Assembly: GCF_964355755.1 (NCBI RefSeq)
Contig: NC_092674.1
Coordinates: 12,586,001-12,650,000 of the forward strand
DNA from: Antedon mediterranea
Taxonomy: Eukaryota; Animalia; Echinodermata
Direction of reading: 5' to 3'
DNA: 64,000 nucleotides
Shown here: positions 1 through 64,000 of the stretch, one piece after another
How the letters are laid out: every line of letters starts with the position of its first letter
Position numbering within the stretch: position 1 is the stretch's first letter
Notes under the pieces: generated by a model
The model's database searches: none
What the model was told of the DNA's origin: nothing
The model's input: the letters and a program-made list of their open reading frames with translations, nothing else
Program-made: the position numbers and the translations under genes

Positions 1-380
1 AAAGTTACTTCCGAGTTCGTTATCACTTTGCGATGTCCGGGTTGCAACTACAAATTCGCTGTAGTCACAATAAAACATCTGTACGAAACTCGTGCAGCTG
101 TCCCACATGTGAACGTGACATGTACATTGATATACATTTGAGTAAAAATATTCCATATTTCTCTCTTTAAACAAACTAAAAAAAATGAACTAATTTATAT
201 TAATTATACTGTATATGGTTTGGCTATTTAATATTATTGTAACTCAGACTGTTTAAAACTTAATGAAGAAATAGCTCATAATGTTTAATATGTTATAAAT
301 TGTGTATACACTACGATACGACGTGACGTTATTATTACAGTAGTAGACAATGTATAAATATTATAATGTACCGATGATAA

Positions 381-949
381 TCTATATATAAATTATGGTT
401 AATTCTGACAAAGGCGAGCACAATGCAAACACTTCGGTACAAATCTCCGCCTTGGATACCTACCTTATCTCTCCCAGATGTACCGCGAAACGTAGATTTG
501 ATAACATTAGTTTTCACATCGACGCTATTGTTCCATATTTCAATCTTAGGAAGATATTATAAAGGGTTTTATAAGAAATTTTCTGATTTCAATCAGTAAA
601 TTTTAACTCTACGCGCGGTAGAAGTAATTTCCGGGTTCACGGTAAGGTGTTGGTTTCAACCAGGGAGTTGTAAAACAACTACCTGTTTCAAGTGCTTGGT
701 GGCGATAGCCATTTTGTGTTTTTGTTTATTTTCGGACCGCGCGTGTGAAGGTATATAATATAATCATCTAATACACTTAGGTTAGTGAGTACGTTTAGTT
801 TTACGAATATCAAAAGCATAGTAACCGACCGAAATTGTCCAGGCCAGAATGTCCTTCTAAAACTGTTTACGACAAGAGTCATTATTATTCCGAGAACCAT
901 CGTCTACACTTCCTAGAGGGGGAGCGAGAGAAGCGAGCTCACCCTCTAG
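381..949 (+). mobile_element. Non-autonomous Helitron (569 bp)
   Basis: Starts TCTATATATA, ends with hairpin ctagagggggagc...gctcaccctctag and CTAG, inserted between A and T with no TSD; absent from the paralogous flank of exon B (~2930-2980). Confidence 0.8.
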
Positions 950-1270
950 TAATTATTATTAATATTTATAAAGATTAAACAAGTTATTACCAAGTGTGAC
1001 ACCAGTTGTTACAAAACCTTGGTTAATCTGACTTTGCAATTTCAAGATTAACCTTGACGAGGCAGCGGTGTTCCGAACCATGTGAGGGGTACAACCGTGC
1101 AGTTCTCGACAATTTAGTTGCAACAAAAATGATCTGTAATATGACCCGCGATGTGGTTGCTTCATTTAGGTATGTTATTACTGACACGCCCTTTAAATTG
1201 TAAAATTAAACACTTTTTAAATCACACTTAATTATATAGTAATATTATTATTAATGTGTGTAACACTTAC

Positions 1271-1369
1271 TTTGGCCTGAAGATCCAATTTAGCACCTTC
1301 CTTGAGCAAAATAGTGCAAACATCTGTGTGGCCGTTTTGTGCAGCCAAATGTAAAGGTGACCATCCATC
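1271..1369 (-). CDS. Ankyrin-repeat exon type A (DGWSPLHLAAQNGHTDVCTILLKEGAKLDLQAK)
   Basis: 99 nt; ctg (acceptor CAG) at 1370-1372, cttac (donor GTAAG) at 1266-1270; manual translation. Confidence 0.92.
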
Positions 1370-2656
1370 CTGAAATATTACAAACTATGTTATAGTAATT
1401 TTTCTCTAAACAAAATATTATAATATTGTCCTGAAATCAATACGATGTGATCAATTAAAAATGACATTATAGATTTAGATAATGCTACATTATTAAATTA
1501 AATCAAGAGTATCAGCCCTTGATGTTTTCTTGAAGATAATGTATTGTATATGTATACATTTGTCTTTCTTGTATAACATTTATTATATAAGTGCTTTATA
1601 AATCTATAAAACAAATAAGTGGGGTTTTTTTGCCTTAAAAATAAACACTTCATCCGATAGTGCTAACTAGTCTGAGTGTAAATTATGATAAACTGGCAGT
1701 TAGCTAAAATATCCATACTTTAAATTCTGTTCAGGTAACACATTTTGACTGCTAAATTCTTATCATTCATGGTTTCATTTTACCGTTACTTGGAGGGGAT
1801 ATGTTTTTTTAAATGTTTTATAAAATCAAATAAAAATCTCGATTCATATCTATTTATTTTATCATTTTGCATAAAATACAGTGTTGCTCTACAGTACCAT
1901 CCAAAAACAGAAAACTGAAAAAAAAACACGAAATATCATTCTCTAACATTCAGTGCCCTAAAGGCATATGGTAATGATTACAGAATCTATTACGAGAGGT
2001 GATGGACCTTTTCTTTGAACGTCAAAATAGTGCATTGGATAGGTTGGGTCCTCAGTAAAGTATCTTATAAAAATGAATACTGTAGTCCTATACGTGATGC
2101 ATAACTAACAATACGTTCCAGCTAATTCCTACATGTGGTCTTGGTAAACTATAAAACAAGGAATAATGAGAATACTTTCAATGACAGATTTATAAAAAAA
2201 AGATGTACAGTATGCATAATGTGACTTGTTTTATTGTTAAATAACTATGTAACTATGCATTTTTTGATAGGGATGTAATGGGATAAAACGATCAGCATTA
2301 CATTCCCTTTCCGATGGATGGATGGTTCAGTGTGGAATGTCGGCCATTTTAAAATACAAATGGCACCTAACTCTTTTGAATTCAGCAACTCAAGAATAAC
2401 AAAGTTAGCCAATAAAATCTATTTTGGCACACATATCGAGCTGGAGCTAGTTTTCCTTACATATATGTGACTGTATTATACCGTATCATAATGTAGTATA
2501 TTTTAAATTTTGACATGACATAATAAACATTGAAAGTTCTTTCTAACCTATTTTTTCTCGGGGTACGCGCCGCCGTCTTCTTTATATCTTGACATAGATT
2601 GTATATTGTTTTCAATAAGCCGTGCGGAGGATTCAGGTAATGTCTCTTAGTATTAA

Positions 2657-2694
2657 CAGGGAAGAGTTAAATTACGTAAATTAACTCTTCCCTG
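2657..2694. mobile_element. 38-bp minimal TIR element with 7-bp TSD
   Basis: CAGGGAAGAGTTAA...TTAACTCTTCCCTG perfect 14-bp inverted ends, flanked by GTATTAA on both sides; absent at paralogous site ~4845; copy at 41203..41240. Confidence 0.7.
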
Positions 2695-2731
2695 GTATTA
2701 AAGGCTAACACCGCGGCTTTAAAATGTATAT

Positions 2732-2880
2732 TATGAATATAGATTGCTGAACCACCACTCATTCGTCCAAGACGGGAATCATTTATTAAGTTGTCATTTT
2801 CAAGATCTATTATATTCGATTTATTGTCGTCAAACCATGTCTCTGACATTACAATTACTGTAAATGTATGACTTAATGAC
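2732..2880 (-). mobile_element. LINE AP-endonuclease N-terminal fragment
   Basis: ORF 2667..2951 contains VIVMSETW...SRLGRMSGGSAIYIHN, the ETW / GGxAIY motifs of LINE APE domains; copy at ~41278..41426. Confidence 0.65.
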
Positions 2881-3293
2881 GTTATTATTACATAGTACAG
2901 TAGACTATGTATAAATATTATAATGTACCGCGATGGTAAGCCGACTCGCAATAAAATTAATAATATTACAAGTAATATTTATTATTAATTTATAACGATT
3001 AAACAAGTTATTACAAAGTGTGACATCAGAAAACCTTGATTAATCTTACTTTACAATGTCAAGATTAACCTTGACGAGGCAGCGGTGTTCCGAACCATGT
3101 AAGGGGTACAACCGTGCAGTTCTCAACAATTTAGTCATCCTCGCAACAAAAAAATGATCTGTAAAAACCCGCGATGTTGTTGCTTCATTTAGGTATGTTA
3201 TTACTGGCACGCCCTTTAAATTGTAAAATTAAACACTCTTTTAATCACACTTAATTATTTAGTAATATTATTATTAATTTTTGTAAAACTTAC

Positions 3294-3392
3294 TTTGTCA
3301 TAAAGATCCAATTTAGCACCTGCCTTGAGCAAAACAGTGCAAACATCTGTGTGGCCGTTTTTTGCAGCCACATATAAAGGTGACGCTCCATC
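3294..3392 (-). CDS. Ankyrin-repeat exon type B (DGASPLYVAAKNGHTDVCTVLLKAGAKLDLYDK)
   Basis: 99 nt with canonical splice sites; inside ORF 3255..3467. Confidence 0.92.
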
Positions 3393-4150
3393 CTGAAATA
3401 TTACAAACATTATATTATAGTATTTTCTCTCTCTAAACAAAGTATTATAATATTGTTCTGGAATCAATACGATGTGATCATTTAAAAATGACGTTATAGA
3501 TTTAAATTATGCTACATAGTTAAATTAAATAAAGAGTATTGACCCTTTTCTTTAAGATAATGTATTGTATTGTATACATATACATTTTTTGTCTTTCTTG
3601 TAGGCCTATAACATTTTTTTACAGTGTTTTATAAATTTATAAAACAAATAAGTGTTTTTTTCTTTTTTGGCCTGAAAAGTAAACACTTCATCCGATAGTT
3701 CTAACTAGTCTGAATGTAAACTGACAGTTACAGCTAAAAATATATCTAGGCTCCAAATTCTGTTCAGGTAACATGACACTTTGACTGCAAAATTCTTACA
3801 ATGATTACGGAATCTATTACGAGAGGTGATGGACTTTTTCTTTGAACGTCAAAATAGAGCATTGGATAGGTTGGGTCTTGCAAAATTGAATGTGTTTCCT
3901 CAATAAAGTCTCTTATAAAAATGAATCAAATTGAGATTTGCTTAATTATTGTAAGTGAAGCATAACTAAAAATACGTTCCAGCTAATTCTTACATAGTGA
4001 ATAATGAGAATATTGTTAATGACAGATTTATAAAAAAAAGACTTAAGCCTATGGGAGGTTTAACTACAAAAGATTTAAGTCTACGGAAAAGTAAAGTCTA
4101 TTTGACGGTAGTGATTTATTTGCAATCTCAACTTCAGATTGGGTACTGTA

Positions 4151-4588
4151 CCGTATTTCATGATTTAGGTGATTTTCCTATTTTTGTTTGTTACTTTGGG
4201 TGGAATATACTGTATGGTACTGCAAATAAGTCAATCTATAATAATAACCCACTACTCTAATATTAACCCATGGGGGTTACTCTTAAAGTCACAAAAACAT
4301 ATGATACAGCTGTATTTTGAAAAAAAAGGAGATAATGCAGGTTGATCTTGGGAGTGGGGAAGGATTGAGTGTTTTTGAGTTCAAACAAATTTGTTTATTC
4401 GTACTGTTTTATTATTTTGCTATGAGTTGCTGACCAGAAAAGTTTGGGTGGGTTACTATTTTCAGGTGCCTAATTTAAGATTAGTAATAGTAACCCACTA
4501 CTCTAATAGTAACCTCCTTCCAATAGTAACTCACCCTAAAAAACAATCAAAGAATAATAACTGAGGGTTACAATTAGAAGATTTACGG
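4151..4588. mobile_element. Tc1/mariner-superfamily-like MITE
   Basis: TA|CCGTA...TACGG|TA termini; internal repeated motif taacccactactctaata; copy at 42697..43134. Confidence 0.5.
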
Positions 4589-5711
4589 TATATAGAGTAC
4601 TGCTAACCATAATAGTAGGTAACATTTGTTTTATTTGACACGACAAAACATGTGAACTCCCCAAAAAATTATATAATGTAGTATATTTTAAATGTTGACA
4701 TGACGTAATAAACATTGAAAGTTCTTTCTAACAGAGTTTTTATCTCGGTTACTCGGATGATGTACTTAATTTTTGTTTTATTTATATTTTTACATAAATT
4801 GTACATTGTTTTTCAATAAACAGTGCGGAGGATTCAGGTAATTTTTCTTTAAATGGTAACACCGCGGCTTTAAAATGTATATTTCTTATAACATATAAAC
4901 CCTTAAACAATATTGGTTATAACCGTTAATAATTTTAGACAGCACTCAGGCAAAAGCTAAATTGCTTCTTCAAAAAGAAGTTGTTTTATAAGACGATACC
5001 ACAGTACGGGTGTGAAGTGGAACTAATTCGCCTTAAAATACTAGTTTAAAAAATATCATAATTAATTAACCTTTTAAAAAGCTGATAATCAGAGATGTGC
5101 GCGCGTGCAATTTAACTATCTCAATGAATATTTATTTACTAAAGCTAAAATTATGTTTTCTATTAGAGAAACTTTGTTGTTATGGGAACATACTAAGTGG
5201 TTGGTGTAACTTCACACTAACGATATATTTAAACATTACATTAATTAGTCTCCTTTACATAGACCTTTGTCATAGGCGATGATTTGAAATTCAGATAGTT
5301 TTAGTATTGATATTATGTTACGGAGGTGTAGTAGTATGCTACATGCAATGTGGATTGTTGAACATTTTAATTTATTGATGATAAAAGTATATTATTATTG
5401 TAACCGAATTTGTCATGATTTACGATGAATTTAAATCAGTTTTTGCATCATGTTATAAGGTATAGTAGTATTATATTATTATTGTAACTGCATTGTTAAA
5501 GTTTTATAGAATACTGGTAAAATACTGGTAAGTAATGTCCCACACTCCACAACTAAATATGGCCATGCATTTAATACTGAACATTGGATAGATTTAAACT
5601 ATATGAAACTATTTTAACAATAATATTGTTTGTACATTATACGTATGATGTAGTGATTCTTTGTATGTCACTGAAATTAATGGTAAATGTACAATTTGTA
5701 AAGTGTCCCAT

Positions 5712-7100
5712 TGTCACAAGTGATTTAATTTTTGTTCCATTGTACCGTATGAGGGGGTCATTCATGCGTAGCGGCCTCTTATTGGATGATGGGTTGGTAT
5801 ATAAAGTGTGTGCGGGAACGGCGCGAGGTTGAAAACCAGGAGTTGGGAGTAAGCTGAGTGTTGCATTTCTTGATTGGCTGTGGCAAACTACTATTGTTGC
5901 ATTGATAAGTTGCTAAGCGGAGAAAATAAAGAAAACCACAAAGTAAGAGATATAGATATTTGATGCACACTCCAGCGATATTGTAGTCGTGTAATAAATA
6001 ACTCCTTAATTTCTAATCTGAGGTCTCTTTTTACGACTGTTAATTGAGTGGTAGGCTACATTGAAGAAAGGATTGACTAATTGAATTTATAACTAAAGGA
6101 CTCTGGCAACCAGAACACTTGTGAATACGGAATAGTAACGATATTGGAATTGAACGAGACGGAAAGGAAAAACTTACTAGGCCTACTAGTACGACACGCC
6201 ATTGAATTGGAGACATTAAAGAAAGACGTTAAAGAAAAGAAGGATGGTTACAGAAATAATGCGTGGAATGTTAAACACAACGGCTACTGGTGTGTGAAAT
6301 AGCCACCTGATTGGAACTTACATGGCATTATCAACGTGTAAATTTATTGTAATTATATATATGGAATAGATAGATGAATTATGAAATAACAAATATTATA
6401 TGTGTGGAAGAGAATAGAATAATGTACGAATTTAAGAAATAGCGTGAAACAAAGTTTTGTTATTATAAATATGGAATAGATACTGAATTATGAAATAACG
6501 AGTATTATATAATTATGTGAAAAAGAAACGAACATAAGACAAATTGATAAAATTAGTGGCTAAAATATATTAGAAGATGAATGATTTATAATCGAAGTAT
6601 ATAAGACGAGATAGAGAAAGTGTTGTATTAATTGGATCATAGAGAATGGGGATAGTATTTAAGAGGGTAATTCGAGATTTATATGATGAAATTAATTGAA
6701 TAATATTGTAAAGTGTAACGATGATGCAAGTATACGTATAGGGGAATTAGGGTAGAGTGTATTTGGAATAGAAGTAATTATTTATTTATTATTGTATTCA
6801 TTTATTTGTTTATTGTATTTAATTGGGGTTTGAGTATTAGGAAAGGGGTAAAGGCCATCTCTAGAGATAATTGAGGGAGTAAAGGGAACTTGTAAGATTT
6901 ATGTGTTTATTGTTAACGGGTATTTATTTATTAGATGTTATTGAATGGTTAAGTGTGAAACTTCATATGAATCCTCGTTTGAGCCTGAGGTATAAATGTT
7001 TAAAAGAAAAGGAAAAAAAAAAAATTAAAATAACGATAGAAGCTCTTGAAGTAATTTGTAATTGTTTTCTGTATAACTAAATTGGCAAGGTTTCGTGACA
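5712..7100 (+). repeat. 5' LTR (1389 bp)
   Basis: TGTCAC...GTGACA termini; TATA-like tatataaa ~5798, aataaa ~5993. Confidence 0.93.
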
Positions 7101-7104
7101 TTTA

Positions 7105-7121
7105 TGGGGGCTCGTCCGGGA
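7105..7121 (+). promoter_or_regulatory. Primer binding site complementary to tRNA-Pro 3' end
   Basis: TGGGGGCTCGTCCGGGA, 17 of the 18 nt of the canonical PBS-Pro TGGGGGCTCGTCCGGGAT, 4 nt after the LTR. Confidence 0.9.
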
Positions 7122-7216
7122 GAGTGCCAATTTAAAAAAAAAATACAGAAAAAAAATAACAGCATTTTAGTGTTCTTATTACAGATATTGAAAACGATAA
7201 GGCTACAGTGTGCATC

Positions 7217-10200
7217 ATGGATCTTGAAAGACTCGTCGAGGCTGGTAAGGCGTTGGGTTATAGTGGCATGGAATTGCGAGAGTTTGTCAGTGAGAGAGAG
7301 AAAAGTGAGGAATTTGAAAAGAAAGAAAAGCAGAAAGAGGAACGAGAGGAGAGGGCTCATCAATTAGAATTGCGCAGAAATGACCAACAGATATTAGAAA
7401 TGCAGTTAATGTTAGAAAAGGTTAAATTAGAGGGAGGGGACACTCCTCGAGTTAAAACATGCGACCCAAACACCAATAAGATAAATGCTCGAACTCCCAA
7501 GTTGCCCGCTTTCAATGAAGGAAAGGATGACCTGGATTCCTATTTGAAACGATATGAAAGGTATGCAGTTAGTCAGGGATGGAGTATTGAATACTGGGCT
7601 ATAAATGTAAGTGCTTTACTAACGGGAAAATCTCTCGAAGGGTATTCTAGACTTTCCACAGAGGATGCAGATAATTACCGGACATTGAAAACAGCACTTC
7701 TGAAAAGATTTCAGTTAACGGCAGATGGGTTCCGAAATAAACTTCGATTGGCGAAACCAGAGACAGGAGAAAGTGGTCATCAGTTCGCAGCAAGGATAGG
7801 AAATTATCTTACCAGGTGGATTGAATTGGCAGAAGCAACACAATCATATGATGGACTGAAAGACCTTCTATTGAGAGAGCAGTTTACTGATGGATGTGGT
7901 CGAGAGTTAGCGTTATTTCTTCGGGAACGTCAGCCAAAAACTATCGGTGAAATGGCTGATATTGCTGAGCAGTACCTAGAAGCACGAGGAGGTATGTTCG
8001 GAAATATAATAGCAGCAAAAAGATTGCCTACCACCACTCATAGACAGGTAACCCAAGAACCGGTACCCATCATTAATAATCCCCAAGTTAGGTCAAATCC
8101 CATTACTTGTTTTCTCTGTCATCGGGTAGGACATTTAGCAAGAAATTGTCGGGCCACAACTGCTTTTAAACCAAATACCGGCCTTACATGTTATAGATGT
8201 CATGGAAAGGGTCATTTGGCAAAAAATTGTAGACAAGATGTAGATAAGTGTGCTGGATTACGTAACCCATATAATGGTCCTCCTCATGAGGAACCCAAGT
8301 CTTTAATTTTACAGCAGGAACAATCCAATGGTACAGTTAACCCTAATCCTTTCCAAACCCCGGAAAATTGTGGAGGTATGATAATTAGTTCAAACCCTCA
8401 TAAATTGAATAGGTGTTGTATGGATAACAAATCTAGTTATGTAACTTTAAAATGTGGTAATCTTCTTCCTATCATGAGTGCAGCGTGGAAGGGATCTGGT
8501 CCAGGAAGTATGCCCGTTTCTCCTGGATTGGTTGGGCAACACAAGGTAACAGTCTTACGGGATAGTGGTTGCAATGGCGTTGTCATAAAACAGTGTTATG
8601 TATCCCCAGATCAATTTACTGGTAACGTGAAAACATGTGTGTTAATTGACGGTACTGTGAGAAGGCTGCCGCTTGCTACAATACAAGTAAATACTCCTTA
8701 TTTTACAGGTATGACTCAGGCGTTATGTATGGATAATCCAATTTTTGATCTTATATTAGGGAATATAGAAGGTGTTCAGTCTCCGGATGATCCCGACAAA
8801 ACGTGGACAGGACGAAACGTCCCAGCATGTGCAGTCACTACTCGGGCACAAGCTATAACACAATCAAAACCATTTAAATCACTCAAAACTCTAGAAGCAG
8901 TCGATCAAGTCATTACCGTTGAGAATTTAAGGAACGCACAAAATACAGATGTAACACTCCGAAAAGTGAAAGAACTGGCAGAAAATGAAGGTGTTCGCGT
9001 AAGTAAAAGTAACGCAACTTCTCATTTCTTCTATAAAAATAATCTTTTGTATAGGAAATTCAGCTCTCCGTCAGTTGAACATGGAAATATATTTACTCAA
9101 CTCGTTGTCCCAAAGTCTTTGCGACATCAAGTAATGCGACAGGCGCACGAATCATTATTAGGCGGCCATCAAGGTGCCAAGAAAACCACCGACAAAGTCT
9201 TAACGAACTTCTATTGGCCAGGGATAACCGCCGACATTACCAGATATTGCCGTTCCTGTGATATCTGTCAAAGGACCGTTCAAAAAGGTAGAGTAGCCAA
9301 AGTTCCTTTAGGTAATATGCCTTTAATCGAAGCACCATTTGAACGCATAGCTGTCGATATCGTTGGTCCAATTCATCCTATCTCTAAAAATAGAAATAGA
9401 TACATTTTAACTATACTAGATTTTGCTACCAGGTACCCGGAAGCCATCGCTTTACCAAGTATAGAAGCTGAACGTGTTGCGGAAGGTTTAGTCAAAGTCT
9501 TTTCTAGAATTGAAATTCCGAAGGAAATGCTGACGGATCAAGGGTCACAATTCACTTCAGAGGTGATGAAACAAGTATGCAAACTACTGTCTATTAAGCA
9601 AATGATGACTTCACCGTATCATCCGGCCTGCAATGGTCTTGTTGAACGATTTAATGGCACGTTGAAACAGATGCTAAAACGGATGTGTGCGGAACGACCC
9701 AGCGACCGGGATAGGTATATATATCCTCTGTTATTTGCCATTAGAGAGTTTCCACAAGAGAGTCTTGGGTTTTCACCCTTTGAACTTCTATATGGACGTA
9801 ACCTTCGAGGCCCTATGACCATTTTAAGAGAGTTATGGACAGGTGAAGTTCACACGCCAGAAACCAAGAACACTTATCAATATGTTGTAGACTTAAAGGA
9901 ACGATTGAACGAAACGTGTGCAGTTGCACAAAAGAATCTACAAAAAGCAAAAGGGAGATACAAGAAGTATTACGACAAGAAAAGTCGAGCACGAGAATTC
10001 CAAGTAGGTGATAAGGTTTTGCTTTTACTTCCAACTGACCGAAACAAACTTCTACTTCAGTGGAAAGGCCCGTTTCCAATCATAGATAAAATGGGGTATT
10101 TAGATTACCGCATAGATCTGAATGGGAAGTTAAAAACATTTCATGCAAATCTTCTTAAACGATATCATGAACGTCAAGATGTATCTGGAGCCGCGCTAGC

Positions 10201-11760
10201 TGAGTTCCAATCGGATGTTTCACAGGGGGCGCTGGAAGTAGCATGTACTTCAGTAATCGAAAGTGAGGATATGGTAAGTGATGCTCCAATTGCTTTACAA
10301 ATGACCAATGATAACCTTTTGCAGCTTCATCCTTTGCAGGCTAAAGAAACTATCGCCGATGTCCACATTAGTGACGATTGTGATGAAATGGGTAGAAAAG
10401 AGGTAAAACGTCTTATTGCAAATTATAGGGACGTTCTCACAGATTTACCGGGTAAAACCACTCTGGGCAACCATGACATAAAACTTCGTACAGATGAGCC
10501 TATTCGAACCAAACCATACCCATTACCACACGCATTGCGGGATACAGTGAAAGATGAAGTGAGTATGATGTTAAACATGGGGGTAATTGAACCATCATGC
10601 GCTCCATGTGTTTCTCCAATTGTTTTGGTTAAAAAACCGGATGGATCAAATAGATTCTGTGTGGATTTCAGGAAGGTGAACCAAAGCACCGTGTTTGATG
10701 CAGAACCAATACCTGACCAAGATGAGTTATTTACAAAATTAGCCACTGATAATTATTTCACAAAACTAGATCTTAGTAAAGGTTATTGGCAGGTACCGAT
10801 GGATGAACGTTCCAAACAACTTACATCATTTGTAACGCCCAACGGTTTATTCCAATTTAAAGTTATGCCCTTTGGTTTGGTAAACGCCCCGGCTACGTTT
10901 AGTAGAATAATGAGGAAATTACTTCATGGAATGAAAAATACCACAAGTTATATCGATGATATCTTAATACATACATCTTCTTGGGAAGAACATTTAACAA
11001 TTCTAAAAGAATTATTTCGTCGTCTACGAGCAGCTAATTTAACAGCAAGACCAAGTAAGTGTTTCATCGGATACGAATCTATTGAATTTTTGGGCCATGT
11101 TGTTGGGAAGGGTCATCTGAAACCACGACCTGAGAAAATTCAAAGCATCGTTCAAGCAAAACGACCAGAAACCAAAAAGCAACTGCGATCATTCCTAGGA
11201 ACAACTAATTATTATCGTCGGTTCATACCACACTATTCTGCTATTGCGTCTCCATTGACGGATCGAACGAAGAATCAAGAACCAAACAAGATACGATGGG
11301 AGGTAAGTCAAGAAAATGCCTTCAAAACACTTAAGTCAAAACTAACCAGTAAACCTATTCTTTGTCTACCAGATTTAAGTAAACCGTTTATTCTGCGAAC
11401 AGACGCCTGTGACGAGGGAATCGGAGCAGTGCTCCTTCAAAATTATGGAAATGAAAAATTCCCTGTGGCTTATGCCAGCAAGAAGTTACTACCCCGGGAA
11501 AAAGCGTACTCTATTATGGAGAAGGAATGTTTATCAATAATTTGGGGTGTACGTAAGTTTGAAACATACCTATATGGTCGAGAATTTACCTTAGAAACTG
11601 ACCATCAACCCCTTGTTTACATGCAAAAAGCTAAATTAGCGAATGGTAGAATAATGCGCTGGGCACTGGCGCGCTCCAGCCATACAGGTTCCGAATTGAA
11701 GCTATCAAAGGTAGCGATAACGTAGGTGCGGATTATCTCAGCCGCAGTTCATGTAGTTAG
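7217..11760 (+). CDS. Gag-Pol polyprotein: SCAN-like capsid region, 2 CCHC knuckles, aspartic protease, integrase, RT, RNase H; 2-bp frameshift near the C-terminus
   Basis: ATG at 7217; CFLCHRVGHLARNC and CYRCHGKGHLAKNC; LRDSG; HHCC + VDIVG/TDQG/VERFN + WKGPF integrase; LDLSKGYWQ, YIDD RT; TDAC/EKE/TDH RNase H. An extra CG at ~11672-11673 shifts the frame; the native tail LQPYRFRIEAIKGSDNVGADYLSRSSCS* ends at 11760. Confidence 0.93.
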
Positions 11761-11788
11761 AAAATGTATATCCCCATACATTGTTCTT

Positions 11789-11809
11789 GAGTGGGGGGGG
11801 GGGGGGAAA
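11789..11809 (+). promoter_or_regulatory. Polypurine tract
   Basis: gagt-G14-aaa immediately before the 3' LTR. Confidence 0.85.
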
Positions 11810-13110
11810 TGTCACAAGTGATTTAATTTTTGTTTCATTGTACCGTATGAGGGGGTCATTCATGCGTAGCGGCCTCTTATTGGATGATGGGTTGGTATAT
11901 AAAGTGTGTGCGGGAACGGCGCGAGGTTGAAAACCAGGAGTTGGGAGTAAGCTGAGTGTTGCATTTCTTGATTGGGTGTGGCAAACTACTATTGTTGCAT
12001 TGATAAGTTGCTAAGCGGAGAAAATAAAGAAAACCACAAAGTAAGAGATATAGATATTTGATGCACACTTCAGCGATATTGTAGTCGTGTAATAAATAAC
12101 TCCTTAATTTCTAACCTGAGGTCTCTTTTTACGACTGTTAATTGAGTGGTAGGCTACATTGAAGAAAGGATTGACTAATTGAATTTATAACTAAAGGACT
12201 CTGGCAACCAGAACACTTGTGAATACGGAATAGTAACGATATTGGAATTGAACGAGACGGAAAGGAAAAACTTACTAGGCCTACTAGTACGACACGCCAT
12301 TGAATTGGAGAAAGACGTTAAAGAAAAGAAGGATGGTTACAGAAATAATGCGTGGAATGTTAAACACAACGGCTACTGGTGTGTGAAATAGCCACCTGAT
12401 TGGAACTTACATGGCATTATCAACGTGTAAACTTATTGTAATTATATATATGGAATAGATAGATGAATTATGAAATAACAAATATTATATGTGTGGAAGA
12501 GAATAGAATAATGTACGAATTTAAGAAATAGCGTGAAACAAAGTTTTGTTATTATAAATATGGAATAGATACTGAATTATGAAATAACGAGTATTATATA
12601 ATTATGTGAAAAAGAAACGAACATAAGACAAATTGATAAAATTAGTGGCTAAAATATATTAGAAGATGAATGATTTATAATCGAAGTATATAAGACGAGA
12701 TAGAGAAAGTGTTGTATTAATTGGATCATAGAGAATGGGGATAGTATTTAAGAGGGTAATTCGAGATTTATATGATGAAATTAATTGAATAATATTGTAA
12801 AGTGTAACGATGATGCAAGTATACGTATAGGGGAATTAGGGTAGAGTGTATTTGGAATAGAAGTAATTATTTATTTATTATTGTATTCATTTATTTGTTT
12901 ATTGTATTTAATTGGGTTTTGAGTATTAGGAAAGGGGTAAAGGCCATCTCTAGAGATAATTGAGGGAGTAAAGGGAACTTGTAAGATATTTATTTATGTG
13001 TTTATTGTTAACGGTTATTTAATTATTAGATGTTATTGAATGGTTAAGTGTGAAACTTCATATGAATCCTCGTTTGAGCCTGAGGTATAAATGTTTAAAA
13101 GAAAAGGACA
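11810..13110 (+). repeat. 3' LTR with ~85-bp subterminal deletion
   Basis: Matches the 5' LTR but jumps gaaaagga>ca just before the TSD. Confidence 0.92.
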
Positions 13111-13662
13111 CCCATATCGTATCTTTATGTGTTTTCAGTATGCTGTTATTTACGTACCTATAGAGCAACACCTTCCCCGCGATTATGTGTACATTTAATG
13201 AAGAAAGAACAATACTTAAAACTGTTACGTAAAAAAGGCGAGCGGCGTTTATTGTATGTAATATTTTAGATTAGTTAATATTATCAACATGCACAAGTAC
13301 CTTAAATTGAATTCTACAATGTAAAGGATTCCAATGAAAAAAAAATGGTCCTGCTCTAAAACGTAGTGACAACTCAAATACGAGTTATTTTGTAAGATCT
13401 TGCTTGAAGGTATCCATTGCTTTAAAAGACAACGAAAGTCAATATTAACCTTGACAAGGCACCGGTGTTCCGAACCATAATTATGTGAGAGGTACGACCG
13501 CCGTGCAGTTATCGACAGTACAGTCATCCTCGCTACAAATTACAGTGTCTATAATATGACCCGCATTGTGGTTGGTTTATTTACCTATATTATTACCGGC
13601 ACGCCCATTAAATCACACTGAATTATATAGCACCAGTTATTAATAATATTTGTAACACTTAC

Positions 13663-13761
13663 ATTGTTTGGAAGATCCACTTTAGCACCTGCCTTGAGCA
13701 AAATAGTGCAAACGTCTGTGTGGCCCTCTTGTGCAGCCACATTTAAAGGTGACCATCCATT
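13663..13761 (-). CDS. Ankyrin-repeat exon type C (NGWSPLNVAAQEGHTDVCTILLKAGAKVDLPNN)
   Basis: 99 nt with canonical splice sites; inside ORF 13585..13776. Confidence 0.92.
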
Positions 13762-14830
13762 CTGAAATAATAACAAACATCATGTTATTGTAGTAGTAGT
13801 AGTAGTAGTAGTATAGTCTTCTCCAAAAAGCTAATTAATATTGTATTGAAATTGTTTCGATGTGATCAAGTAAAACTAGCTTAAAAGCCAGGTGAGGGCA
13901 AACAAATTCTATTGATCTTGCATTCCCCTATGTTTCATAATGTTTGTGATGTTATGTGTGTTACACGAGCTTGTTGAAAATATGCACTTTATTATCAGTG
14001 GTGGATAGTTCAAATTACAATAAAATCTCTATTCATTTGTACACAAATGTTGTAAATAGAGAGACAATTTAAAAAAAATCTAAAAATAAACAGTGTGGTA
14101 AAAATGTTATCAGAGGACTAAATATAGATAATACTTCATAGTTTTATTTTCATGCTATAGTAAAATTATCCACCGTATATCCACCACCTTTTTTCACCTT
14201 CTATAGAGTCACCAGACATGTAATTAAACTAGGTTAAACTACTTAACTACTGAAAAAAGTCTTCCTGGTTTTTATAACAGAATGTTACCAAATTTTGTAT
14301 TTGACCATTTTAAGGGAAATCCATGTGTTTTCGTCTTGATGTCTATTACTATATATTATTTGATTTATGTACAATTAACAAGATATTATATTTAAAATTC
14401 ATGCCTGTATCTAAGCTTTAACTTAAATAAAGATTATTAACCTTTGATGTTTTCTTAAAGATAATGTATTGTATATACATGCATTTGTTTTGCTTGTATA
14501 CTATTTTGTTATATAGTATAGTACGGTACTTTTGTACGTAGCATTTATATACTGCAAATTTGGTAAGATGTTGTGGTCCTTAATATGAAAGATGGCACTA
14601 GTTCTGCTGTCAGTTATTTTGCTACAATTATCAAAGAACCTATAGATACAGTGCACTGATTGGGTAATAGAATAATGTAGTTTGATGACTACGGTTAGTG
14701 TAATTTTGCGACAGTTGAAAACTTCAACATTTAAGTTTTTTTGTTGGAGACATTGATATACCCACTGTCATATCTTACTTCTTACTTGAATCTTTGGGCT
14801 TTTAAACGCCCTCCATTTCTTCTGTATTTA

Positions 14831-15337
14831 ACTAGAATTGGTACTCATAAATTTCAGGGCATAAATAATCATATGGCAATACAATTACGTGCGTAGCGCA
14901 TGTAACGCATGCGTACGCGCGCTTAAAATTTTCAAAATCTATTTTCGATGAAATAAGAGTACATTTCAGGCAATTTTAAGCGTTTACAAAATTGCCATGA
15001 GTGCGCATATTTTTGCGCGCGCACTGCGCGTTAAATGTTATTGCGTACTCTTTTTGCCCGATTTCTGTTTTCTTGACTTACTTTTCAACTCGAAATTACG
15101 TTATACGAGCACGTCGAAAGTGACAGGCTACGCACGTGTAAATTAAAAAAATATAAATGTTTTTAAACATTTCAACATTTTTAAACATGTTCAGTAATTT
15201 CGGTCAGTATAGTTCACTATGTTGGTCGGTCTGTCTGTCTGTCGGTCTGTCGGTCTATCTGTCGGTCTATCGGTCTGTCTGTCGGTCCGGTATCACTATG
15301 CATTGTAGCACGCGACTTAATGGCTGTTGGCCTTGTT
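14831..15337. mobile_element. HINE/DINE-1-like (non-autonomous Helentron-type) element, possibly composite
   Basis: (GTCT/GTCG)n microsatellite 15222-15290 followed by CACGCGACT...GGCCTTGTT end; left end resembles a reverse HINE 3' end; copies at ~47350..47856 and ~49772..50266. Confidence 0.45.
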
Positions 15338-16315
15338 CTTTTTAAGATGTTCAATTCTAATATAATTAATACTGACAATTTATTTAATATTCCTGTGATA
15401 TTTCTGTGATTAGTTCTTTAGTTCTTTTAAATATGTCTACTATAATCTTTCTTCAGGTTGATGTACTTATATTTCCATCCTTACCTTCTATCACGTAAAG
15501 TATTAAGAGTACACGCCGGTTCATGTGCGCCATATTATTGCTCATATATTCTTTACTAAAATAATTTTGCAAGCACGTTAATGTATTGATTCAACATTAC
15601 TTTGTTTATCAATATTGGGTTGTATATTCATATGAAGTAATAATATTAACAAGGTCAACACTCGGGAAACCAAATTTTCTGGAAAAAAGCAATGGATTTG
15701 ATACTGCATGACATTTTTTTCTGTTATTAACCATAATAGGAAGTAAAAATAAAAAGTCAACTATTGCTATATTTTGGGGTTAAAGGTCACGTCACCAAAT
15801 ACAGGCCAAAAATATATCAAAAAATCATATTTTTTAAATAAAACCATTAATACAATTAACTAGAGAATGTAGAGGCCCGTTGTGTTAAGAAAGCCGAAAA
15901 ATATCGTGCATAGCCATAATACGTGATTTTGGCCCTCTATCGGCAGAACCTCCCGTAATCGGCCACTTTTCAATTTCATAAAATAAGGCAATTAATAGGA
16001 GTTGATACCTTAGTGGTTATAACAGCCCAGGTCTATAGTCTACTTTAGTTAAGTATGGTCAACAACATGAATTCCAGAAAAGTGAGTGCTAAATTAAACT
16101 AAATTTGAACTTATCAAGCCCACATTTTTTTCGCAAATACTGTAGGAGCAAATCCAAGCCTAAGCAACTGAAGAAAAGATATTTAGGCCTAGCCTATATG
16201 TCATAAGTAAGCCCATTAATTACAATTTATCACGGTTGGTTTCTTCGGAAAATAGAGAACTCTACGAACGCCTCTTGCCTTAGGCTTGTCCTTTAATATT
16301 CGTAATCCCCAACGT

Positions 16316-16825
16316 ATGGTGTTCCGAAATGGTGGGGATGAAAAATGGTACATAAATAATATCAATATAGAAATAGTAAAATAATATAAATATTTAGGTT
16401 TTTATTTTAATAATAAGGGGGATTGGAACACGATGAAAATTAAACAGGCGGAAAATCACGCTTTACATTATCGTGCCATAATCTGTTGATTGAAAAGGGG
16501 CAACATTTAAAAATTAACCGAGAGTCTAGAATATGCATGTTTTGTGATCAATTAAGTTTAGAAGATGAAAAACATTTTCTTTTTTACTGTCCTTTTTATA
16601 AAAACATTAGAAAAAAATATATGTCTGATTTAAATGTATAGGCTACATTAAAAAAAATATACATAGGCCTATAAACAATGAAACCCAAAAAAATTAAGTA
16701 TTTGCAACCTATTATGTAAAGCTTATGAAAAGAGAAAAACCTGTATTTCCAAAAATAATATAGATTTTATTATGTGAAATGGGCCGGAGGCCACTGTTTA
16801 TTGAAATAAAAAGAAAGAAAGAAAG
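16316..16825 (+). mobile_element. RTE-X-like LINE 3' fragment
   Basis: RICMFCDQLSLEDEKHFLFYCPFY Cys/His motif, aataaa + (AAAG)n tail; truncated copy of 55813..57065. Confidence 0.65.
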
Positions 16826-16929
16826 TTGGTCTATACATCAGCGTACTACAGAAACGGCTTTGTTAAAAGTCAAAGCATATATTCTCCACAACTTTGCCAC
16901 AGGTCGCGTGGTTATAAGCAATAATTGAT

Positions 16930-18089
16930 ACGTGTCATCCGTGTTCGACACAGTGGACCATACAGTTTTAATTAATAGATTATCTAATGAGTTTGAGTAT
17001 CAAATTTGGTGCTATAAATTGAATTGAATCATATTTAGACAACCGACGTTACAAGGTCAAATTGTTGGGTTGTGAATCTGTAAAAACAAAAATTAAAGTC
17101 GGTGTCCCACAGGGGTCAACAATTAGCCCGGCATTTTTTACAGCGTATACTAGACCTATTGCCGATATTATAAAGTTTCATAATGTTGGGTATCATCTAT
17201 ATGCTGATGATACCCAACTTTATTCAAACTTTGATCCTAAAATAGCCGGTGACTTAGAAGTGTCTATTTTTTAGATTAATAATCTGTATCAAAAAACTTA
17301 AAATATGGATGTGTAAAAACAAACTTACGTACGCTTAATGAGCAAAAGACAGAACTTTTAGTTTTGGTTCCACAACAGGTTAATATTAATGATACTAAAA
17401 TTGAACTTAATATTTGTGGTGACATTCGGAAACCATCAGATACCTTTACGAATCTTTGATACAGACCTTAGCATGACAACTCATATTAATATGATTCGTC
17501 GCACTGTTAACTGGTATCAAAGAGGTCTACGTAGAATAAGACATTCTTAGATAATAAGACATGCGCTGAGGCGACTAGGTCCCTTGTTCTCTCTAGATTG
17601 GACTATTTTAATTCGCCGTTTGTTGGTATATCTATTAATTTAACACAGACAGCGATTGCAAAGACTACAAAACCGAGTATTTTAGGTGCCTTTGAATGTA
17701 AGAGCAGAACCTCTTCTCAACGAGCTTCATTGGCTTTTCATTCATTGTAGAATCCAAAGTAAGGTACTTTTGCATGTTTATAACTGTCTCGCAAACCTAG
17801 CACCAGATTACTTTCAAGATTTTTCAAGTATGAACCTGTGTTCTTGAATGCTCTTCCAGCACAAATTAGAATGGCTGAATCGATTGTTTTGTTTAAACGC
17901 TTTTCTTAAAACGTATTTATTTCCCAAGTAGTTTTTATATCTGAGACTTCTATATTTTTATATATTTATATTTTCCTATATGTCATTTTTCATTGAGATC
18001 TCTATTTTTATATCTTAAACTTGTAACAAAATATGTTAAGGGCTTTGATCAACTATATCGCTATATAAGCAATTATTATTAATTATTAT
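16930..18089 (+). mobile_element. Degenerate L2/CR1-group LINE, RT and 3' end
   Basis: FDTVDH, GVPQGS, YADDTQLY, ELHWL motifs with stops and frameshifts; (ATT)n-like tail; second copy ~57170..57886 has an internal deletion. Confidence 0.75.
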
Positions 18090-18091
18090 CA

Positions 18092-18128
18092 CTAGATAGT
18101 ACGCGAGCGAAGCGAGCATACCTTCTAG
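18092..18128. mobile_element. Helitron-like 3' terminal hairpin (isolated)
   Basis: ctagatagtacgc-gagcgaagcga-gcataccttctag, similar to the hairpin/CTAG end at 912-949; other end not located. Confidence 0.35.
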
Positions 18129-20451
18129 GTCGTGTCCACAGATAGTTCTCAAATACACAGTAATTCCAGCGTAAAAAACTGGCGATTTTAAATGTACTTA
18201 CCGAAGGACTATAAATACATTGTCGTTTTCCGAAACGAATAAATAGACACGATGATTAATGTAGTCAACTAAAATTAACACCCATGGAATTAGGCCTACT
18301 TCCGAAGGAGAAACTTGTCTTAAAAATGAGTCCAAGTTTTTTATTTTAACTCATTTAAACAAACCCAATTTGTGTTTTGTATATACATTAGAGTTGAGGG
18401 ATGGGGAAGAGGATGGGAAGATCAATTTTTAAACAAATTCTTTATCCACTCAGTAACGAAATATCGTTTTAAATGTTTTATAGGCCTATCAATAATATAC
18501 CACTAAACAAAGTAAAACATTTACGATTTAATACTTTTTTAAAACTGTCTCTTTTATAGTCGATTGAAATAGTAAAGTACATGTAACGATACACCACTAC
18601 GACGTTTATATTTTTATAATTATTAATTAATACAAACGTTGAGAAGCAACTCTCAGTAATACAGTTTTTATTTGTGTATTATGTGTTTATATATCCAGCA
18701 GTAGAGCCTACCCACAGTCACAGTAATAAATGTTCTTTGTATATGTGTTTATATATCTAACAGTAAGAACATTCACAGTAAGAAAATATTTGTAACAGAA
18801 ATCAAGACGAAAAAACATGAATTTCCCTTAATATTGTCGAATACAAAATATGGCAAAATTCTGCCATAAAAACCAGGAAGACTTTTTTTCAGTAGTTAGG
18901 TCTTGATATATTCGTAACGTACGCATATTCAAATGAACCAAATTCACTAGAATTTAGTAAGGAAGCAAGTTTTAGATTCGTCTTAAAAATATCATATCAT
19001 CGCATCCCATCCTATTACTATTGAAACCGAATTGAAACATTTTAACAAGCTTTTTATGATGGTCACACACATCGTCAGATCTATGTATAGTAATGAGAAA
19101 TATACAAACAATGATGTTGTTGTGATGTCGGGGTGGGTGTTTGGGGAAGGCATTTGTTGGTAACATTAATTTCATAATAAAATAAATTCACCTAGATATG
19201 AACAAGTACAACACTGTATTTCGTATTATCAATAAGTGATAACAGTAAACAATTGTATGAAAATAATTGTTAAATAGATATAACAGTTAATCAATTATTC
19301 AACATAATATAATTATATTTGTGTTATAATAATACAGAATTGTGTGTATAAATATATGTGGGTGGCGTGGCGTTTATTAGAGGGTGGAGGTTGAATATAC
19401 CAAAGATGTTTTATGGGGGAGAGGGCGTTCGTATCTCGGGTCTCAACGGCGATAAATGCAGATAGCGCGCAACCTGTTCAAATCTAACATCAACTCAACA
19501 ACTCGGCTACCATTCGGCTATATCGAGATTTTACCTGATTTAAAATACATCTATGATTACAGCTATAATCAGTTCTCCCGATGTAGTCATATACCCCGTT
19601 TATGATATTTAAAATTGTATATACTGATTTTAAAATTTACCCGCAATATAATTCGATGATGTTTTAATATAATTGATTTGTTGATCGTTTTTTTGCACAA
19701 ACAAAAATGTGATGTGCCCATATATGGACATGATGATGTCATATAATTACCAAATTACCAAATTTTGGGCACACTAATGTTATAGTGTAGACAGCTTGGA
19801 ATGTTACGCGTGGCCGTAAAAAAAGCAAAACAAACATTGGAGGGGAGCAAAAACTCGGAAGTCGCAAAATAGTATTAGTGAAATGCGTAATAACAATGCA
19901 GTAATATTTATTAATTCATAAAGTTTATGAAATAATCAAATTAAAATAATTATTACAAAGTGCGACAGACAGTTATTACAAAGTGCGACAGCTCGATTAC
20001 TACAAGTGCGACACAGTACAAACGGGGTTTACAGATAGTAATTATATGCGATGTGTCTTTTTTAAGACAGTACTTATCAGGAATGGACCCTATTTGTGTC
20101 CTTTCTTGCGTTTCGGGATCATTAATTTGAAAATAATATTAAGTTCTGTGGTGAGATCTTACTTGGAGATTCAGGGCTTTAAATGACTGCGACTTAAAAA
20201 CTGTCTTTGATTTATCTTACTTCCCAATGTCAAGATTAACATTGATGAGGCAGCGTTGTTCCGAATTACGTGAGGGGTACCGTGCAGTTCTCGACAATAC
20301 AGTCATCCTCACTACAAAGAGGCCTAAGTTGGTTCATTTAGGTATGTTATTACTGATACGCCCTTTAAAAATTGTAAAATTAGCACTTTGTTTTAATCAC
20401 ACTGAATTATATACTGTAGTACATATTATTATTAATGTTTGTAGCACTTAC

Positions 20452-20550
20452 ATTCTCCTGAAGATCCAAATTAGCACCTGCCTTGAGCAAAATAGTGCAA
20501 ACATCCGTTTGGCCCTTTAGTGCAGCCACATATAAAGGTGACGCTCCATT
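20452..20550 (-). CDS. Ankyrin-repeat exon type D (NGASPLYVAALKGQTDVCTILLKAGANLDLQEN)
   Basis: 99 nt, canonical splice sites, manual translation. Confidence 0.92.
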
Positions 20551-21342
20551 CTGAAATATTACAAACATTATGTTATAGTATTTTTTACTCTAAACAAAGT
20601 ATTATAATATTGTCCTGCAATCAATACGATGTAATCAATTAAAAATAACGTTATAGATTTAAATAATGGTAATAATAGAGGGCTAAAATCACGCATTATG
20701 GCTTTGCACGATATTTTTTGGCGTTCCAGATAATTGTTTTTTTTATTGTTTACGTGTTTTAATATTATTTATGATTTTCAGACAAATTTTAAAAGCTTAT
20801 ATGCATGAAAATAGTGTAGTTTTCTCATCTTCTAAATCAAATGTCAACTGTATACGTGAAGCATAATTTTATTGGATTGTTATTGTATTGTATTATATTG
20901 TTAAAACAATACATTTCAGTTCCAACTTATCCTTACATACATAAACTTGGTTCTTAATTGATATGAAAATCCTTATTGCAGCTTAAAAGAAGCTATACTG
21001 GTATTGAGCGCAGTAACATCTGACAAACGGCGGGCTTTGATAACTGCTGTAAAATCAACAGGGGCTAAATTTGAACCAGAACATTGGGTTAACCCGATAT
21101 TAATCACGAAAGATGCCCTGGATTATTTATCATCATGTTTTAAATCAGATGTAATTGGAATTCTATAAACCTCAGCTTCATCCCTATTTCTAGATAAATG
21201 CCATTCATACTCATTGAGAGTTGGCTGGTTTATTTAGCAGAAACCAGATATCCTTTAACTTGCATCAGCTTAAACTTATTATAGTTTGACCAAAATTATG
21301 CAAATATCCCTCCTACTCCCCTTGGGAGTTTTCTGCCGCTAG

Positions 21343-21879
21343 TTAGACCCCCTCCAAGGCAATTATTGTTATTGATTATACGAATTACGTAATTAGTTAG
21401 CTTAGCAATGATCTATGCCTCAAAAGCTCGGACGAGTTAGAATTTGAGGCGAAATGTCATAGGTCAAGGTCACAACTAACAAAAAACTATTTTACTGCCT
21501 AGAGACCACAGTTTTTATCCAATTCTCACTAAATTTAGCCACAATGATCAATGATTCATCATATAATTGTGGTTAAATTTTGAAGAGTCAGGGTCAAAGA
21601 TCAAGGTTCACAAAAAACAAAAAAAAAGAAATAAAAAAAAAAATTAAAAAAAAAACCTCGGTGTGACTTAAACCTGCGACCTCAACTGTGAGAGGCTGGA
21701 TACATAATCATTACACCAAACTTTCATCCACAACTTTGCAGTGTGTAGTTAGCCTATTTACACTTAGAACTAATAAAAAAAAATAAAAAATAAATATATA
21801 TATATATATTTTCCAGAGACATTTTATGTAGGGGAATTTTACAGTAGGCGGAGGTTTGTACTCTCAGAGTACCCTCTAG
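21343..21879 (+). mobile_element. HINE (non-autonomous Helentron)
   Basis: Subterminal IR accccctcc / ggcggaggt, 3' hairpin gtactctcagagtac then CTAGTT, aggtcaaggtca motifs; copy ~31666..32202; only the 3' end survives at ~61270..61303. Confidence 0.65.
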
Positions 21880-22544
21880 TTGGAACTGTTATTTGTAATA
21901 GTACAGGCCTAATTTAAATGCAGAAGCTCACAGTAAGTTTACGTCGTTGTACCATTGTTTCCTGATAATTGGAATGTAATCAGTTTTTATTATAGTGATT
22001 TTTGATTTGACAAATTAAATTTGTCAAAACCAGAAATCACTATAATGTATGACTGATGAGTTCAAGTTCAATCTGAAAACATCACTGATGACACAAATTA
22101 TAGCTAAACATTAATTATTATTGTCAACATAATCGAGTTGAAGGTATTGCTGTATATGTACGTAAATATCATAGTATAGCATACTGACAAAAAACGTTAC
22201 ATAAGGTAATTAGTCTATTTTCGTATACTAAGCGACTTACATTTTCTATACCTGACATAATTATTTGAATTATGTATATCCCAATATATTTGGTTGGTGT
22301 CATAATAGGCGATTTTAAACTCTCATAAACATGCAATGAAATCCTCGTTATTGAAAAAAAAATCTATTTATTAATATTAATATAATATGTTTTCTCTTTT
22401 TACTTGGTTAGATAAAACATGTTACCGAGAAACGGCAAACATTCTAGTTTAAATTCTTTATGTTAAGTACCCACAGATTGCACTATTTTCTGTAAGCTTA
22501 AATAGGTTTTCTTTTCGTTCATGTGTTGGGAATAGAAAATATTA

Positions 22545-24714
22545 CAGTGGGGGAAAGGCACTTCGCGTTTTGACCGTTAAATCGTGTAAAATCGACTTAC
22601 TTCCGCATTGACGATTTTGAAGCGCCACCTATCGTTGAAAACTGAAACCACGATTTTTCGTCGCCTAGCAAATAAGTGCTGTTTTATTTTAAGCTCTCAT
22701 GAATATTTATGAACCGCCCAACATTACCTATTATGGTAAAAGCATTTCCTAATAAGTATAATTGGATAACCAATCGGTTTCCTTCAAAGAAACCAAAGCT
22801 AATACAATACATTCGGCGACTGAAGTCGGGACTCGTGAAATTTATAAATGTGGTACGATTTGACTACTGTTTTGTTGTCCATTTTCTGTCCATAGTCGGA
22901 GGTGCATCCCAACAAATTACAAAAATTATAATCAATTGTTTTATCAAGAATAATATTAGTTTAATCGTTTAATCGAGTATGATATATTTCTATCCTGTTA
23001 AAAATTTGTTGGTGTATTCTCAGGCCTCGAAAGGTAGGTACATTTTGTAGCTGTGAGCGTGGTTTCGGCAACGCGAGACACGTGTATCAGTATAGGCGAT
23101 AGCGAGACGTGTGTTGTACTGTGTTGATGCTGATCCGATAATCGTTAAGTTGTACTGATTACGAGTATCATTGGTCCTGGCCGGCCTAGCCTGGTGATCT
23201 GATCCTCCCAAAAATACTTTTTTCAATCAGTATTAATATTATTATTTTTTTTTTCATTTATTATTTGATTTATTAGGCTCAATAGATGCCTAGCTAGGCT
23301 ACTACTAGTTGGCCTAGATTATATAAATAATAATAGTAAATACTGTAATTTAAATAATAAAATACAGCCCCCCCCCCCCCCCCCGTTTTACTTCTTAGGA
23401 CATCATATAATATTATAATTATATATACAGCCAGACATTAACATTTTTTTTAAATAATATTTATTATTTTTTCTGACACTTTCAGGAATCGTTGATGATG
23501 CAGAGTTCTTCGTCATTGTGACTTCAAATTGAGAGTGAAATGGATAAAAAGATGACACCGGTACCTACCGACATTGTCATACCCAAACTATAATTTAATA
23601 ATTTAAAACAAAATGTTGAATTGCAAATAATATATGTATGTTGCAGAGGATTTAGATGAATTACAATACAAATGTTTTATGTTGAATGCGAGTTATACTC
23701 TGTAAATTATGTTATTGTCATGTGGTAGACCTTAAAAATTGAATATTTATTGTATGCTAGGCCTATATTATATTTTATTAATACTATTACTGTATTACTA
23801 TTATTTATATTAACAGTACTACTATAGTTTGTACATGTTTTTACAAAAAAAAAATGAATAAATAATTTGTTATTCAATCTAATTGCTTATTTGTTCATCG
23901 ATAACAAAACAATTGTAAGCAAGTATATAACAGTTCTTGTTAGCCGCTTATTTCAGGTCATATTATTAATATTACCTAGGCCCGATCACAACGTCACTAA
24001 GTGACTTTCCGCCCCTGGAACAATCGTTCGCTAAATAGGGCTAGGCCTCGGACTCGTATAAAAGCTATTATAATAGTTATGATAAATATTCCTTAACTAA
24101 AATGTATATTGTGATAAATAAACAAGTAATAATATACGTTGTATTGGAATGTATTTATTTATATGAATTCTTATACGCGGACAATTATAAACATCGCGTA
24201 TATCGTTCGCTATAAATAAATTCATAAACACGATGACGACGTGTTTACAAAATGGCGGTTTCGCTAGTTTTCGATGGAACAAATAGAGATACCTTTAGTT
24301 TGAATAGTCGGAGCTGCATCCCAACAACCGAATTTTGTATCTTAATATCGTATTCTGTGGATTATTAATTTTTCTAACAGGGATTTTAAATTCAGGACTG
24401 TTCAATTTTTCTAAATATTTTATTTTAACGATTTTCTAGAGTAGGCTACAATTTCGGAAAAAAGACATTGGTTTATTTTGCCGTTAAATTACAGATTATC
24501 GTTTTGTTCAAATACATTTAATTTTACATGACAATATATCACAACCATTTATGAATTTATTTCACTAACAATATTTTTCCGATAATCAGCTAAATTTACA
24601 AATATTGTGTTTTTCAAACACCCTAAAATTTAGCAATTTTGAACTAAATTAGAAAAGTAGGGCGCCCTCTCCGAGTCGAAATTTGACACGATTTGTCGAC
24701 TGGCTCTCCCACTG
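22545..24714. mobile_element. Non-autonomous TIR DNA transposon (2.17 kb), superfamily uncertain
   Basis: CAGTGGG...CCCACTG ends with a shared subterminal motif aaatcgtgt-aaa-tcgact; empty paralogous site at ~54738-54750; copies at 32868..35039 and 62093..end. Confidence 0.7.
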
Positions 24715-25654
24715 TGTAAAAACAAGTAAAACAGAATAAATTAGCAATTGTCACTGCATACTCATCCTTCAAACTAGCCGCCATCAAGCAAACACTCAAT
24801 TCACACTCATTCAGATAAACAAAAAAATGCACTTATTTTCGGATTATTTTTTTCTTACTTAATTTGTGTATTATTTTATATTAATGTACATCGTTTTTAT
24901 TTAATATTATGACTCCAATTATATATTGGAAATAAGGATTTGATCGAGTCGACTTTAGATTTGCAAGTAACAGAGAAGCATTTCTCTTGTCCGTTGTCAG
25001 AAGGTTATTGAATCTTTGTTGTTGATTTCTCTAATACCTATATGTAATTAACCGCTTTACGTCAATCTGTGTAGTAGGTACTAACAATAATATGTATTAG
25101 AACTCTAGTAACTGTCCTTTTCTGATATCTATCTTCGACTCAATGTATTTCATTTCTTTCATGAATATGAACAGTTTATCTTAAATGAAAGTTGAATTGA
25201 ATTTGAATTGCTTGTTTATTGTATTAACCATTGTCTGTAATTTTAGTATTAATTTCTTTAAAATGAATCTTATGAGCGTTAGTTTTACAGCAACAATAGT
25301 ACTTTATTTAACATTTTATAATAAAAATAAATTACCTTGGATATGAATAAGTACAACACCGTGTTTGATATTATCAAGAAGTGATAACAGTAAACAATTG
25401 TATGAATATGCTTGATAAATAAATAGACATAGCAGTCAATGAATTATTCAACAATTAGTATAATTGTGTTTGTTTTAGAATACAATATTGTGTGTATAAA
25501 TGTACGTGGCGGAGCGTTTATTAGAGGGTGGAGGTTGGATATTCCAAAGATGTTTTATTGGCGAGGGGCGTTTATTCAAATATTTGCGGTAGGCCTAATT
25601 GGTATAATCAATATATTATTTAGTTTAAATCAAACACCAAGTAATGACAATCAT

Positions 25655-27636
25655 TACCCAAAAAGAAAATTAGAATATTTAATAATAATAAGCCTTGGCT
25701 CACAAAAGATGTAAGAAAGGAATTACTTAAGAAATATATTGCATCCAAAAACAAATGCAACGAGATGGAAAAGAAAAAGATTCAAAAATGTGTAAATAAT
25801 AAAATCAAAGCATGTAAAAAAGAATATGAAGAAAAAAATGAGAACAAATTCAAGTGCCGGGACACCCGTCAGGCCTGGAATGGAGTTAGGAAAATTACAG
25901 GTATTAGGAAGAAAAATAATGAAATTGAACACAGTTTTAAACCAAATGATTTTAATATTTTTTATTCTAGATTTGATGAAATAAATTTTAAATGTGAAAT
26001 GACTGCATCTGCTGAACGGTTTAAAAATGAAATGAATGATAAAAGTGCAATAAAAATTGATGTAGATGATGTTAAGAAATATATGGAAAGGGTAAATGTT
26101 AGTAAAGCAAAGGGTCCGGACGGTGTATCAGGGCGTTTGATTAGATCATGTGCCTCTCAGCTTTCACCAATAATAAGCCAGCTTTTCCAGTGTTCACTGA
26201 ATACGGGGGTGGTACCTGATCTATGGAAGGTCTCTGAGATTATACCTGTTCCGAAAATGTGTAACCCTAAAATCATTAACGACTTCAGACCAGTGGCATT
26301 AACATCTATTCTAATGAAGATCCTTTAGAAAATTGTTAGAAGTCAACTAATGTCTGAATGTAGTGATTTTATGGATACTAACCAATTTGCATATTAATGT
26401 AATATAGGGGTCGATGATGTAATTATAACCTTGTTAGACCTGGTGGTTTCACATTTAGATAAGAAGGGGACCTATGCTCGAGGGCTACTCATAGACTTTT
26501 CATCGGCATTTAATTTGATGCAGCCTCATATTTTAATGAATAAAATGTCTGAATGGAAGGTTAATACTTACCTTGCTCTATGGGTTGGTGATTTTCTTAC
26601 AAATCGGCAACATTATGTTAAAGTTGGTAAATCTATCTCAGAGATTAGAAGGATCAACTCTGGTGCACCCCAGGGGTGTTGTCTGTCACCAAGTTTATTT
26701 ACAATATATACTAGTGAATGTCGATCTTCATGTAGCATTGTGTCATATAATCAAAGACGCAGATGACATGGTACTGATTGGTCTATTGAAAAATGCTGAC
26801 GATCATGTGTATAAGGCTGAATATGTTAAATTAATGTCATGGTGCAATGACAATTACCTTAAGATTAATTTTAATAAAACTAAAGAAATTATATGGGATT
26901 TTAGGAAAAAGAAAAGAAAAAGAGTTATCTGATAGTTAATGATCAGACAATTGAACGTGTTCATGAACCAAATATCTTGGTACACATATTGATGATCAAC
27001 TTAGTTTTGAAAAAAATACGGCCGAGATAATTAAGAAAGGTCACCAAAGGTTATATTTCCTAAGAAAGCTAAAGAAATTAATGTTAGCTGTGGTACTCTA
27101 AAATTATTCTATGAAACAGTTATTCAATCAGTACTAGTTATCTCTTTTATTGCTTGGTTCGGTAATTTAAATGAAACACACAAGAAAGGTCTCATTAGAA
27201 TTACTAAGATAGCATCAAATATAATTGGTTGTACGGTTAATGATTTAAAATATCTTTATGAAAAACAGGTCCTAAGTAAATTAAGTAAAATTTTAGAAGA
27301 TAAGAAACATCCATTGCATATGATATTTTTTAAGAACAAGTCAGACCGGTTACGGGCTCCTAGAGCTGATACGTCAAGAAACCGACTGTCTTTTGTACCA
27401 AATTCAACTCATATTTTTAACTCAAAGATTGTTAGATCATAATAGCGCACATGCAATATATATTTTAAAGTTTTACTGTTGATGGATGTTTTAATTAATG
27501 TTTTTAAATTGTAAATTTGTTCTATGTATGATGTAATTATGAATGTTTTACCATATTTTTCTGTCGAGGAAAACAATTTTTCCATGTACAATTTAGTATA
27601 TATGGAACGAATAAAGATTTGATTTGATTTGATTTG
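25655..27636 (+). mobile_element. 5'-truncated Rex1/Babar-like LINE (pseudogenised RT)
   Basis: KGPDG, DFRPVALTS, QFAY, LIDFSSAFN, GAPQGCCLSP, ADD motifs with stops and frameshifts; aataaa + (GATTT)4 tail; ATCAT TSD; empty paralogous site at ~55714. Confidence 0.85.
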
Positions 27637-28605
27637 ATCATCAGTTAATAAGAAACACGTTTTAAACGGCTTGCAACATGAACCAAAGCATCACTGGTCT
27701 CAATGACGATGCAGTACATACAGATAGCGCGCAGTCTGTTCAAACATAACAGCAACTCAACAACTCAGCTACCAATCGGCTATATCGATTTCTGATATAA
27801 TTTTATATACTGATTTTACAATTTTCCCTGCAAAATACCTCGATGATGTTTTAATATGCTGGACTTTTTTTTTGCAGTATAATTTCATTTTGTTTAAACT
27901 ACAGGCGTTGCCCGTGAAAAAAAACCCCTGCCGATGAAATTAGAAATGTTGTTTTAAAACTTTCTATAATATCTGCCTAAGAGAGAAATTTGAACAATGG
28001 AATAGAACATGAACTCAGTACTTTTGGATTTTAACCCACGAAGCCTCAACCTTTGCAATCGAACATTTTACCGGCACAAACGAAGCAAATTGAAAAAGTC
28101 AACATGTTGCTGATCTGGTAGATACCATTGACATGTTAGCGAAACAATACGCCATGTGTCTTAGAAAAGATAGTATTAAGGTTTTTTTTATTTTCTGATG
28201 TCATCGGTAGACTTTTAACGGCGGTAAAGTTACTTCCGAGTTCGTTATCACTTTGCGATGTCCGGGTTGCAACTACAAATTCGCTGTAGTCACAATAAAA
28301 CATCTGTACGAAACTCATGCAGCTGTCCCACATGTGAACGTGACATGTACATTGATATACATTTGAGTAAAAATATTCCATATTTCTCTCTTTAAACAAA
28401 CTAAAAAAAATGAACTAATTTATATTAATTATACTGTATATGGTTTGGCTATTTAATATTATTGTAACTCAGACTGTTTAAAACTTAATGAAGAAATAGC
28501 TCATAATGTTTAATATGTTATAAATTGTGTATACACTACGATACGACGTGACGTTATTATTACAGTAGTAGACAATGTATAAATATTATAATGTACCGAT
28601 GATAA

Positions 28606-29174
28606 TCTATATATAAATTATGGTTAATTCTGACAAAGGCGAGCACAATGCAAACACTTCGGTACAAATCTCCCCCTTGGATACCTACCTTATCTCTCCC
28701 AGATGTACCGCGAAACGTAGATTTGATAACATTAGTTTTCACATCGACGCTATTGTTCCATATTTCAATCTTAGGAAGATATTATAAAGGGTTTTATAAG
28801 AAATTTTCTGATTTCAATCAGTAAATTTTAACTCTACGCGCGGTAGAAGTAATTTCCGGGTTCACGGTAAGGTGTTGGTTTCAACCAGGGAGTTGTAAAA
28901 CAACTACCTGTTTCAAGTGCTTGGTGGCGATAGCCATTTTGTGTTTTTGTTTATTTTCGGACCGCGCGTGTGAAGGTATATAATATAATCATCTAATACA
29001 CTTAGGTTAGTGAGTACGTTTAGTTTTACGAATATCAAAAGCATAGTAACCGACCGAAATTGTCCAGGCCAGAATGTCCTTCTAAAACTGTTTACGACCA
29101 GAGTCATTATTATTCCGAGAACCATCGTCTACACTTCCTAGAGGGGGAGCGAGAGAAGCGAGCTCACCCTCTAG
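28606..29174 (+). mobile_element. Non-autonomous Helitron (duplicated copy)
   Basis: Copy of 381..949. Confidence 0.8.
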
Positions 29175-29495
29175 TAATTATTATGAATATTTATAAAGAT
29201 TAAACAAGTTATTACCAAGTGTGACACCAGTTGTTACAAAACCTTGGTTAATCTGACTTTCCAATTTCAAGATTAACCTTGACGAGGCAGCGGTGTTCCG
29301 AACCATGTGAGGGGTACAACCGTGCAGTTCTCGACAATTTAGTTGCAACAAAAATGATCTGTAATATGACCCGCGATGTGGTTGCTTCATTTAGGTATGT
29401 TATTACTGACACGCCCTTTAAATTGTAAAATTAAACACTTTTTAAATCACACTTAATTATATAGTAATATTATTATTAATGTGTGTAACACTTAC

Positions 29496-29594
29496 TTTGG
29501 CCTGAAGATCCAATTTAGCACCTTCCTTGAGCAAAATAGTGCAAACATCTGTGTGGCCGTTTTGTGCAGCCAAATGTAAAGGTGACCATCCATC
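29496..29594 (-). CDS. Ankyrin-repeat exon type A (copy)
   Basis: Same sequence as 1271..1369, splice sites intact. Confidence 0.9.
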
Positions 29595-30774
29595 CTGAAA
29601 TATTACAAACTATGTTATAGTAATTTTTCTCTAAACAAAATATTATAATATTGTCCTGAAATCAATACGATGTGATCAATTAAAAATGACGTTATAGATT
29701 TAGATAATGCTACACTATTAAATTAAATCAAGAGTATCAGCCCTTGATGTTTTCTTGAAGATAATGTATTGTATATGTATACATTTGTCTTTCTTGTATA
29801 ACATTTATTATATAAGTGCTTTATAAATCTATCAAACAAATAAGTGGGGTTTTTTGCCTTAAAAATAAACACTTCATCCGATAGTGCTAACTAGTCTGAG
29901 TGTAAATTATGATAAACTGGCAGTTAGCTAATTAATATCCATACTTCAAATTCTGTTCAGGTAACACATTTTGACTGCTAAATTCTTATCATTCATGGTT
30001 TCATTTTACCGTTACTTGGAGGGGATATGTTTTTTTAAATGTTTTATAAAATCAAATAAAAATCTCAATTCATATTTTTTGCATCATTTGGGCACACTAA
30101 TGTTATAGTGTAGACAGCTTGGAATGTTACGCGTGGCCGTAAAAAAAGCAAAACAAACATTGGAGGGGAGCAAAAACTCGGAAGTCGCAAAATAGTATTA
30201 GTGAAATGCGTAATAACAATGCAGTAATATTTATTAATTCATAAAGTTTATGAAATAATCAAATTAAAATAATTATTACAAAGTGCGACAGACAGTTATT
30301 ACAAAGTGCGACAGCTCGATTACTACAAGTGCGACACAGTACAAACGGGGTTTACAGATAGTAATTATATGCGATGTGTCTTTTTTAAGACAGTACTTAT
30401 CAGGAATGGACCCTATTTGTGTCCTTTCTTGCGTTTCGGGATCATTAATTTGAAAATAATATTAAGTTCTGTGGTGAGATCTTACTTGGAGATTCAGGGC
30501 TTTAAATGACTGCGACTTAAAAACTGTCTTTGATTTATCTTACTTCCCAATGTCAAGATTAACATTGATGAGGCAGCGTTGTTCCGAATTACGTGAGGGG
30601 TACCGTGCAGTTCTCGACAATACAGTCATCCTCACTACAAAGAGGCCTAAGTTGGTTCATTTAGGTATGTTATTACTGATACGCCCTTTAAAAATTGTAA
30701 AATTAGCACTTTGTTTTAATCACACTGAATTATATACTGTAGTACATATTATTATTAATGTTTGTAGCACTTAC

Positions 30775-30873
30775 ATTCTCCTGAAGATCCAAATTAGCAC
30801 CTGCCTTGAGCAAAATAGTGCAAACATCCGTTTGGCCCTTTAGTGCAGCCACATATAAAGGTGACGCTCCATT
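30775..30873 (-). CDS. Ankyrin-repeat exon type D (copy)
   Basis: Same sequence as 20452..20550, splice sites intact. Confidence 0.9.
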
Positions 30874-33800
30874 CTGAAATATTACAAACATTATGTTATA
30901 GTATTTTTTACTCTAAACAAAGTATTATAATATTGTCCTGCAATCAATACGATGTAATCAATTAAAAATAACGTTATAGATTTAAATAATGGTAATAATA
31001 GAGGGCTAAAATCACGCATTATGGCTTTGCACGATATTTTTTGGCGTTCCAGATAATTGTTTTTTTTATTGTTTACGTGTTTTAATATTATTTATGATTT
31101 TCAGACAAATTTTAAAAGCTTATATGCATGAAAATAGTGTAGTTTTCTCATCTTCTAAATCAAATGTCAACTGTATACGTGAAGCATAATTTTATTGGAT
31201 TGTTATTGTATTGTATTATATTGTTAAAACAATACATTTCAGTTCCAACTTATCCTTACATACATAAACTTGGTTCTTAATTGATATGAAAATCCTTATT
31301 GCAGCTTAAAAGAAGCTATACTGGTATTGAGCGCAGTAACATCTGACAAACGGCGGGCTTTGATAACTGCTGTAAAATCAACAGGGGCTAAATTTGAACC
31401 AGAACATTGGGTTAACCCGATATTAATCACGAAAGATGCCCTGGATTATTTATCATCATGTTTTAAATCAGATGTAATTGGAATTCTATAAACCTCAGCT
31501 TCATCCCTATTTCTAGATAAATGCCATTCATACTCATTGAGAGTTGGCTGGTTTATTTAGCAGAAACCAGATATCCTTTAACTTGCATCAGCTTAAACTT
31601 ATTATAGTTTGACCAAAATTATGCAAATATCCCTCCTACTCCCCTTGGGAGTTTTCTGCCGCTAGTTAGACCCCCTCCAAGGCAATTATTGTTATTGATT
31701 ATACGAATTACGTAATTAGTTAGCTTAGCAATGATCTATGCCTCAAAAGCTCGGACGAGTTAGAATTTGAGGCGAAATGTCATAGGTCAAGGTCACAACT
31801 AACAAAAAACTATTTTACTGCCTAGAGACCACAGTTTTTATCCAATTCTCACTAAATTTAGCCACAATGATCAATGATTCATCATATAATTGTGGTTAAA
31901 TTTTGAAGAGTCAGGGTCAAAGATCAAGGTTCACAAAAAACAAAAAAAAAGAAATAAAAAAAAAAATTAAAAAAAAAACCTCGGTGTGACTTAAACCTGC
32001 GACCTCAACTGTGAGAGGCTGGATACATAATCATTACACCAAACTTTCATCCACAACTTTGCAGTGTGTAGTTAGCCTATTTACACTTAGAACTAATAAA
32101 AAAAAATAAAAAATAAATATATATATATATATTTTCCAGAGACATTTTATGTAGGGGAATTTTACAGTAGGCGGAGGTTTGTACTCTCAGAGTACCCTCT
32201 AGTTGGAACTGTTATTTGTAATAGTACAGGCCTAATTTAAATGCAGAAGCTCACAGTAAGTTTACGTCGTTGTACCATTGTTTCCTGATAATTGGAATGT
32301 AATCAGTTTTTATTATAGTGATTTTTGATTTGACAAATTAAATTTGTCAAAACCAGAAATCACTATAATGTATGACTGATGAGTTCAAGTTCAATCTGAA
32401 AACATCACTGATGACACAAATTATAGCTAAACATTAATTATTATTGTCAACATAATCGAGTTAAAGGTATTGCTGTATATGTACGTAAATATCATAGTAT
32501 AGCATACTGACAAAAAACGTTACATAAGGTAATTAGTCTATTTTCGTATACTAAGCGACTTACATTTTCTATACCTGACATAATTATTTGAATTATGTAT
32601 ATCCCAATATATTTGGTTGGTGTCATAATAGGCGATTTTAAACTCTCATAAACATGCAATGAAATCCTCGTTATTGAAAAAAAAATCTATTTATTAATAT
32701 TAATATAATATGTTTTCTCTTTTTACTTGGTTAGATAAAACATGTTACCGAGAAACGGCAAACATTCTAGTTTAAATTCTTTATGTTAAGTACCCACAGA
32801 TTGCACTATTTTCTGTAAGCTTAAATAGGTTTTCTTTTCGTTCATGTGTTGGGAATAGAAAATATTACAGTGGGGGAAAGGCACTTCGCGTTTTGACCGT
32901 TAAATCGTGTAAAATCGACTTACTTCCGCATTGACGATTTTGAAGCGCCACCTATCGTTGAAAACTGAAACCACGATTTTTCGTCGCCTAGCAAATAAGT
33001 GCTGTTTTATTTTAAGCTCTCATGAATATTTATGAACCGCCCAACATTACCTATTATGGTAAAAGCATTTCCTAATAAGTATAATTGGATAACCAATCGG
33101 TTTCCTTCAAAGAAACCAAAGCTAATACAATACATTCGGCGACTGAAGTCGGGACTCGTGAAATTTATAAATGTGGTACGATTTGACTACTGTTTTGTTG
33201 TCCATTTTCTGTCCATAGTCGGAGGTGCATCCCAACAAATTACAAAAATTATAATCAATTGTTTTATCAAGAATAATATTAGTTTAATCGTTTAATCGAG
33301 TATGATATATTTCTATCCTGTTAAAAATTTGTTGGTGTATTCTCAGGCCTCGAAAGGTAGGTACATTTTGTAGCTGTGAGCGTGGTTTCGGCAACGCGAG
33401 ACACGTGTATCAGTATAGGCGATAGCGAGACGTGTGTTGTACTGTGTTGATGCTGATCCGATAATCGTTAAGTTGTACTGATTACGAGTATCATTGGTCC
33501 TGGCCGGCCTAGCCTGGTGATCTGATCCTCCCAAAAATACTTTTTTCAATCAGTATTAATATTATTATTTTTTTTTTCATTTATTATTTGATTTATTAGG
33601 CTCAATAGATGCCTAGCTAGGCTACTACTAGTTGGCCTAGATTATATAAATAATAATACACTAAATACTGTAATTTAAATAATAAAATACAGCCCCCCCC
33701 CCCCCCCCCGTTTTACTTCTTAGGACATCATATAATATTATAATTATATATACAGCCAGACATTAACATTTTTTTTAAATAATATTTATTATTTTTTCTG

Positions 33801-35979
33801 ACACTTTCAGGAATCGTTGATGATGCAGAGTTCTTCGTCATTGTGACTTCAAATTGAGAGTGAAATGGATAAAAAGATGACACCGGTACCTACCGACATT
33901 GTCATACCCAAACTATAATTTAATAATTTAAAACAAAATGTTGAATTGCAAATAATATATGTATGTTGCAGAGGATTTAGATGAATTACAATACAAATGT
34001 TTTATGTTGAATGCGAGTTATACTCTGTAAATTATGTTATTGTCATGTGGTAGACCTTAAAAATTGAATATTTATTGTATGCTAGGCCTATATTATATTT
34101 TATTAATACTATTACTGTATTACTATTATTTATATTAACAGTACTACTATAGTTTGTACATGTTTTTACAAAAAAAAAATGAATAAATAATTTGTTATTC
34201 AATCTAATTGCTTATTTGTTCATCGATAACAAAACAATTGTAAGCAAGTATATAACAGTTCTTGTTAGCCGCTTATTTCAGGTCATATTATTAATATTAC
34301 CTAGGCCCGATCACAACGTCACTAAGTGACTTTCCGCCCCTGGAACAATCGTTCGCTAAATAGGGCTAGGCCTCGGACTCGTATAAAAGCTATTATAATA
34401 GTTATGATAAATATTCCTTAACTAAAATGTATATTGTGATAAATAAACAAGTAATAATATACGTTGTATTGGAATGTATTTATTTATATGAATTCTTATA
34501 CGCGGACAATTATAAACATCGCGTATATCGTTCGCTATAAATAAATTCATAAACACGATGACGACGTGTTTACAAAATGGCGGTTTCGCTAGTTTTCGAT
34601 GGAACAAATAGAGATACCTTTAGTTTGAATAGTCGGAGCTGCATCCCAACAACCGAATTTTGTATCTTAATATCGTATTCTGTGGATTATTAATTTTTCT
34701 AACAGGGATTTTAAATTCAGGACTGTTCAATTTTTCTAAATATTTTATTTTAACGATTTTCTAGAGTAGGCTACAATTTCGGAAAAAAGACATTGGTTTA
34801 TTTTGCCGTTAAATTACAGATTATCGTTTTGTTCAAATACATTTAATTTTACATGACAATATATCACAACCATTTATGAATTTATTTCACTAACAATATT
34901 TTTCCGATAATCAGCTAAATTTACAAATATTGTGTTTTTCAAACACCCTAAAATTTAGCAATTTTGAACTAAATTAGAAAAGTAGGGCGCCCTCTCCGAG
35001 TCGAAATTTGACACGATTTGTCGACTGGCTCTCCCACTGTGTAAAAACAAGTAAAACAGAATAAATTAGCAATTGTCACTGCATACTCATCCTTCAAACT
35101 AGCCGCCATCAAGCAAACACTCAATTCACACTCATTCAGATAAACAAAAAAATGCACTTATTTTCGGATTATTTTTTTCTTACTTAATTTGTGTATTATT
35201 TTATATTAATGTACATCGTTTTTATTTAATATTATGACTCCAATTATATATTGGAAATAAGGATTTGATCGAGTCGACTTTAGATTTGCAAGTAACAGAG
35301 AAGCATTTCTCTTGTCCGTTGTCAGAAGGTTATTGAATCTTTGTTGTTGATTTCTCTAATACCTATATGTAATTAACCGCTTTACGTCAATCTGTGTAGT
35401 AGGTACTAACAATAATATGTATTAGAACTCTAGTAACTGTCCTTTTCTGATATCTATCTTCGACTCAATGTATTTCATTTCTTTCATGAATATGAACAGT
35501 TTATCTTAAATGAAAGTTGAATTGAATTTGAATTGCTTGTTTATTGTATTAACCATTGTCTGTAATTTTAGTATTAATTTCTTTAAAATGAATCTTATGA
35601 GCGTTAGTTTTACAGCAACAATAGTACTTTATTTAACATTTTATAATAAAAATAAATTACCTTGGATATGAATAAGTACAACACCGTGTTTGATATTATC
35701 AAGAAGTGATAACAGTAAACAATTGTATGAATATGCTTGATAAATAAATAGACATAGCAGTCAATGAATTATTCAACAATTAGTATAATTGTGTTTGTTT
35801 TAGAATACAATATTGTGTGTATAAATGTACGTGGCGGAGCGTTTATTAGAGGGTGGAGGTTGGATATTCCAAAGATGTTTTATTGGCGAGGGGCGTTTAT
35901 TCAAATATTTGCGGTAGGCCTAATTGGTATAATCAATATATTATTTAGTTTAAATCAAACACCAAGTAATGACAATCAT

Positions 35980-37961
35980 TACCCAAAAAGAAAATTAGAA
36001 TATTTAATAATAATAAGCCTTGGCTCACAAAAGATGTAAGAAAGGAATTACTTAAGAAATATATTGCATCCAAAAACAAATGCAACGAGATGGAAAAGAA
36101 AAAGATTCAAAAATGTGTAAATAATAAAATCAAAGCATGTAAAAAAGAATATGAAGAAAAAAATGAGAACAAATTCAAGTGCCGGGACACCCGTCAGGCC
36201 TGGAATGGAGTTAGGAAAATTACAGGTATTAGGAAGAAAAATAATGAAATTGAACACAGTTTTAAACCAAATGATTTTAATATTTTTTATTCTAGATTTG
36301 ATGAAATAAATTTTAAATGTGAAATGACTGCATCTGCTGAACGGTTTAAAAATGAAATGAATGATAAAAGTGCAATAAAAATTGATGTAGATGATGTTAA
36401 GAAATATATGGAAAGGGTAAATGTTAGTAAAGCAAAGGGTCCGGACGGTGTATCAGGGCGTTTGATTAGATCATGTGCCTCTCAGCTTTCACCAATAATA
36501 AGCCAGCTTTTCCAGTGTTCACTGAATACGGGGGTGGTACCTGATCTATGGAAGGTCTCTGAGATTATACCTGTTCCGAAAATGTGTAACCCTAAAATCA
36601 TTAACGACTTCAGACCAGTGGCATTAACATCTATTCTAATGAAGATCCTTTAGAAAATTGTTAGAAGTCAACTAATGTCTGAATGTAGTGATTTTATGGA
36701 TACTAACCAATTTGCATATTAATGTAATATAGGGGTCGATGATGTAATTATAACCTTGTTAGACCTGGTGGTTTCACATTTAGATAAGAAGGGGACCTAT
36801 GCTCGAGGGCTACTCATAGACTTTTCATCGGCATTTAATTTGATGCAGCCTCATATTTTAATGAATAAAATGTCTGAATGGAAGGTTAATACTTACCTTG
36901 CTCTATGGGTTGGTGATTTTCTTACAAATCGGCAACATTATGTTAAAGTTGGTAAATCTATCTCAGAGATTAGAAGGATCAACTCTGGTGCACCCCAGGG
37001 GTGTTGTCTGTCACCAAGTTTATTTACAATATATACTAGTGAATGTCGATCTTCATGTAGCATTGTGTCATATAATCAAAGACGCAGATGACATGGTACT
37101 GATTGGTCTATTGAAAAATGCTGACGATCATGTGTATAAGGCTGAATATGTTAAATTAATGTCATGGTGCAATGACAATTACCTTAAGATTAATTTTAAT
37201 AAAACTAAAGAAATTATATGGGATTTTAGGAAAAAGAAAAGAAAAAGAGTTATCTGATAGTTAATGATCAGACAATTGAACGTGTTCATGAACCAAATAT
37301 CTTGGTACACATATTGATGATCAACTTAGTTTTGAAAAAAATACGGCCGAGATAATTAAGAAAGGTCACCAAAGGTTATATTTCCTAAGAAAGCTAAAGA
37401 AATTAATGTTAGCTGTGGTACTCTAAAATTATTCTATGAAACAGTTATTCAATCAGTACTAGTTATCTCTTTTATTGCTTGGTTCGGTAATTTAAATGAA
37501 ACACACAAGAAAGGTCTCATTAGAATTACTAAGATAGCATCAAATATAATTGGTTGTACGGTTAATGATTTAAAATATCTTTATGAAAAACAGGTCCTAA
37601 GTAAATTAAGTAAAATTTTAGAAGATAAGAAACATCCATTGCATATGATATTTTTTAAGAACAAGTCAGACCGGTTACGGGCTCCTAGAGCTGATACGTC
37701 AAGAAACCGACTGTCTTTTGTACCAAATTCAACTCATATTTTTAACTCAAAGATTGTTAGATCATAATAGCGCACATGCAATATATATTTTAAAGTTTTA
37801 CTGTTGATGGATGTTTTAATTAATGTTTTTAAATTGTAAATTTGTTCTATGTATGATGTAATTATGAATGTTTTACCATATTTTTCTGTCGAGGAAAACA
37901 ATTTTTCCATGTACAATTTAGTATATATGGAACGAATAAAGATTTGATTTGATTTGATTTG
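35980..37961 (+). mobile_element. Rex1/Babar-like LINE (duplicated copy)
   Basis: Copy of 25655..27636 with the same lesions. Confidence 0.85.
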
Positions 37962-38930
37962 ATCATCAGTTAATAAGAAACACGTTTTAAACGGCTTGCA
38001 ACATGAACCAAAGCATCACTGGTCTCAATGACGATGCAGTACATACAGATAGCGCGCAGTCTGTTCAAACATAACAGCAACTCAACAACTCAGCTACCAA
38101 TCGGCTATATCGATTTCTGATATAATTTTATATACTGATTTTACAATTTTCCCTGCAAAATACCTCGATGATGTTTTAATATGCTGGACTTTTTTTTTGC
38201 AGTATAATTTCATTTTGTTTAAACTACAGGCGTTGCCCGTGAAAAAAAACCCCTGCCGATGAAATTAGAAATGTTGTTTTAAAACTTTCTATAATATCTG
38301 CCTAAGAGAGAAATTTGAACAATGGAATAGAACATGAACTCAGTACTTTTGGATTTTAACCCACGAAGCCTCAACCTTTGCAATCGAACATTTTACCGGC
38401 ACAAACGAAGCAAATTGAAAAAGTCAACATGTTGCTGATCTGGTAGATACCATTGACATGTTAGCGAAACAATACGCCATGTGTCTTAGAAAAGATAGTA
38501 TTAAGGTTTTTTTTATTTTCTGATGTCATCGGTAGACTTTTAACGGCGGTAAAGTTACTTCCGAGTTCGTTATCACTTTGCGATGTCCGGGTTGCAACTA
38601 CAAATTCGCTGTAGTCACAATAAAACATCTGTACGAAACTCATGCAGCTGTCCCACATGTGAACGTGACATGTACATTGATATACATTTGAGTAAAAATA
38701 TTCCATATTTCTCTCTTTAAACAAACTAAAAAAAATGAACTAATTTATATTAATTATACTGTATATGGTTTGGCTATTTAATATTATTGTAACTCAGACT
38801 GTTTAAAACTTAATGAAGAAATAGCTCATAATGTTTAATATGTTATAAATTGTGTATACACTACGATACGACGTGACGTTATTATTACAGTAGTAGACAA
38901 TGTATAAATATTATAATGTACCGATGATAA

Positions 38931-39499
38931 TCTATATATAAATTATGGTTAATTCTGACAAAGGCGAGCACAATGCAAACACTTCGGTACAAATCTCCCC
39001 CTTGGATACCTACCTTATCTCTCCCAGATGTACCGCGAAACGTAGATTTGATAACATTAGTTTTCACATCGACGCTATTGTTCCATATTTCAATCTTAGG
39101 AAGATATTATAAAGGGTTTTATAAGAAATTTTCTGATTTCAATCAGTAAATTTTAACTCTACGCGCGGTAGAAGTAATTTCCGGGTTCACGGTAAGGTGT
39201 TGGTTTCAACCAGGGAGTTGTAAAACAACTACCTGTTTCAAGTGCTTGGTGGCGATAGCCATTTTGTGTTTTTGTTTATTTTCGGACCGCGCGTGTGAAG
39301 GTATATAATATAATCATCTAATACACTTAGGTTAGTGAGTACGTTTAGTTTTACGAATATCAAAAGCATAGTAACCGACCGAAATTGTCCAGGCCAGAAT
39401 GTCCTTCTAAAACTGTTTACGACCAGAGTCATTATTATTCCGAGAACCATCGTCTACACTTCCTAGAGGGGGAGCGAGAGAAGCGAGCTCACCCTCTAG
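38931..39499 (+). mobile_element. Non-autonomous Helitron (duplicated copy)
   Basis: Copy of 381..949. Confidence 0.8.
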
Positions 39500-39820
39500 T
39501 AATTATTATGAATATTTATAAAGATTAAACAAGTTATTACCAAGTGTGACACCAGTTGTTACAAAACCTTGGTTAATCTGACTTTCCAATTTCAAGATTA
39601 ACCTTGACGAGGCAGCGGTGTTCCGAACCATGTGAGGGGTACAACCGTGCAGTTCTCGACAATTTAGTTGCAACAAAAATGATCTGTAATATGACCCGCG
39701 ATGTGGTTGCTTCATTTAGGTATGTTATTACTGACACGCCCTTTAAATTGTAAAATTAAACACTTTTTAAATCACACTTAATTATATAGTAATATTATTA
39801 TTAATGTGTGTAACACTTAC

Positions 39821-39919
39821 TTTGGCCTGAAGATCCAATTTAGCACCTTCCTTGAGCAAAATAGTGCAAACATCTGTGTGGCCGTTTTGTGCAGCCAAAT
39901 GTAAAGGTGACCATCCATC
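39821..39919 (-). CDS. Ankyrin-repeat exon type A (copy)
   Basis: Same sequence as 1271..1369, splice sites intact. Confidence 0.9.
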
Positions 39920-41839
39920 CTGAAATATTACAAACTATGTTATAGTAATTTTTCTCTAAACAAAATATTATAATATTGTCCTGAAATCAATACGATGTGA
40001 TCAATTAAAAATGACGTTATAGATTTAGATAATGCTACACTATTAAATTAAATCAAGAGTATCAGCCCTTGATGTTTTCTTGAAGATAATGTATTGTATA
40101 TGTATACATTTGTCTTTCTTGTATAACATTTATTATATAAGTGCTTTATAAATCTATCAAACAAATAAGTGGGGTTTTTTGCCTTAAAAATAAACACTTC
40201 ATCCGATAGTGCTAACTAGTCTGAGTGTAAATTATGATAAACTGGCAGTTAGCTAATTAATATCCATACTTCAAATTCTGTTCAGGTAACACATTTTGAC
40301 TGCTAAATTCTTATCATTCATGGTTTCATTTTACCGTTACTTGGAGGGGATATGTTTTTTTAAATGTTTTATAAAATCAAATAAAAATCTCAATTCATAT
40401 TTTTTGTATCATTTTGCATAAAATACAGTGTTGCTCTACAGTACCATCCAAAAACAGAAAACTGAAAAAAAAACACGAAATATCATTCTCTAACATTCAG
40501 TGCCCTAAAGGCATATGGTAATGATTACAGAATCTATTACGAGAGGTGATGGACCTTTTCTTTGAACGTCAAAATAGTGCATTGGATAGGTTGGGTCCTC
40601 AGTAAAGTATCTTATAAAAATGAATACTGTAGTCCTATACGTGATGCATAACTAACAATACGTTCCAGCTAATTCCTACATGTGGTCTTGGTAAACTATA
40701 AAACAAGGAATAATGAGAATACTTTCAATGACAGATTTATAAAAAAAGATGTACAGTATGCATAATGTGACTTGTTTTATTGTTAAATAACTATGTAACT
40801 ATGCATTTTTTGATAGGGATGTAATGGGATAAAACGATCAGCATTACATTCCCTTTCCGATGGATGGATGGTTCAGTGTGGAATGTCGGCCATTTTAAAA
40901 TACAAATGGCACCTAACTCTTTTGAATTCAGCAACTCAAGAATAACAAAGTTAGCCAATAAAATCTATTTTGGCACACATATCGAGCTGGAGCTAGTTTT
41001 CCTTACATATATGTGACTGTATTATACCGTATCATAATGTAGTATATTTTAAATTTTGACATGACATAATAAACATTGAAAGTTCTTTCTAACATATTTT
41101 TTCTCGGGGTACGCGCCGCCGTCTTCTTTATATCTTGACATAGATTGTATATTGTTTTCAATAAGCCGTGCGGAGGATTCAGGTAATGTCTCTTAGTATT
41201 AACAGGGAAGAGTTAAATTACGTAAATTAACTCTTCCCTGGTATTAAAGGCTAACACCGCGGCTTTAAAATGTATATTATGAATATAGATTGCTGAACCA
41301 CCACTCATTCGTCCAAGACGGGAATCATTTATTAAGTTGTCATTTTCAAGATCTATTATATTCGATTTATTGTCGTCAAACCATGTCTCTGACATTACAA
41401 TTACTGTAAATGTATGACTTAATGACGTTATTATTACATAGTACAGTAGACTATGTATAAATATTATAATGTACCGCGATGGTAAGCCGACTCGCAATAA
41501 AATTAATAATATTACAAGTAATATTTATTATTAATTTATAACGATTAAACAAGTTATTACAAAGTGTGACATCAGAAAACCTTGATTAATCTTACTTTAC
41601 AATGTCAAGATTAACCTTGACGAGGCAGCGGTGTTCCGAACCATGTAAGGGGTACAACCGTGCAGTTCTCAACAATTTAGTCATCCTCGCAACAAAAAAA
41701 TGATCTGTAAAAACCCGCGATGTTGTTGCTTCATTTAGGTATGTTATTACTGGCACGCCCTTTAAATTGTAAAATTAAACACTCTTTTAATCACACTTAA
41801 TTATTTAGTAATATTATTATTAATTTTTGTAAAACTTAC

Positions 41840-41938
41840 TTTGTCATAAAGATCCAATTTAGCACCTGCCTTGAGCAAAACAGTGCAAACATCTGTGTGG
41901 CCGTTTTTTGCAGCCACATATAAAGGTGACGCTCCATC
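41840..41938 (-). CDS. Ankyrin-repeat exon type B (copy)
   Basis: Same sequence as 3294..3392, splice sites intact. Confidence 0.9.
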
Positions 41939-44260
41939 CTGAAATATTACAAACATTATATTATAGTATTTTCTCTCTCTAAACAAAGTATTATAATATT
42001 GTTCTGGAATCAATACGATGTGATCATTTAAAAATGACGTTATAGATTTAAATTATGCTACATAGTTAAATTAAATAAAGAGTATTGACCCTTTTCTTTA
42101 AGATAATGTATTGTATTGTATACATATACATTTTTTGTCTTTCTTGTAGGCCTATAACATTTTTTTACAGTGTTTTATAAATTTATAAAACAAATAAGTG
42201 TTTTTTTCTTTTTTGGCCTGAAAAGTAAACACTTCATCCGATAGTTCTAACTAGTCTGAATGTAAACTGACAGTTACAGCTAAAAATATATCTAGGCTCC
42301 AAATTCTGTTCAGGTAACATGACACTTTGACTGCAAAATTCTTACAATGATTACGGAATCTATTACGAGAGGTGATGGACTTTTTCTTTGAACGTCAAAA
42401 TAGAGCATTGGATAGGTTGGGTCTTGCAAAATTGAATGTGTTTCCTCAATAAAGTCTCTTATAAAAATGAATCAAATTGAGATTTGCTTAATTATTGTAA
42501 GTGAAGCATAACTAAAAATACGTTCCAGCTAATTCTTACATAGTGAATAATGAGAATATTGTTAATGACAGATTTATAAAAAAAAGACTTAAGCCTATGG
42601 GAGGTTTAACTACAAAAGATTTAAGTCTACGGAAAAGTAAAGTCTATTTGACGGTAGTGATTTATTTGCAATCTCAACTTCAGATTGGGTACTGTACCGT
42701 ATTTCATGATTTAGGTGATTTTCCTATTTTTGTTTGTTACTTTGGGTGGAATATACTGTATGGTACTGCAAATAAGTCAATCTATAATAATAACCCACTA
42801 CTCTAATATTAACCCATGGGGGTTACTCTTAAAGTCACAAAAACATATGATACAGCTGTATTTTGAAAAAAAAGGAGATAATGCAGGTTGATCTTGGGAG
42901 TGGGGAAGGATTGAGTGTTTTTGAGTTCAAACAAATTTGTTTATTCGTACTGTTTTATTATTTTGCTATGAGTTGCTGACCAGAAAAGTTTGGGTGGGTT
43001 ACTATTTTCAGGTGCCTAATTTAAGATTAGTAATAGTAACCCACTACTCTAATAGTAACCTCCTTCCAATAGTAACTCACCCTAAAAAACAATCAAAGAA
43101 TAATAACTGAGGGTTACAATTAGAAGATTTACGGTATATAGAGTACTGCTAACCATAATAGTAGGTAACATTTGTTTTATTTGACACGACAAAACATGTG
43201 AACTCCCCAAAAAATTATATAATGTAGTATATTTTAAATGTTGACATGACATAATAAACATTGAAAGTTCTTTCTAACAGAGTTTTTATCTCGGTTACTC
43301 GGATGATGTACTTAATTTTTGTTTTATTTATATTTTTACATAAATTGTACATTGTTTTTCAATAAACAGTGCGGAGGATTCAGGTAATTTTTCTTTAAAT
43401 GGTAACACCGCGGCTTTAAAATGTATATTGCTTATAACATATAAACCCTTAAACAATATTGGTTATAACCGTTAATAATTTTAGACAGCACTCAGGCAAA
43501 AGCTAAATCGCTTCTTCAAAAAGAAGTTGTTTTATAAGACGATACCACAGTACGGGTGTGAAGTGGAACTAATTCGCCTTAAAATACTAGTTTAAAAAAT
43601 ATCATAATTAATTAACCTTTTAAAAAGCTGATAATCAGAGATGTGCGCGCGTGCAATTTAACCATCTCAATGAATATTTATTTACTAAAGCTAAAATTAT
43701 GTTTTCTATTAGAGAAACTTTGTTGTTATGGGAACATACTAAGTGGTTGGTGTAACTTCAAACTAACGATATATTTAAACATTACATTAATTAGTCTCCT
43801 TTACATAGACCTTTGTCATAGGCGATGATTTGAAATTCAGATAGTTTTAGTATTGATATTATGTTACGGAGGTGTAGTAGTATGCTACATGCAATGTGGA
43901 TTGTTGAACATTTTAATTTATTGATGATAAAAGTATATTATTATTGTAACCGAATTTGTCATGATTTACGATGAATTTAAATCAGTTTTTGCATCATGTT
44001 ATAAGGTATAGTAGTATTATATTATTATTGTAACTGCATTGTTAAAGTTTTATAGAATACTGGTAAAATACTGGTAAGTAATGTCCCACACTCCACAACT
44101 AAATATGGCCATGCATTTAATACTGAACATTGGATAGATTTAAACTTAGATATGAAACTATTTTAACAATAATATTGTTTGTACATTATACGTATGATGT
44201 AGTGATTCTTTGTATGTCACTGAAATTAATGGTAAATGTACAATTTGTAAAGTGTCCCAT

Positions 44261-45644
44261 TGTCACAAGTGATTTAATTTTTGTTTCATTGTACCGTATG
44301 AGGGGGTCATTCATGCGTAGCGGCCTCTTATTGGATGATGGGTTGGTATATAAAGTGTGTGCGGGAACGGCGCGAGGTTGAAAACCAGGAGTTGGGAGTA
44401 AGCTGAGTGTTGCATTTCTTGATTGGCTGTGGCAAACAACTATTGTTGCATTGATAAGTTGCTAAGCGGAGAAAATAAAGAAAACCACAAAGTAAGAGAT
44501 ATAGATATTTGATGCACACTTCAGCGATATTGTAGTCGTGTAATAAATAACTCCTTAATTTCTAACCTGAGGTCTCTGTTTACGACTGTTAATTGAGTGG
44601 TAGGCTACATTGAAGAAAGGATTGACTAATTGAATTTATAACTAAAGGACTCTGGCAACCAGAACACTTGTGAATACGGAATAGTAACGATATTAGAATT
44701 GAACGAGACGGAAAGGAAAAACTTACTAGGCCTACTAGTACGACACGCCATTGAATTGGAGAAAGACGTTAAAGAAAAGAAGGATGGTTACAGAAATAAT
44801 GCGTGGAATGTTAAACACAACGGCTACTGGTGTGTGAAATAGCCACCTGATTGGAACTTACATGGCATTATCAACGTGTAAACTTATTGTAATTATATAT
44901 ATGGAATAGATAGATGAATTATGAAATAACAAATATTATATGTGTGGAAGAGAATAGAATAATGTACGAATTTAAGAAATAGCGTGAAACAAAGTTTTGT
45001 TATTATAAATATGGAATAGATACTGAATTATGAAATAACGAGTATTATATAATTATGTGAAAAAGAAACGAACATAAGACAAATTGATAAAATTAGTGGC
45101 TAAAATATATTAGAAGATGAATGATTTATAATCGAAGTATATAAGACGAGATAGAGAAAGTGTTGTATTAATTGGATCATAGAGAATGGGGATAGTATTT
45201 AAGAGGGTAATTCGAGATTTATATGATGAAATTAATTGAATAATATTGTAAAGTGTAACGATGATGCAAGTATACGTATAGGGGAATTAGGGTAGAGTGT
45301 ATTTGGAATAGAAGTAATTATTTATTTATTATTGTATTCATTTATTTGTTTATTGTATTTAATTGGGTTTTGAGTATTAGGAAAGAGGTAAAGGCCATCT
45401 CTAGAGATAATTGAGGGAGTAAAGGGAACTTGTAAGATATTTATTTATGTGTTTATTGTTAACGGGTATTTATTTATTAGATGTTATTGAATGGTTAAGT
45501 GTGAAACTTCATATGAATCCTCGTTTGAGCCTGAGGTATAAATGTTTAAAAGAAAAGGAAAAAAAAAATTAAAATAACGATAGAAGCTCTTGAAGTAATT
45601 TGTAATTGTTTTCTGTATAACTAAATTGGCAAGGTTTCGTGACA
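44261..45644 (+). mobile_element. Solo LTR of the same Gmr1-like insertion
   Basis: TGTCAC...GTGACA, flanked by the same CCCAT TSD and the same flanks as the full element. Confidence 0.95.
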
Positions 45645-46202
45645 CCCATATCGTATCTTTATGTGTTATCAGTATGCTGTTATTTACGTACCTATAGAGC
45701 AACACCTTCCCCGCGATTATGTGTACATTTAATGAAGAAAGAACAATACTTAAAACTGTTACGTAAAAAAGGCGATCTCGAGCGGCGTTTATTGTATGTA
45801 ATATTTTAGATTAGTTAATATTATCAACATGCACAAGTACCTTAAATTGAATTCTACAATGTAAAGGATTCCAATGAAAAAAAAATGGTCCTGCTCTAAA
45901 ACGTAGTGACAACTCAAATACAAGTTATTTTGTAAGATCTTGCTTGAAGGTATCCATTGCTTTAAAAGACAACGAAAGTCAATATTAACCTTGACAAGGC
46001 ACCGGTGTTCCGAACCATAATTATGTGAGAAGTACGACCGCCGTGCAGTTATCGACAGTACAGTCATCCTCGCTACAAATTACAGTGTCTATAATATGAC
46101 CCGCATTGTGGTTGGTTTATTTACCTATATTATTACCGGCACGCCCATTAAATCACACTGAATTATATAGCACCAGTTATTAATAATATTTGTAACACTT
46201 AC

Positions 46203-46301
46203 ATTGTTTGGAAGATCCACTTTAGCACCTGCCTTGAGCAAAATAGTGCAAACGTCTGTGTGGCCCTCTTGTGCAGCCACATTTAAAGGTGACCATCCAT
46301 T
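46203..46301 (-). CDS. Ankyrin-repeat exon type C (copy)
   Basis: Same sequence as 13663..13761, splice sites intact. Confidence 0.9.
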
Positions 46302-49300
46302 CTGAAATAATAACAAACATGTTATTGTAGTAGTAGTAGTAGTAGTAGTATAGTCTTCTACAAAAAGCTAATTAATATTGTATTGAAATTGTTTCGATGT
46401 TAAAAGCCAGGTGAGGGCAAACAAATTCTATTGATCTTGCATTCCCCTATGTTTCATAATGTTTGTGATGTTATGTGTGTTACACGAGCTTGTTAAAAAT
46501 AGGCACTTTATTATCAGTGGTGGATAGTTCAAATTACAATAAAATCTCTATTCATTTGTACACAAATGTTGTAAATAGAGAGACAATTTAAAAAAATCTA
46601 AAAATAAACAGTGTGGTAAAAATGTTATCAGAGGACTAAATATAGATAATACTTCATAGTTTTATTTTCATGCTATAGTAAAATTATCCACCGTATATCC
46701 ACCATCTTTTTTCACCTTCTATAGAGTCACCAGACATGTAATTAAACTAGGTTAAACTACTTAACTACTGAAAAAAGTCTTCCTGGTTTTTATAACAGAA
46801 TGTTACCAAATTTTGTATTTGACCATTTTAAGGGAAATCCATGTGTTTTCGTCTTGATGTCTATTACTATATATTATTTGATTTATGTACAATTAACAAG
46901 ATATTATATTTAAAATTCATGCCTGTATCTAAGCTTTAACTTAAATAAAGATTATTAACCTTTGATGTTTTCTTAAAGATAATGTATTGTATATGCATGC
47001 ATTTGTTTTGCTTGTATACTATTTTGTTATATAGTACGGTACTTTTGTACGTAGCATTTATATACTGCAAATTTGGTAAGATTTTGTGGTCCTTAATATG
47101 AAAGATGGCACTAGTTCTGCTGTCAGTTATTTTGCTACAATTATCAAAGAACCTATAGATACAGTGCACTGATTGGGTAATAGAATAATGTAGTTTGATG
47201 ACTACGGTTAGTGTAATTTTGCGACAGTTGAAAACTTCAACATTTAAGTTTTTTTGTTGGAGACATTGATATAGGCCTACCCACTGTCATATCTTACTTC
47301 TTACTTGAATCTTTGGGCTTTTAAACGCCCTCCATTTCTTCTGTATTTAACTAGAATTGGTACTCATAAATTTCAGGGCATAAATAATCATATGGCAATA
47401 CAATTACGTGCGTAGCGCATGTAACGCATGCGTACGCGCGCTTAAAATTGTCAAAATTTATTTTCGATGAAATAAGAGTACATTTCAGGCAATTTTAAGC
47501 GTTTACAAAATTGCCATGAGTGCGCATATTTTTGCGCGCGCACTGCGCGTTAAATGTTATTGCGTACTCTTTTTGCCCGATTTCTGTTTTCTTGACTTAC
47601 TTTTCAACTCGAAATTACGTTATACGAGCACGTCGAAAGTGACAGGCTACGCACGTGTAAATTAAAAAAATATAAATGTTTTTAAACATTTCAACATTTT
47701 TAAACATGTTCAGTAATTTCGGTCAGTATAGTTCACTATGTTGGTCGGTCTGTCTGTCTGTCGGTCTGTCGGTCTATCTGTCGGTCTATCGGTCTGTCTG
47801 TCGGTCCGGTATCACTATGCATTGTAGCACGCGACTTAATGGCTGTTGGCCTTGTTCTTTTTAAGATGTTCAATTCTAATATAATTAATACTGACAATTT
47901 ATTTAATATTCCTGTGATATTTCTGTGATTAGTTCTTTAGTTCTTTTAAATATGTCTACTATAGTCTTTCTTCAGGTTGATGTACTTATATTTCCATCCT
48001 TACCTTCTTATATAAGCAATTATTATTAATTATTATCACTAGATAGTACGCGAGCGAAGCGAGCATACCTTCTAGGTCGTGTCCACAGATAGTTCTCAAA
48101 TACACAGTAATTCCAGCGTAAAAAACTGGCGATTTTAAATGTACTTACCGAAGGACTATAAATACATTGTCGTTTTCCGAAACGAATAAATAGACACGAT
48201 GATTAATGTAGTCAACTAAAATTAACACCCATGGAATTAGGCCTACTTCAGAAGGAGAAACTTGTCTTAAAAATGAGTCCAATTTTTTTATTTTAACTCA
48301 TTTAAACAAACCCAATTTGTGTTTTGTATATACATTAGAGTTGAGGGATGGGGAAGAGGATGGGAAGATCAATTTTTAAACAAATTCTTTATCCACTCAG
48401 TAACGAAATATCGTTTTAAATGTTTTATAGGCCTATCAATAATATACCACTAAACAAAGTAAAACATTTACGATTTAATACTTTTTTAAAACTGTCCCTT
48501 TTATAGTCGATTGAAATAGTAAAGTACATGTAACGATACACCACTACGACGTTTATATTTTTATAATTATTAATTAATACAAACGTTGAGAAGCAACTCT
48601 CAGTAATACAGTTTTTATTTGTGTATTATGTGTTTATATATCCAGCAGTAGAGCCTACCCACAGTCACAGTAATAAATGTTCTTTGTATATGTGTTTATA
48701 TATCTAACAGTAACCACATTCACAGTAAGAAAATATTTGTAACAGAAATCAAGACGAAAAAACATGAATTTCCCTTAATATGGTCGAATACAAAATATGG
48801 CAAAATTCTGCCATAAAAACCAGGAAGACTTTTTTTCAGTAGTTAGGTCTTGATATATTCGTAACGTACGCATATTCAAATGAACCAAATTCACTAGAAT
48901 TTAGTAAGGAAGCAAGTTTTAGATTCGTCTTAAAAATATCATATCATCGCATCCCATCCTATTACTATTGAAACCGAATTGAAACATTTTAACAAGCTTT
49001 TTATGATGGTCACACACATCGTCAGATCTATGTATAGTAATGAGAAATATACAAACAATGATGTTGTTGTGATATCGGGGTGGGTGTTTGGGGAAGGCAT
49101 TTGTTGGTAACATTAATTTCATAATAAAATAAATTCACCTAGATATGAACAAGTACAATACTGTATTTTGTATTATCAATAAGTGATAACAGTAAACAAT
49201 TGTATGAAAATAATTGTTAAATAGATATAACAGTTAATCAATTATTCAACATAATATAATTATATTTGTGTTATAATAATACAGAATTGTGTGTATAAAT

Positions 49301-51189
49301 ATATATGGGTGGCGTGGCGTTTATTAGAGGGTGGAGGTTGAATATACCAAAGATGTTTTATGGGGGAGAGGGCGTTCGTATCTCGGGTCTCAACGGCGAT
49401 AAATGCAGATAGCGCGCAACCTGTTCAAATCTAACATCAACTCAACAACTCGGCTACCATTCGGCTATATCGAGATTTTACCTGATTTAAAATACATCTA
49501 TGATTACAGCTATAATCAGTTCTCCCGATGTAGGCATATACCCCGTTTATGATATTTAAAATTGTATATACTGATTTTAAAATTTACCCGCAATATAATT
49601 CGATGATGTTTTAATATAATTGATTTGTTGATCGTTTTTTTGCACAAACAAAAATGTGATGTGCCCATATATGGACATGATGATGTCATATAATTACCAA
49701 ATTACCAAATTTTGGGCACACTAATGTTATAGTGTAGACAGCTTGGAATGTTACGCGTGGCCGTAAACAAAACTCATAAATTTCAGGGCATAAATCATCA
49801 TATGGCAATACAATTACGTGCGTAGCGCATGTAACGCATGCGTACGCGCGCCTAAAATTTTCAAAATTTATTTTCGATGAAATAAGAGTACATTTCAGGC
49901 AATTTTAAGCGTTTACAAAATTGCCATGAGTGCGCATATTTTTGCGCGCGCACTGCGCGTTAAATGTTATTGCGTACTCTTTTTGCCCGATTTCTGTTTT
50001 CTTGACTTACTTTTCAACTCGAAATTACGTTATACGAGCACGTCGAAAGTGACAGGCTACGCACGTGTAAATTAAAAAAATATAAATGTTTTTAAACATT
50101 TCAACATTTTTAAACATGTTCAGTAATTTCGGTCAGTATAGTTCACTATGTTGGTCGGTCTGTCTGTCTGTCGGTCTGTCGGTCTATCTATCGGTCTATC
50201 GGTCTGTCTGTCGGTCCGGTATCACTATGCATTGTAGCACGCGACTTAATGGCTGTTGGCCTTGTTCTTATTAAGATGTTCAATTCTAATATAATTAATA
50301 CTGACAATTTATTTAATATTCCTGTGATATTTCTGTGATTAGTTCTTTAGTTCTTTTAAATATGTCTACTATAATCTTTCTTCAGGTTGATGTACTTATA
50401 TTTCCATCCTTACCTTCTATCACGTAAAGTATTAAGAGTACACGCCGGTTCATGTGCGCCATATTATTGCTCATATATTCTTTACTAAAATAATTTTGCA
50501 AGCACGTTAATGTATTGATTCAACATTACTTTGTTTATCAATATTGGGTTGTATATTCATATGAAGTAATAATATTAACAAGGTCAACACTCGGGAAACC
50601 AAATTTTCTGGAAAAAAGCAATGGATTTGATACTGCATGACATTTTTTTCTGTTATTAACCATAATAGGAAGTAAAAATAAAATGTCAACTATTGCTATA
50701 TTTTGGGGTTAAAGGTCACGTCACCAAATACAGGCCAAAAATATCAAAAAATCATATTTTTTAAATAAAACCATTAATACAATTAACTAGAGAATGTAGA
50801 GGCCCGTTGTGTTAAGAAAGCCGAAAAATATCGTGCATAGCCATAATACGTGATTTTGGCCCTCTATCGGCAGAACCTCCCGTAATCGGCCACTTTTCAA
50901 TTTCATAAAATAAGGCAATTAATAGGAGTTGATACCTTAGTGGTTATAACAGCCCAGGTCTATAGTCTACTTTAGTTAAGTATGGTCAACAACATGAATT
51001 CCAGAAAAGTGAGTGCTAAATTAAACTAAATTTGAACTTATCAAGCCCACATTTTTTTCGCAAATACTGTAGGAGCAAATCCAAGCCTAAGCAACTGAAG
51101 AAAAGATATTTAGGCCTAGCCTAGATGTCATAAGTAAGCCCATTAATTACAATTTATCACGGTTGGTTTCTTCGGAAAATAGAGAACTC

Positions 51190-51400
51190 TACGAACGCCT
51201 CTTGCCTTAGGCTTGTCCTTTAATATTCGTAATCCCCAACGTGTTACTCGTAGCTCTTCTTCTGTTGGTACTCATTTTTATATTCGTCGCTGCAGAACTG
51301 TATCTTCTTTTCAATCATATATCCCACGTGTTACCAGAATTTGGAATAACTTACCCAGTGAAATCCGCAACTTAAATATTTCTGTTAGTTCTTTTTTTTT
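51190..51400 (+). mobile_element. CR1-group LINE ORF2 C-terminal fragment
   Basis: RTVSSFQSYIPRVTRIWNNLP motif. Confidence 0.6.
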
Positions 51401-52064
51401 GCAAGCACGTTAAATGTATTGATTCAACATTACTTTGTTTATCAATATTGGGGTTGTATATTCATATGAAGTAATAATATTAACAAGGTCAACACTCGGG
51501 AAACCAAATTTTCTGGAAAAAAGCAATGGATTTGATACTGCATGACATTTTTTTCTGTTATTAACCATAATAGAAAGTAAAAATAAAATGTCAACTATTG
51601 CTATATTTTGGGGATAAAGGTCACCAAATACAGGCCAAAATACAAAAAAAAATCATATTTTTAAAATAAAAGCATTATAATGGTTTAGATTCACGGTGAT
51701 TCTAGAAACAGCAGCGAATTTATCAAAAATGTTGTTTTTGCTCTTTTAAATTTAAATTTCATGGTTTCTCCCAGTTTCCATGGTTACAAGACACTATTAA
51801 AATTTACCAAACATAACATTATTAGTGGATTTATATTTAATATGTCTTCTTTCTAAACAATATTAAAAAGTTTGGATTGCCAAATTTACCATTTTTGGAC
51901 TTTTAGCACACTTTGAATAGATTCTGTGCCATAGGCCAAGAGCTATTCCTTTATTATTCTATTTTTAATTTTTTTTTAAATCGGTAATCGTGACCCTTTA
52001 TAAGTTGTTGTATATGATGTGCCAGCGTGCTAGCTACGTTTTAGACATTGGAATAGTAAACAAC

Positions 52065-53360
52065 TAATAGTAAAAAGAACTTGAAACGAATTGTAAACGT
52101 CTGTCCAGCATTAGAGATAATGTTAAAATTCTCTTCTTGAAAGAGGTAATAGGTGCATGGAGTAATTTTATTTCTATTCATTATCCAAAGTCTGTTGACG
52201 AGCTATTACGAATGCAAATTTGGAATAATGAAGTAATAAGAATAGGCAACGAATGTATAAGATATGGAAATTGGGAAAAAGCAGGTATTCTGTTTGTTAA
52301 TGATTTGTTTAACAGCAATGGGCAATTTATGAATAAAAAAGAAGTCGAAGATACCTATGGAATTAAGATAAATTATATAAAATTAATAGAATTAAGAAGG
52401 CTTCTGATGGAAAAGTTTAACAATTTAATGATATGTGAAATAAAAAAAAACAGTTTTGCCAGATATTTCATTTCATATAAAAAGTACTCTTTCAACAAAG
52501 AAAGGGATATCGTATTTTTTATGATGTTTTAAATAACTCAATGTTTAAATCATGGAAATCACAAAAGAAATAGGCAGAGAATAAATTTGTATTCAATAAC
52601 GAACAATTGAAAACTAATCTACCTAGCTCCATAATATACGTGTACAATGAATATTGTTTTAATATATTTTCAATATAAAATTCTAAACAGAATAATTGCA
52701 ACAAATTATTTAAAATGAATATAAAAGAAACTTCAATGTGCTCATTTAGAGATGGTAAAATCGAAACCAATTAGCATTTGTTCTGTAATTGTCCAATAGT
52801 AAAAAGGATATGGAACCTTCTCCAGGAAACAATTTCAGAAAAAACTGGAGTGCAATTTATTTTTAGTAAAGAGAGCATAATTTTTGGATACCAAGATGCG
52901 CATCAGTTTTTTAATTTAAAAGCCATTAATGCAATTATTCTAATTGTAAAATCATTTATTTATAAATGTAAACTAGTTAAACGTAAGCCAAATATCAAAA
53001 TGGTTATGAACAACCGATTCAGTGTTTGTATTTACTCTATATAGCGCCCTCTATAATACTCTATAATAATATGTATGTTAAAAGTACAGCATTTATGCAG
53101 ACAGCATACGTTTGCTGATAGTCATACAGATACATACCTATTGACAGTAGCAGAATCGGGTGTTATGAAACGGAAAAATGTATTTATCATCAGAATTTCC
53201 AGGTCAGTATTTTAAATAGAAAATGGATAAAATTAGAAGCATTTATAAATCAGATGGATATCTTTGTTGTTTTTGTTTGATTTTTATTTTTTATTTGATT
53301 ATGTTTTTCCTTTGTAATGTATTATATGATGAAAAAAATAAATCAATAACAAAATAAAAA
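52065..53360 (+). mobile_element. 5'-truncated L1/Tx1-like LINE
   Basis: IWNN..I..G...W..AGI..VNDL and HLFCNCP..K.IW motifs; A-rich tail; 13-bp TSD AATAGTAAACAAC (52052-52064, 53361-53373). Confidence 0.75.
53011..53162. mobile_element. 152-bp MITE nested in the L1/Tx1 fragment
   Basis: CAACCGATTC...GAATCGGGTG ends (9/10 inverted match), 7-bp TSD TTATGAA; a related end lies at ~54373-54396. Confidence 0.65.
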
Positions 53361-53811
53361 AATAGTAAACAACCAAATAAAAGTGACATTGGGCAGACTT
53401 GTAAATGGTAGTTGCGAATGAATTGCCGTTTCTTACAAAGGGAGCATACCGCCTCTCGAAACTACGTATTTTGGTACCTGTATGTGTATAGCATGGCCTC
53501 CGGTTGTCGACGCGTGAGCTGGGCCAACTTCTAAATATATTTACTCTATAAATATTTCTTACAGAGGGACACCGCCAGATTAAGTGCGTCCTATCACTAG
53601 TAAGTAACTTGATTCAGATTTCTACAGGACGGATATTGACGCGTAAACCACAATGAAAATTAGTTTTGTCAATTAGTTGACGTTTTACTGTAATATTAAA
53701 TATATTTGTTACTAGAAATTAGTTTGATAAAATATATTCTACAAAATTAGTAGGCCTAATCGTTTTCCCATAATAAATTAAGGGGGTGGTGGGGGGTGAC
53801 ACGTGTTTGTT

Positions 53812-54060
53812 TATGAGTGAGAATCAATAAGGCATTTAATTAAAATGCAGACCGTCTTAAATTACATTGACATGTTCCGATAAATATATTCTCATCATCA
53901 GAACTGTAATCAAAGCCTAGAGTACTTGTATACGTACAAAGTTGCGTTTAAATGAGTCAATAATTAGTATGAGAATAGATTTATCGAAACATGTCACGTA
54001 ATTTTAAGACGGTCCACATTTTCATTAAATGCCTTATGATATTATTGATTATCAATCGTA
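53812..54060. mobile_element. Foldback MITE with ~85-bp imperfect TIRs
   Basis: aatcaataaggcatttaat...tattctcat mirrored by atgagaata...attaaatgcctt...ttgatt; TA at both ends. Confidence 0.65.
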
Positions 54061-55812
54061 ATTTGGTGGTATTATACATGATGTGCCTGTTTATGTACAG
54101 AGAAAGAGCTTATTTTAGTATCATATAGTAATATATTTTCTATATAAGAGAATATGGTATTTCAAATCAGGTACAAAAGCCGACGATCCAAGCGAATTAC
54201 ATGTTTTAAAAAAATCGGAAAACACTCATTTGTTTATTTTCAAAACACATTGCAAATCGGAGAGGTCCGATGGCATGCGTGACTGCCGGAACAACGCAAC
54301 AAAAATGAAAAACGAAAATGGCATGTTGTGTTTTCTGTAGGCCTATACAGTAATTAGTTTCTCAGAAACCACCATTGACAGTAGCAGAATTGGGTGTTTA
54401 TTTCAAGCTCACATAAACGGGCAAAGAAATCCTCGTTATTAAAAAAAAAACATTATTTAAGCTTATTCACTATAGTATATTTACACTAATCTACTTATTA
54501 ATTTATTTATATATTGTTTTCACTTTTAATTTTAATTATACCCACAGATTGCACTATTTTCTTTATACTTTATTAGGTACTCTTTTCGTACTGTTGGGAA
54601 TTGATAAATATTTCAGTTCAATTATTTTCCAAAATAATGGTACACAACAATGAAAGAAAATGTGAAAACAACATTTTTGTTACGTTCTTGTCATTAGAAA
54701 TATTATTGCGACTGAGGTGAACTTCGAAAATGCCAGTCAGATATACAAAAAAAGTTACAAGGAATAAATTAGCAATTGTCAACTGCATACTCATCCATCA
54801 AACTAGCCGCCATCGAGAAAATATTCAATTCCATGAATCTTATGAGGGTTAGGTTTATAGGAACAATAGTACTTGTTTTATTTGTTTTGGCAATTAATGC
54901 AATTAAAGCGTAATTAATTCGTCATATTCCATTTGGAATACAACGTCCTGTAAAATGACTAGAATGTTCAGATTTGTTAATTTTTAAATTATATTATATA
55001 CAGAATTATATATTATTTAAAATGTTCGGGTGGCTTCCATGCATGCGGCTTTTAGCCTTAATGGAAGTCCTTTTGTATATTTTTTGCTTTGTATTTTTTT
55101 TTATGGATCAAATAAACTGACTTGTGTGACTGGTATCTCGCCGCCTTTCCACGTATCATTTTATCGCATTCCATCATATTACTATTGAAACTGAATTTAA
55201 ACATTTTAACAAGCTTTTTGTGATGGTCACAAAATGCTAAGATACATTAAAAGAACGCTCATCGCCAGATCTATGTATAGTAATCAGAAATATTCAAACA
55301 AAAATGATGTTGTTGTGATGTCGGTGGTGGGTGTTAGTAAGTGTGGCGGCGTTCATTCAGGGAGGCATTTGTTGGTAACATTTTATAATAAAATAGATTC
55401 CCCTAGATATGAACAAGTACAACACCGTATTTGATATTATCAAGAAGTGATAACAGCTAAAAGTTGTATGAAAATGCTTGGTAAATAAATATGATATAAC
55501 AGTCAATGAATTATTCAACAAGTATAATTGTGTTTGTTTATAATACAATATTGTGTGTATAAATGTACGTGGCGGGGCGTTTATTAGAGTGTGGAGGCTG
55601 GATATTTAAAAAATGTTTTTTTGGGGAGGGGGCGTTTATTCAAATAAATGCGGTAGGCTTAATTGGTATAATCAATACATTATTTAGTTCAAATCAAACA
55701 CCAAATAATGAAAATCATCAGTGAACTGTTTCGGCATAAGGAAAACGTTCTAAACGGCTTGCAACATTGGTTAAACCACTCCGTGTCTCAATGGCGATAC
55801 AGTACATGCAGA

Positions 55813-57065
55813 GTATCAGAACGTACCAGTTCCAGAAACGGATGAAATACGAATTTAATTAAGTATTAAAGCAAACATAACAACGGACGATGATTAATTG
55901 ATAGTTGTCCCACTACACAAATACAAGGACCGGGAAAATCCAGCAAACTATCGCCCAATTACTCTATTATCCATTTTTTGTTAAAATATTTGAAAGAGAT
56001 TGGGTAGAATAAGAGAAAGGGTAGAAATGGAACAAATTATATCAGAGGAACAGGCGGGCTTTAAGAATAAGTATAGTACGATTGATAATACTTTTATACT
56101 TCAAACATAATCAATAAAGCATTACAAAAAAGGGGAAAACGCTATAGTGTGTTTGTAGATTTTAAACAGGCTTTTGATCGTGTGGATAGATCAATTTTAA
56201 TAAATTAAATAAGTTAAACCTTCTTGTAAACTTAATTGAACTCTTGATATCTATGTACACGAACACTGAAATAAAATGAAAACGCTGCATGGTTTAACAG
56301 ATGCAATATAATGTAGTATAGTATTAAAGCAAGGATGTCTCCTCTCTCCTCTTCTTTTCACTCTTTTTATATGATTTTAAAGACATTTTACAGAGGGAAA
56401 ATAACCACTACTGTTTAATAAATAACAATGTAATTTCACACTTATTATTTGCAGATGATCTAGTTTTGTTTTCATATTCTAAAGTTGGTCTACAAAGGCA
56501 AATAAATTGTCTTGTAAAATATTGCAATGTAAATAAGTTAGAAATAAATAAGTTAAAAACTAAAGCTTATGGTGTTCCGAAATGGTGGGGATGAAAAATG
56601 GTACATAAATGATGTCAATATAGAAATAGTAAAAGAATATAAATATTTAGGTTTTTATTTTAATAATAAGGTGGATTGGAACACGATGAAAATTAAACAG
56701 GCGGAAAATCACGCTTTACATTATCGTGCCATAATCTGTTGATTGAAAAGGGGCGACATTTAAAAATTAACCGAGAGTCTAGAATATGCATGTTTTGTGA
56801 TCAATTAAGTTTATAAGATGAAGAACATTTTCTTTTTTACTGTCCTTTTTATAAAAACACTAGAAAAAAATATATGTCTGATTTAAATGTATACATGTTA
56901 AAACATGTTTATAAACAATGAAACCCAAAAAATTAAGTCTTTGCAACCTATTTATGTAAAGCTTATGAAAAGAGAAAAACATGTATTTCCGAAATTAATA
57001 TAGATTTTATTATGTGAAATGGGCCGGAGGCCACTGTTTATTGAAATAAAAAGAAAGAAAGAAAG
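55813..57065 (+). mobile_element. RTE-X-like LINE, degenerate RT to 3' tail
   Basis: NYRPITLL, EEQAGF, FVDFKQAFD, KQGCLLSPLLF, LFADDLVL and C-terminal Cys/His motif; (AAAG)n tail; clade assigned from motifs only. Confidence 0.7.
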
Positions 57066-60000
57066 TTGGTCTATACATCAGCGTAGTACAGAAACGGCTT
57101 TGTTAAAAGTCAAAACATATATTCTCCACAACTTTGCCCACAGGTTGCGTGCTTATAAGCAATAATTGATACATGTCATCCGTGTTCGACACAGTGGACC
57201 ATACAGTTTTAATTAATAGATTATCTAATGAGTTTGAGTATCAAATTTGGTGCTATAAATTGAATTGAATCATGTTTAGACAATCGATGTTACAAGGTCA
57301 AATTGTTGGGTTGTGAATCTGTAAAAACAAAAATTAAAGTCGGTGTCCCACAGGGGTAAACAATTAGCCCGGCATTTTTTACAGCGTGTACTAGACCTAT
57401 TGCCGATATTATAAAGTTTCATAATGTTGGGTATCATCTATATGCTGATGATACCCAACTTTATTCAAATTTTGATCCTAAAATAGCCGGTGATTTAGAA
57501 GTGTCTATTTTTTTAGATTAATAATCTGTATCAAAAAACTTAAAATATGGATGTGTAAAAACAAACTTACGCTTAATGAGCAAAAGACAGAACTTTTAGT
57601 TTTGGTTCCAATAAAGGTTAATATTAATGATAGTAACATTGAACTTAATATTGGTGGTAACATTCTGAAACCATCAGATACCGTTACGAATCTTTGATAC
57701 AGACCTTAGCATGACACCTCATATTAATATGATTTGTATATGACTTCTATATCTTTATATATTTATATTTTCCTATATGTCATTTTTCATTGAGATTTCT
57801 ATTTTTATATCTTAAAATTGTAACAAAATATGTTAAGCGCTTTGATCAACTATAGCGCTATATAAGCAATTATTATTAATTATTATCATTAGATAGTACG
57901 TGAGCGAAGCGAGCGTACCTTCTAGGTCGTGTCCACAGATGGTTCTCAAATACACAGTAATTCCAGCGTAAAAAAACTGGCGATTTTAAATGTACTTACC
58001 GAAGGACTATAAATACATTGTCGTTTTCCGAAACGAATAAATAGACACGATGATTAATGTAGTTAACTAAAATTAACACCCATGGAATTAGGCCTACTTC
58101 CGAAGGAGAAACTTGTCTTAAAAATGAGTCTAAGTTTTTTTATTTTAACTCATTTAAACAAACCCAATTTGTATATAACACTAAAGTTGAGGGATGGGGA
58201 AGAGGATGGGAAAATCAATTTTTAAACAAATTCTTTATCCACTCAGTAACGAAATATAGTTTTAAATGTTTTATAAAGGCCTATCAATAATATACCACTA
58301 AACAAAGGCAAACATTTACGATTTGATACTTTTTTTTAAACTCTCCCTTTTATAGTCGATTGAAATAGTAAAGTACATGTAACGATACACCACTACGACG
58401 TTTATATTTTTATAATTATTAATTAATACAAACGTTGAGAAGCAACTCTCAGTAATACAGTATTTATTTGTATATTATGTGTTTATATATCCAGCAGTAG
58501 AGCCTACCCACAGTCACAGTAATAAATGTTCTTTGTATATGTGTTTATATATCTAACAGTAACCACATTCACAGTAAAAAATCGATTCTAATGGTGAACA
58601 AAAATGGGTAATACGTATTTACAATATTTCTAAAGTATTGCAATATTATATCTCAGTTTTAAGTTTATTCTCCAAGGGCCCATACATTTACCTACAAATT
58701 GGGAGTCTGAGAGATTGGAATGTTCTATTCATCGCAAATCAATACATTTGTATAAACGTATATTAAATCTAACAAAATAGTATTTTTTTAAAGAAAATCG
58801 GTCTGTCTTCAACATTATGAGACTGTACTCGAGCTGTTCAACCGGTTTTCAGCTATTAAAGCTCAGGTACAAGCATGAATTTTAAATATAATATCTGGTT
58901 AAGTACATACATGAACTATTTGTAACAGAAATCAAGACGAAAAAACATGAATTTCTCTTAAAATGGTCGAATACAAAATATGTCAACATTCTGCCATAAA
59001 AACCAGGAAGACTTTTTTTCAGTAGTTATGTCTTGATAGATTCGTAACGGACGCATATTCAAATGAACCAAATTTACTAGAATTTAGTAATGAAGCAAGT
59101 TTTAGATTCGTCTTAAAAATATCATATCATCGCATCCCATCCTATTACTATTGAAACCGAATTGAAACATTTTAACTAGCTTTTTATGATGGTCACACAC
59201 ATCGTCAGATATATGTATAGTAATGAGAAATATACAAACAATGATGTTGTTGTGATGTCGGGGTGTGGGTGTTTTTGGGGAAGGAATTTGTTGGTAACAT
59301 TAATTTCATAATAAAATAAATTCCCCTAGATATGAACAAGTACAACACTGTATTTCGTATTATCAAGAAGTGACAACAGTAAACAATTGTATGAAAATAA
59401 TTGTTAAATAGATATAACAATTAATCAATTATTCAACATAATATAATTATATTTGTGTTATAATACAGAAGTGTGTGTATAAATATAATGTGGGTGGCGT
59501 GGCGTTTATTAGAGGGTGGAGGTTGAATATTCCAAAGATGTTTTATGGGGGAGAGGGCGTTCGTATCTCGGGTCTCAACGACGATAAACGCAGATAGCGC
59601 GCAACCTGTTCAAATCTAACATCAACTCAACAACTCGGCTACCATTCGGCTATATCGAGATTTTACCTGATTTGAAATACATCTATGATTATGGCTATAA
59701 TCCGTTCTCCCGATGTAGGCATAGACCCCGTTTATGATATTTAAAATTGTATATACTGATTTTAAAATTTACCCGCAATATAATTCGATGATGTTTTAAT
59801 ATAATTGATTTGTTGATCGTTTTTTTGCACACAAAAAATGTGATGTGCCCATATATGGACATGATGATGTCATATAATTACCATATATGGGCACATTAAT
59901 GTTATAGTGTAGACAGCTTGGAATGTTACGCGTGGCCGTAAAAAAAAAACATTGGAGGGGAGCAAAAACTCGGAAGTCGCAAAATAGTATTAGTGAAACG

Positions 60001-60562
60001 CGTAATAACATTGCAGTAATATTTATTAATTCATAAAGTTTATGAAATAATCAAATTAAAATAATTATTACAAAGTGCGACAGACAGTTATTACAAAGTG
60101 CGACAGCTCGATTACTACAAGTGCGACACAGTACAAACGGGGTTTACAGATAGTAATTATATGCGATGTGTCTTTTTTAAGACAGTACTTATCAGGAATG
60201 GACCCTATTTGTGTCTTTTGTTGCATTTCGGGATCATTCATTTGAAAATAATATTAAGTTCTGTGGTGAGATCTTACTTGGTGATTCAGGGCTTTAAATG
60301 ACCGGCACTTAAAAACTGTCTTTGATTTATCTTACTTCCCAATGTCAAGATTAACATTGATGAGGCAGCGTTGTTCCGAATTACGTGAGGGGTACCGTGC
60401 AGTTCTCGACAATACAGTCATCCTCACTACAAAGTAGGCCTAAATTGGTTCATTTAGGTATGTTATTACCGATACGCCTTTTAAAAATTGTAAAATTAGC
60501 ACTTTGTTTTAATCACACTGAATTATATAGCACATATTATTATTAATGTTTGTAGCACTTAC

Positions 60563-60661
60563 ATTCGTCTGAAGATCCAAATTAGCACCTGCCTTGAGCA
60601 AAATAGTGCAAATATCCGTTTGGCCCTTTAGTGCAGCCACATATAAAGGTGATGCTCCATT
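60563..60661 (-). CDS. Ankyrin-repeat exon type D' (NGASPLYVAALKGQTDICTILLKAGANLDLQTN)
   Basis: 99 nt, canonical splice sites; differs from D by V17I, E32T and one silent change (GCG>GCA). Confidence 0.92.
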
Positions 60662-63600
60662 CTGAAATATTACAAACATTATGTTATACTATAGTTTACT
60701 ACTCTAAACAAAGTATTATAATATTTTCATGCAATCAATACGATGTAATCAATTAAAAATAACGTTATAGATTTAAATAATGCTACATTGAAAAATTAAA
60801 TAAAGATTATAAACACTTGATGTTTTCTTTAATATAATGTATTGTATACGTATTAAATTATACACCTGTCTTGCTTTTAGTACTTTATGAATGTAAAACA
60901 AGTATTTCTTTGCATGAAATGTAAACACTTCATCCGGTAGTGCTAACTAATCTCAATCAAAGTATTGACAAGAGGTTCTGCCAATAGAGGGCTAAAATCA
61001 CACATTATGGCTATGCACGATATTTTTTGGCGTTCCAGATAATTGTATTTTATTGTTTACGTGTTTTAATATTATTTATAATTTTCAGACAAATTTTAAT
61101 AGCTTATATGCATGAAAATAGTGTAGTTTTCTCATCTTATAAATCAAATGTCAACTGTATACGTGAAGCATAATTGTATTGGATTGTTATTGTATTGTAT
61201 TGTATTGTTAAAAAAATACATTTCAGTTCCAACTTATCCTTACATATATAAACTACAGTAAACTACAGTAGGCGGAGGTTTGTACTGTCAGAGTACCCTC
61301 TAGTTGGAACTGTATTTGTAATAGTACAGGCCTAATTTAAATGCAGAAGCTCACAGTAAGTTTACGTCGTTGTACCATTGTTTTCTGATAATTGGAATGT
61401 AATCAGTTTTTATTATAGTGAATTCTGATTTGACAAATTAAATTTGTCAAAACCAGAAATCACTATAATGTATGACTGATGAGTTCAAGTTCAATCTGAA
61501 AACATCACTGATGACAAATTATAGCTAAACATTAATTATTATTGTCAACATAATCGAGTTGAAGGTATTGCTGTATATGTACGTAAATATCATAGTATAG
61601 CATACTGACAAAAAACGTTACATAAGGTAATTAGTCTATTTTCGTATACTAAGCGACTTACATTTTCTATACCTGACATAATTATTTGAAGTATGTATAT
61701 CCCAATATATTTGGTTGGTGTCATAATAGGCGATTTTAAACTCTCATAAACATGCAATGAAATCCTCGTTATTGAAACAAAAATCTATTTATTAATATTA
61801 ATATAATATGTTTTCTCTTTTTACTTGGTTAGATAAAACATGTTACCGAGAAACGGCAAACATTCTAGTTTAAATTCTTTATGTTAAGTACCCACAGATT
61901 GCACTATTTTCTGTAAGCTTAAATAGGTTTTCTTTTCGTTCATGTGTTGGGAATAGAAAATATTTCTCTTCAAACAGTTTCCAAAATATTGGTACACAAC
62001 AATGAAAAAAAAATGTCTGTTAAGTTCTCGGTTACGGTCAATAGAACCATTCTTGCAACTGAGTTGAACTTCGAAAATACCGGTCAGATGTACAGTGGGG
62101 GAAAGGCACTTCGCGTTTTGACCGTTAAATCGTGTAAAATCGACTTACTTCCGCATTGACGATTTTGAAGCGCCACCTATTGTTGAAAACTGAAACCACG
62201 ATTTTTCGTCGCCTAGCAAATAAGTGCTGTTTTATTTTAAGCTCTCATGAATATTTATGAACCGCCCAACATTACCTATTATGGTAAACGCATTTCCTAA
62301 TAAGTATAATTGGATAACCAATCGGTTTCCTTCAAAGAAACCGAAGCTAATACAATACATTCGGCGACTGAAGTAGGGACTCGTGAAATTTATAAATGTG
62401 GTACGATTTGACTACTGTTTTGTTGTCCATTTTCTGTCCATAGTCGGAGGTGCATCCCAACAAATTACAAAAATTATAATCAATTGTTTTATCAAGAATA
62501 ATATTAGTTTAATCGTTTAATCGAGTATGATATATTTCTATCCTGTTAAAAATTTGTTGGTGTATTCTCAGGCCTCGAAAGGTAGGTACATTTTGTAGCT
62601 GTGAGCGTGGTTTCGGCAACGCGAGACACGTGTATCAGTATAGGCGATAGCGAGACGTGTGTTGTACTGTGTTGATGCTGATCCGATAATCGTTAAGTTG
62701 TACTGATTACGAGTATCATTGGTCCTGGCCGGCCTAGCCTGGCGATCTGATCCTCCCAAAAAATACTTTTTTCAATCAGTATTAATATTATTATTATTTT
62801 TTTCATTTATTATTTGATTTATTAGGCTCAATAGATGCCTAGCTAGGCTACTACTAGTTGGCCTAGATTATATAAATAATAATAGTAAATACTGTAATTT
62901 AAATAATAAAATACAGCCCCCCCCCCCCCCCCCATTTTACTTCTTAGGACATCATATAATATTATAATTATATATACAACCAGACATTAACATTTTTTTT
63001 TAATAATATTTATTATTTTTTCTGACACTTTCAGGAATCGTTGATGATGCAGAGTTCTTCGTCATTGTGACTTCAAATTGAGAGTGAAGTGGATAAAAAT
63101 ATGACACCGGTACCTACCGACATTGTCATACCCAAACTATAATTTAATAATTTAAAACAAAATGTTGAATTGCAAATAATATATGTATGTTGCAGAGGAT
63201 TTAGATGAATTACAATACAAATGTTTTATGTTGAATGCGAGTTATACTCTGTAAATTATGTTATTGTCATGTGGTAGACCTTAAAAATTGAATATTTATT
63301 GTATGCTAGGCCTATATTATATTTTATTAATACTATTACTGTATTACTATTATTTATATTAACAGTAGGCCTACTACTATAGTTTGTACATGTTTTTACC
63401 AAAAAAAATGAATAAATAATTTGTTATTCAATCTAATTGCTTATTTGTTCATCGATAACAAAACAATTGTAAGCAAGTATATAACAGTTCTTGTTAGCCG
63501 CTTATTTCAGGTCATATTATTAATATTAGCTAGGCCCGATGCGCCCGATCACAACGTCACTAAGTGACTTTCCGCCCCTAGGAACAATCGTTCGCTAAAT

Positions 63601-64000
63601 AGGGCTAGGCCTCGGACTCGTATAAAAGCTATTATAATAGTTATGATAAATATTCCTCAACTAAAATGTATATTGTGATAAATAAACAAGTAATAATATA
63701 CGTTGTATTGGAATGTATTTATTTATATGAATTCTTACACGCGGACAATTATAAACATCGCGTATATCGTTCGCTATAAATAAATTCATAAACACGATGA
63801 CGACGTGTTTACAAAATGGCGGTTTCGCTAGTTTTCGATGGAACAAATAGAGATACCTTTAGTTTGAATAGTCGGAGCTGCATCCCAACAACCGAATTTT
63901 GTATCTTAATATCGTATTCTGTGGATTATTAATTTTTCTAACAGGGATTTTAAATTCAGGACTGTTCAATTTTTCTAAATATTTTATTTTAACGATTTTC

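Follow-up and report, generated by a model that had tools for sequence, protein, structure and literature searches.

The window, a stretch of 64,000 nucleotides from the feather star Antedon mediterranea, contains ten copies of a 99-nt ankyrin exon. All lie on the minus strand; they were located by an ungapped search in which the first exon served as query against both strands, and their positions are presented in Table 1. Each copy is in phase 0, keeps an open frame and is flanked by ...ttatttcag or ...aatatttcag on one side and gtaagt on the other; the introns between them are kb-scale. Pfam Ank (PF00023) was scanned against two of the five exon types and scores 41 and 35.3 bits (cut-off 21.1). 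Since it matches exon C over model positions 1–33, exon and repeat coincide in register, and each exon is exactly one ankyrin repeat. With a generic ankyrin profile built from 1495 repeats all ten exons score 44–61 bits and no eleventh appears in the window; neither this profile nor the exon scan finds an inverted or broken copy there (0 on the plus strand). Rfam gives 0 matches. The one-exon-one-repeat array proposed in the initial annotation is borne out, with one symmetric exon per repeat in 10/10 cases.

The exons fall into five types, in the transcript order E C B A D A D C B A. Copies of the same type are identical in all six pairs, and types E and D are 4 nt apart. Overall, the types are 64–94% identical to one another, neighbouring exons being 64–76% identical to type A.

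Table 1. Features of the ankyrin exon array in the window, exons in transcript order
Feature	Position	Strand	Remarks
Ankyrin exon type E, first in transcript order, NGASPLYVAALKGQTDICTILLKAGANLDLQTN	60563..60661	-	Exon scan; 4 nt from type D
Ankyrin exon type C	46203..46301	-	Exon scan; identical to the 13663 copy
Ankyrin exon type B	41840..41938	-	Exon scan; identical to the 3294 copy
Ankyrin exon type A	39821..39919	-	Exon scan; X1 contigs join family exons end to start here
Ankyrin exon type D	30775..30873	-	Exon scan
Ankyrin exon type A	29496..29594	-	Exon scan
Ankyrin exon type D	20452..20550	-	Exon scan
Ankyrin exon type C	13663..13761	-	Exon scan; Pfam Ank model positions 1-33
Ankyrin exon type B	3294..3392	-	Exon scan
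Ankyrin exon type A, last in the window, DGWSPLHLAAQNGHTDVCTILLKEGAKLDLQAK	1271..1369	-	Exon scan; Pfam Ank
10.3-kb tandem duplication adding an A-D exon pair	19764..40414		Copies 19764-30089 and 30087-40414, 99.95% identical
Older copy of the four-exon block (E/D-C-B-A)	38551..64000		Matches 1-24436 piecewise at 95-99% identity
Gypsy-type LTR retrotransposon in the C-B intron, gag-pol frame open 7160-11722	5712..13110	+	Outside the ankyrin protein
Solo LTR at the same site in the duplicate block	44261..45644	+	Block map

Recent duplication (blocks at least 94% identical) accounts for 83% of the window. The array has grown by duplication of intron–exon blocks, each bringing two or four exons; because the breakpoints fall within introns, the frame was kept at every gain. 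The junction of the 10.3-kb duplication is an intronic, unique join with 3-nt microhomology; together with the block map it supports the exon-cassette duplication that had been suggested. The retrotransposon in the ankyrin intron has 98% identity to an Antedon protein.

Concerning splicing, two contigs of run X1 contain the joint 39918->39820 (back 99), which is found in none of the DNA runs X2–X4; the RNA label of X1 is a guess, and this run comes from a different sample and covers introns too. Among the runs listed as carrying the sequence, none is recorded as RNA. A loose end of X1 at the 3' edge of the exon at 39821 is identical over 30 nt to the start of exon D, which follows next in the window. 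X1 also shows repeat ends absent from the window, and a divergent ankyrin motif from a loose end is likewise not in the window. Several junction types occur in these contigs, in which isoforms and paralogs are not separable, and no B–A or C–B splice joint is among the 15 of 115 joints listed for contigs placed on 39500–47000. At the family level, exons of this kind are spliced end to end, in support of the initial annotation, though the X1 joins may stem from paralogous loci. Transposon-derived pseudo-exons are ruled out by the spliced joins and by the intact frame and splice sites in 10/10 copies.

Based on a codon table of the five types, 15 of the 33 residues vary and 18 are invariant. Exons A and B differ at 10 nt in eight replacement codons and no silent one; the ratio of replacement to silent codons is 9:1 for A/C, 11:1 for A/D and 9:1 for B/D. 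Purely silent differences number three in total (codons 15 and 16, plus GCG/GCA at codon 3), a low count that comes partly from low framework silent divergence, so that dN/dS is inflated. Exon positions 7, 11, 12, 31 and 32 are multi-state. These counts and sites reproduce those reported earlier. The proposed equivalence with the positions randomised in DARPins stands in part: the six equivalent codons do change fast, but variation peaks at sites 32 and 7, which in the DARPin numbering are the hairpin Asp and the TPLH His, positions kept fixed in DARPins, and the overlap is therefore partial. The assignment of exon positions to the predicted surface is based on the Pfam register and the literature.

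Site models favour a class of codons with omega above 1. M2a is preferred over M1a in four of four fits (p=0.0004–0.023; omega 7–16 on 11–23% of sites), as estimated from only five sequences of 33 codons, two of them nearly identical. The class comprises sites 3, 31 and 32 and also 11 and 12, while about 70–90% of codons are at omega near 1. The pattern at codon 3 conflicts with codons 1 and 33; with this homoplastic codon dropped or double-nucleotide changes allowed, p is 0.008–0.050 in 6/6 fits. For the exon as a whole, omega does not clearly exceed 1 (M0 omega 2.1–2.3, lnL within 1 unit of M1a). Only 1 of 12 four-fold sites in the framework is changed against 5.2 expected (p=0.035), which implies homogenisation. 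Such a fall in dS, whether from homogenisation or from splice constraint, can together with recombination inflate the tests (p 0.0004–0.05 across the site models).

The codons were also compared with the flanking introns. In all six pairs the six DARPin-equivalent codons exceed intron divergence (p-distance 0.28–0.56 vs 0.07–0.26), and the framework is slower than the intron (0.03–0.07). By parsimony, 15–18 changes are counted where about 8 are expected at the intron rate, about two-fold (p 0.002–0.014). In contigs of other individuals, codons 11 and 12 show 7 of 12 possible first- and second-position variants against 5 of 45 silent framework variants (p=0.0015), and each of these two codons has all three alternative bases represented at its first position. 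Framework variants do not differ between replacement (7/136) and silent (5/45) sites (p=0.15). Statistically, then, the hairpin codons (31, 32, 33, 1, 3) and first-helix codons (7, 8, 11, 12) outpace the flanking introns, and the framework is slower. Positive selection on the predicted binding-surface codons is supported, with the caveat of small sample and recombination, and the diversifying selection put forward in the initial annotation gains support from both lines of evidence.

The effector domains that the initial annotation proposed to seek in the flanks were searched for within the window: eight queries gave 0 non-ankyrin matches there, covering effector, NTPase and membrane domains. 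NACHT, NB-ARC and nSTAND domains are absent from the window, and Roc has no match in it; the 3' end lies below coordinate 1. No close full-length protein was found, the best repeat identity being 21/33 among 519 proteins. This is weak evidence of absence, taken from the best matches listed: the best 120 of a profile search against proteins of 73–2000 aa, the best 150 of one against 1.84 billion cluster representatives, and the best 120 of exons aligned to a long ankyrin protein, with a reach of up to 4080 aa. A search of the ESM Atlas yielded generic ankyrin clusters only. The best five matches of the profile search against proteins of 73–2000 aa are Mytilus nSTAND3–ankyrin proteins, with a CARD in one and a DZIP3-type HEPN in two. 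Bacterial and oomycete proteins score about equally, and with a best identity of 21/33 the Mytilus ranking is not orthology. Among the matches listed, many of the top ones have no immune domain or have kinases. The first query is 41–44% identical to its ankyrin-2 matches; orthology to canonical ankyrin (ANK1–3), NOMPC or tankyrase is ruled out by the identical, recently duplicated repeats.

Similar arrays are found in several invertebrate proteins: Mytilus CARD- or HEPN-nSTAND3-ANK (P0001, P0004, P0133), Amphiura ANK-Roc-CARD-Death (P0136, about 26 similar repeats followed by Roc, CARD and Death), Branchiostoma ANK-GT4 (P0161), Zophobas NACHT-ANK (P0122) and Strongylocentrotus ANK-ZU5 (P0509). 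In all of them similar 33-aa repeats form long arrays in the register seen here, and the variability profile correlates where tested; at no more than 21/33 identity per repeat, this is likeness rather than orthology. To our knowledge, none of these proteins has been functionally tested.

The open-access listings and abstracts contain no description of this ankyrin-exon family. The earlier remark that no described gene family was recognised for it was nevertheless too strong, as the kind is known from fungal NLRs and the variability profile recurs in unrelated arrays. PMC4986451 gives high-identity ankyrin repeats as enriched among fungal NLRs and as a rarity in metazoans (0.8%); for these NLRs it is published that the inner helix and the hairpin evolve under positive selection. 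The fungal high-identity (HIC) sensors have near-identical 33-aa repeats with repeat gain and shuffling, selection at the same places, and proposed concerted evolution. In contrast, the present array is animal, each repeat is its own exon, duplicated together with its introns, the types are mostly below the HIC cut-off (>85% identity over 100 aa) save for same-type copies, and the window has no NACHT. Brown-algal ROCO (LRR) and NB-ARC-TPR genes, candidate immune receptors, have one symmetric exon per repeat, exon duplication and diversifying selection on the concave face, as outlined in PMC3341825 and PMC11378527; this published structure upholds the parallel drawn earlier. The differences are the repeat (ankyrin here, LRR or TPR there), the phase (0 here, 2 in ROCO) and the absence from the window of exon copies that are inverted or inactivated. 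The feather-star array would work like the fungal sensors and be built like the brown-algal genes.

One-repeat exons, end-to-end splicing and the fastest change at the predicted binding surface make a variable sensor part likely. We consider it likely, at a probability of roughly 0.55, that a large intracellular sensor of immune type uses this array as its variable ligand-binding domain; the window having no effector domain, and the proteins compared including no close full-length one, count against an immune role. The signalling domains of this putative protein would lie outside the window. Purifying selection and gene conversion may preserve the capacity of the repeats to stack whatever their order, with diversifying selection reshaping the predicted groove, and point change and repeat reshuffling together would yield new binding surfaces. 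By analogy with the mussel, brittle-star and amphioxus look-alikes, what the array gates may be either a STAND NTPase or a ROC GTPase, coupled to effectors of the death-fold or enzyme kind.

An ordinary, non-immune ankyrin scaffold or adaptor that was recently enlarged by segmental duplication within repeat-rich DNA, with relaxed surface codons drifting and the framework held by structure and gene conversion, seems to us improbable. It would account for the same positions varying in 8/8 unrelated arrays (rho 0.39–0.70), which makes the location of variation alone uninformative, for M0 lying so close to M1a and for ratios inflated by low silent divergence; long ankyrin arrays also generally carry more similar repeats, as PMC7314423 indicates in its available part. 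Relaxation cannot surpass the neutral rate, yet the six codons named beforehand exceed the intron in every pair, with the two-fold parsimony excess and the full set of first-position bases at codons 11 and 12 pointing the same way. That faulty assembly accounts for some of the copies, or that some of them are unused, is very hard to credit. The 10.3-kb duplicate has just 5 differences over 10,328 columns and same-type exons are identical, but its junction involves no shared repeat, the remaining blocks are 1–5% apart and carry a full element vs a solo LTR, all ten exons keep frame and splice sites, and the five distinct types are unaffected.

Doubtful, too, is a diversifying array that recognises something else than pathogens, in allorecognition, in gamete recognition or in the control of symbionts, or one built as an ankyrin–ZU5–death or enzyme-fused protein in place of a STAND/ROC switch. 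The selection evidence would be identical, fungal high-identity arrays serve allorecognition (as stated in the accessible part of PMC13449251), and similar echinoderm and amphioxus arrays sit on ZU5 (P0509) and a GT4 glycosyltransferase (P0161, P0463). Nothing in the window favours one specific alternative, and no signal peptide or membrane exon was seen in it. Ankyrin arrays are usually cytoplasmic, which also counts against such roles.

An extension of the immune-sensor reading, which we regard as unlikely, is a crinoid family of intracellular receptors whose ankyrin surface would be put together out of a large stock of interchangeable single-repeat exons, with allele reshuffling and alternative splicing giving many isoforms. 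Such a family would give a basal echinoderm a natural DARPin library, and animals an ankyrin-based counterpart to the exon-shuffling receptors of brown algae. What is known of immune diversity in echinoderms comes mainly from gene families that have expanded. If the sensor reading holds, the 99-nt exon would be the unit of duplication, splicing and binding specificity, a repeat-level mechanism in a deuterostome convergent with fungal NLRs and brown-algal receptors. If the array sits on a housekeeping protein, it is still a clean case of repeat-protein growth via exon duplication.

DARPins share the 33-aa module, the fixed framework and the variable concave-face residues, as described in the available parts of PMC8229355 and PMC8683736; unlike them, the array is natural and has at least ten repeats. 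Sites 7 and 32, apparently selected in nature and lying beyond the DARPin six, may offer a hint for library design. The comparison with DARPins has many PDB matches.

Both strands of the window were scanned, and ten ankyrin exons were found, each of 99 nt and all on the minus strand. Every one is flanked by an AG acceptor and a GTAAGT donor, is in phase 0 and has an open frame. They belong to five sequence types (A to E), which follow in the transcript as E C B A D A D C B A, separated by introns of 1.2–14.3 kb; exon C spans positions 1 to 33 of the Pfam Ank model. A generic ankyrin profile built from 1495 fetched repeats detected the same ten exons in the window and no further one, and eight non-ankyrin queries (Roc-CARD-Death, CARD-nSTAND3, HEPN, GT4, ZU5, COR, NACHT and Death) found no effector exon there; the gene thus extends past the window. 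Introns at repeat borders are common across ankyrin genes.

Five public runs contain window DNA, none of them recorded as RNA. Two contigs of run X1 (labelled RNA by guess) join the start of exon A back to an exon end (99 nt); this joint is absent from the DNA runs X2–X4, where the loose ends are intron-like. One X1 loose end is identical to the opening 30 nt of exon D, which comes after A in the window. Further X1 junctions end in TTN, PAN, QRN and QNK (translated by hand), outside the window's five types, so the exon family has further members, which differ at the same codons of the hairpin. X1, which comes from another sample, covers introns too; its joins show splicing of the exon family, at family level rather than for individual window copies. 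The ankyrin exons are almost certainly real and spliced. In all runs, loose ends at window position 39883 also reveal another ankyrin exon type, further diverged (about C-T-P-L-H-S-A-A-S-Y) and absent from the window, perhaps a capping exon or a paralogous one.

Blocks that match sequence elsewhere in the window at 94% identity or more account for 83% of its length. A four-exon block is duplicated (copies 95–99% identical), and an A-D block of 10.3 kb is in tandem duplicate at 99.95% identity (5 differences over 10,328 columns), with a unique, intronic junction of 3 nt microhomology. Since introns adjoining different exon types can still be aligned to each other, the types themselves originated as exon-plus-intron cassettes, whose duplication preserves the reading frame because all exons are phase 0.

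Codon comparison reproduced all the replacement and silent counts between exon types in the initial annotation. In our codon models, fitted to 5 sequences of 33 codons with two trees and two frequency models, M2a was preferred to M1a in all four fits (p 0.0004–0.023; omega 7–16), selecting sites 3, 31 and 32, and in some fits also 7, 11 and 12; taken over the whole exon, omega does not clearly exceed 1. With double-nucleotide changes allowed or codon 3 dropped, p was 0.008–0.050 in 6/6 fits. Codon 3 is in conflict with codons 1 and 33, a sign of recombination. Silent divergence in the exon core is also lower than in flanking introns: 1/12 four-fold framework sites changed across all ten exons (p 0.035 with the intron rate estimated by parsimony; at lower rates the difference loses significance). 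All 37 variants listed in contigs of other samples were used, excluding the clipped exon ends, and framework silent variants (5/45) are as quiet as replacements (7/136). This suggests that gene conversion limited to the exon, or constraint from splicing, acts on the exon core and inflates dN/dS.

The intron-calibrated test (flanking introns, 239 gap-free columns) is unaffected by these quiet sites. The six DARPin-equivalent codons named beforehand in the initial annotation (1, 3, 11, 12, 31 and 33) show 15–18 parsimony changes against about 8 expected (p 0.002–0.014), and the 24 framework codons 8 against about 31 at the intron rate. Variable codons diverge more than intron, and intron more than framework, in 6/6 pairs. 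Codons 11–12 carry 7/12 possible first- or second-position variants in other samples, versus the 5/45 silent framework ones (p 0.0015); codons 7, 8, 11 and 12, chosen post hoc, carry 14/24. We put at about three in four the probability that diversifying selection acts on the binding face.

No close protein match was found among 519 fetched proteins (best repeat identity 21/33). All five of the best exon-profile matches among those listed are nSTAND3-ankyrin proteins from Mytilus, and some of them also bear CARD or HEPN; other look-alike arrays carry Roc-CARD-Death (Amphiura), GT4 (Branchiostoma), NACHT (Zophobas), Death, kinases or no recognisable domain. Per-position variability correlates with the window's in all eight look-alike arrays that we picked. 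The 'natural DARPin' pattern thus recurs in recently expanded ankyrin arrays, which are often joined to conflict or death-signalling domains (for context, PMC8195603). In mussels and abalone, a CARD/HEPN-nSTAND3-ankyrin family (P0001–P0005, P0133, P0205, P0425) has apparently expanded, and its near-identical repeats vary on the binding face; for nSTAND3 with ankyrin, a fungal study alone was found in the literature. The brittle-star protein P0136 (about 26 similar ankyrin repeats, Roc, two CARDs, Death, DUF4559) is an uncharacterised candidate ANK-ROCO receptor.

In the literature, fungal NLR ankyrin arrays are polymorphic in repeat number and carry five positions under positive selection, on the inner helices and hairpin (PMC4986451); brown-algal LRR and TPR receptors combine one exon per repeat with shuffling and diversifying selection (PMC3341825, PMC11378527); ankyrins typically duplicate several repeats at once, often four (PMC1553488); and in metazoans, concerted evolution of the repeats has been tied to immunity (PMC5100051). 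Our literature search, which covered few subscription papers, turned up no account, for crinoids or any other animal, of an ankyrin array with one exon per repeat. The array unites two known designs in an animal where neither was found described, and we lean slightly towards an immune-type intracellular sensor as its product.

Mobile elements and other sequence in the window
Feature	Window position	Location	Content
Full Gypsy element	5712-13110	One copy of C-B intron	Open 1521-codon frame
Solo LTR	44261-45644	Same C-B intron site as Gypsy element, in duplicate block	
Broken non-LTR retrotransposon	25648-27439 and 35973-37764		RT fragments, Pfam RVT_1
Biggest non-duplicated stretch apart from Gypsy element	51678-56568		
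152-codon frame	52074-52529		No Pfam match; resembles retrotransposon tail

Each copy of the 10.3-kb duplication carries the broken non-LTR retrotransposon. Over 1485 aa, the intact Gypsy gag-pol frame shares 98% identity with a protein of Antedon mediterranea (second-best match 68%); on the evidence of this mobile element, the window probably comes from an Antedon feather star. The element has LTRs of 98.2% identity, the right one lacking about 85 nt close to its end, and a 5-bp target duplication (CCCAT).

Follow-up and report, generated by a model that had tools for sequence, protein, structure and literature searches.

A recently duplicated array of one-repeat ankyrin exons in the crinoid Antedon mediterranea, probably the binding module of a Roc GTPase sensor

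How might an animal diversify a repeat protein whose repeats each have their own exon: by splicing the exons in different combinations, or by copying and re-ordering them in the germline? The question is raised by a 64,000-nucleotide stretch of the Antedon mediterranea genome (the window), for which an earlier note had proposed, mostly from exon anatomy, that alternative splicing or unequal recombination could generate a repertoire of isoforms. We scanned the window for stop-free stretches of 99 nt between splice motifs ([CT]AG and GT[AG]AG) and found ten matches on the minus strand and none on the plus strand. (That the gene lies on the minus strand was left unsaid in the earlier note.) All ten are ankyrin repeats: exon 1 (type A', 60563..60661), exon 2 (B, 46203..46301), exon 3 (C, 41840..41938), exon 4 (D, 39821..39919), exon 5 (A, 30775..30873), exon 6 (D, 29496..29594), exon 7 (A, 20452..20550), exon 8 (B, 13663..13761), exon 9 (C, 3294..3392), and exon 10 (D, 1271..1369). 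Type D, the one of the five types that we scanned against the Pfam Ank model, scored 41 bits (cut-off 21.1, E=1.6e-10), and a profile of all five types matches PDB entries for ankyrins and DARPins.

The anatomy is as had been described. All ten exons are in phase 0-0, with an acceptor ending in tatttcag and the donor gtaagt, and the nine junctions in the window are of exactly the six types that had been listed (QTN|NGW, PNN|DGA, YDK|DGW, QAK|NGA, QEN|DGW, and QEN|NGW). Combining five exon ends with four starts allows 20 junction triplets, of which six are already adjacent here. The count of ten needs more qualification. Only five of the ten sequences are distinct, in the order A'BCDADABCD: the copies of B, of C, and of D are 0 nt apart, exons 5 and 7 are the same, and A' is 4 nt and 2 amino acids from A. 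The repeats are 64-100% identical to each other, with 18 of 33 residues invariant across the five types, and their introns were copied along with them. Beyond these ten, tblastn detected no ankyrin exon in the window. Both ends of the window are homologous to the D-A intron, so the true number of exons is probably higher and the array likely extends past both ends.

How much does this anatomy tell us? The junction lies between ankyrin consensus positions 2 and 3, within beta-turn 1 (positions 1-5; PMC4308713). It had been said to split a beta-hairpin, and it does fall within this turn, but in a predicted model of the Antedon relative P0396 it sits in a loop four residues before helix 1 where DSSP assigns no strands (this is a single-sequence prediction, with a mean pLDDT of 52 overall and about 70-90 over the repeats). 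A cut at this point is standard among ankyrin genes. All ten exons in the window start one codon before the conserved glycine; similarly, a study of mouse Ank3 describes 99-nt exons with one repeat each, cut at the same place and many of them starting ag/AATGG or ag/GACGG, and also reports that single ANK exons (16 and 18) are skipped in some transcripts and that two are skipped in heart (PMC4449188). Ank3 has this register together with known skipping of single exons, and inferring a repertoire from exon anatomy carries little weight. A symmetric one-repeat layout is textbook for ankyrin genes. What is unusual is the youth of the array. The repeats of a vertebrate ankyrin-2 are identical to the window's exons at only 11-17 of 33 residues, and they differ among themselves.

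The array was built by at least three rounds of nested, multi-kilobase tandem duplication. Duplicated blocks of exon plus intron differ by 0.03%, 0.4-0.9%, or 3.0-3.4% substitutions. By sequence comparison, the youngest duplication (19764..40414) left two 10.3-kb copies (19764-30089 and 30087-40414), each with one D and one A exon. At its breakpoint (30075..30095), C-D intron sequence is fused to A-B intron sequence with about 4 nt of microhomology, and this gave rise to an A-D intron of 1180 nt and to QEN|DGW as a new junction. Because the breakpoint joins non-homologous intron positions, the duplication did not arise by unequal crossing-over between matching flanks. An older duplicate of the B-C-D block (1..19824, 0.4-0.7% substitutions) pairs 1-7100 with 38551-45644, 13107-15489 with 45641-48008, and 18062-19824 with 48009-49771. 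The duplicate around exon A' (56568..64000) shows 3.0-3.4% substitutions near the exon and 0.8% farther out; because its end matches the D-A intron, we predict a further D exon near 69,000, beyond the window. Germline shuffling of the repeat exons is supported: the nested duplications have recently added repeat exons, and the A-D neighbour shows that their order has changed as well. The genomic side of the earlier suggestion therefore holds, in that tandem duplication has made a new neighbour, although not, in this event, by unequal crossing-over between matching flanks. We also ran a mosaic test, in which 8 of 12 informative sites back the grouping AB|CD; two codon-3 sites conflict with it, which is a weak hint of gene conversion.

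Could the youngest duplicate, and with it the A-D junction, be an assembly error? The two copies are 99.95% identical, and the breakpoint lies outside both of the stretches that were compared with reads or contigs. On the other hand, the copies differ by 3 substitutions and one 2-nt indel, and a join between non-homologous intron positions with microhomology argues against a mistake. An xEN|D junction is also present in the public sequencing run X5, albeit with a different synonymous codon. We consider an assembly error very unlikely, and the older duplications are independent of this one in any case.

If germline duplication supplies new neighbours, does splicing add to them within each animal? 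It is true, as had been claimed, that any skip among these ten symmetric exons keeps the frame, and 719 distinct products would be possible. The near-identical splice sites and the skipping of single exons in Ank3 (PMC4449188) also fit with skipping. The relevant data are from run X5, which is labelled "RNA?"; none of the matching runs listed is on record as RNA. In X5, depth is 818-5717 on the exon and 5-120 on its flanks, and there is a 99-nt go-back joint that is missing from three other runs. The exons of the array family (to which exon 4 belongs) are spliced end to end as 99-nt units in this run. X5 also covers introns, so it contains DNA or pre-mRNA as well. In this run a single exon end can be followed by more than one start (PNN by D and K, and PAN by N and D, with the PAN-D joint coming from mixed consensus rows), as skipping would produce. 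However, 6 of the 9 junction rows that we read need an end or a start that is absent from the window's five exons and so represent other genomic copies, and the remaining 3 fit adjacent exons equally well; no skip is proven among the rows listed. The short contigs of X5 cannot distinguish skipping from other genomic copies. X5 contains exon types beyond the window's five, and a 281-nt stretch is found in 115 contigs of X2, 94 of X6, and 78 of X8, several with their own flanks. (We did not read contig depth as copy number. Word shares were small for runs X6 to X8; the comparison took in X6 and X8 and left out X3, X4, and X7.)

The array does not look like a system for choosing among exons, either. 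Every exon has equally strong canonical splice sites, and a search for exact 12-mers within 250 nt of five exons, run without a chance control, found only scattered AT-rich words and no common complementary docking sequence. In the hypervariable Dscam of arthropods, tandem-duplicated exons encode a variable binding surface and mutually exclusive splicing picks one exon per cluster. In contrast, X5 contigs and Antedon gene models join array exons in series. Overall, a combinatorial repertoire made by exon skipping in each animal seems quite unlikely to us.

A more radical proposal is that the exons are cassettes for somatic rearrangement, as in lamprey VLRs and as proposed for the ROCO genes of brown algae. 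The exons are modular with conserved flanks, and public runs contain in-register DNA joints (40241>42265, 39767>46148, and 30925>39971). We rejected the joints listed as proof of recombination: their sides are too short (20-48 letters at 88% likeness), and they fit other genomic copies. Whereas inverted and orphan exons are described for Ectocarpus (PMC3341825), a tblastn search of both strands with four exon types detected no inverted, orphan, or inactivated ankyrin exon in the window, just the ten intact exons on the minus strand. The one breakpoint that we resolved shows nothing beyond ordinary joining at microhomology. We think that somatic rearrangement is extremely improbable.

Do the copies differ in a way that matters for binding? 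Amino acid differences among the exons gather at turn and helix-1 positions, the predicted binding face. For types A-D, pN is 0.40 at six turn and helix-1 codons and 0.087 at the other codons (these are pN/pS counts across four types). In a test of clustering that used a DARPin position set, p was 0.024 for the window's exons and 0.0016 with 7 Antedon repeats pooled. With the position set of PMC4308713, the corresponding values were 0.061 for the five window exons and 0.0045. We discounted a test with nine face positions (16 of 22 changes) since those positions were chosen after seeing the data. The pN of 0.40 at the six face codons compares with a flank divergence of 0.123, but the overall pN of 0.151 (with a pS of 0.067) is close to that divergence, so these counts do not establish positive selection. 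Any ankyrin would be expected to vary outside its framework positions, and relaxed selection, too, makes young repeats change quickly (PMC5120217).

These numbers bear on a duller explanation: neutral or relaxed churn in an unstable, repeat-rich region, with no role in sensing, which symmetric exons merely tolerate. The closeness of pN to flank divergence fits with this, as does the generality of relaxed selection in young repeats, and the three annotated Antedon relatives are all fragments. The introns of the array are crowded with transposon pieces and interspersed repeats. For example, the second B-C intron holds an LTR retrotransposon (5712..13108, plus strand) with an open reading frame (7160-11725) for SCAN, a zinc knuckle, and integrase, followed by reverse transcriptase and RNase H. 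The first B-C intron carries a solo LTR (44261..45645, plus strand) at the same site, with a 5-nt target-site duplication; the empty-site form of this locus is present in runs X1, X2, and X5. Yet none of the ten exons has lost its reading frame or its splice sites, 18 of 33 residues never vary, the exon family is transcribed and spliced, and the changes cluster on the face. We judge that pure churn is unlikely.

What kind of gene is this? One transposon match, at 97%, is to A. mediterranea, and so are three of 14 protein matches (P0396, P0398, and P0401). These three are gene fragments; between them they carry 7 repeats that agree with the window's exons at 24-28 of 33 residues. The models have two to three array exons in series, and where they run on into intron sequence, the acceptor or donor flank is that of the window's exons. 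Other ankyrin proteins (120, plus 145 new ones) reach at most 21 of 33; profile searches with all exon types brought up generic long ankyrin proteins, none above this figure. One of the fragments, P0401, includes a Death domain (E=1e-10), and the start of a Roc domain appears in P0396 (E=1.8e-5, 25.4 bits) and P0401 (E=0.008, 16.9 bits), both below Pfam's cut-off of 27. No COR domain was seen in these two models, and both stop inside the Roc region. Canonical ankyrins continue into ZU5-UPA after their repeats, but ZU5 has no match in the three relatives, two of which go on to Death or Roc. As the 64-kb window contains no N-cap, Death, or Roc sequence, the link to these domains is by family and not by contiguity.

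Because the Antedon fragments that share these exons and splice flanks run on into Death domains, partial Roc domains, or both, the window's array is likely an ankyrin counterpart of the LRR-ROCO arrays of brown algae. And because the copying of exon blocks is so recent, with most differences between copies falling on the predicted binding face, the gene is likely a fast-evolving sensor, perhaps an immune one. Overall, we think it probable that the window is the middle of a one-repeat-per-exon array, grown by recent tandem duplication, and that in a crinoid sensor of the ankyrin-(Death)-Roc GTPase type it forms the variable module for binding. Judging from the fragments, the parts of the gene beyond the window would include an N-cap exon, a C-cap, and a Death domain, a Roc domain, or both. 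A non-self ligand that binds the concave face might switch the Roc domain, and the Death domain could recruit partners. The diversity would be inherited, through copy number, order, point changes, and perhaps conversion, rather than made in each cell. A bolder version, that these genes are a natural DARPin library of ankyrin-Death-Roc immune sensors whose single-repeat exons differ from one individual to the next in how many there are and how they are ordered, with exon skipping remixing them further, as the first animal counterpart of the shuffling ROCO receptors of brown algae, strikes us as improbable.

The brown-algal LRR-ROCO and NB-ARC-TPR genes resemble the window in their equal-length one-repeat exons, recent exon duplication, and variable ligand face, and a Roc GTPase lies downstream in the ROCO genes, as it likely does here; but the window has ankyrin repeats in place of LRRs and belongs to an animal, one of its relatives has a Death domain and no COR was seen, and positive selection and splice variants, which are shown for the algae, would be hypotheses here (PMC3341825, PMC11378527). 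Fungal NLRs also have homogenised ANK repeats that change in number, with variable sites on the inner helices and hairpin as in the window; their repeats follow NACHT or NB-ARC, whereas here each repeat is on its own exon among kilobase-long introns, and their repeat-number polymorphism, shown between isolates, would be a prediction here (PMC4986451). A CARD-nSTAND3-ANK protein of Mytilus and NACHT(-like)-ANK proteins of a beetle and a mosquito (P0002, P0122, and P0121) have long arrays of near-identical ANK repeats that vary at the same positions, but they are at most 21 of 33 identical to the window's exons and have a STAND NTPase N-terminal of the repeats. We do not regard the top Mytilus and insect matches as orthologues, as they were ranked by repeat number.

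Among the open-access papers listed, a young, re-ordering ankyrin array is undescribed for crinoids, although the family might appear in gene tables supplementing the crinoid genome papers. Gene models break inside such arrays (each of the three relatives is a partial model whose start or end reads through into intron), so a family like this would escape surveys of immune genes that rely on annotation. If the array does belong to ankyrin-Death-Roc genes, then echinoderms hold a candidate family of intracellular sensors. It would diversify in the manner of the repeats in brown-algal ROCOs and fungal NLRs, with the ankyrin exon as the unit, and the array offers a clean test in an animal of inherited exon duplication versus splicing as the source of diversity.

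In a motif scan of the whole window for 99-nt segments that lie between AG and GT[AG]AG and contain no stop codon, the minus strand gave ten and the plus strand none. Each of the ten encodes one ankyrin repeat in phase 0-0. The scan and the translation bear out the earlier note, which had described ten phase-0 ankyrin exons of 99 nt, and the nine junctions between them yield exactly the six triplets that it listed. It had also claimed that the junction splits a hairpin: under the numbering in the accessible part of PMC4308713, beta-turn 1 is cut between repeat positions 2 and 3; in the model of a relative, the cut falls four residues ahead of helix 1, within the loop that links repeats. The exons of mouse Ank3 have the identical register, according to the part of PMC4449188 available to us: they are 99 or 198 nt, many begin ag/AATGG or ag/GACGG (its Table 2), and transcripts that lack ANK exon 16 or 18 are known. 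Because Ank3 combines this layout with exon skipping, neither the symmetric phase nor the split turn nor an occasional skip sets this gene apart; all three are general features of ankyrins. In other words, what the earlier note flagged is real but standard.

What is unusual about the locus is the youth of the array, not its layout. The order A'BCDADABCD contains just five sequences among ten exons (A' resembles A); the copies of B, of C, and of D are DNA-identical within each type, and self-comparison of the window shows that introns were duplicated along with the exons. The youngest block, D-A, spans 10.3 kb with 3 substitutions and one indel between copies (0.03%), while copies of the B-C-D block have diverged by 0.4-0.7% and the region around A' by 0.8-3.4% from its copy. 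That so similar a block is an error of assembly strikes us as improbable. Its duplication fused part of the C-D intron to part of the A-B intron, with about 4 nt of microhomology, and made a new neighbour pair, A-D, that was absent in the ABCD period. So the proposal that exons gain new neighbours holds for one genomic pair, made by tandem duplication, although its breakpoint is a microhomology join rather than the unequal recombination that had been suggested; somatic rearrangement of exons we consider very improbable. At either end the window runs into sequence that matches the D-A intron, from which we predict that the array continues, with further exons, on both sides. Three duplicated intron segments carry a GTCT/GTCG microsatellite (15220-15287, 47739-47806, and 50154-50216).

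The introns also hold transposons. An LTR retrotransposon on the plus strand (5712-13108, ORF 7160-11725) has a Gag region with a SCAN-like match and integrase ahead of RT and RNase H, which matches the order in Gmr1-like Ty3/gypsy elements; about 85 nt are missing near the end of its right LTR. An Antedon mediterranea protein shares 97% identity with this element's integrase region, and the named matches that follow are from echinoderms, so the window likely derives from a crinoid of this genus. The duplicated intron has a solo LTR (44261-45645) at the corresponding position, which dates the insertion to before the B-C-D duplication; the empty-site form is present in the public sequencing runs X1, X2, and X5. 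Broken plus-strand reading frames at 25648-27442 and 35973-37767 resemble non-LTR retrotransposon reverse transcriptase and were duplicated with the 10.3-kb block. A 152-aa open frame (52074-52532, plus strand) may be another non-LTR element fragment, and an imperfect inverted repeat of about 210 nt and 75% identity (53827-54037) is possibly the relic of a small DNA transposon.

The five exon types agree at 18 of 33 residues. For types A-D, pN is 0.151 and pS is 0.067; at six codons of the turn and helix 1, pN reaches 0.40, versus 0.087 elsewhere. This codon set is taken from DARPin design, and changes cluster on it (p=0.024). For the positions given in the accessible part of PMC4308713, p=0.061; with seven Antedon repeats pooled, the values are 0.0016 and 0.0045, respectively. 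Aligned exon flanks differ at 189 of 1539 sites (0.123), which is near the overall pN, and fast divergence is described as general in young repeats in the portion of PMC5120217 at hand. Diversifying selection on the exons is likely, but short of proof; that the array simply churns under relaxed selection seems unlikely to us. Exon starts NGA, NGW, DGA, and DGW are all present at codons 1 and 3 (e.g., 39911-39919), and the two-base change at codon 3 disagrees with the AB/CD grouping of most other sites, which is a weak hint of gene conversion.

Eight public runs, from two organisms, contain part of the window, and none is recorded as RNA. Nevertheless, we read X5 as spliced RNA: its depth is 818-5717 on exon D versus 5-120 on the adjoining flanks, and it alone, among the four runs examined there, has the 99-nt go-back joint. 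X5 covers introns too. Hand translation of the nine X5 junction rows listed shows three that are compatible with adjacent junctions of the window (K|NGA, PNN|DG, and xEN|D), and equally with exon skips. The other six require an exon end or start that the window lacks (PNN|K, QRN|N, QNK|N, TTN|N, PAN|N, and PAN|D, of which the two PAN rows come from mixed consensus). None of the nine demonstrates a skip. From these junctions and the depth, the exon family is expressed and is larger than five types. An isoform repertoire made by alternative splicing of the array is, in our estimate, slightly less likely still than the churn. Since the exons are joined to each other, a Dscam-type cluster is ruled out. 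Contigs on 281 nt number 115 in X2, 94 in X6, and 78 in X8 (contig depth was kept out of copy-number estimates), and the 17 in-exon differences among those listed fall at codons 3, 4, 6-8, 11, 12, 17, 19, 24, 27, 32, and 33.

Of 40 candidates searched with exon A, 14 matched, three of these from A. mediterranea. Seven repeats of these relatives share 24-28 of 33 residues with window exons, while all other proteins examined share at most 21. Two of the A. mediterranea models open with residues read in frame from the window's acceptor flank, and one closes with residues read in the same way from its donor flank, which places the breaks of these gene models within such arrays. P0398 carries a cap at its N-terminus, ahead of array repeats; in P0401, repeats and a cap are followed by a Death domain (E=1e-10) and the beginning of a Roc-like P-loop; and P0396 has repeats, cap, and a partial Roc match (E=1.8e-5). 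Both Roc scores are below cut-off, no COR domain was seen in either of these two models, and the window contains no Death, Roc, or COR domain and no N-terminal cap. Judging by these relatives, it is likely but not certain that the array forms the front part of an ankyrin-(Death)-Roc protein, and its gene is a candidate ROCO member, short of proof. As an aside, mosquito P0121, beetle P0122, and mussel P0002 have a STAND-type NTPase together with homogenised ankyrin repeats, about 17-54 of them, in which the variable face positions are those of the window exons; these proteins may be unrecognised NLR-like sensors.

We found no description of a crinoid array of this kind in the open-access literature that we searched. 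As far as the consulted parts of these papers go, the array works like the LRR-ROCO exon arrays of brown algae (PMC3341825, PMC11378527) and the NLR ANK arrays of fungi (PMC4986451), Trichoplax has expanded ROCO genes with Death/CARD domains (PMC4104024), and Aplysia has Roc-COR in TLR and MyD88-like proteins (PMC9334734). For this array, we observe that exon-intron blocks were duplicated with the frame kept, that one new neighbour pair arose, that differences favour face positions, and that exons of the family are spliced in series. The ankyrin exon array at this locus is young and re-ordering, and it likely belongs to a Death/Roc sensor family of crinoids. We lean towards the view that inherited differences in the number and order of repeats and in their face residues would tune a binding surface, and that the binding would be relayed by a Roc GTPase and a Death domain located downstream, as in candidate immune sensors.
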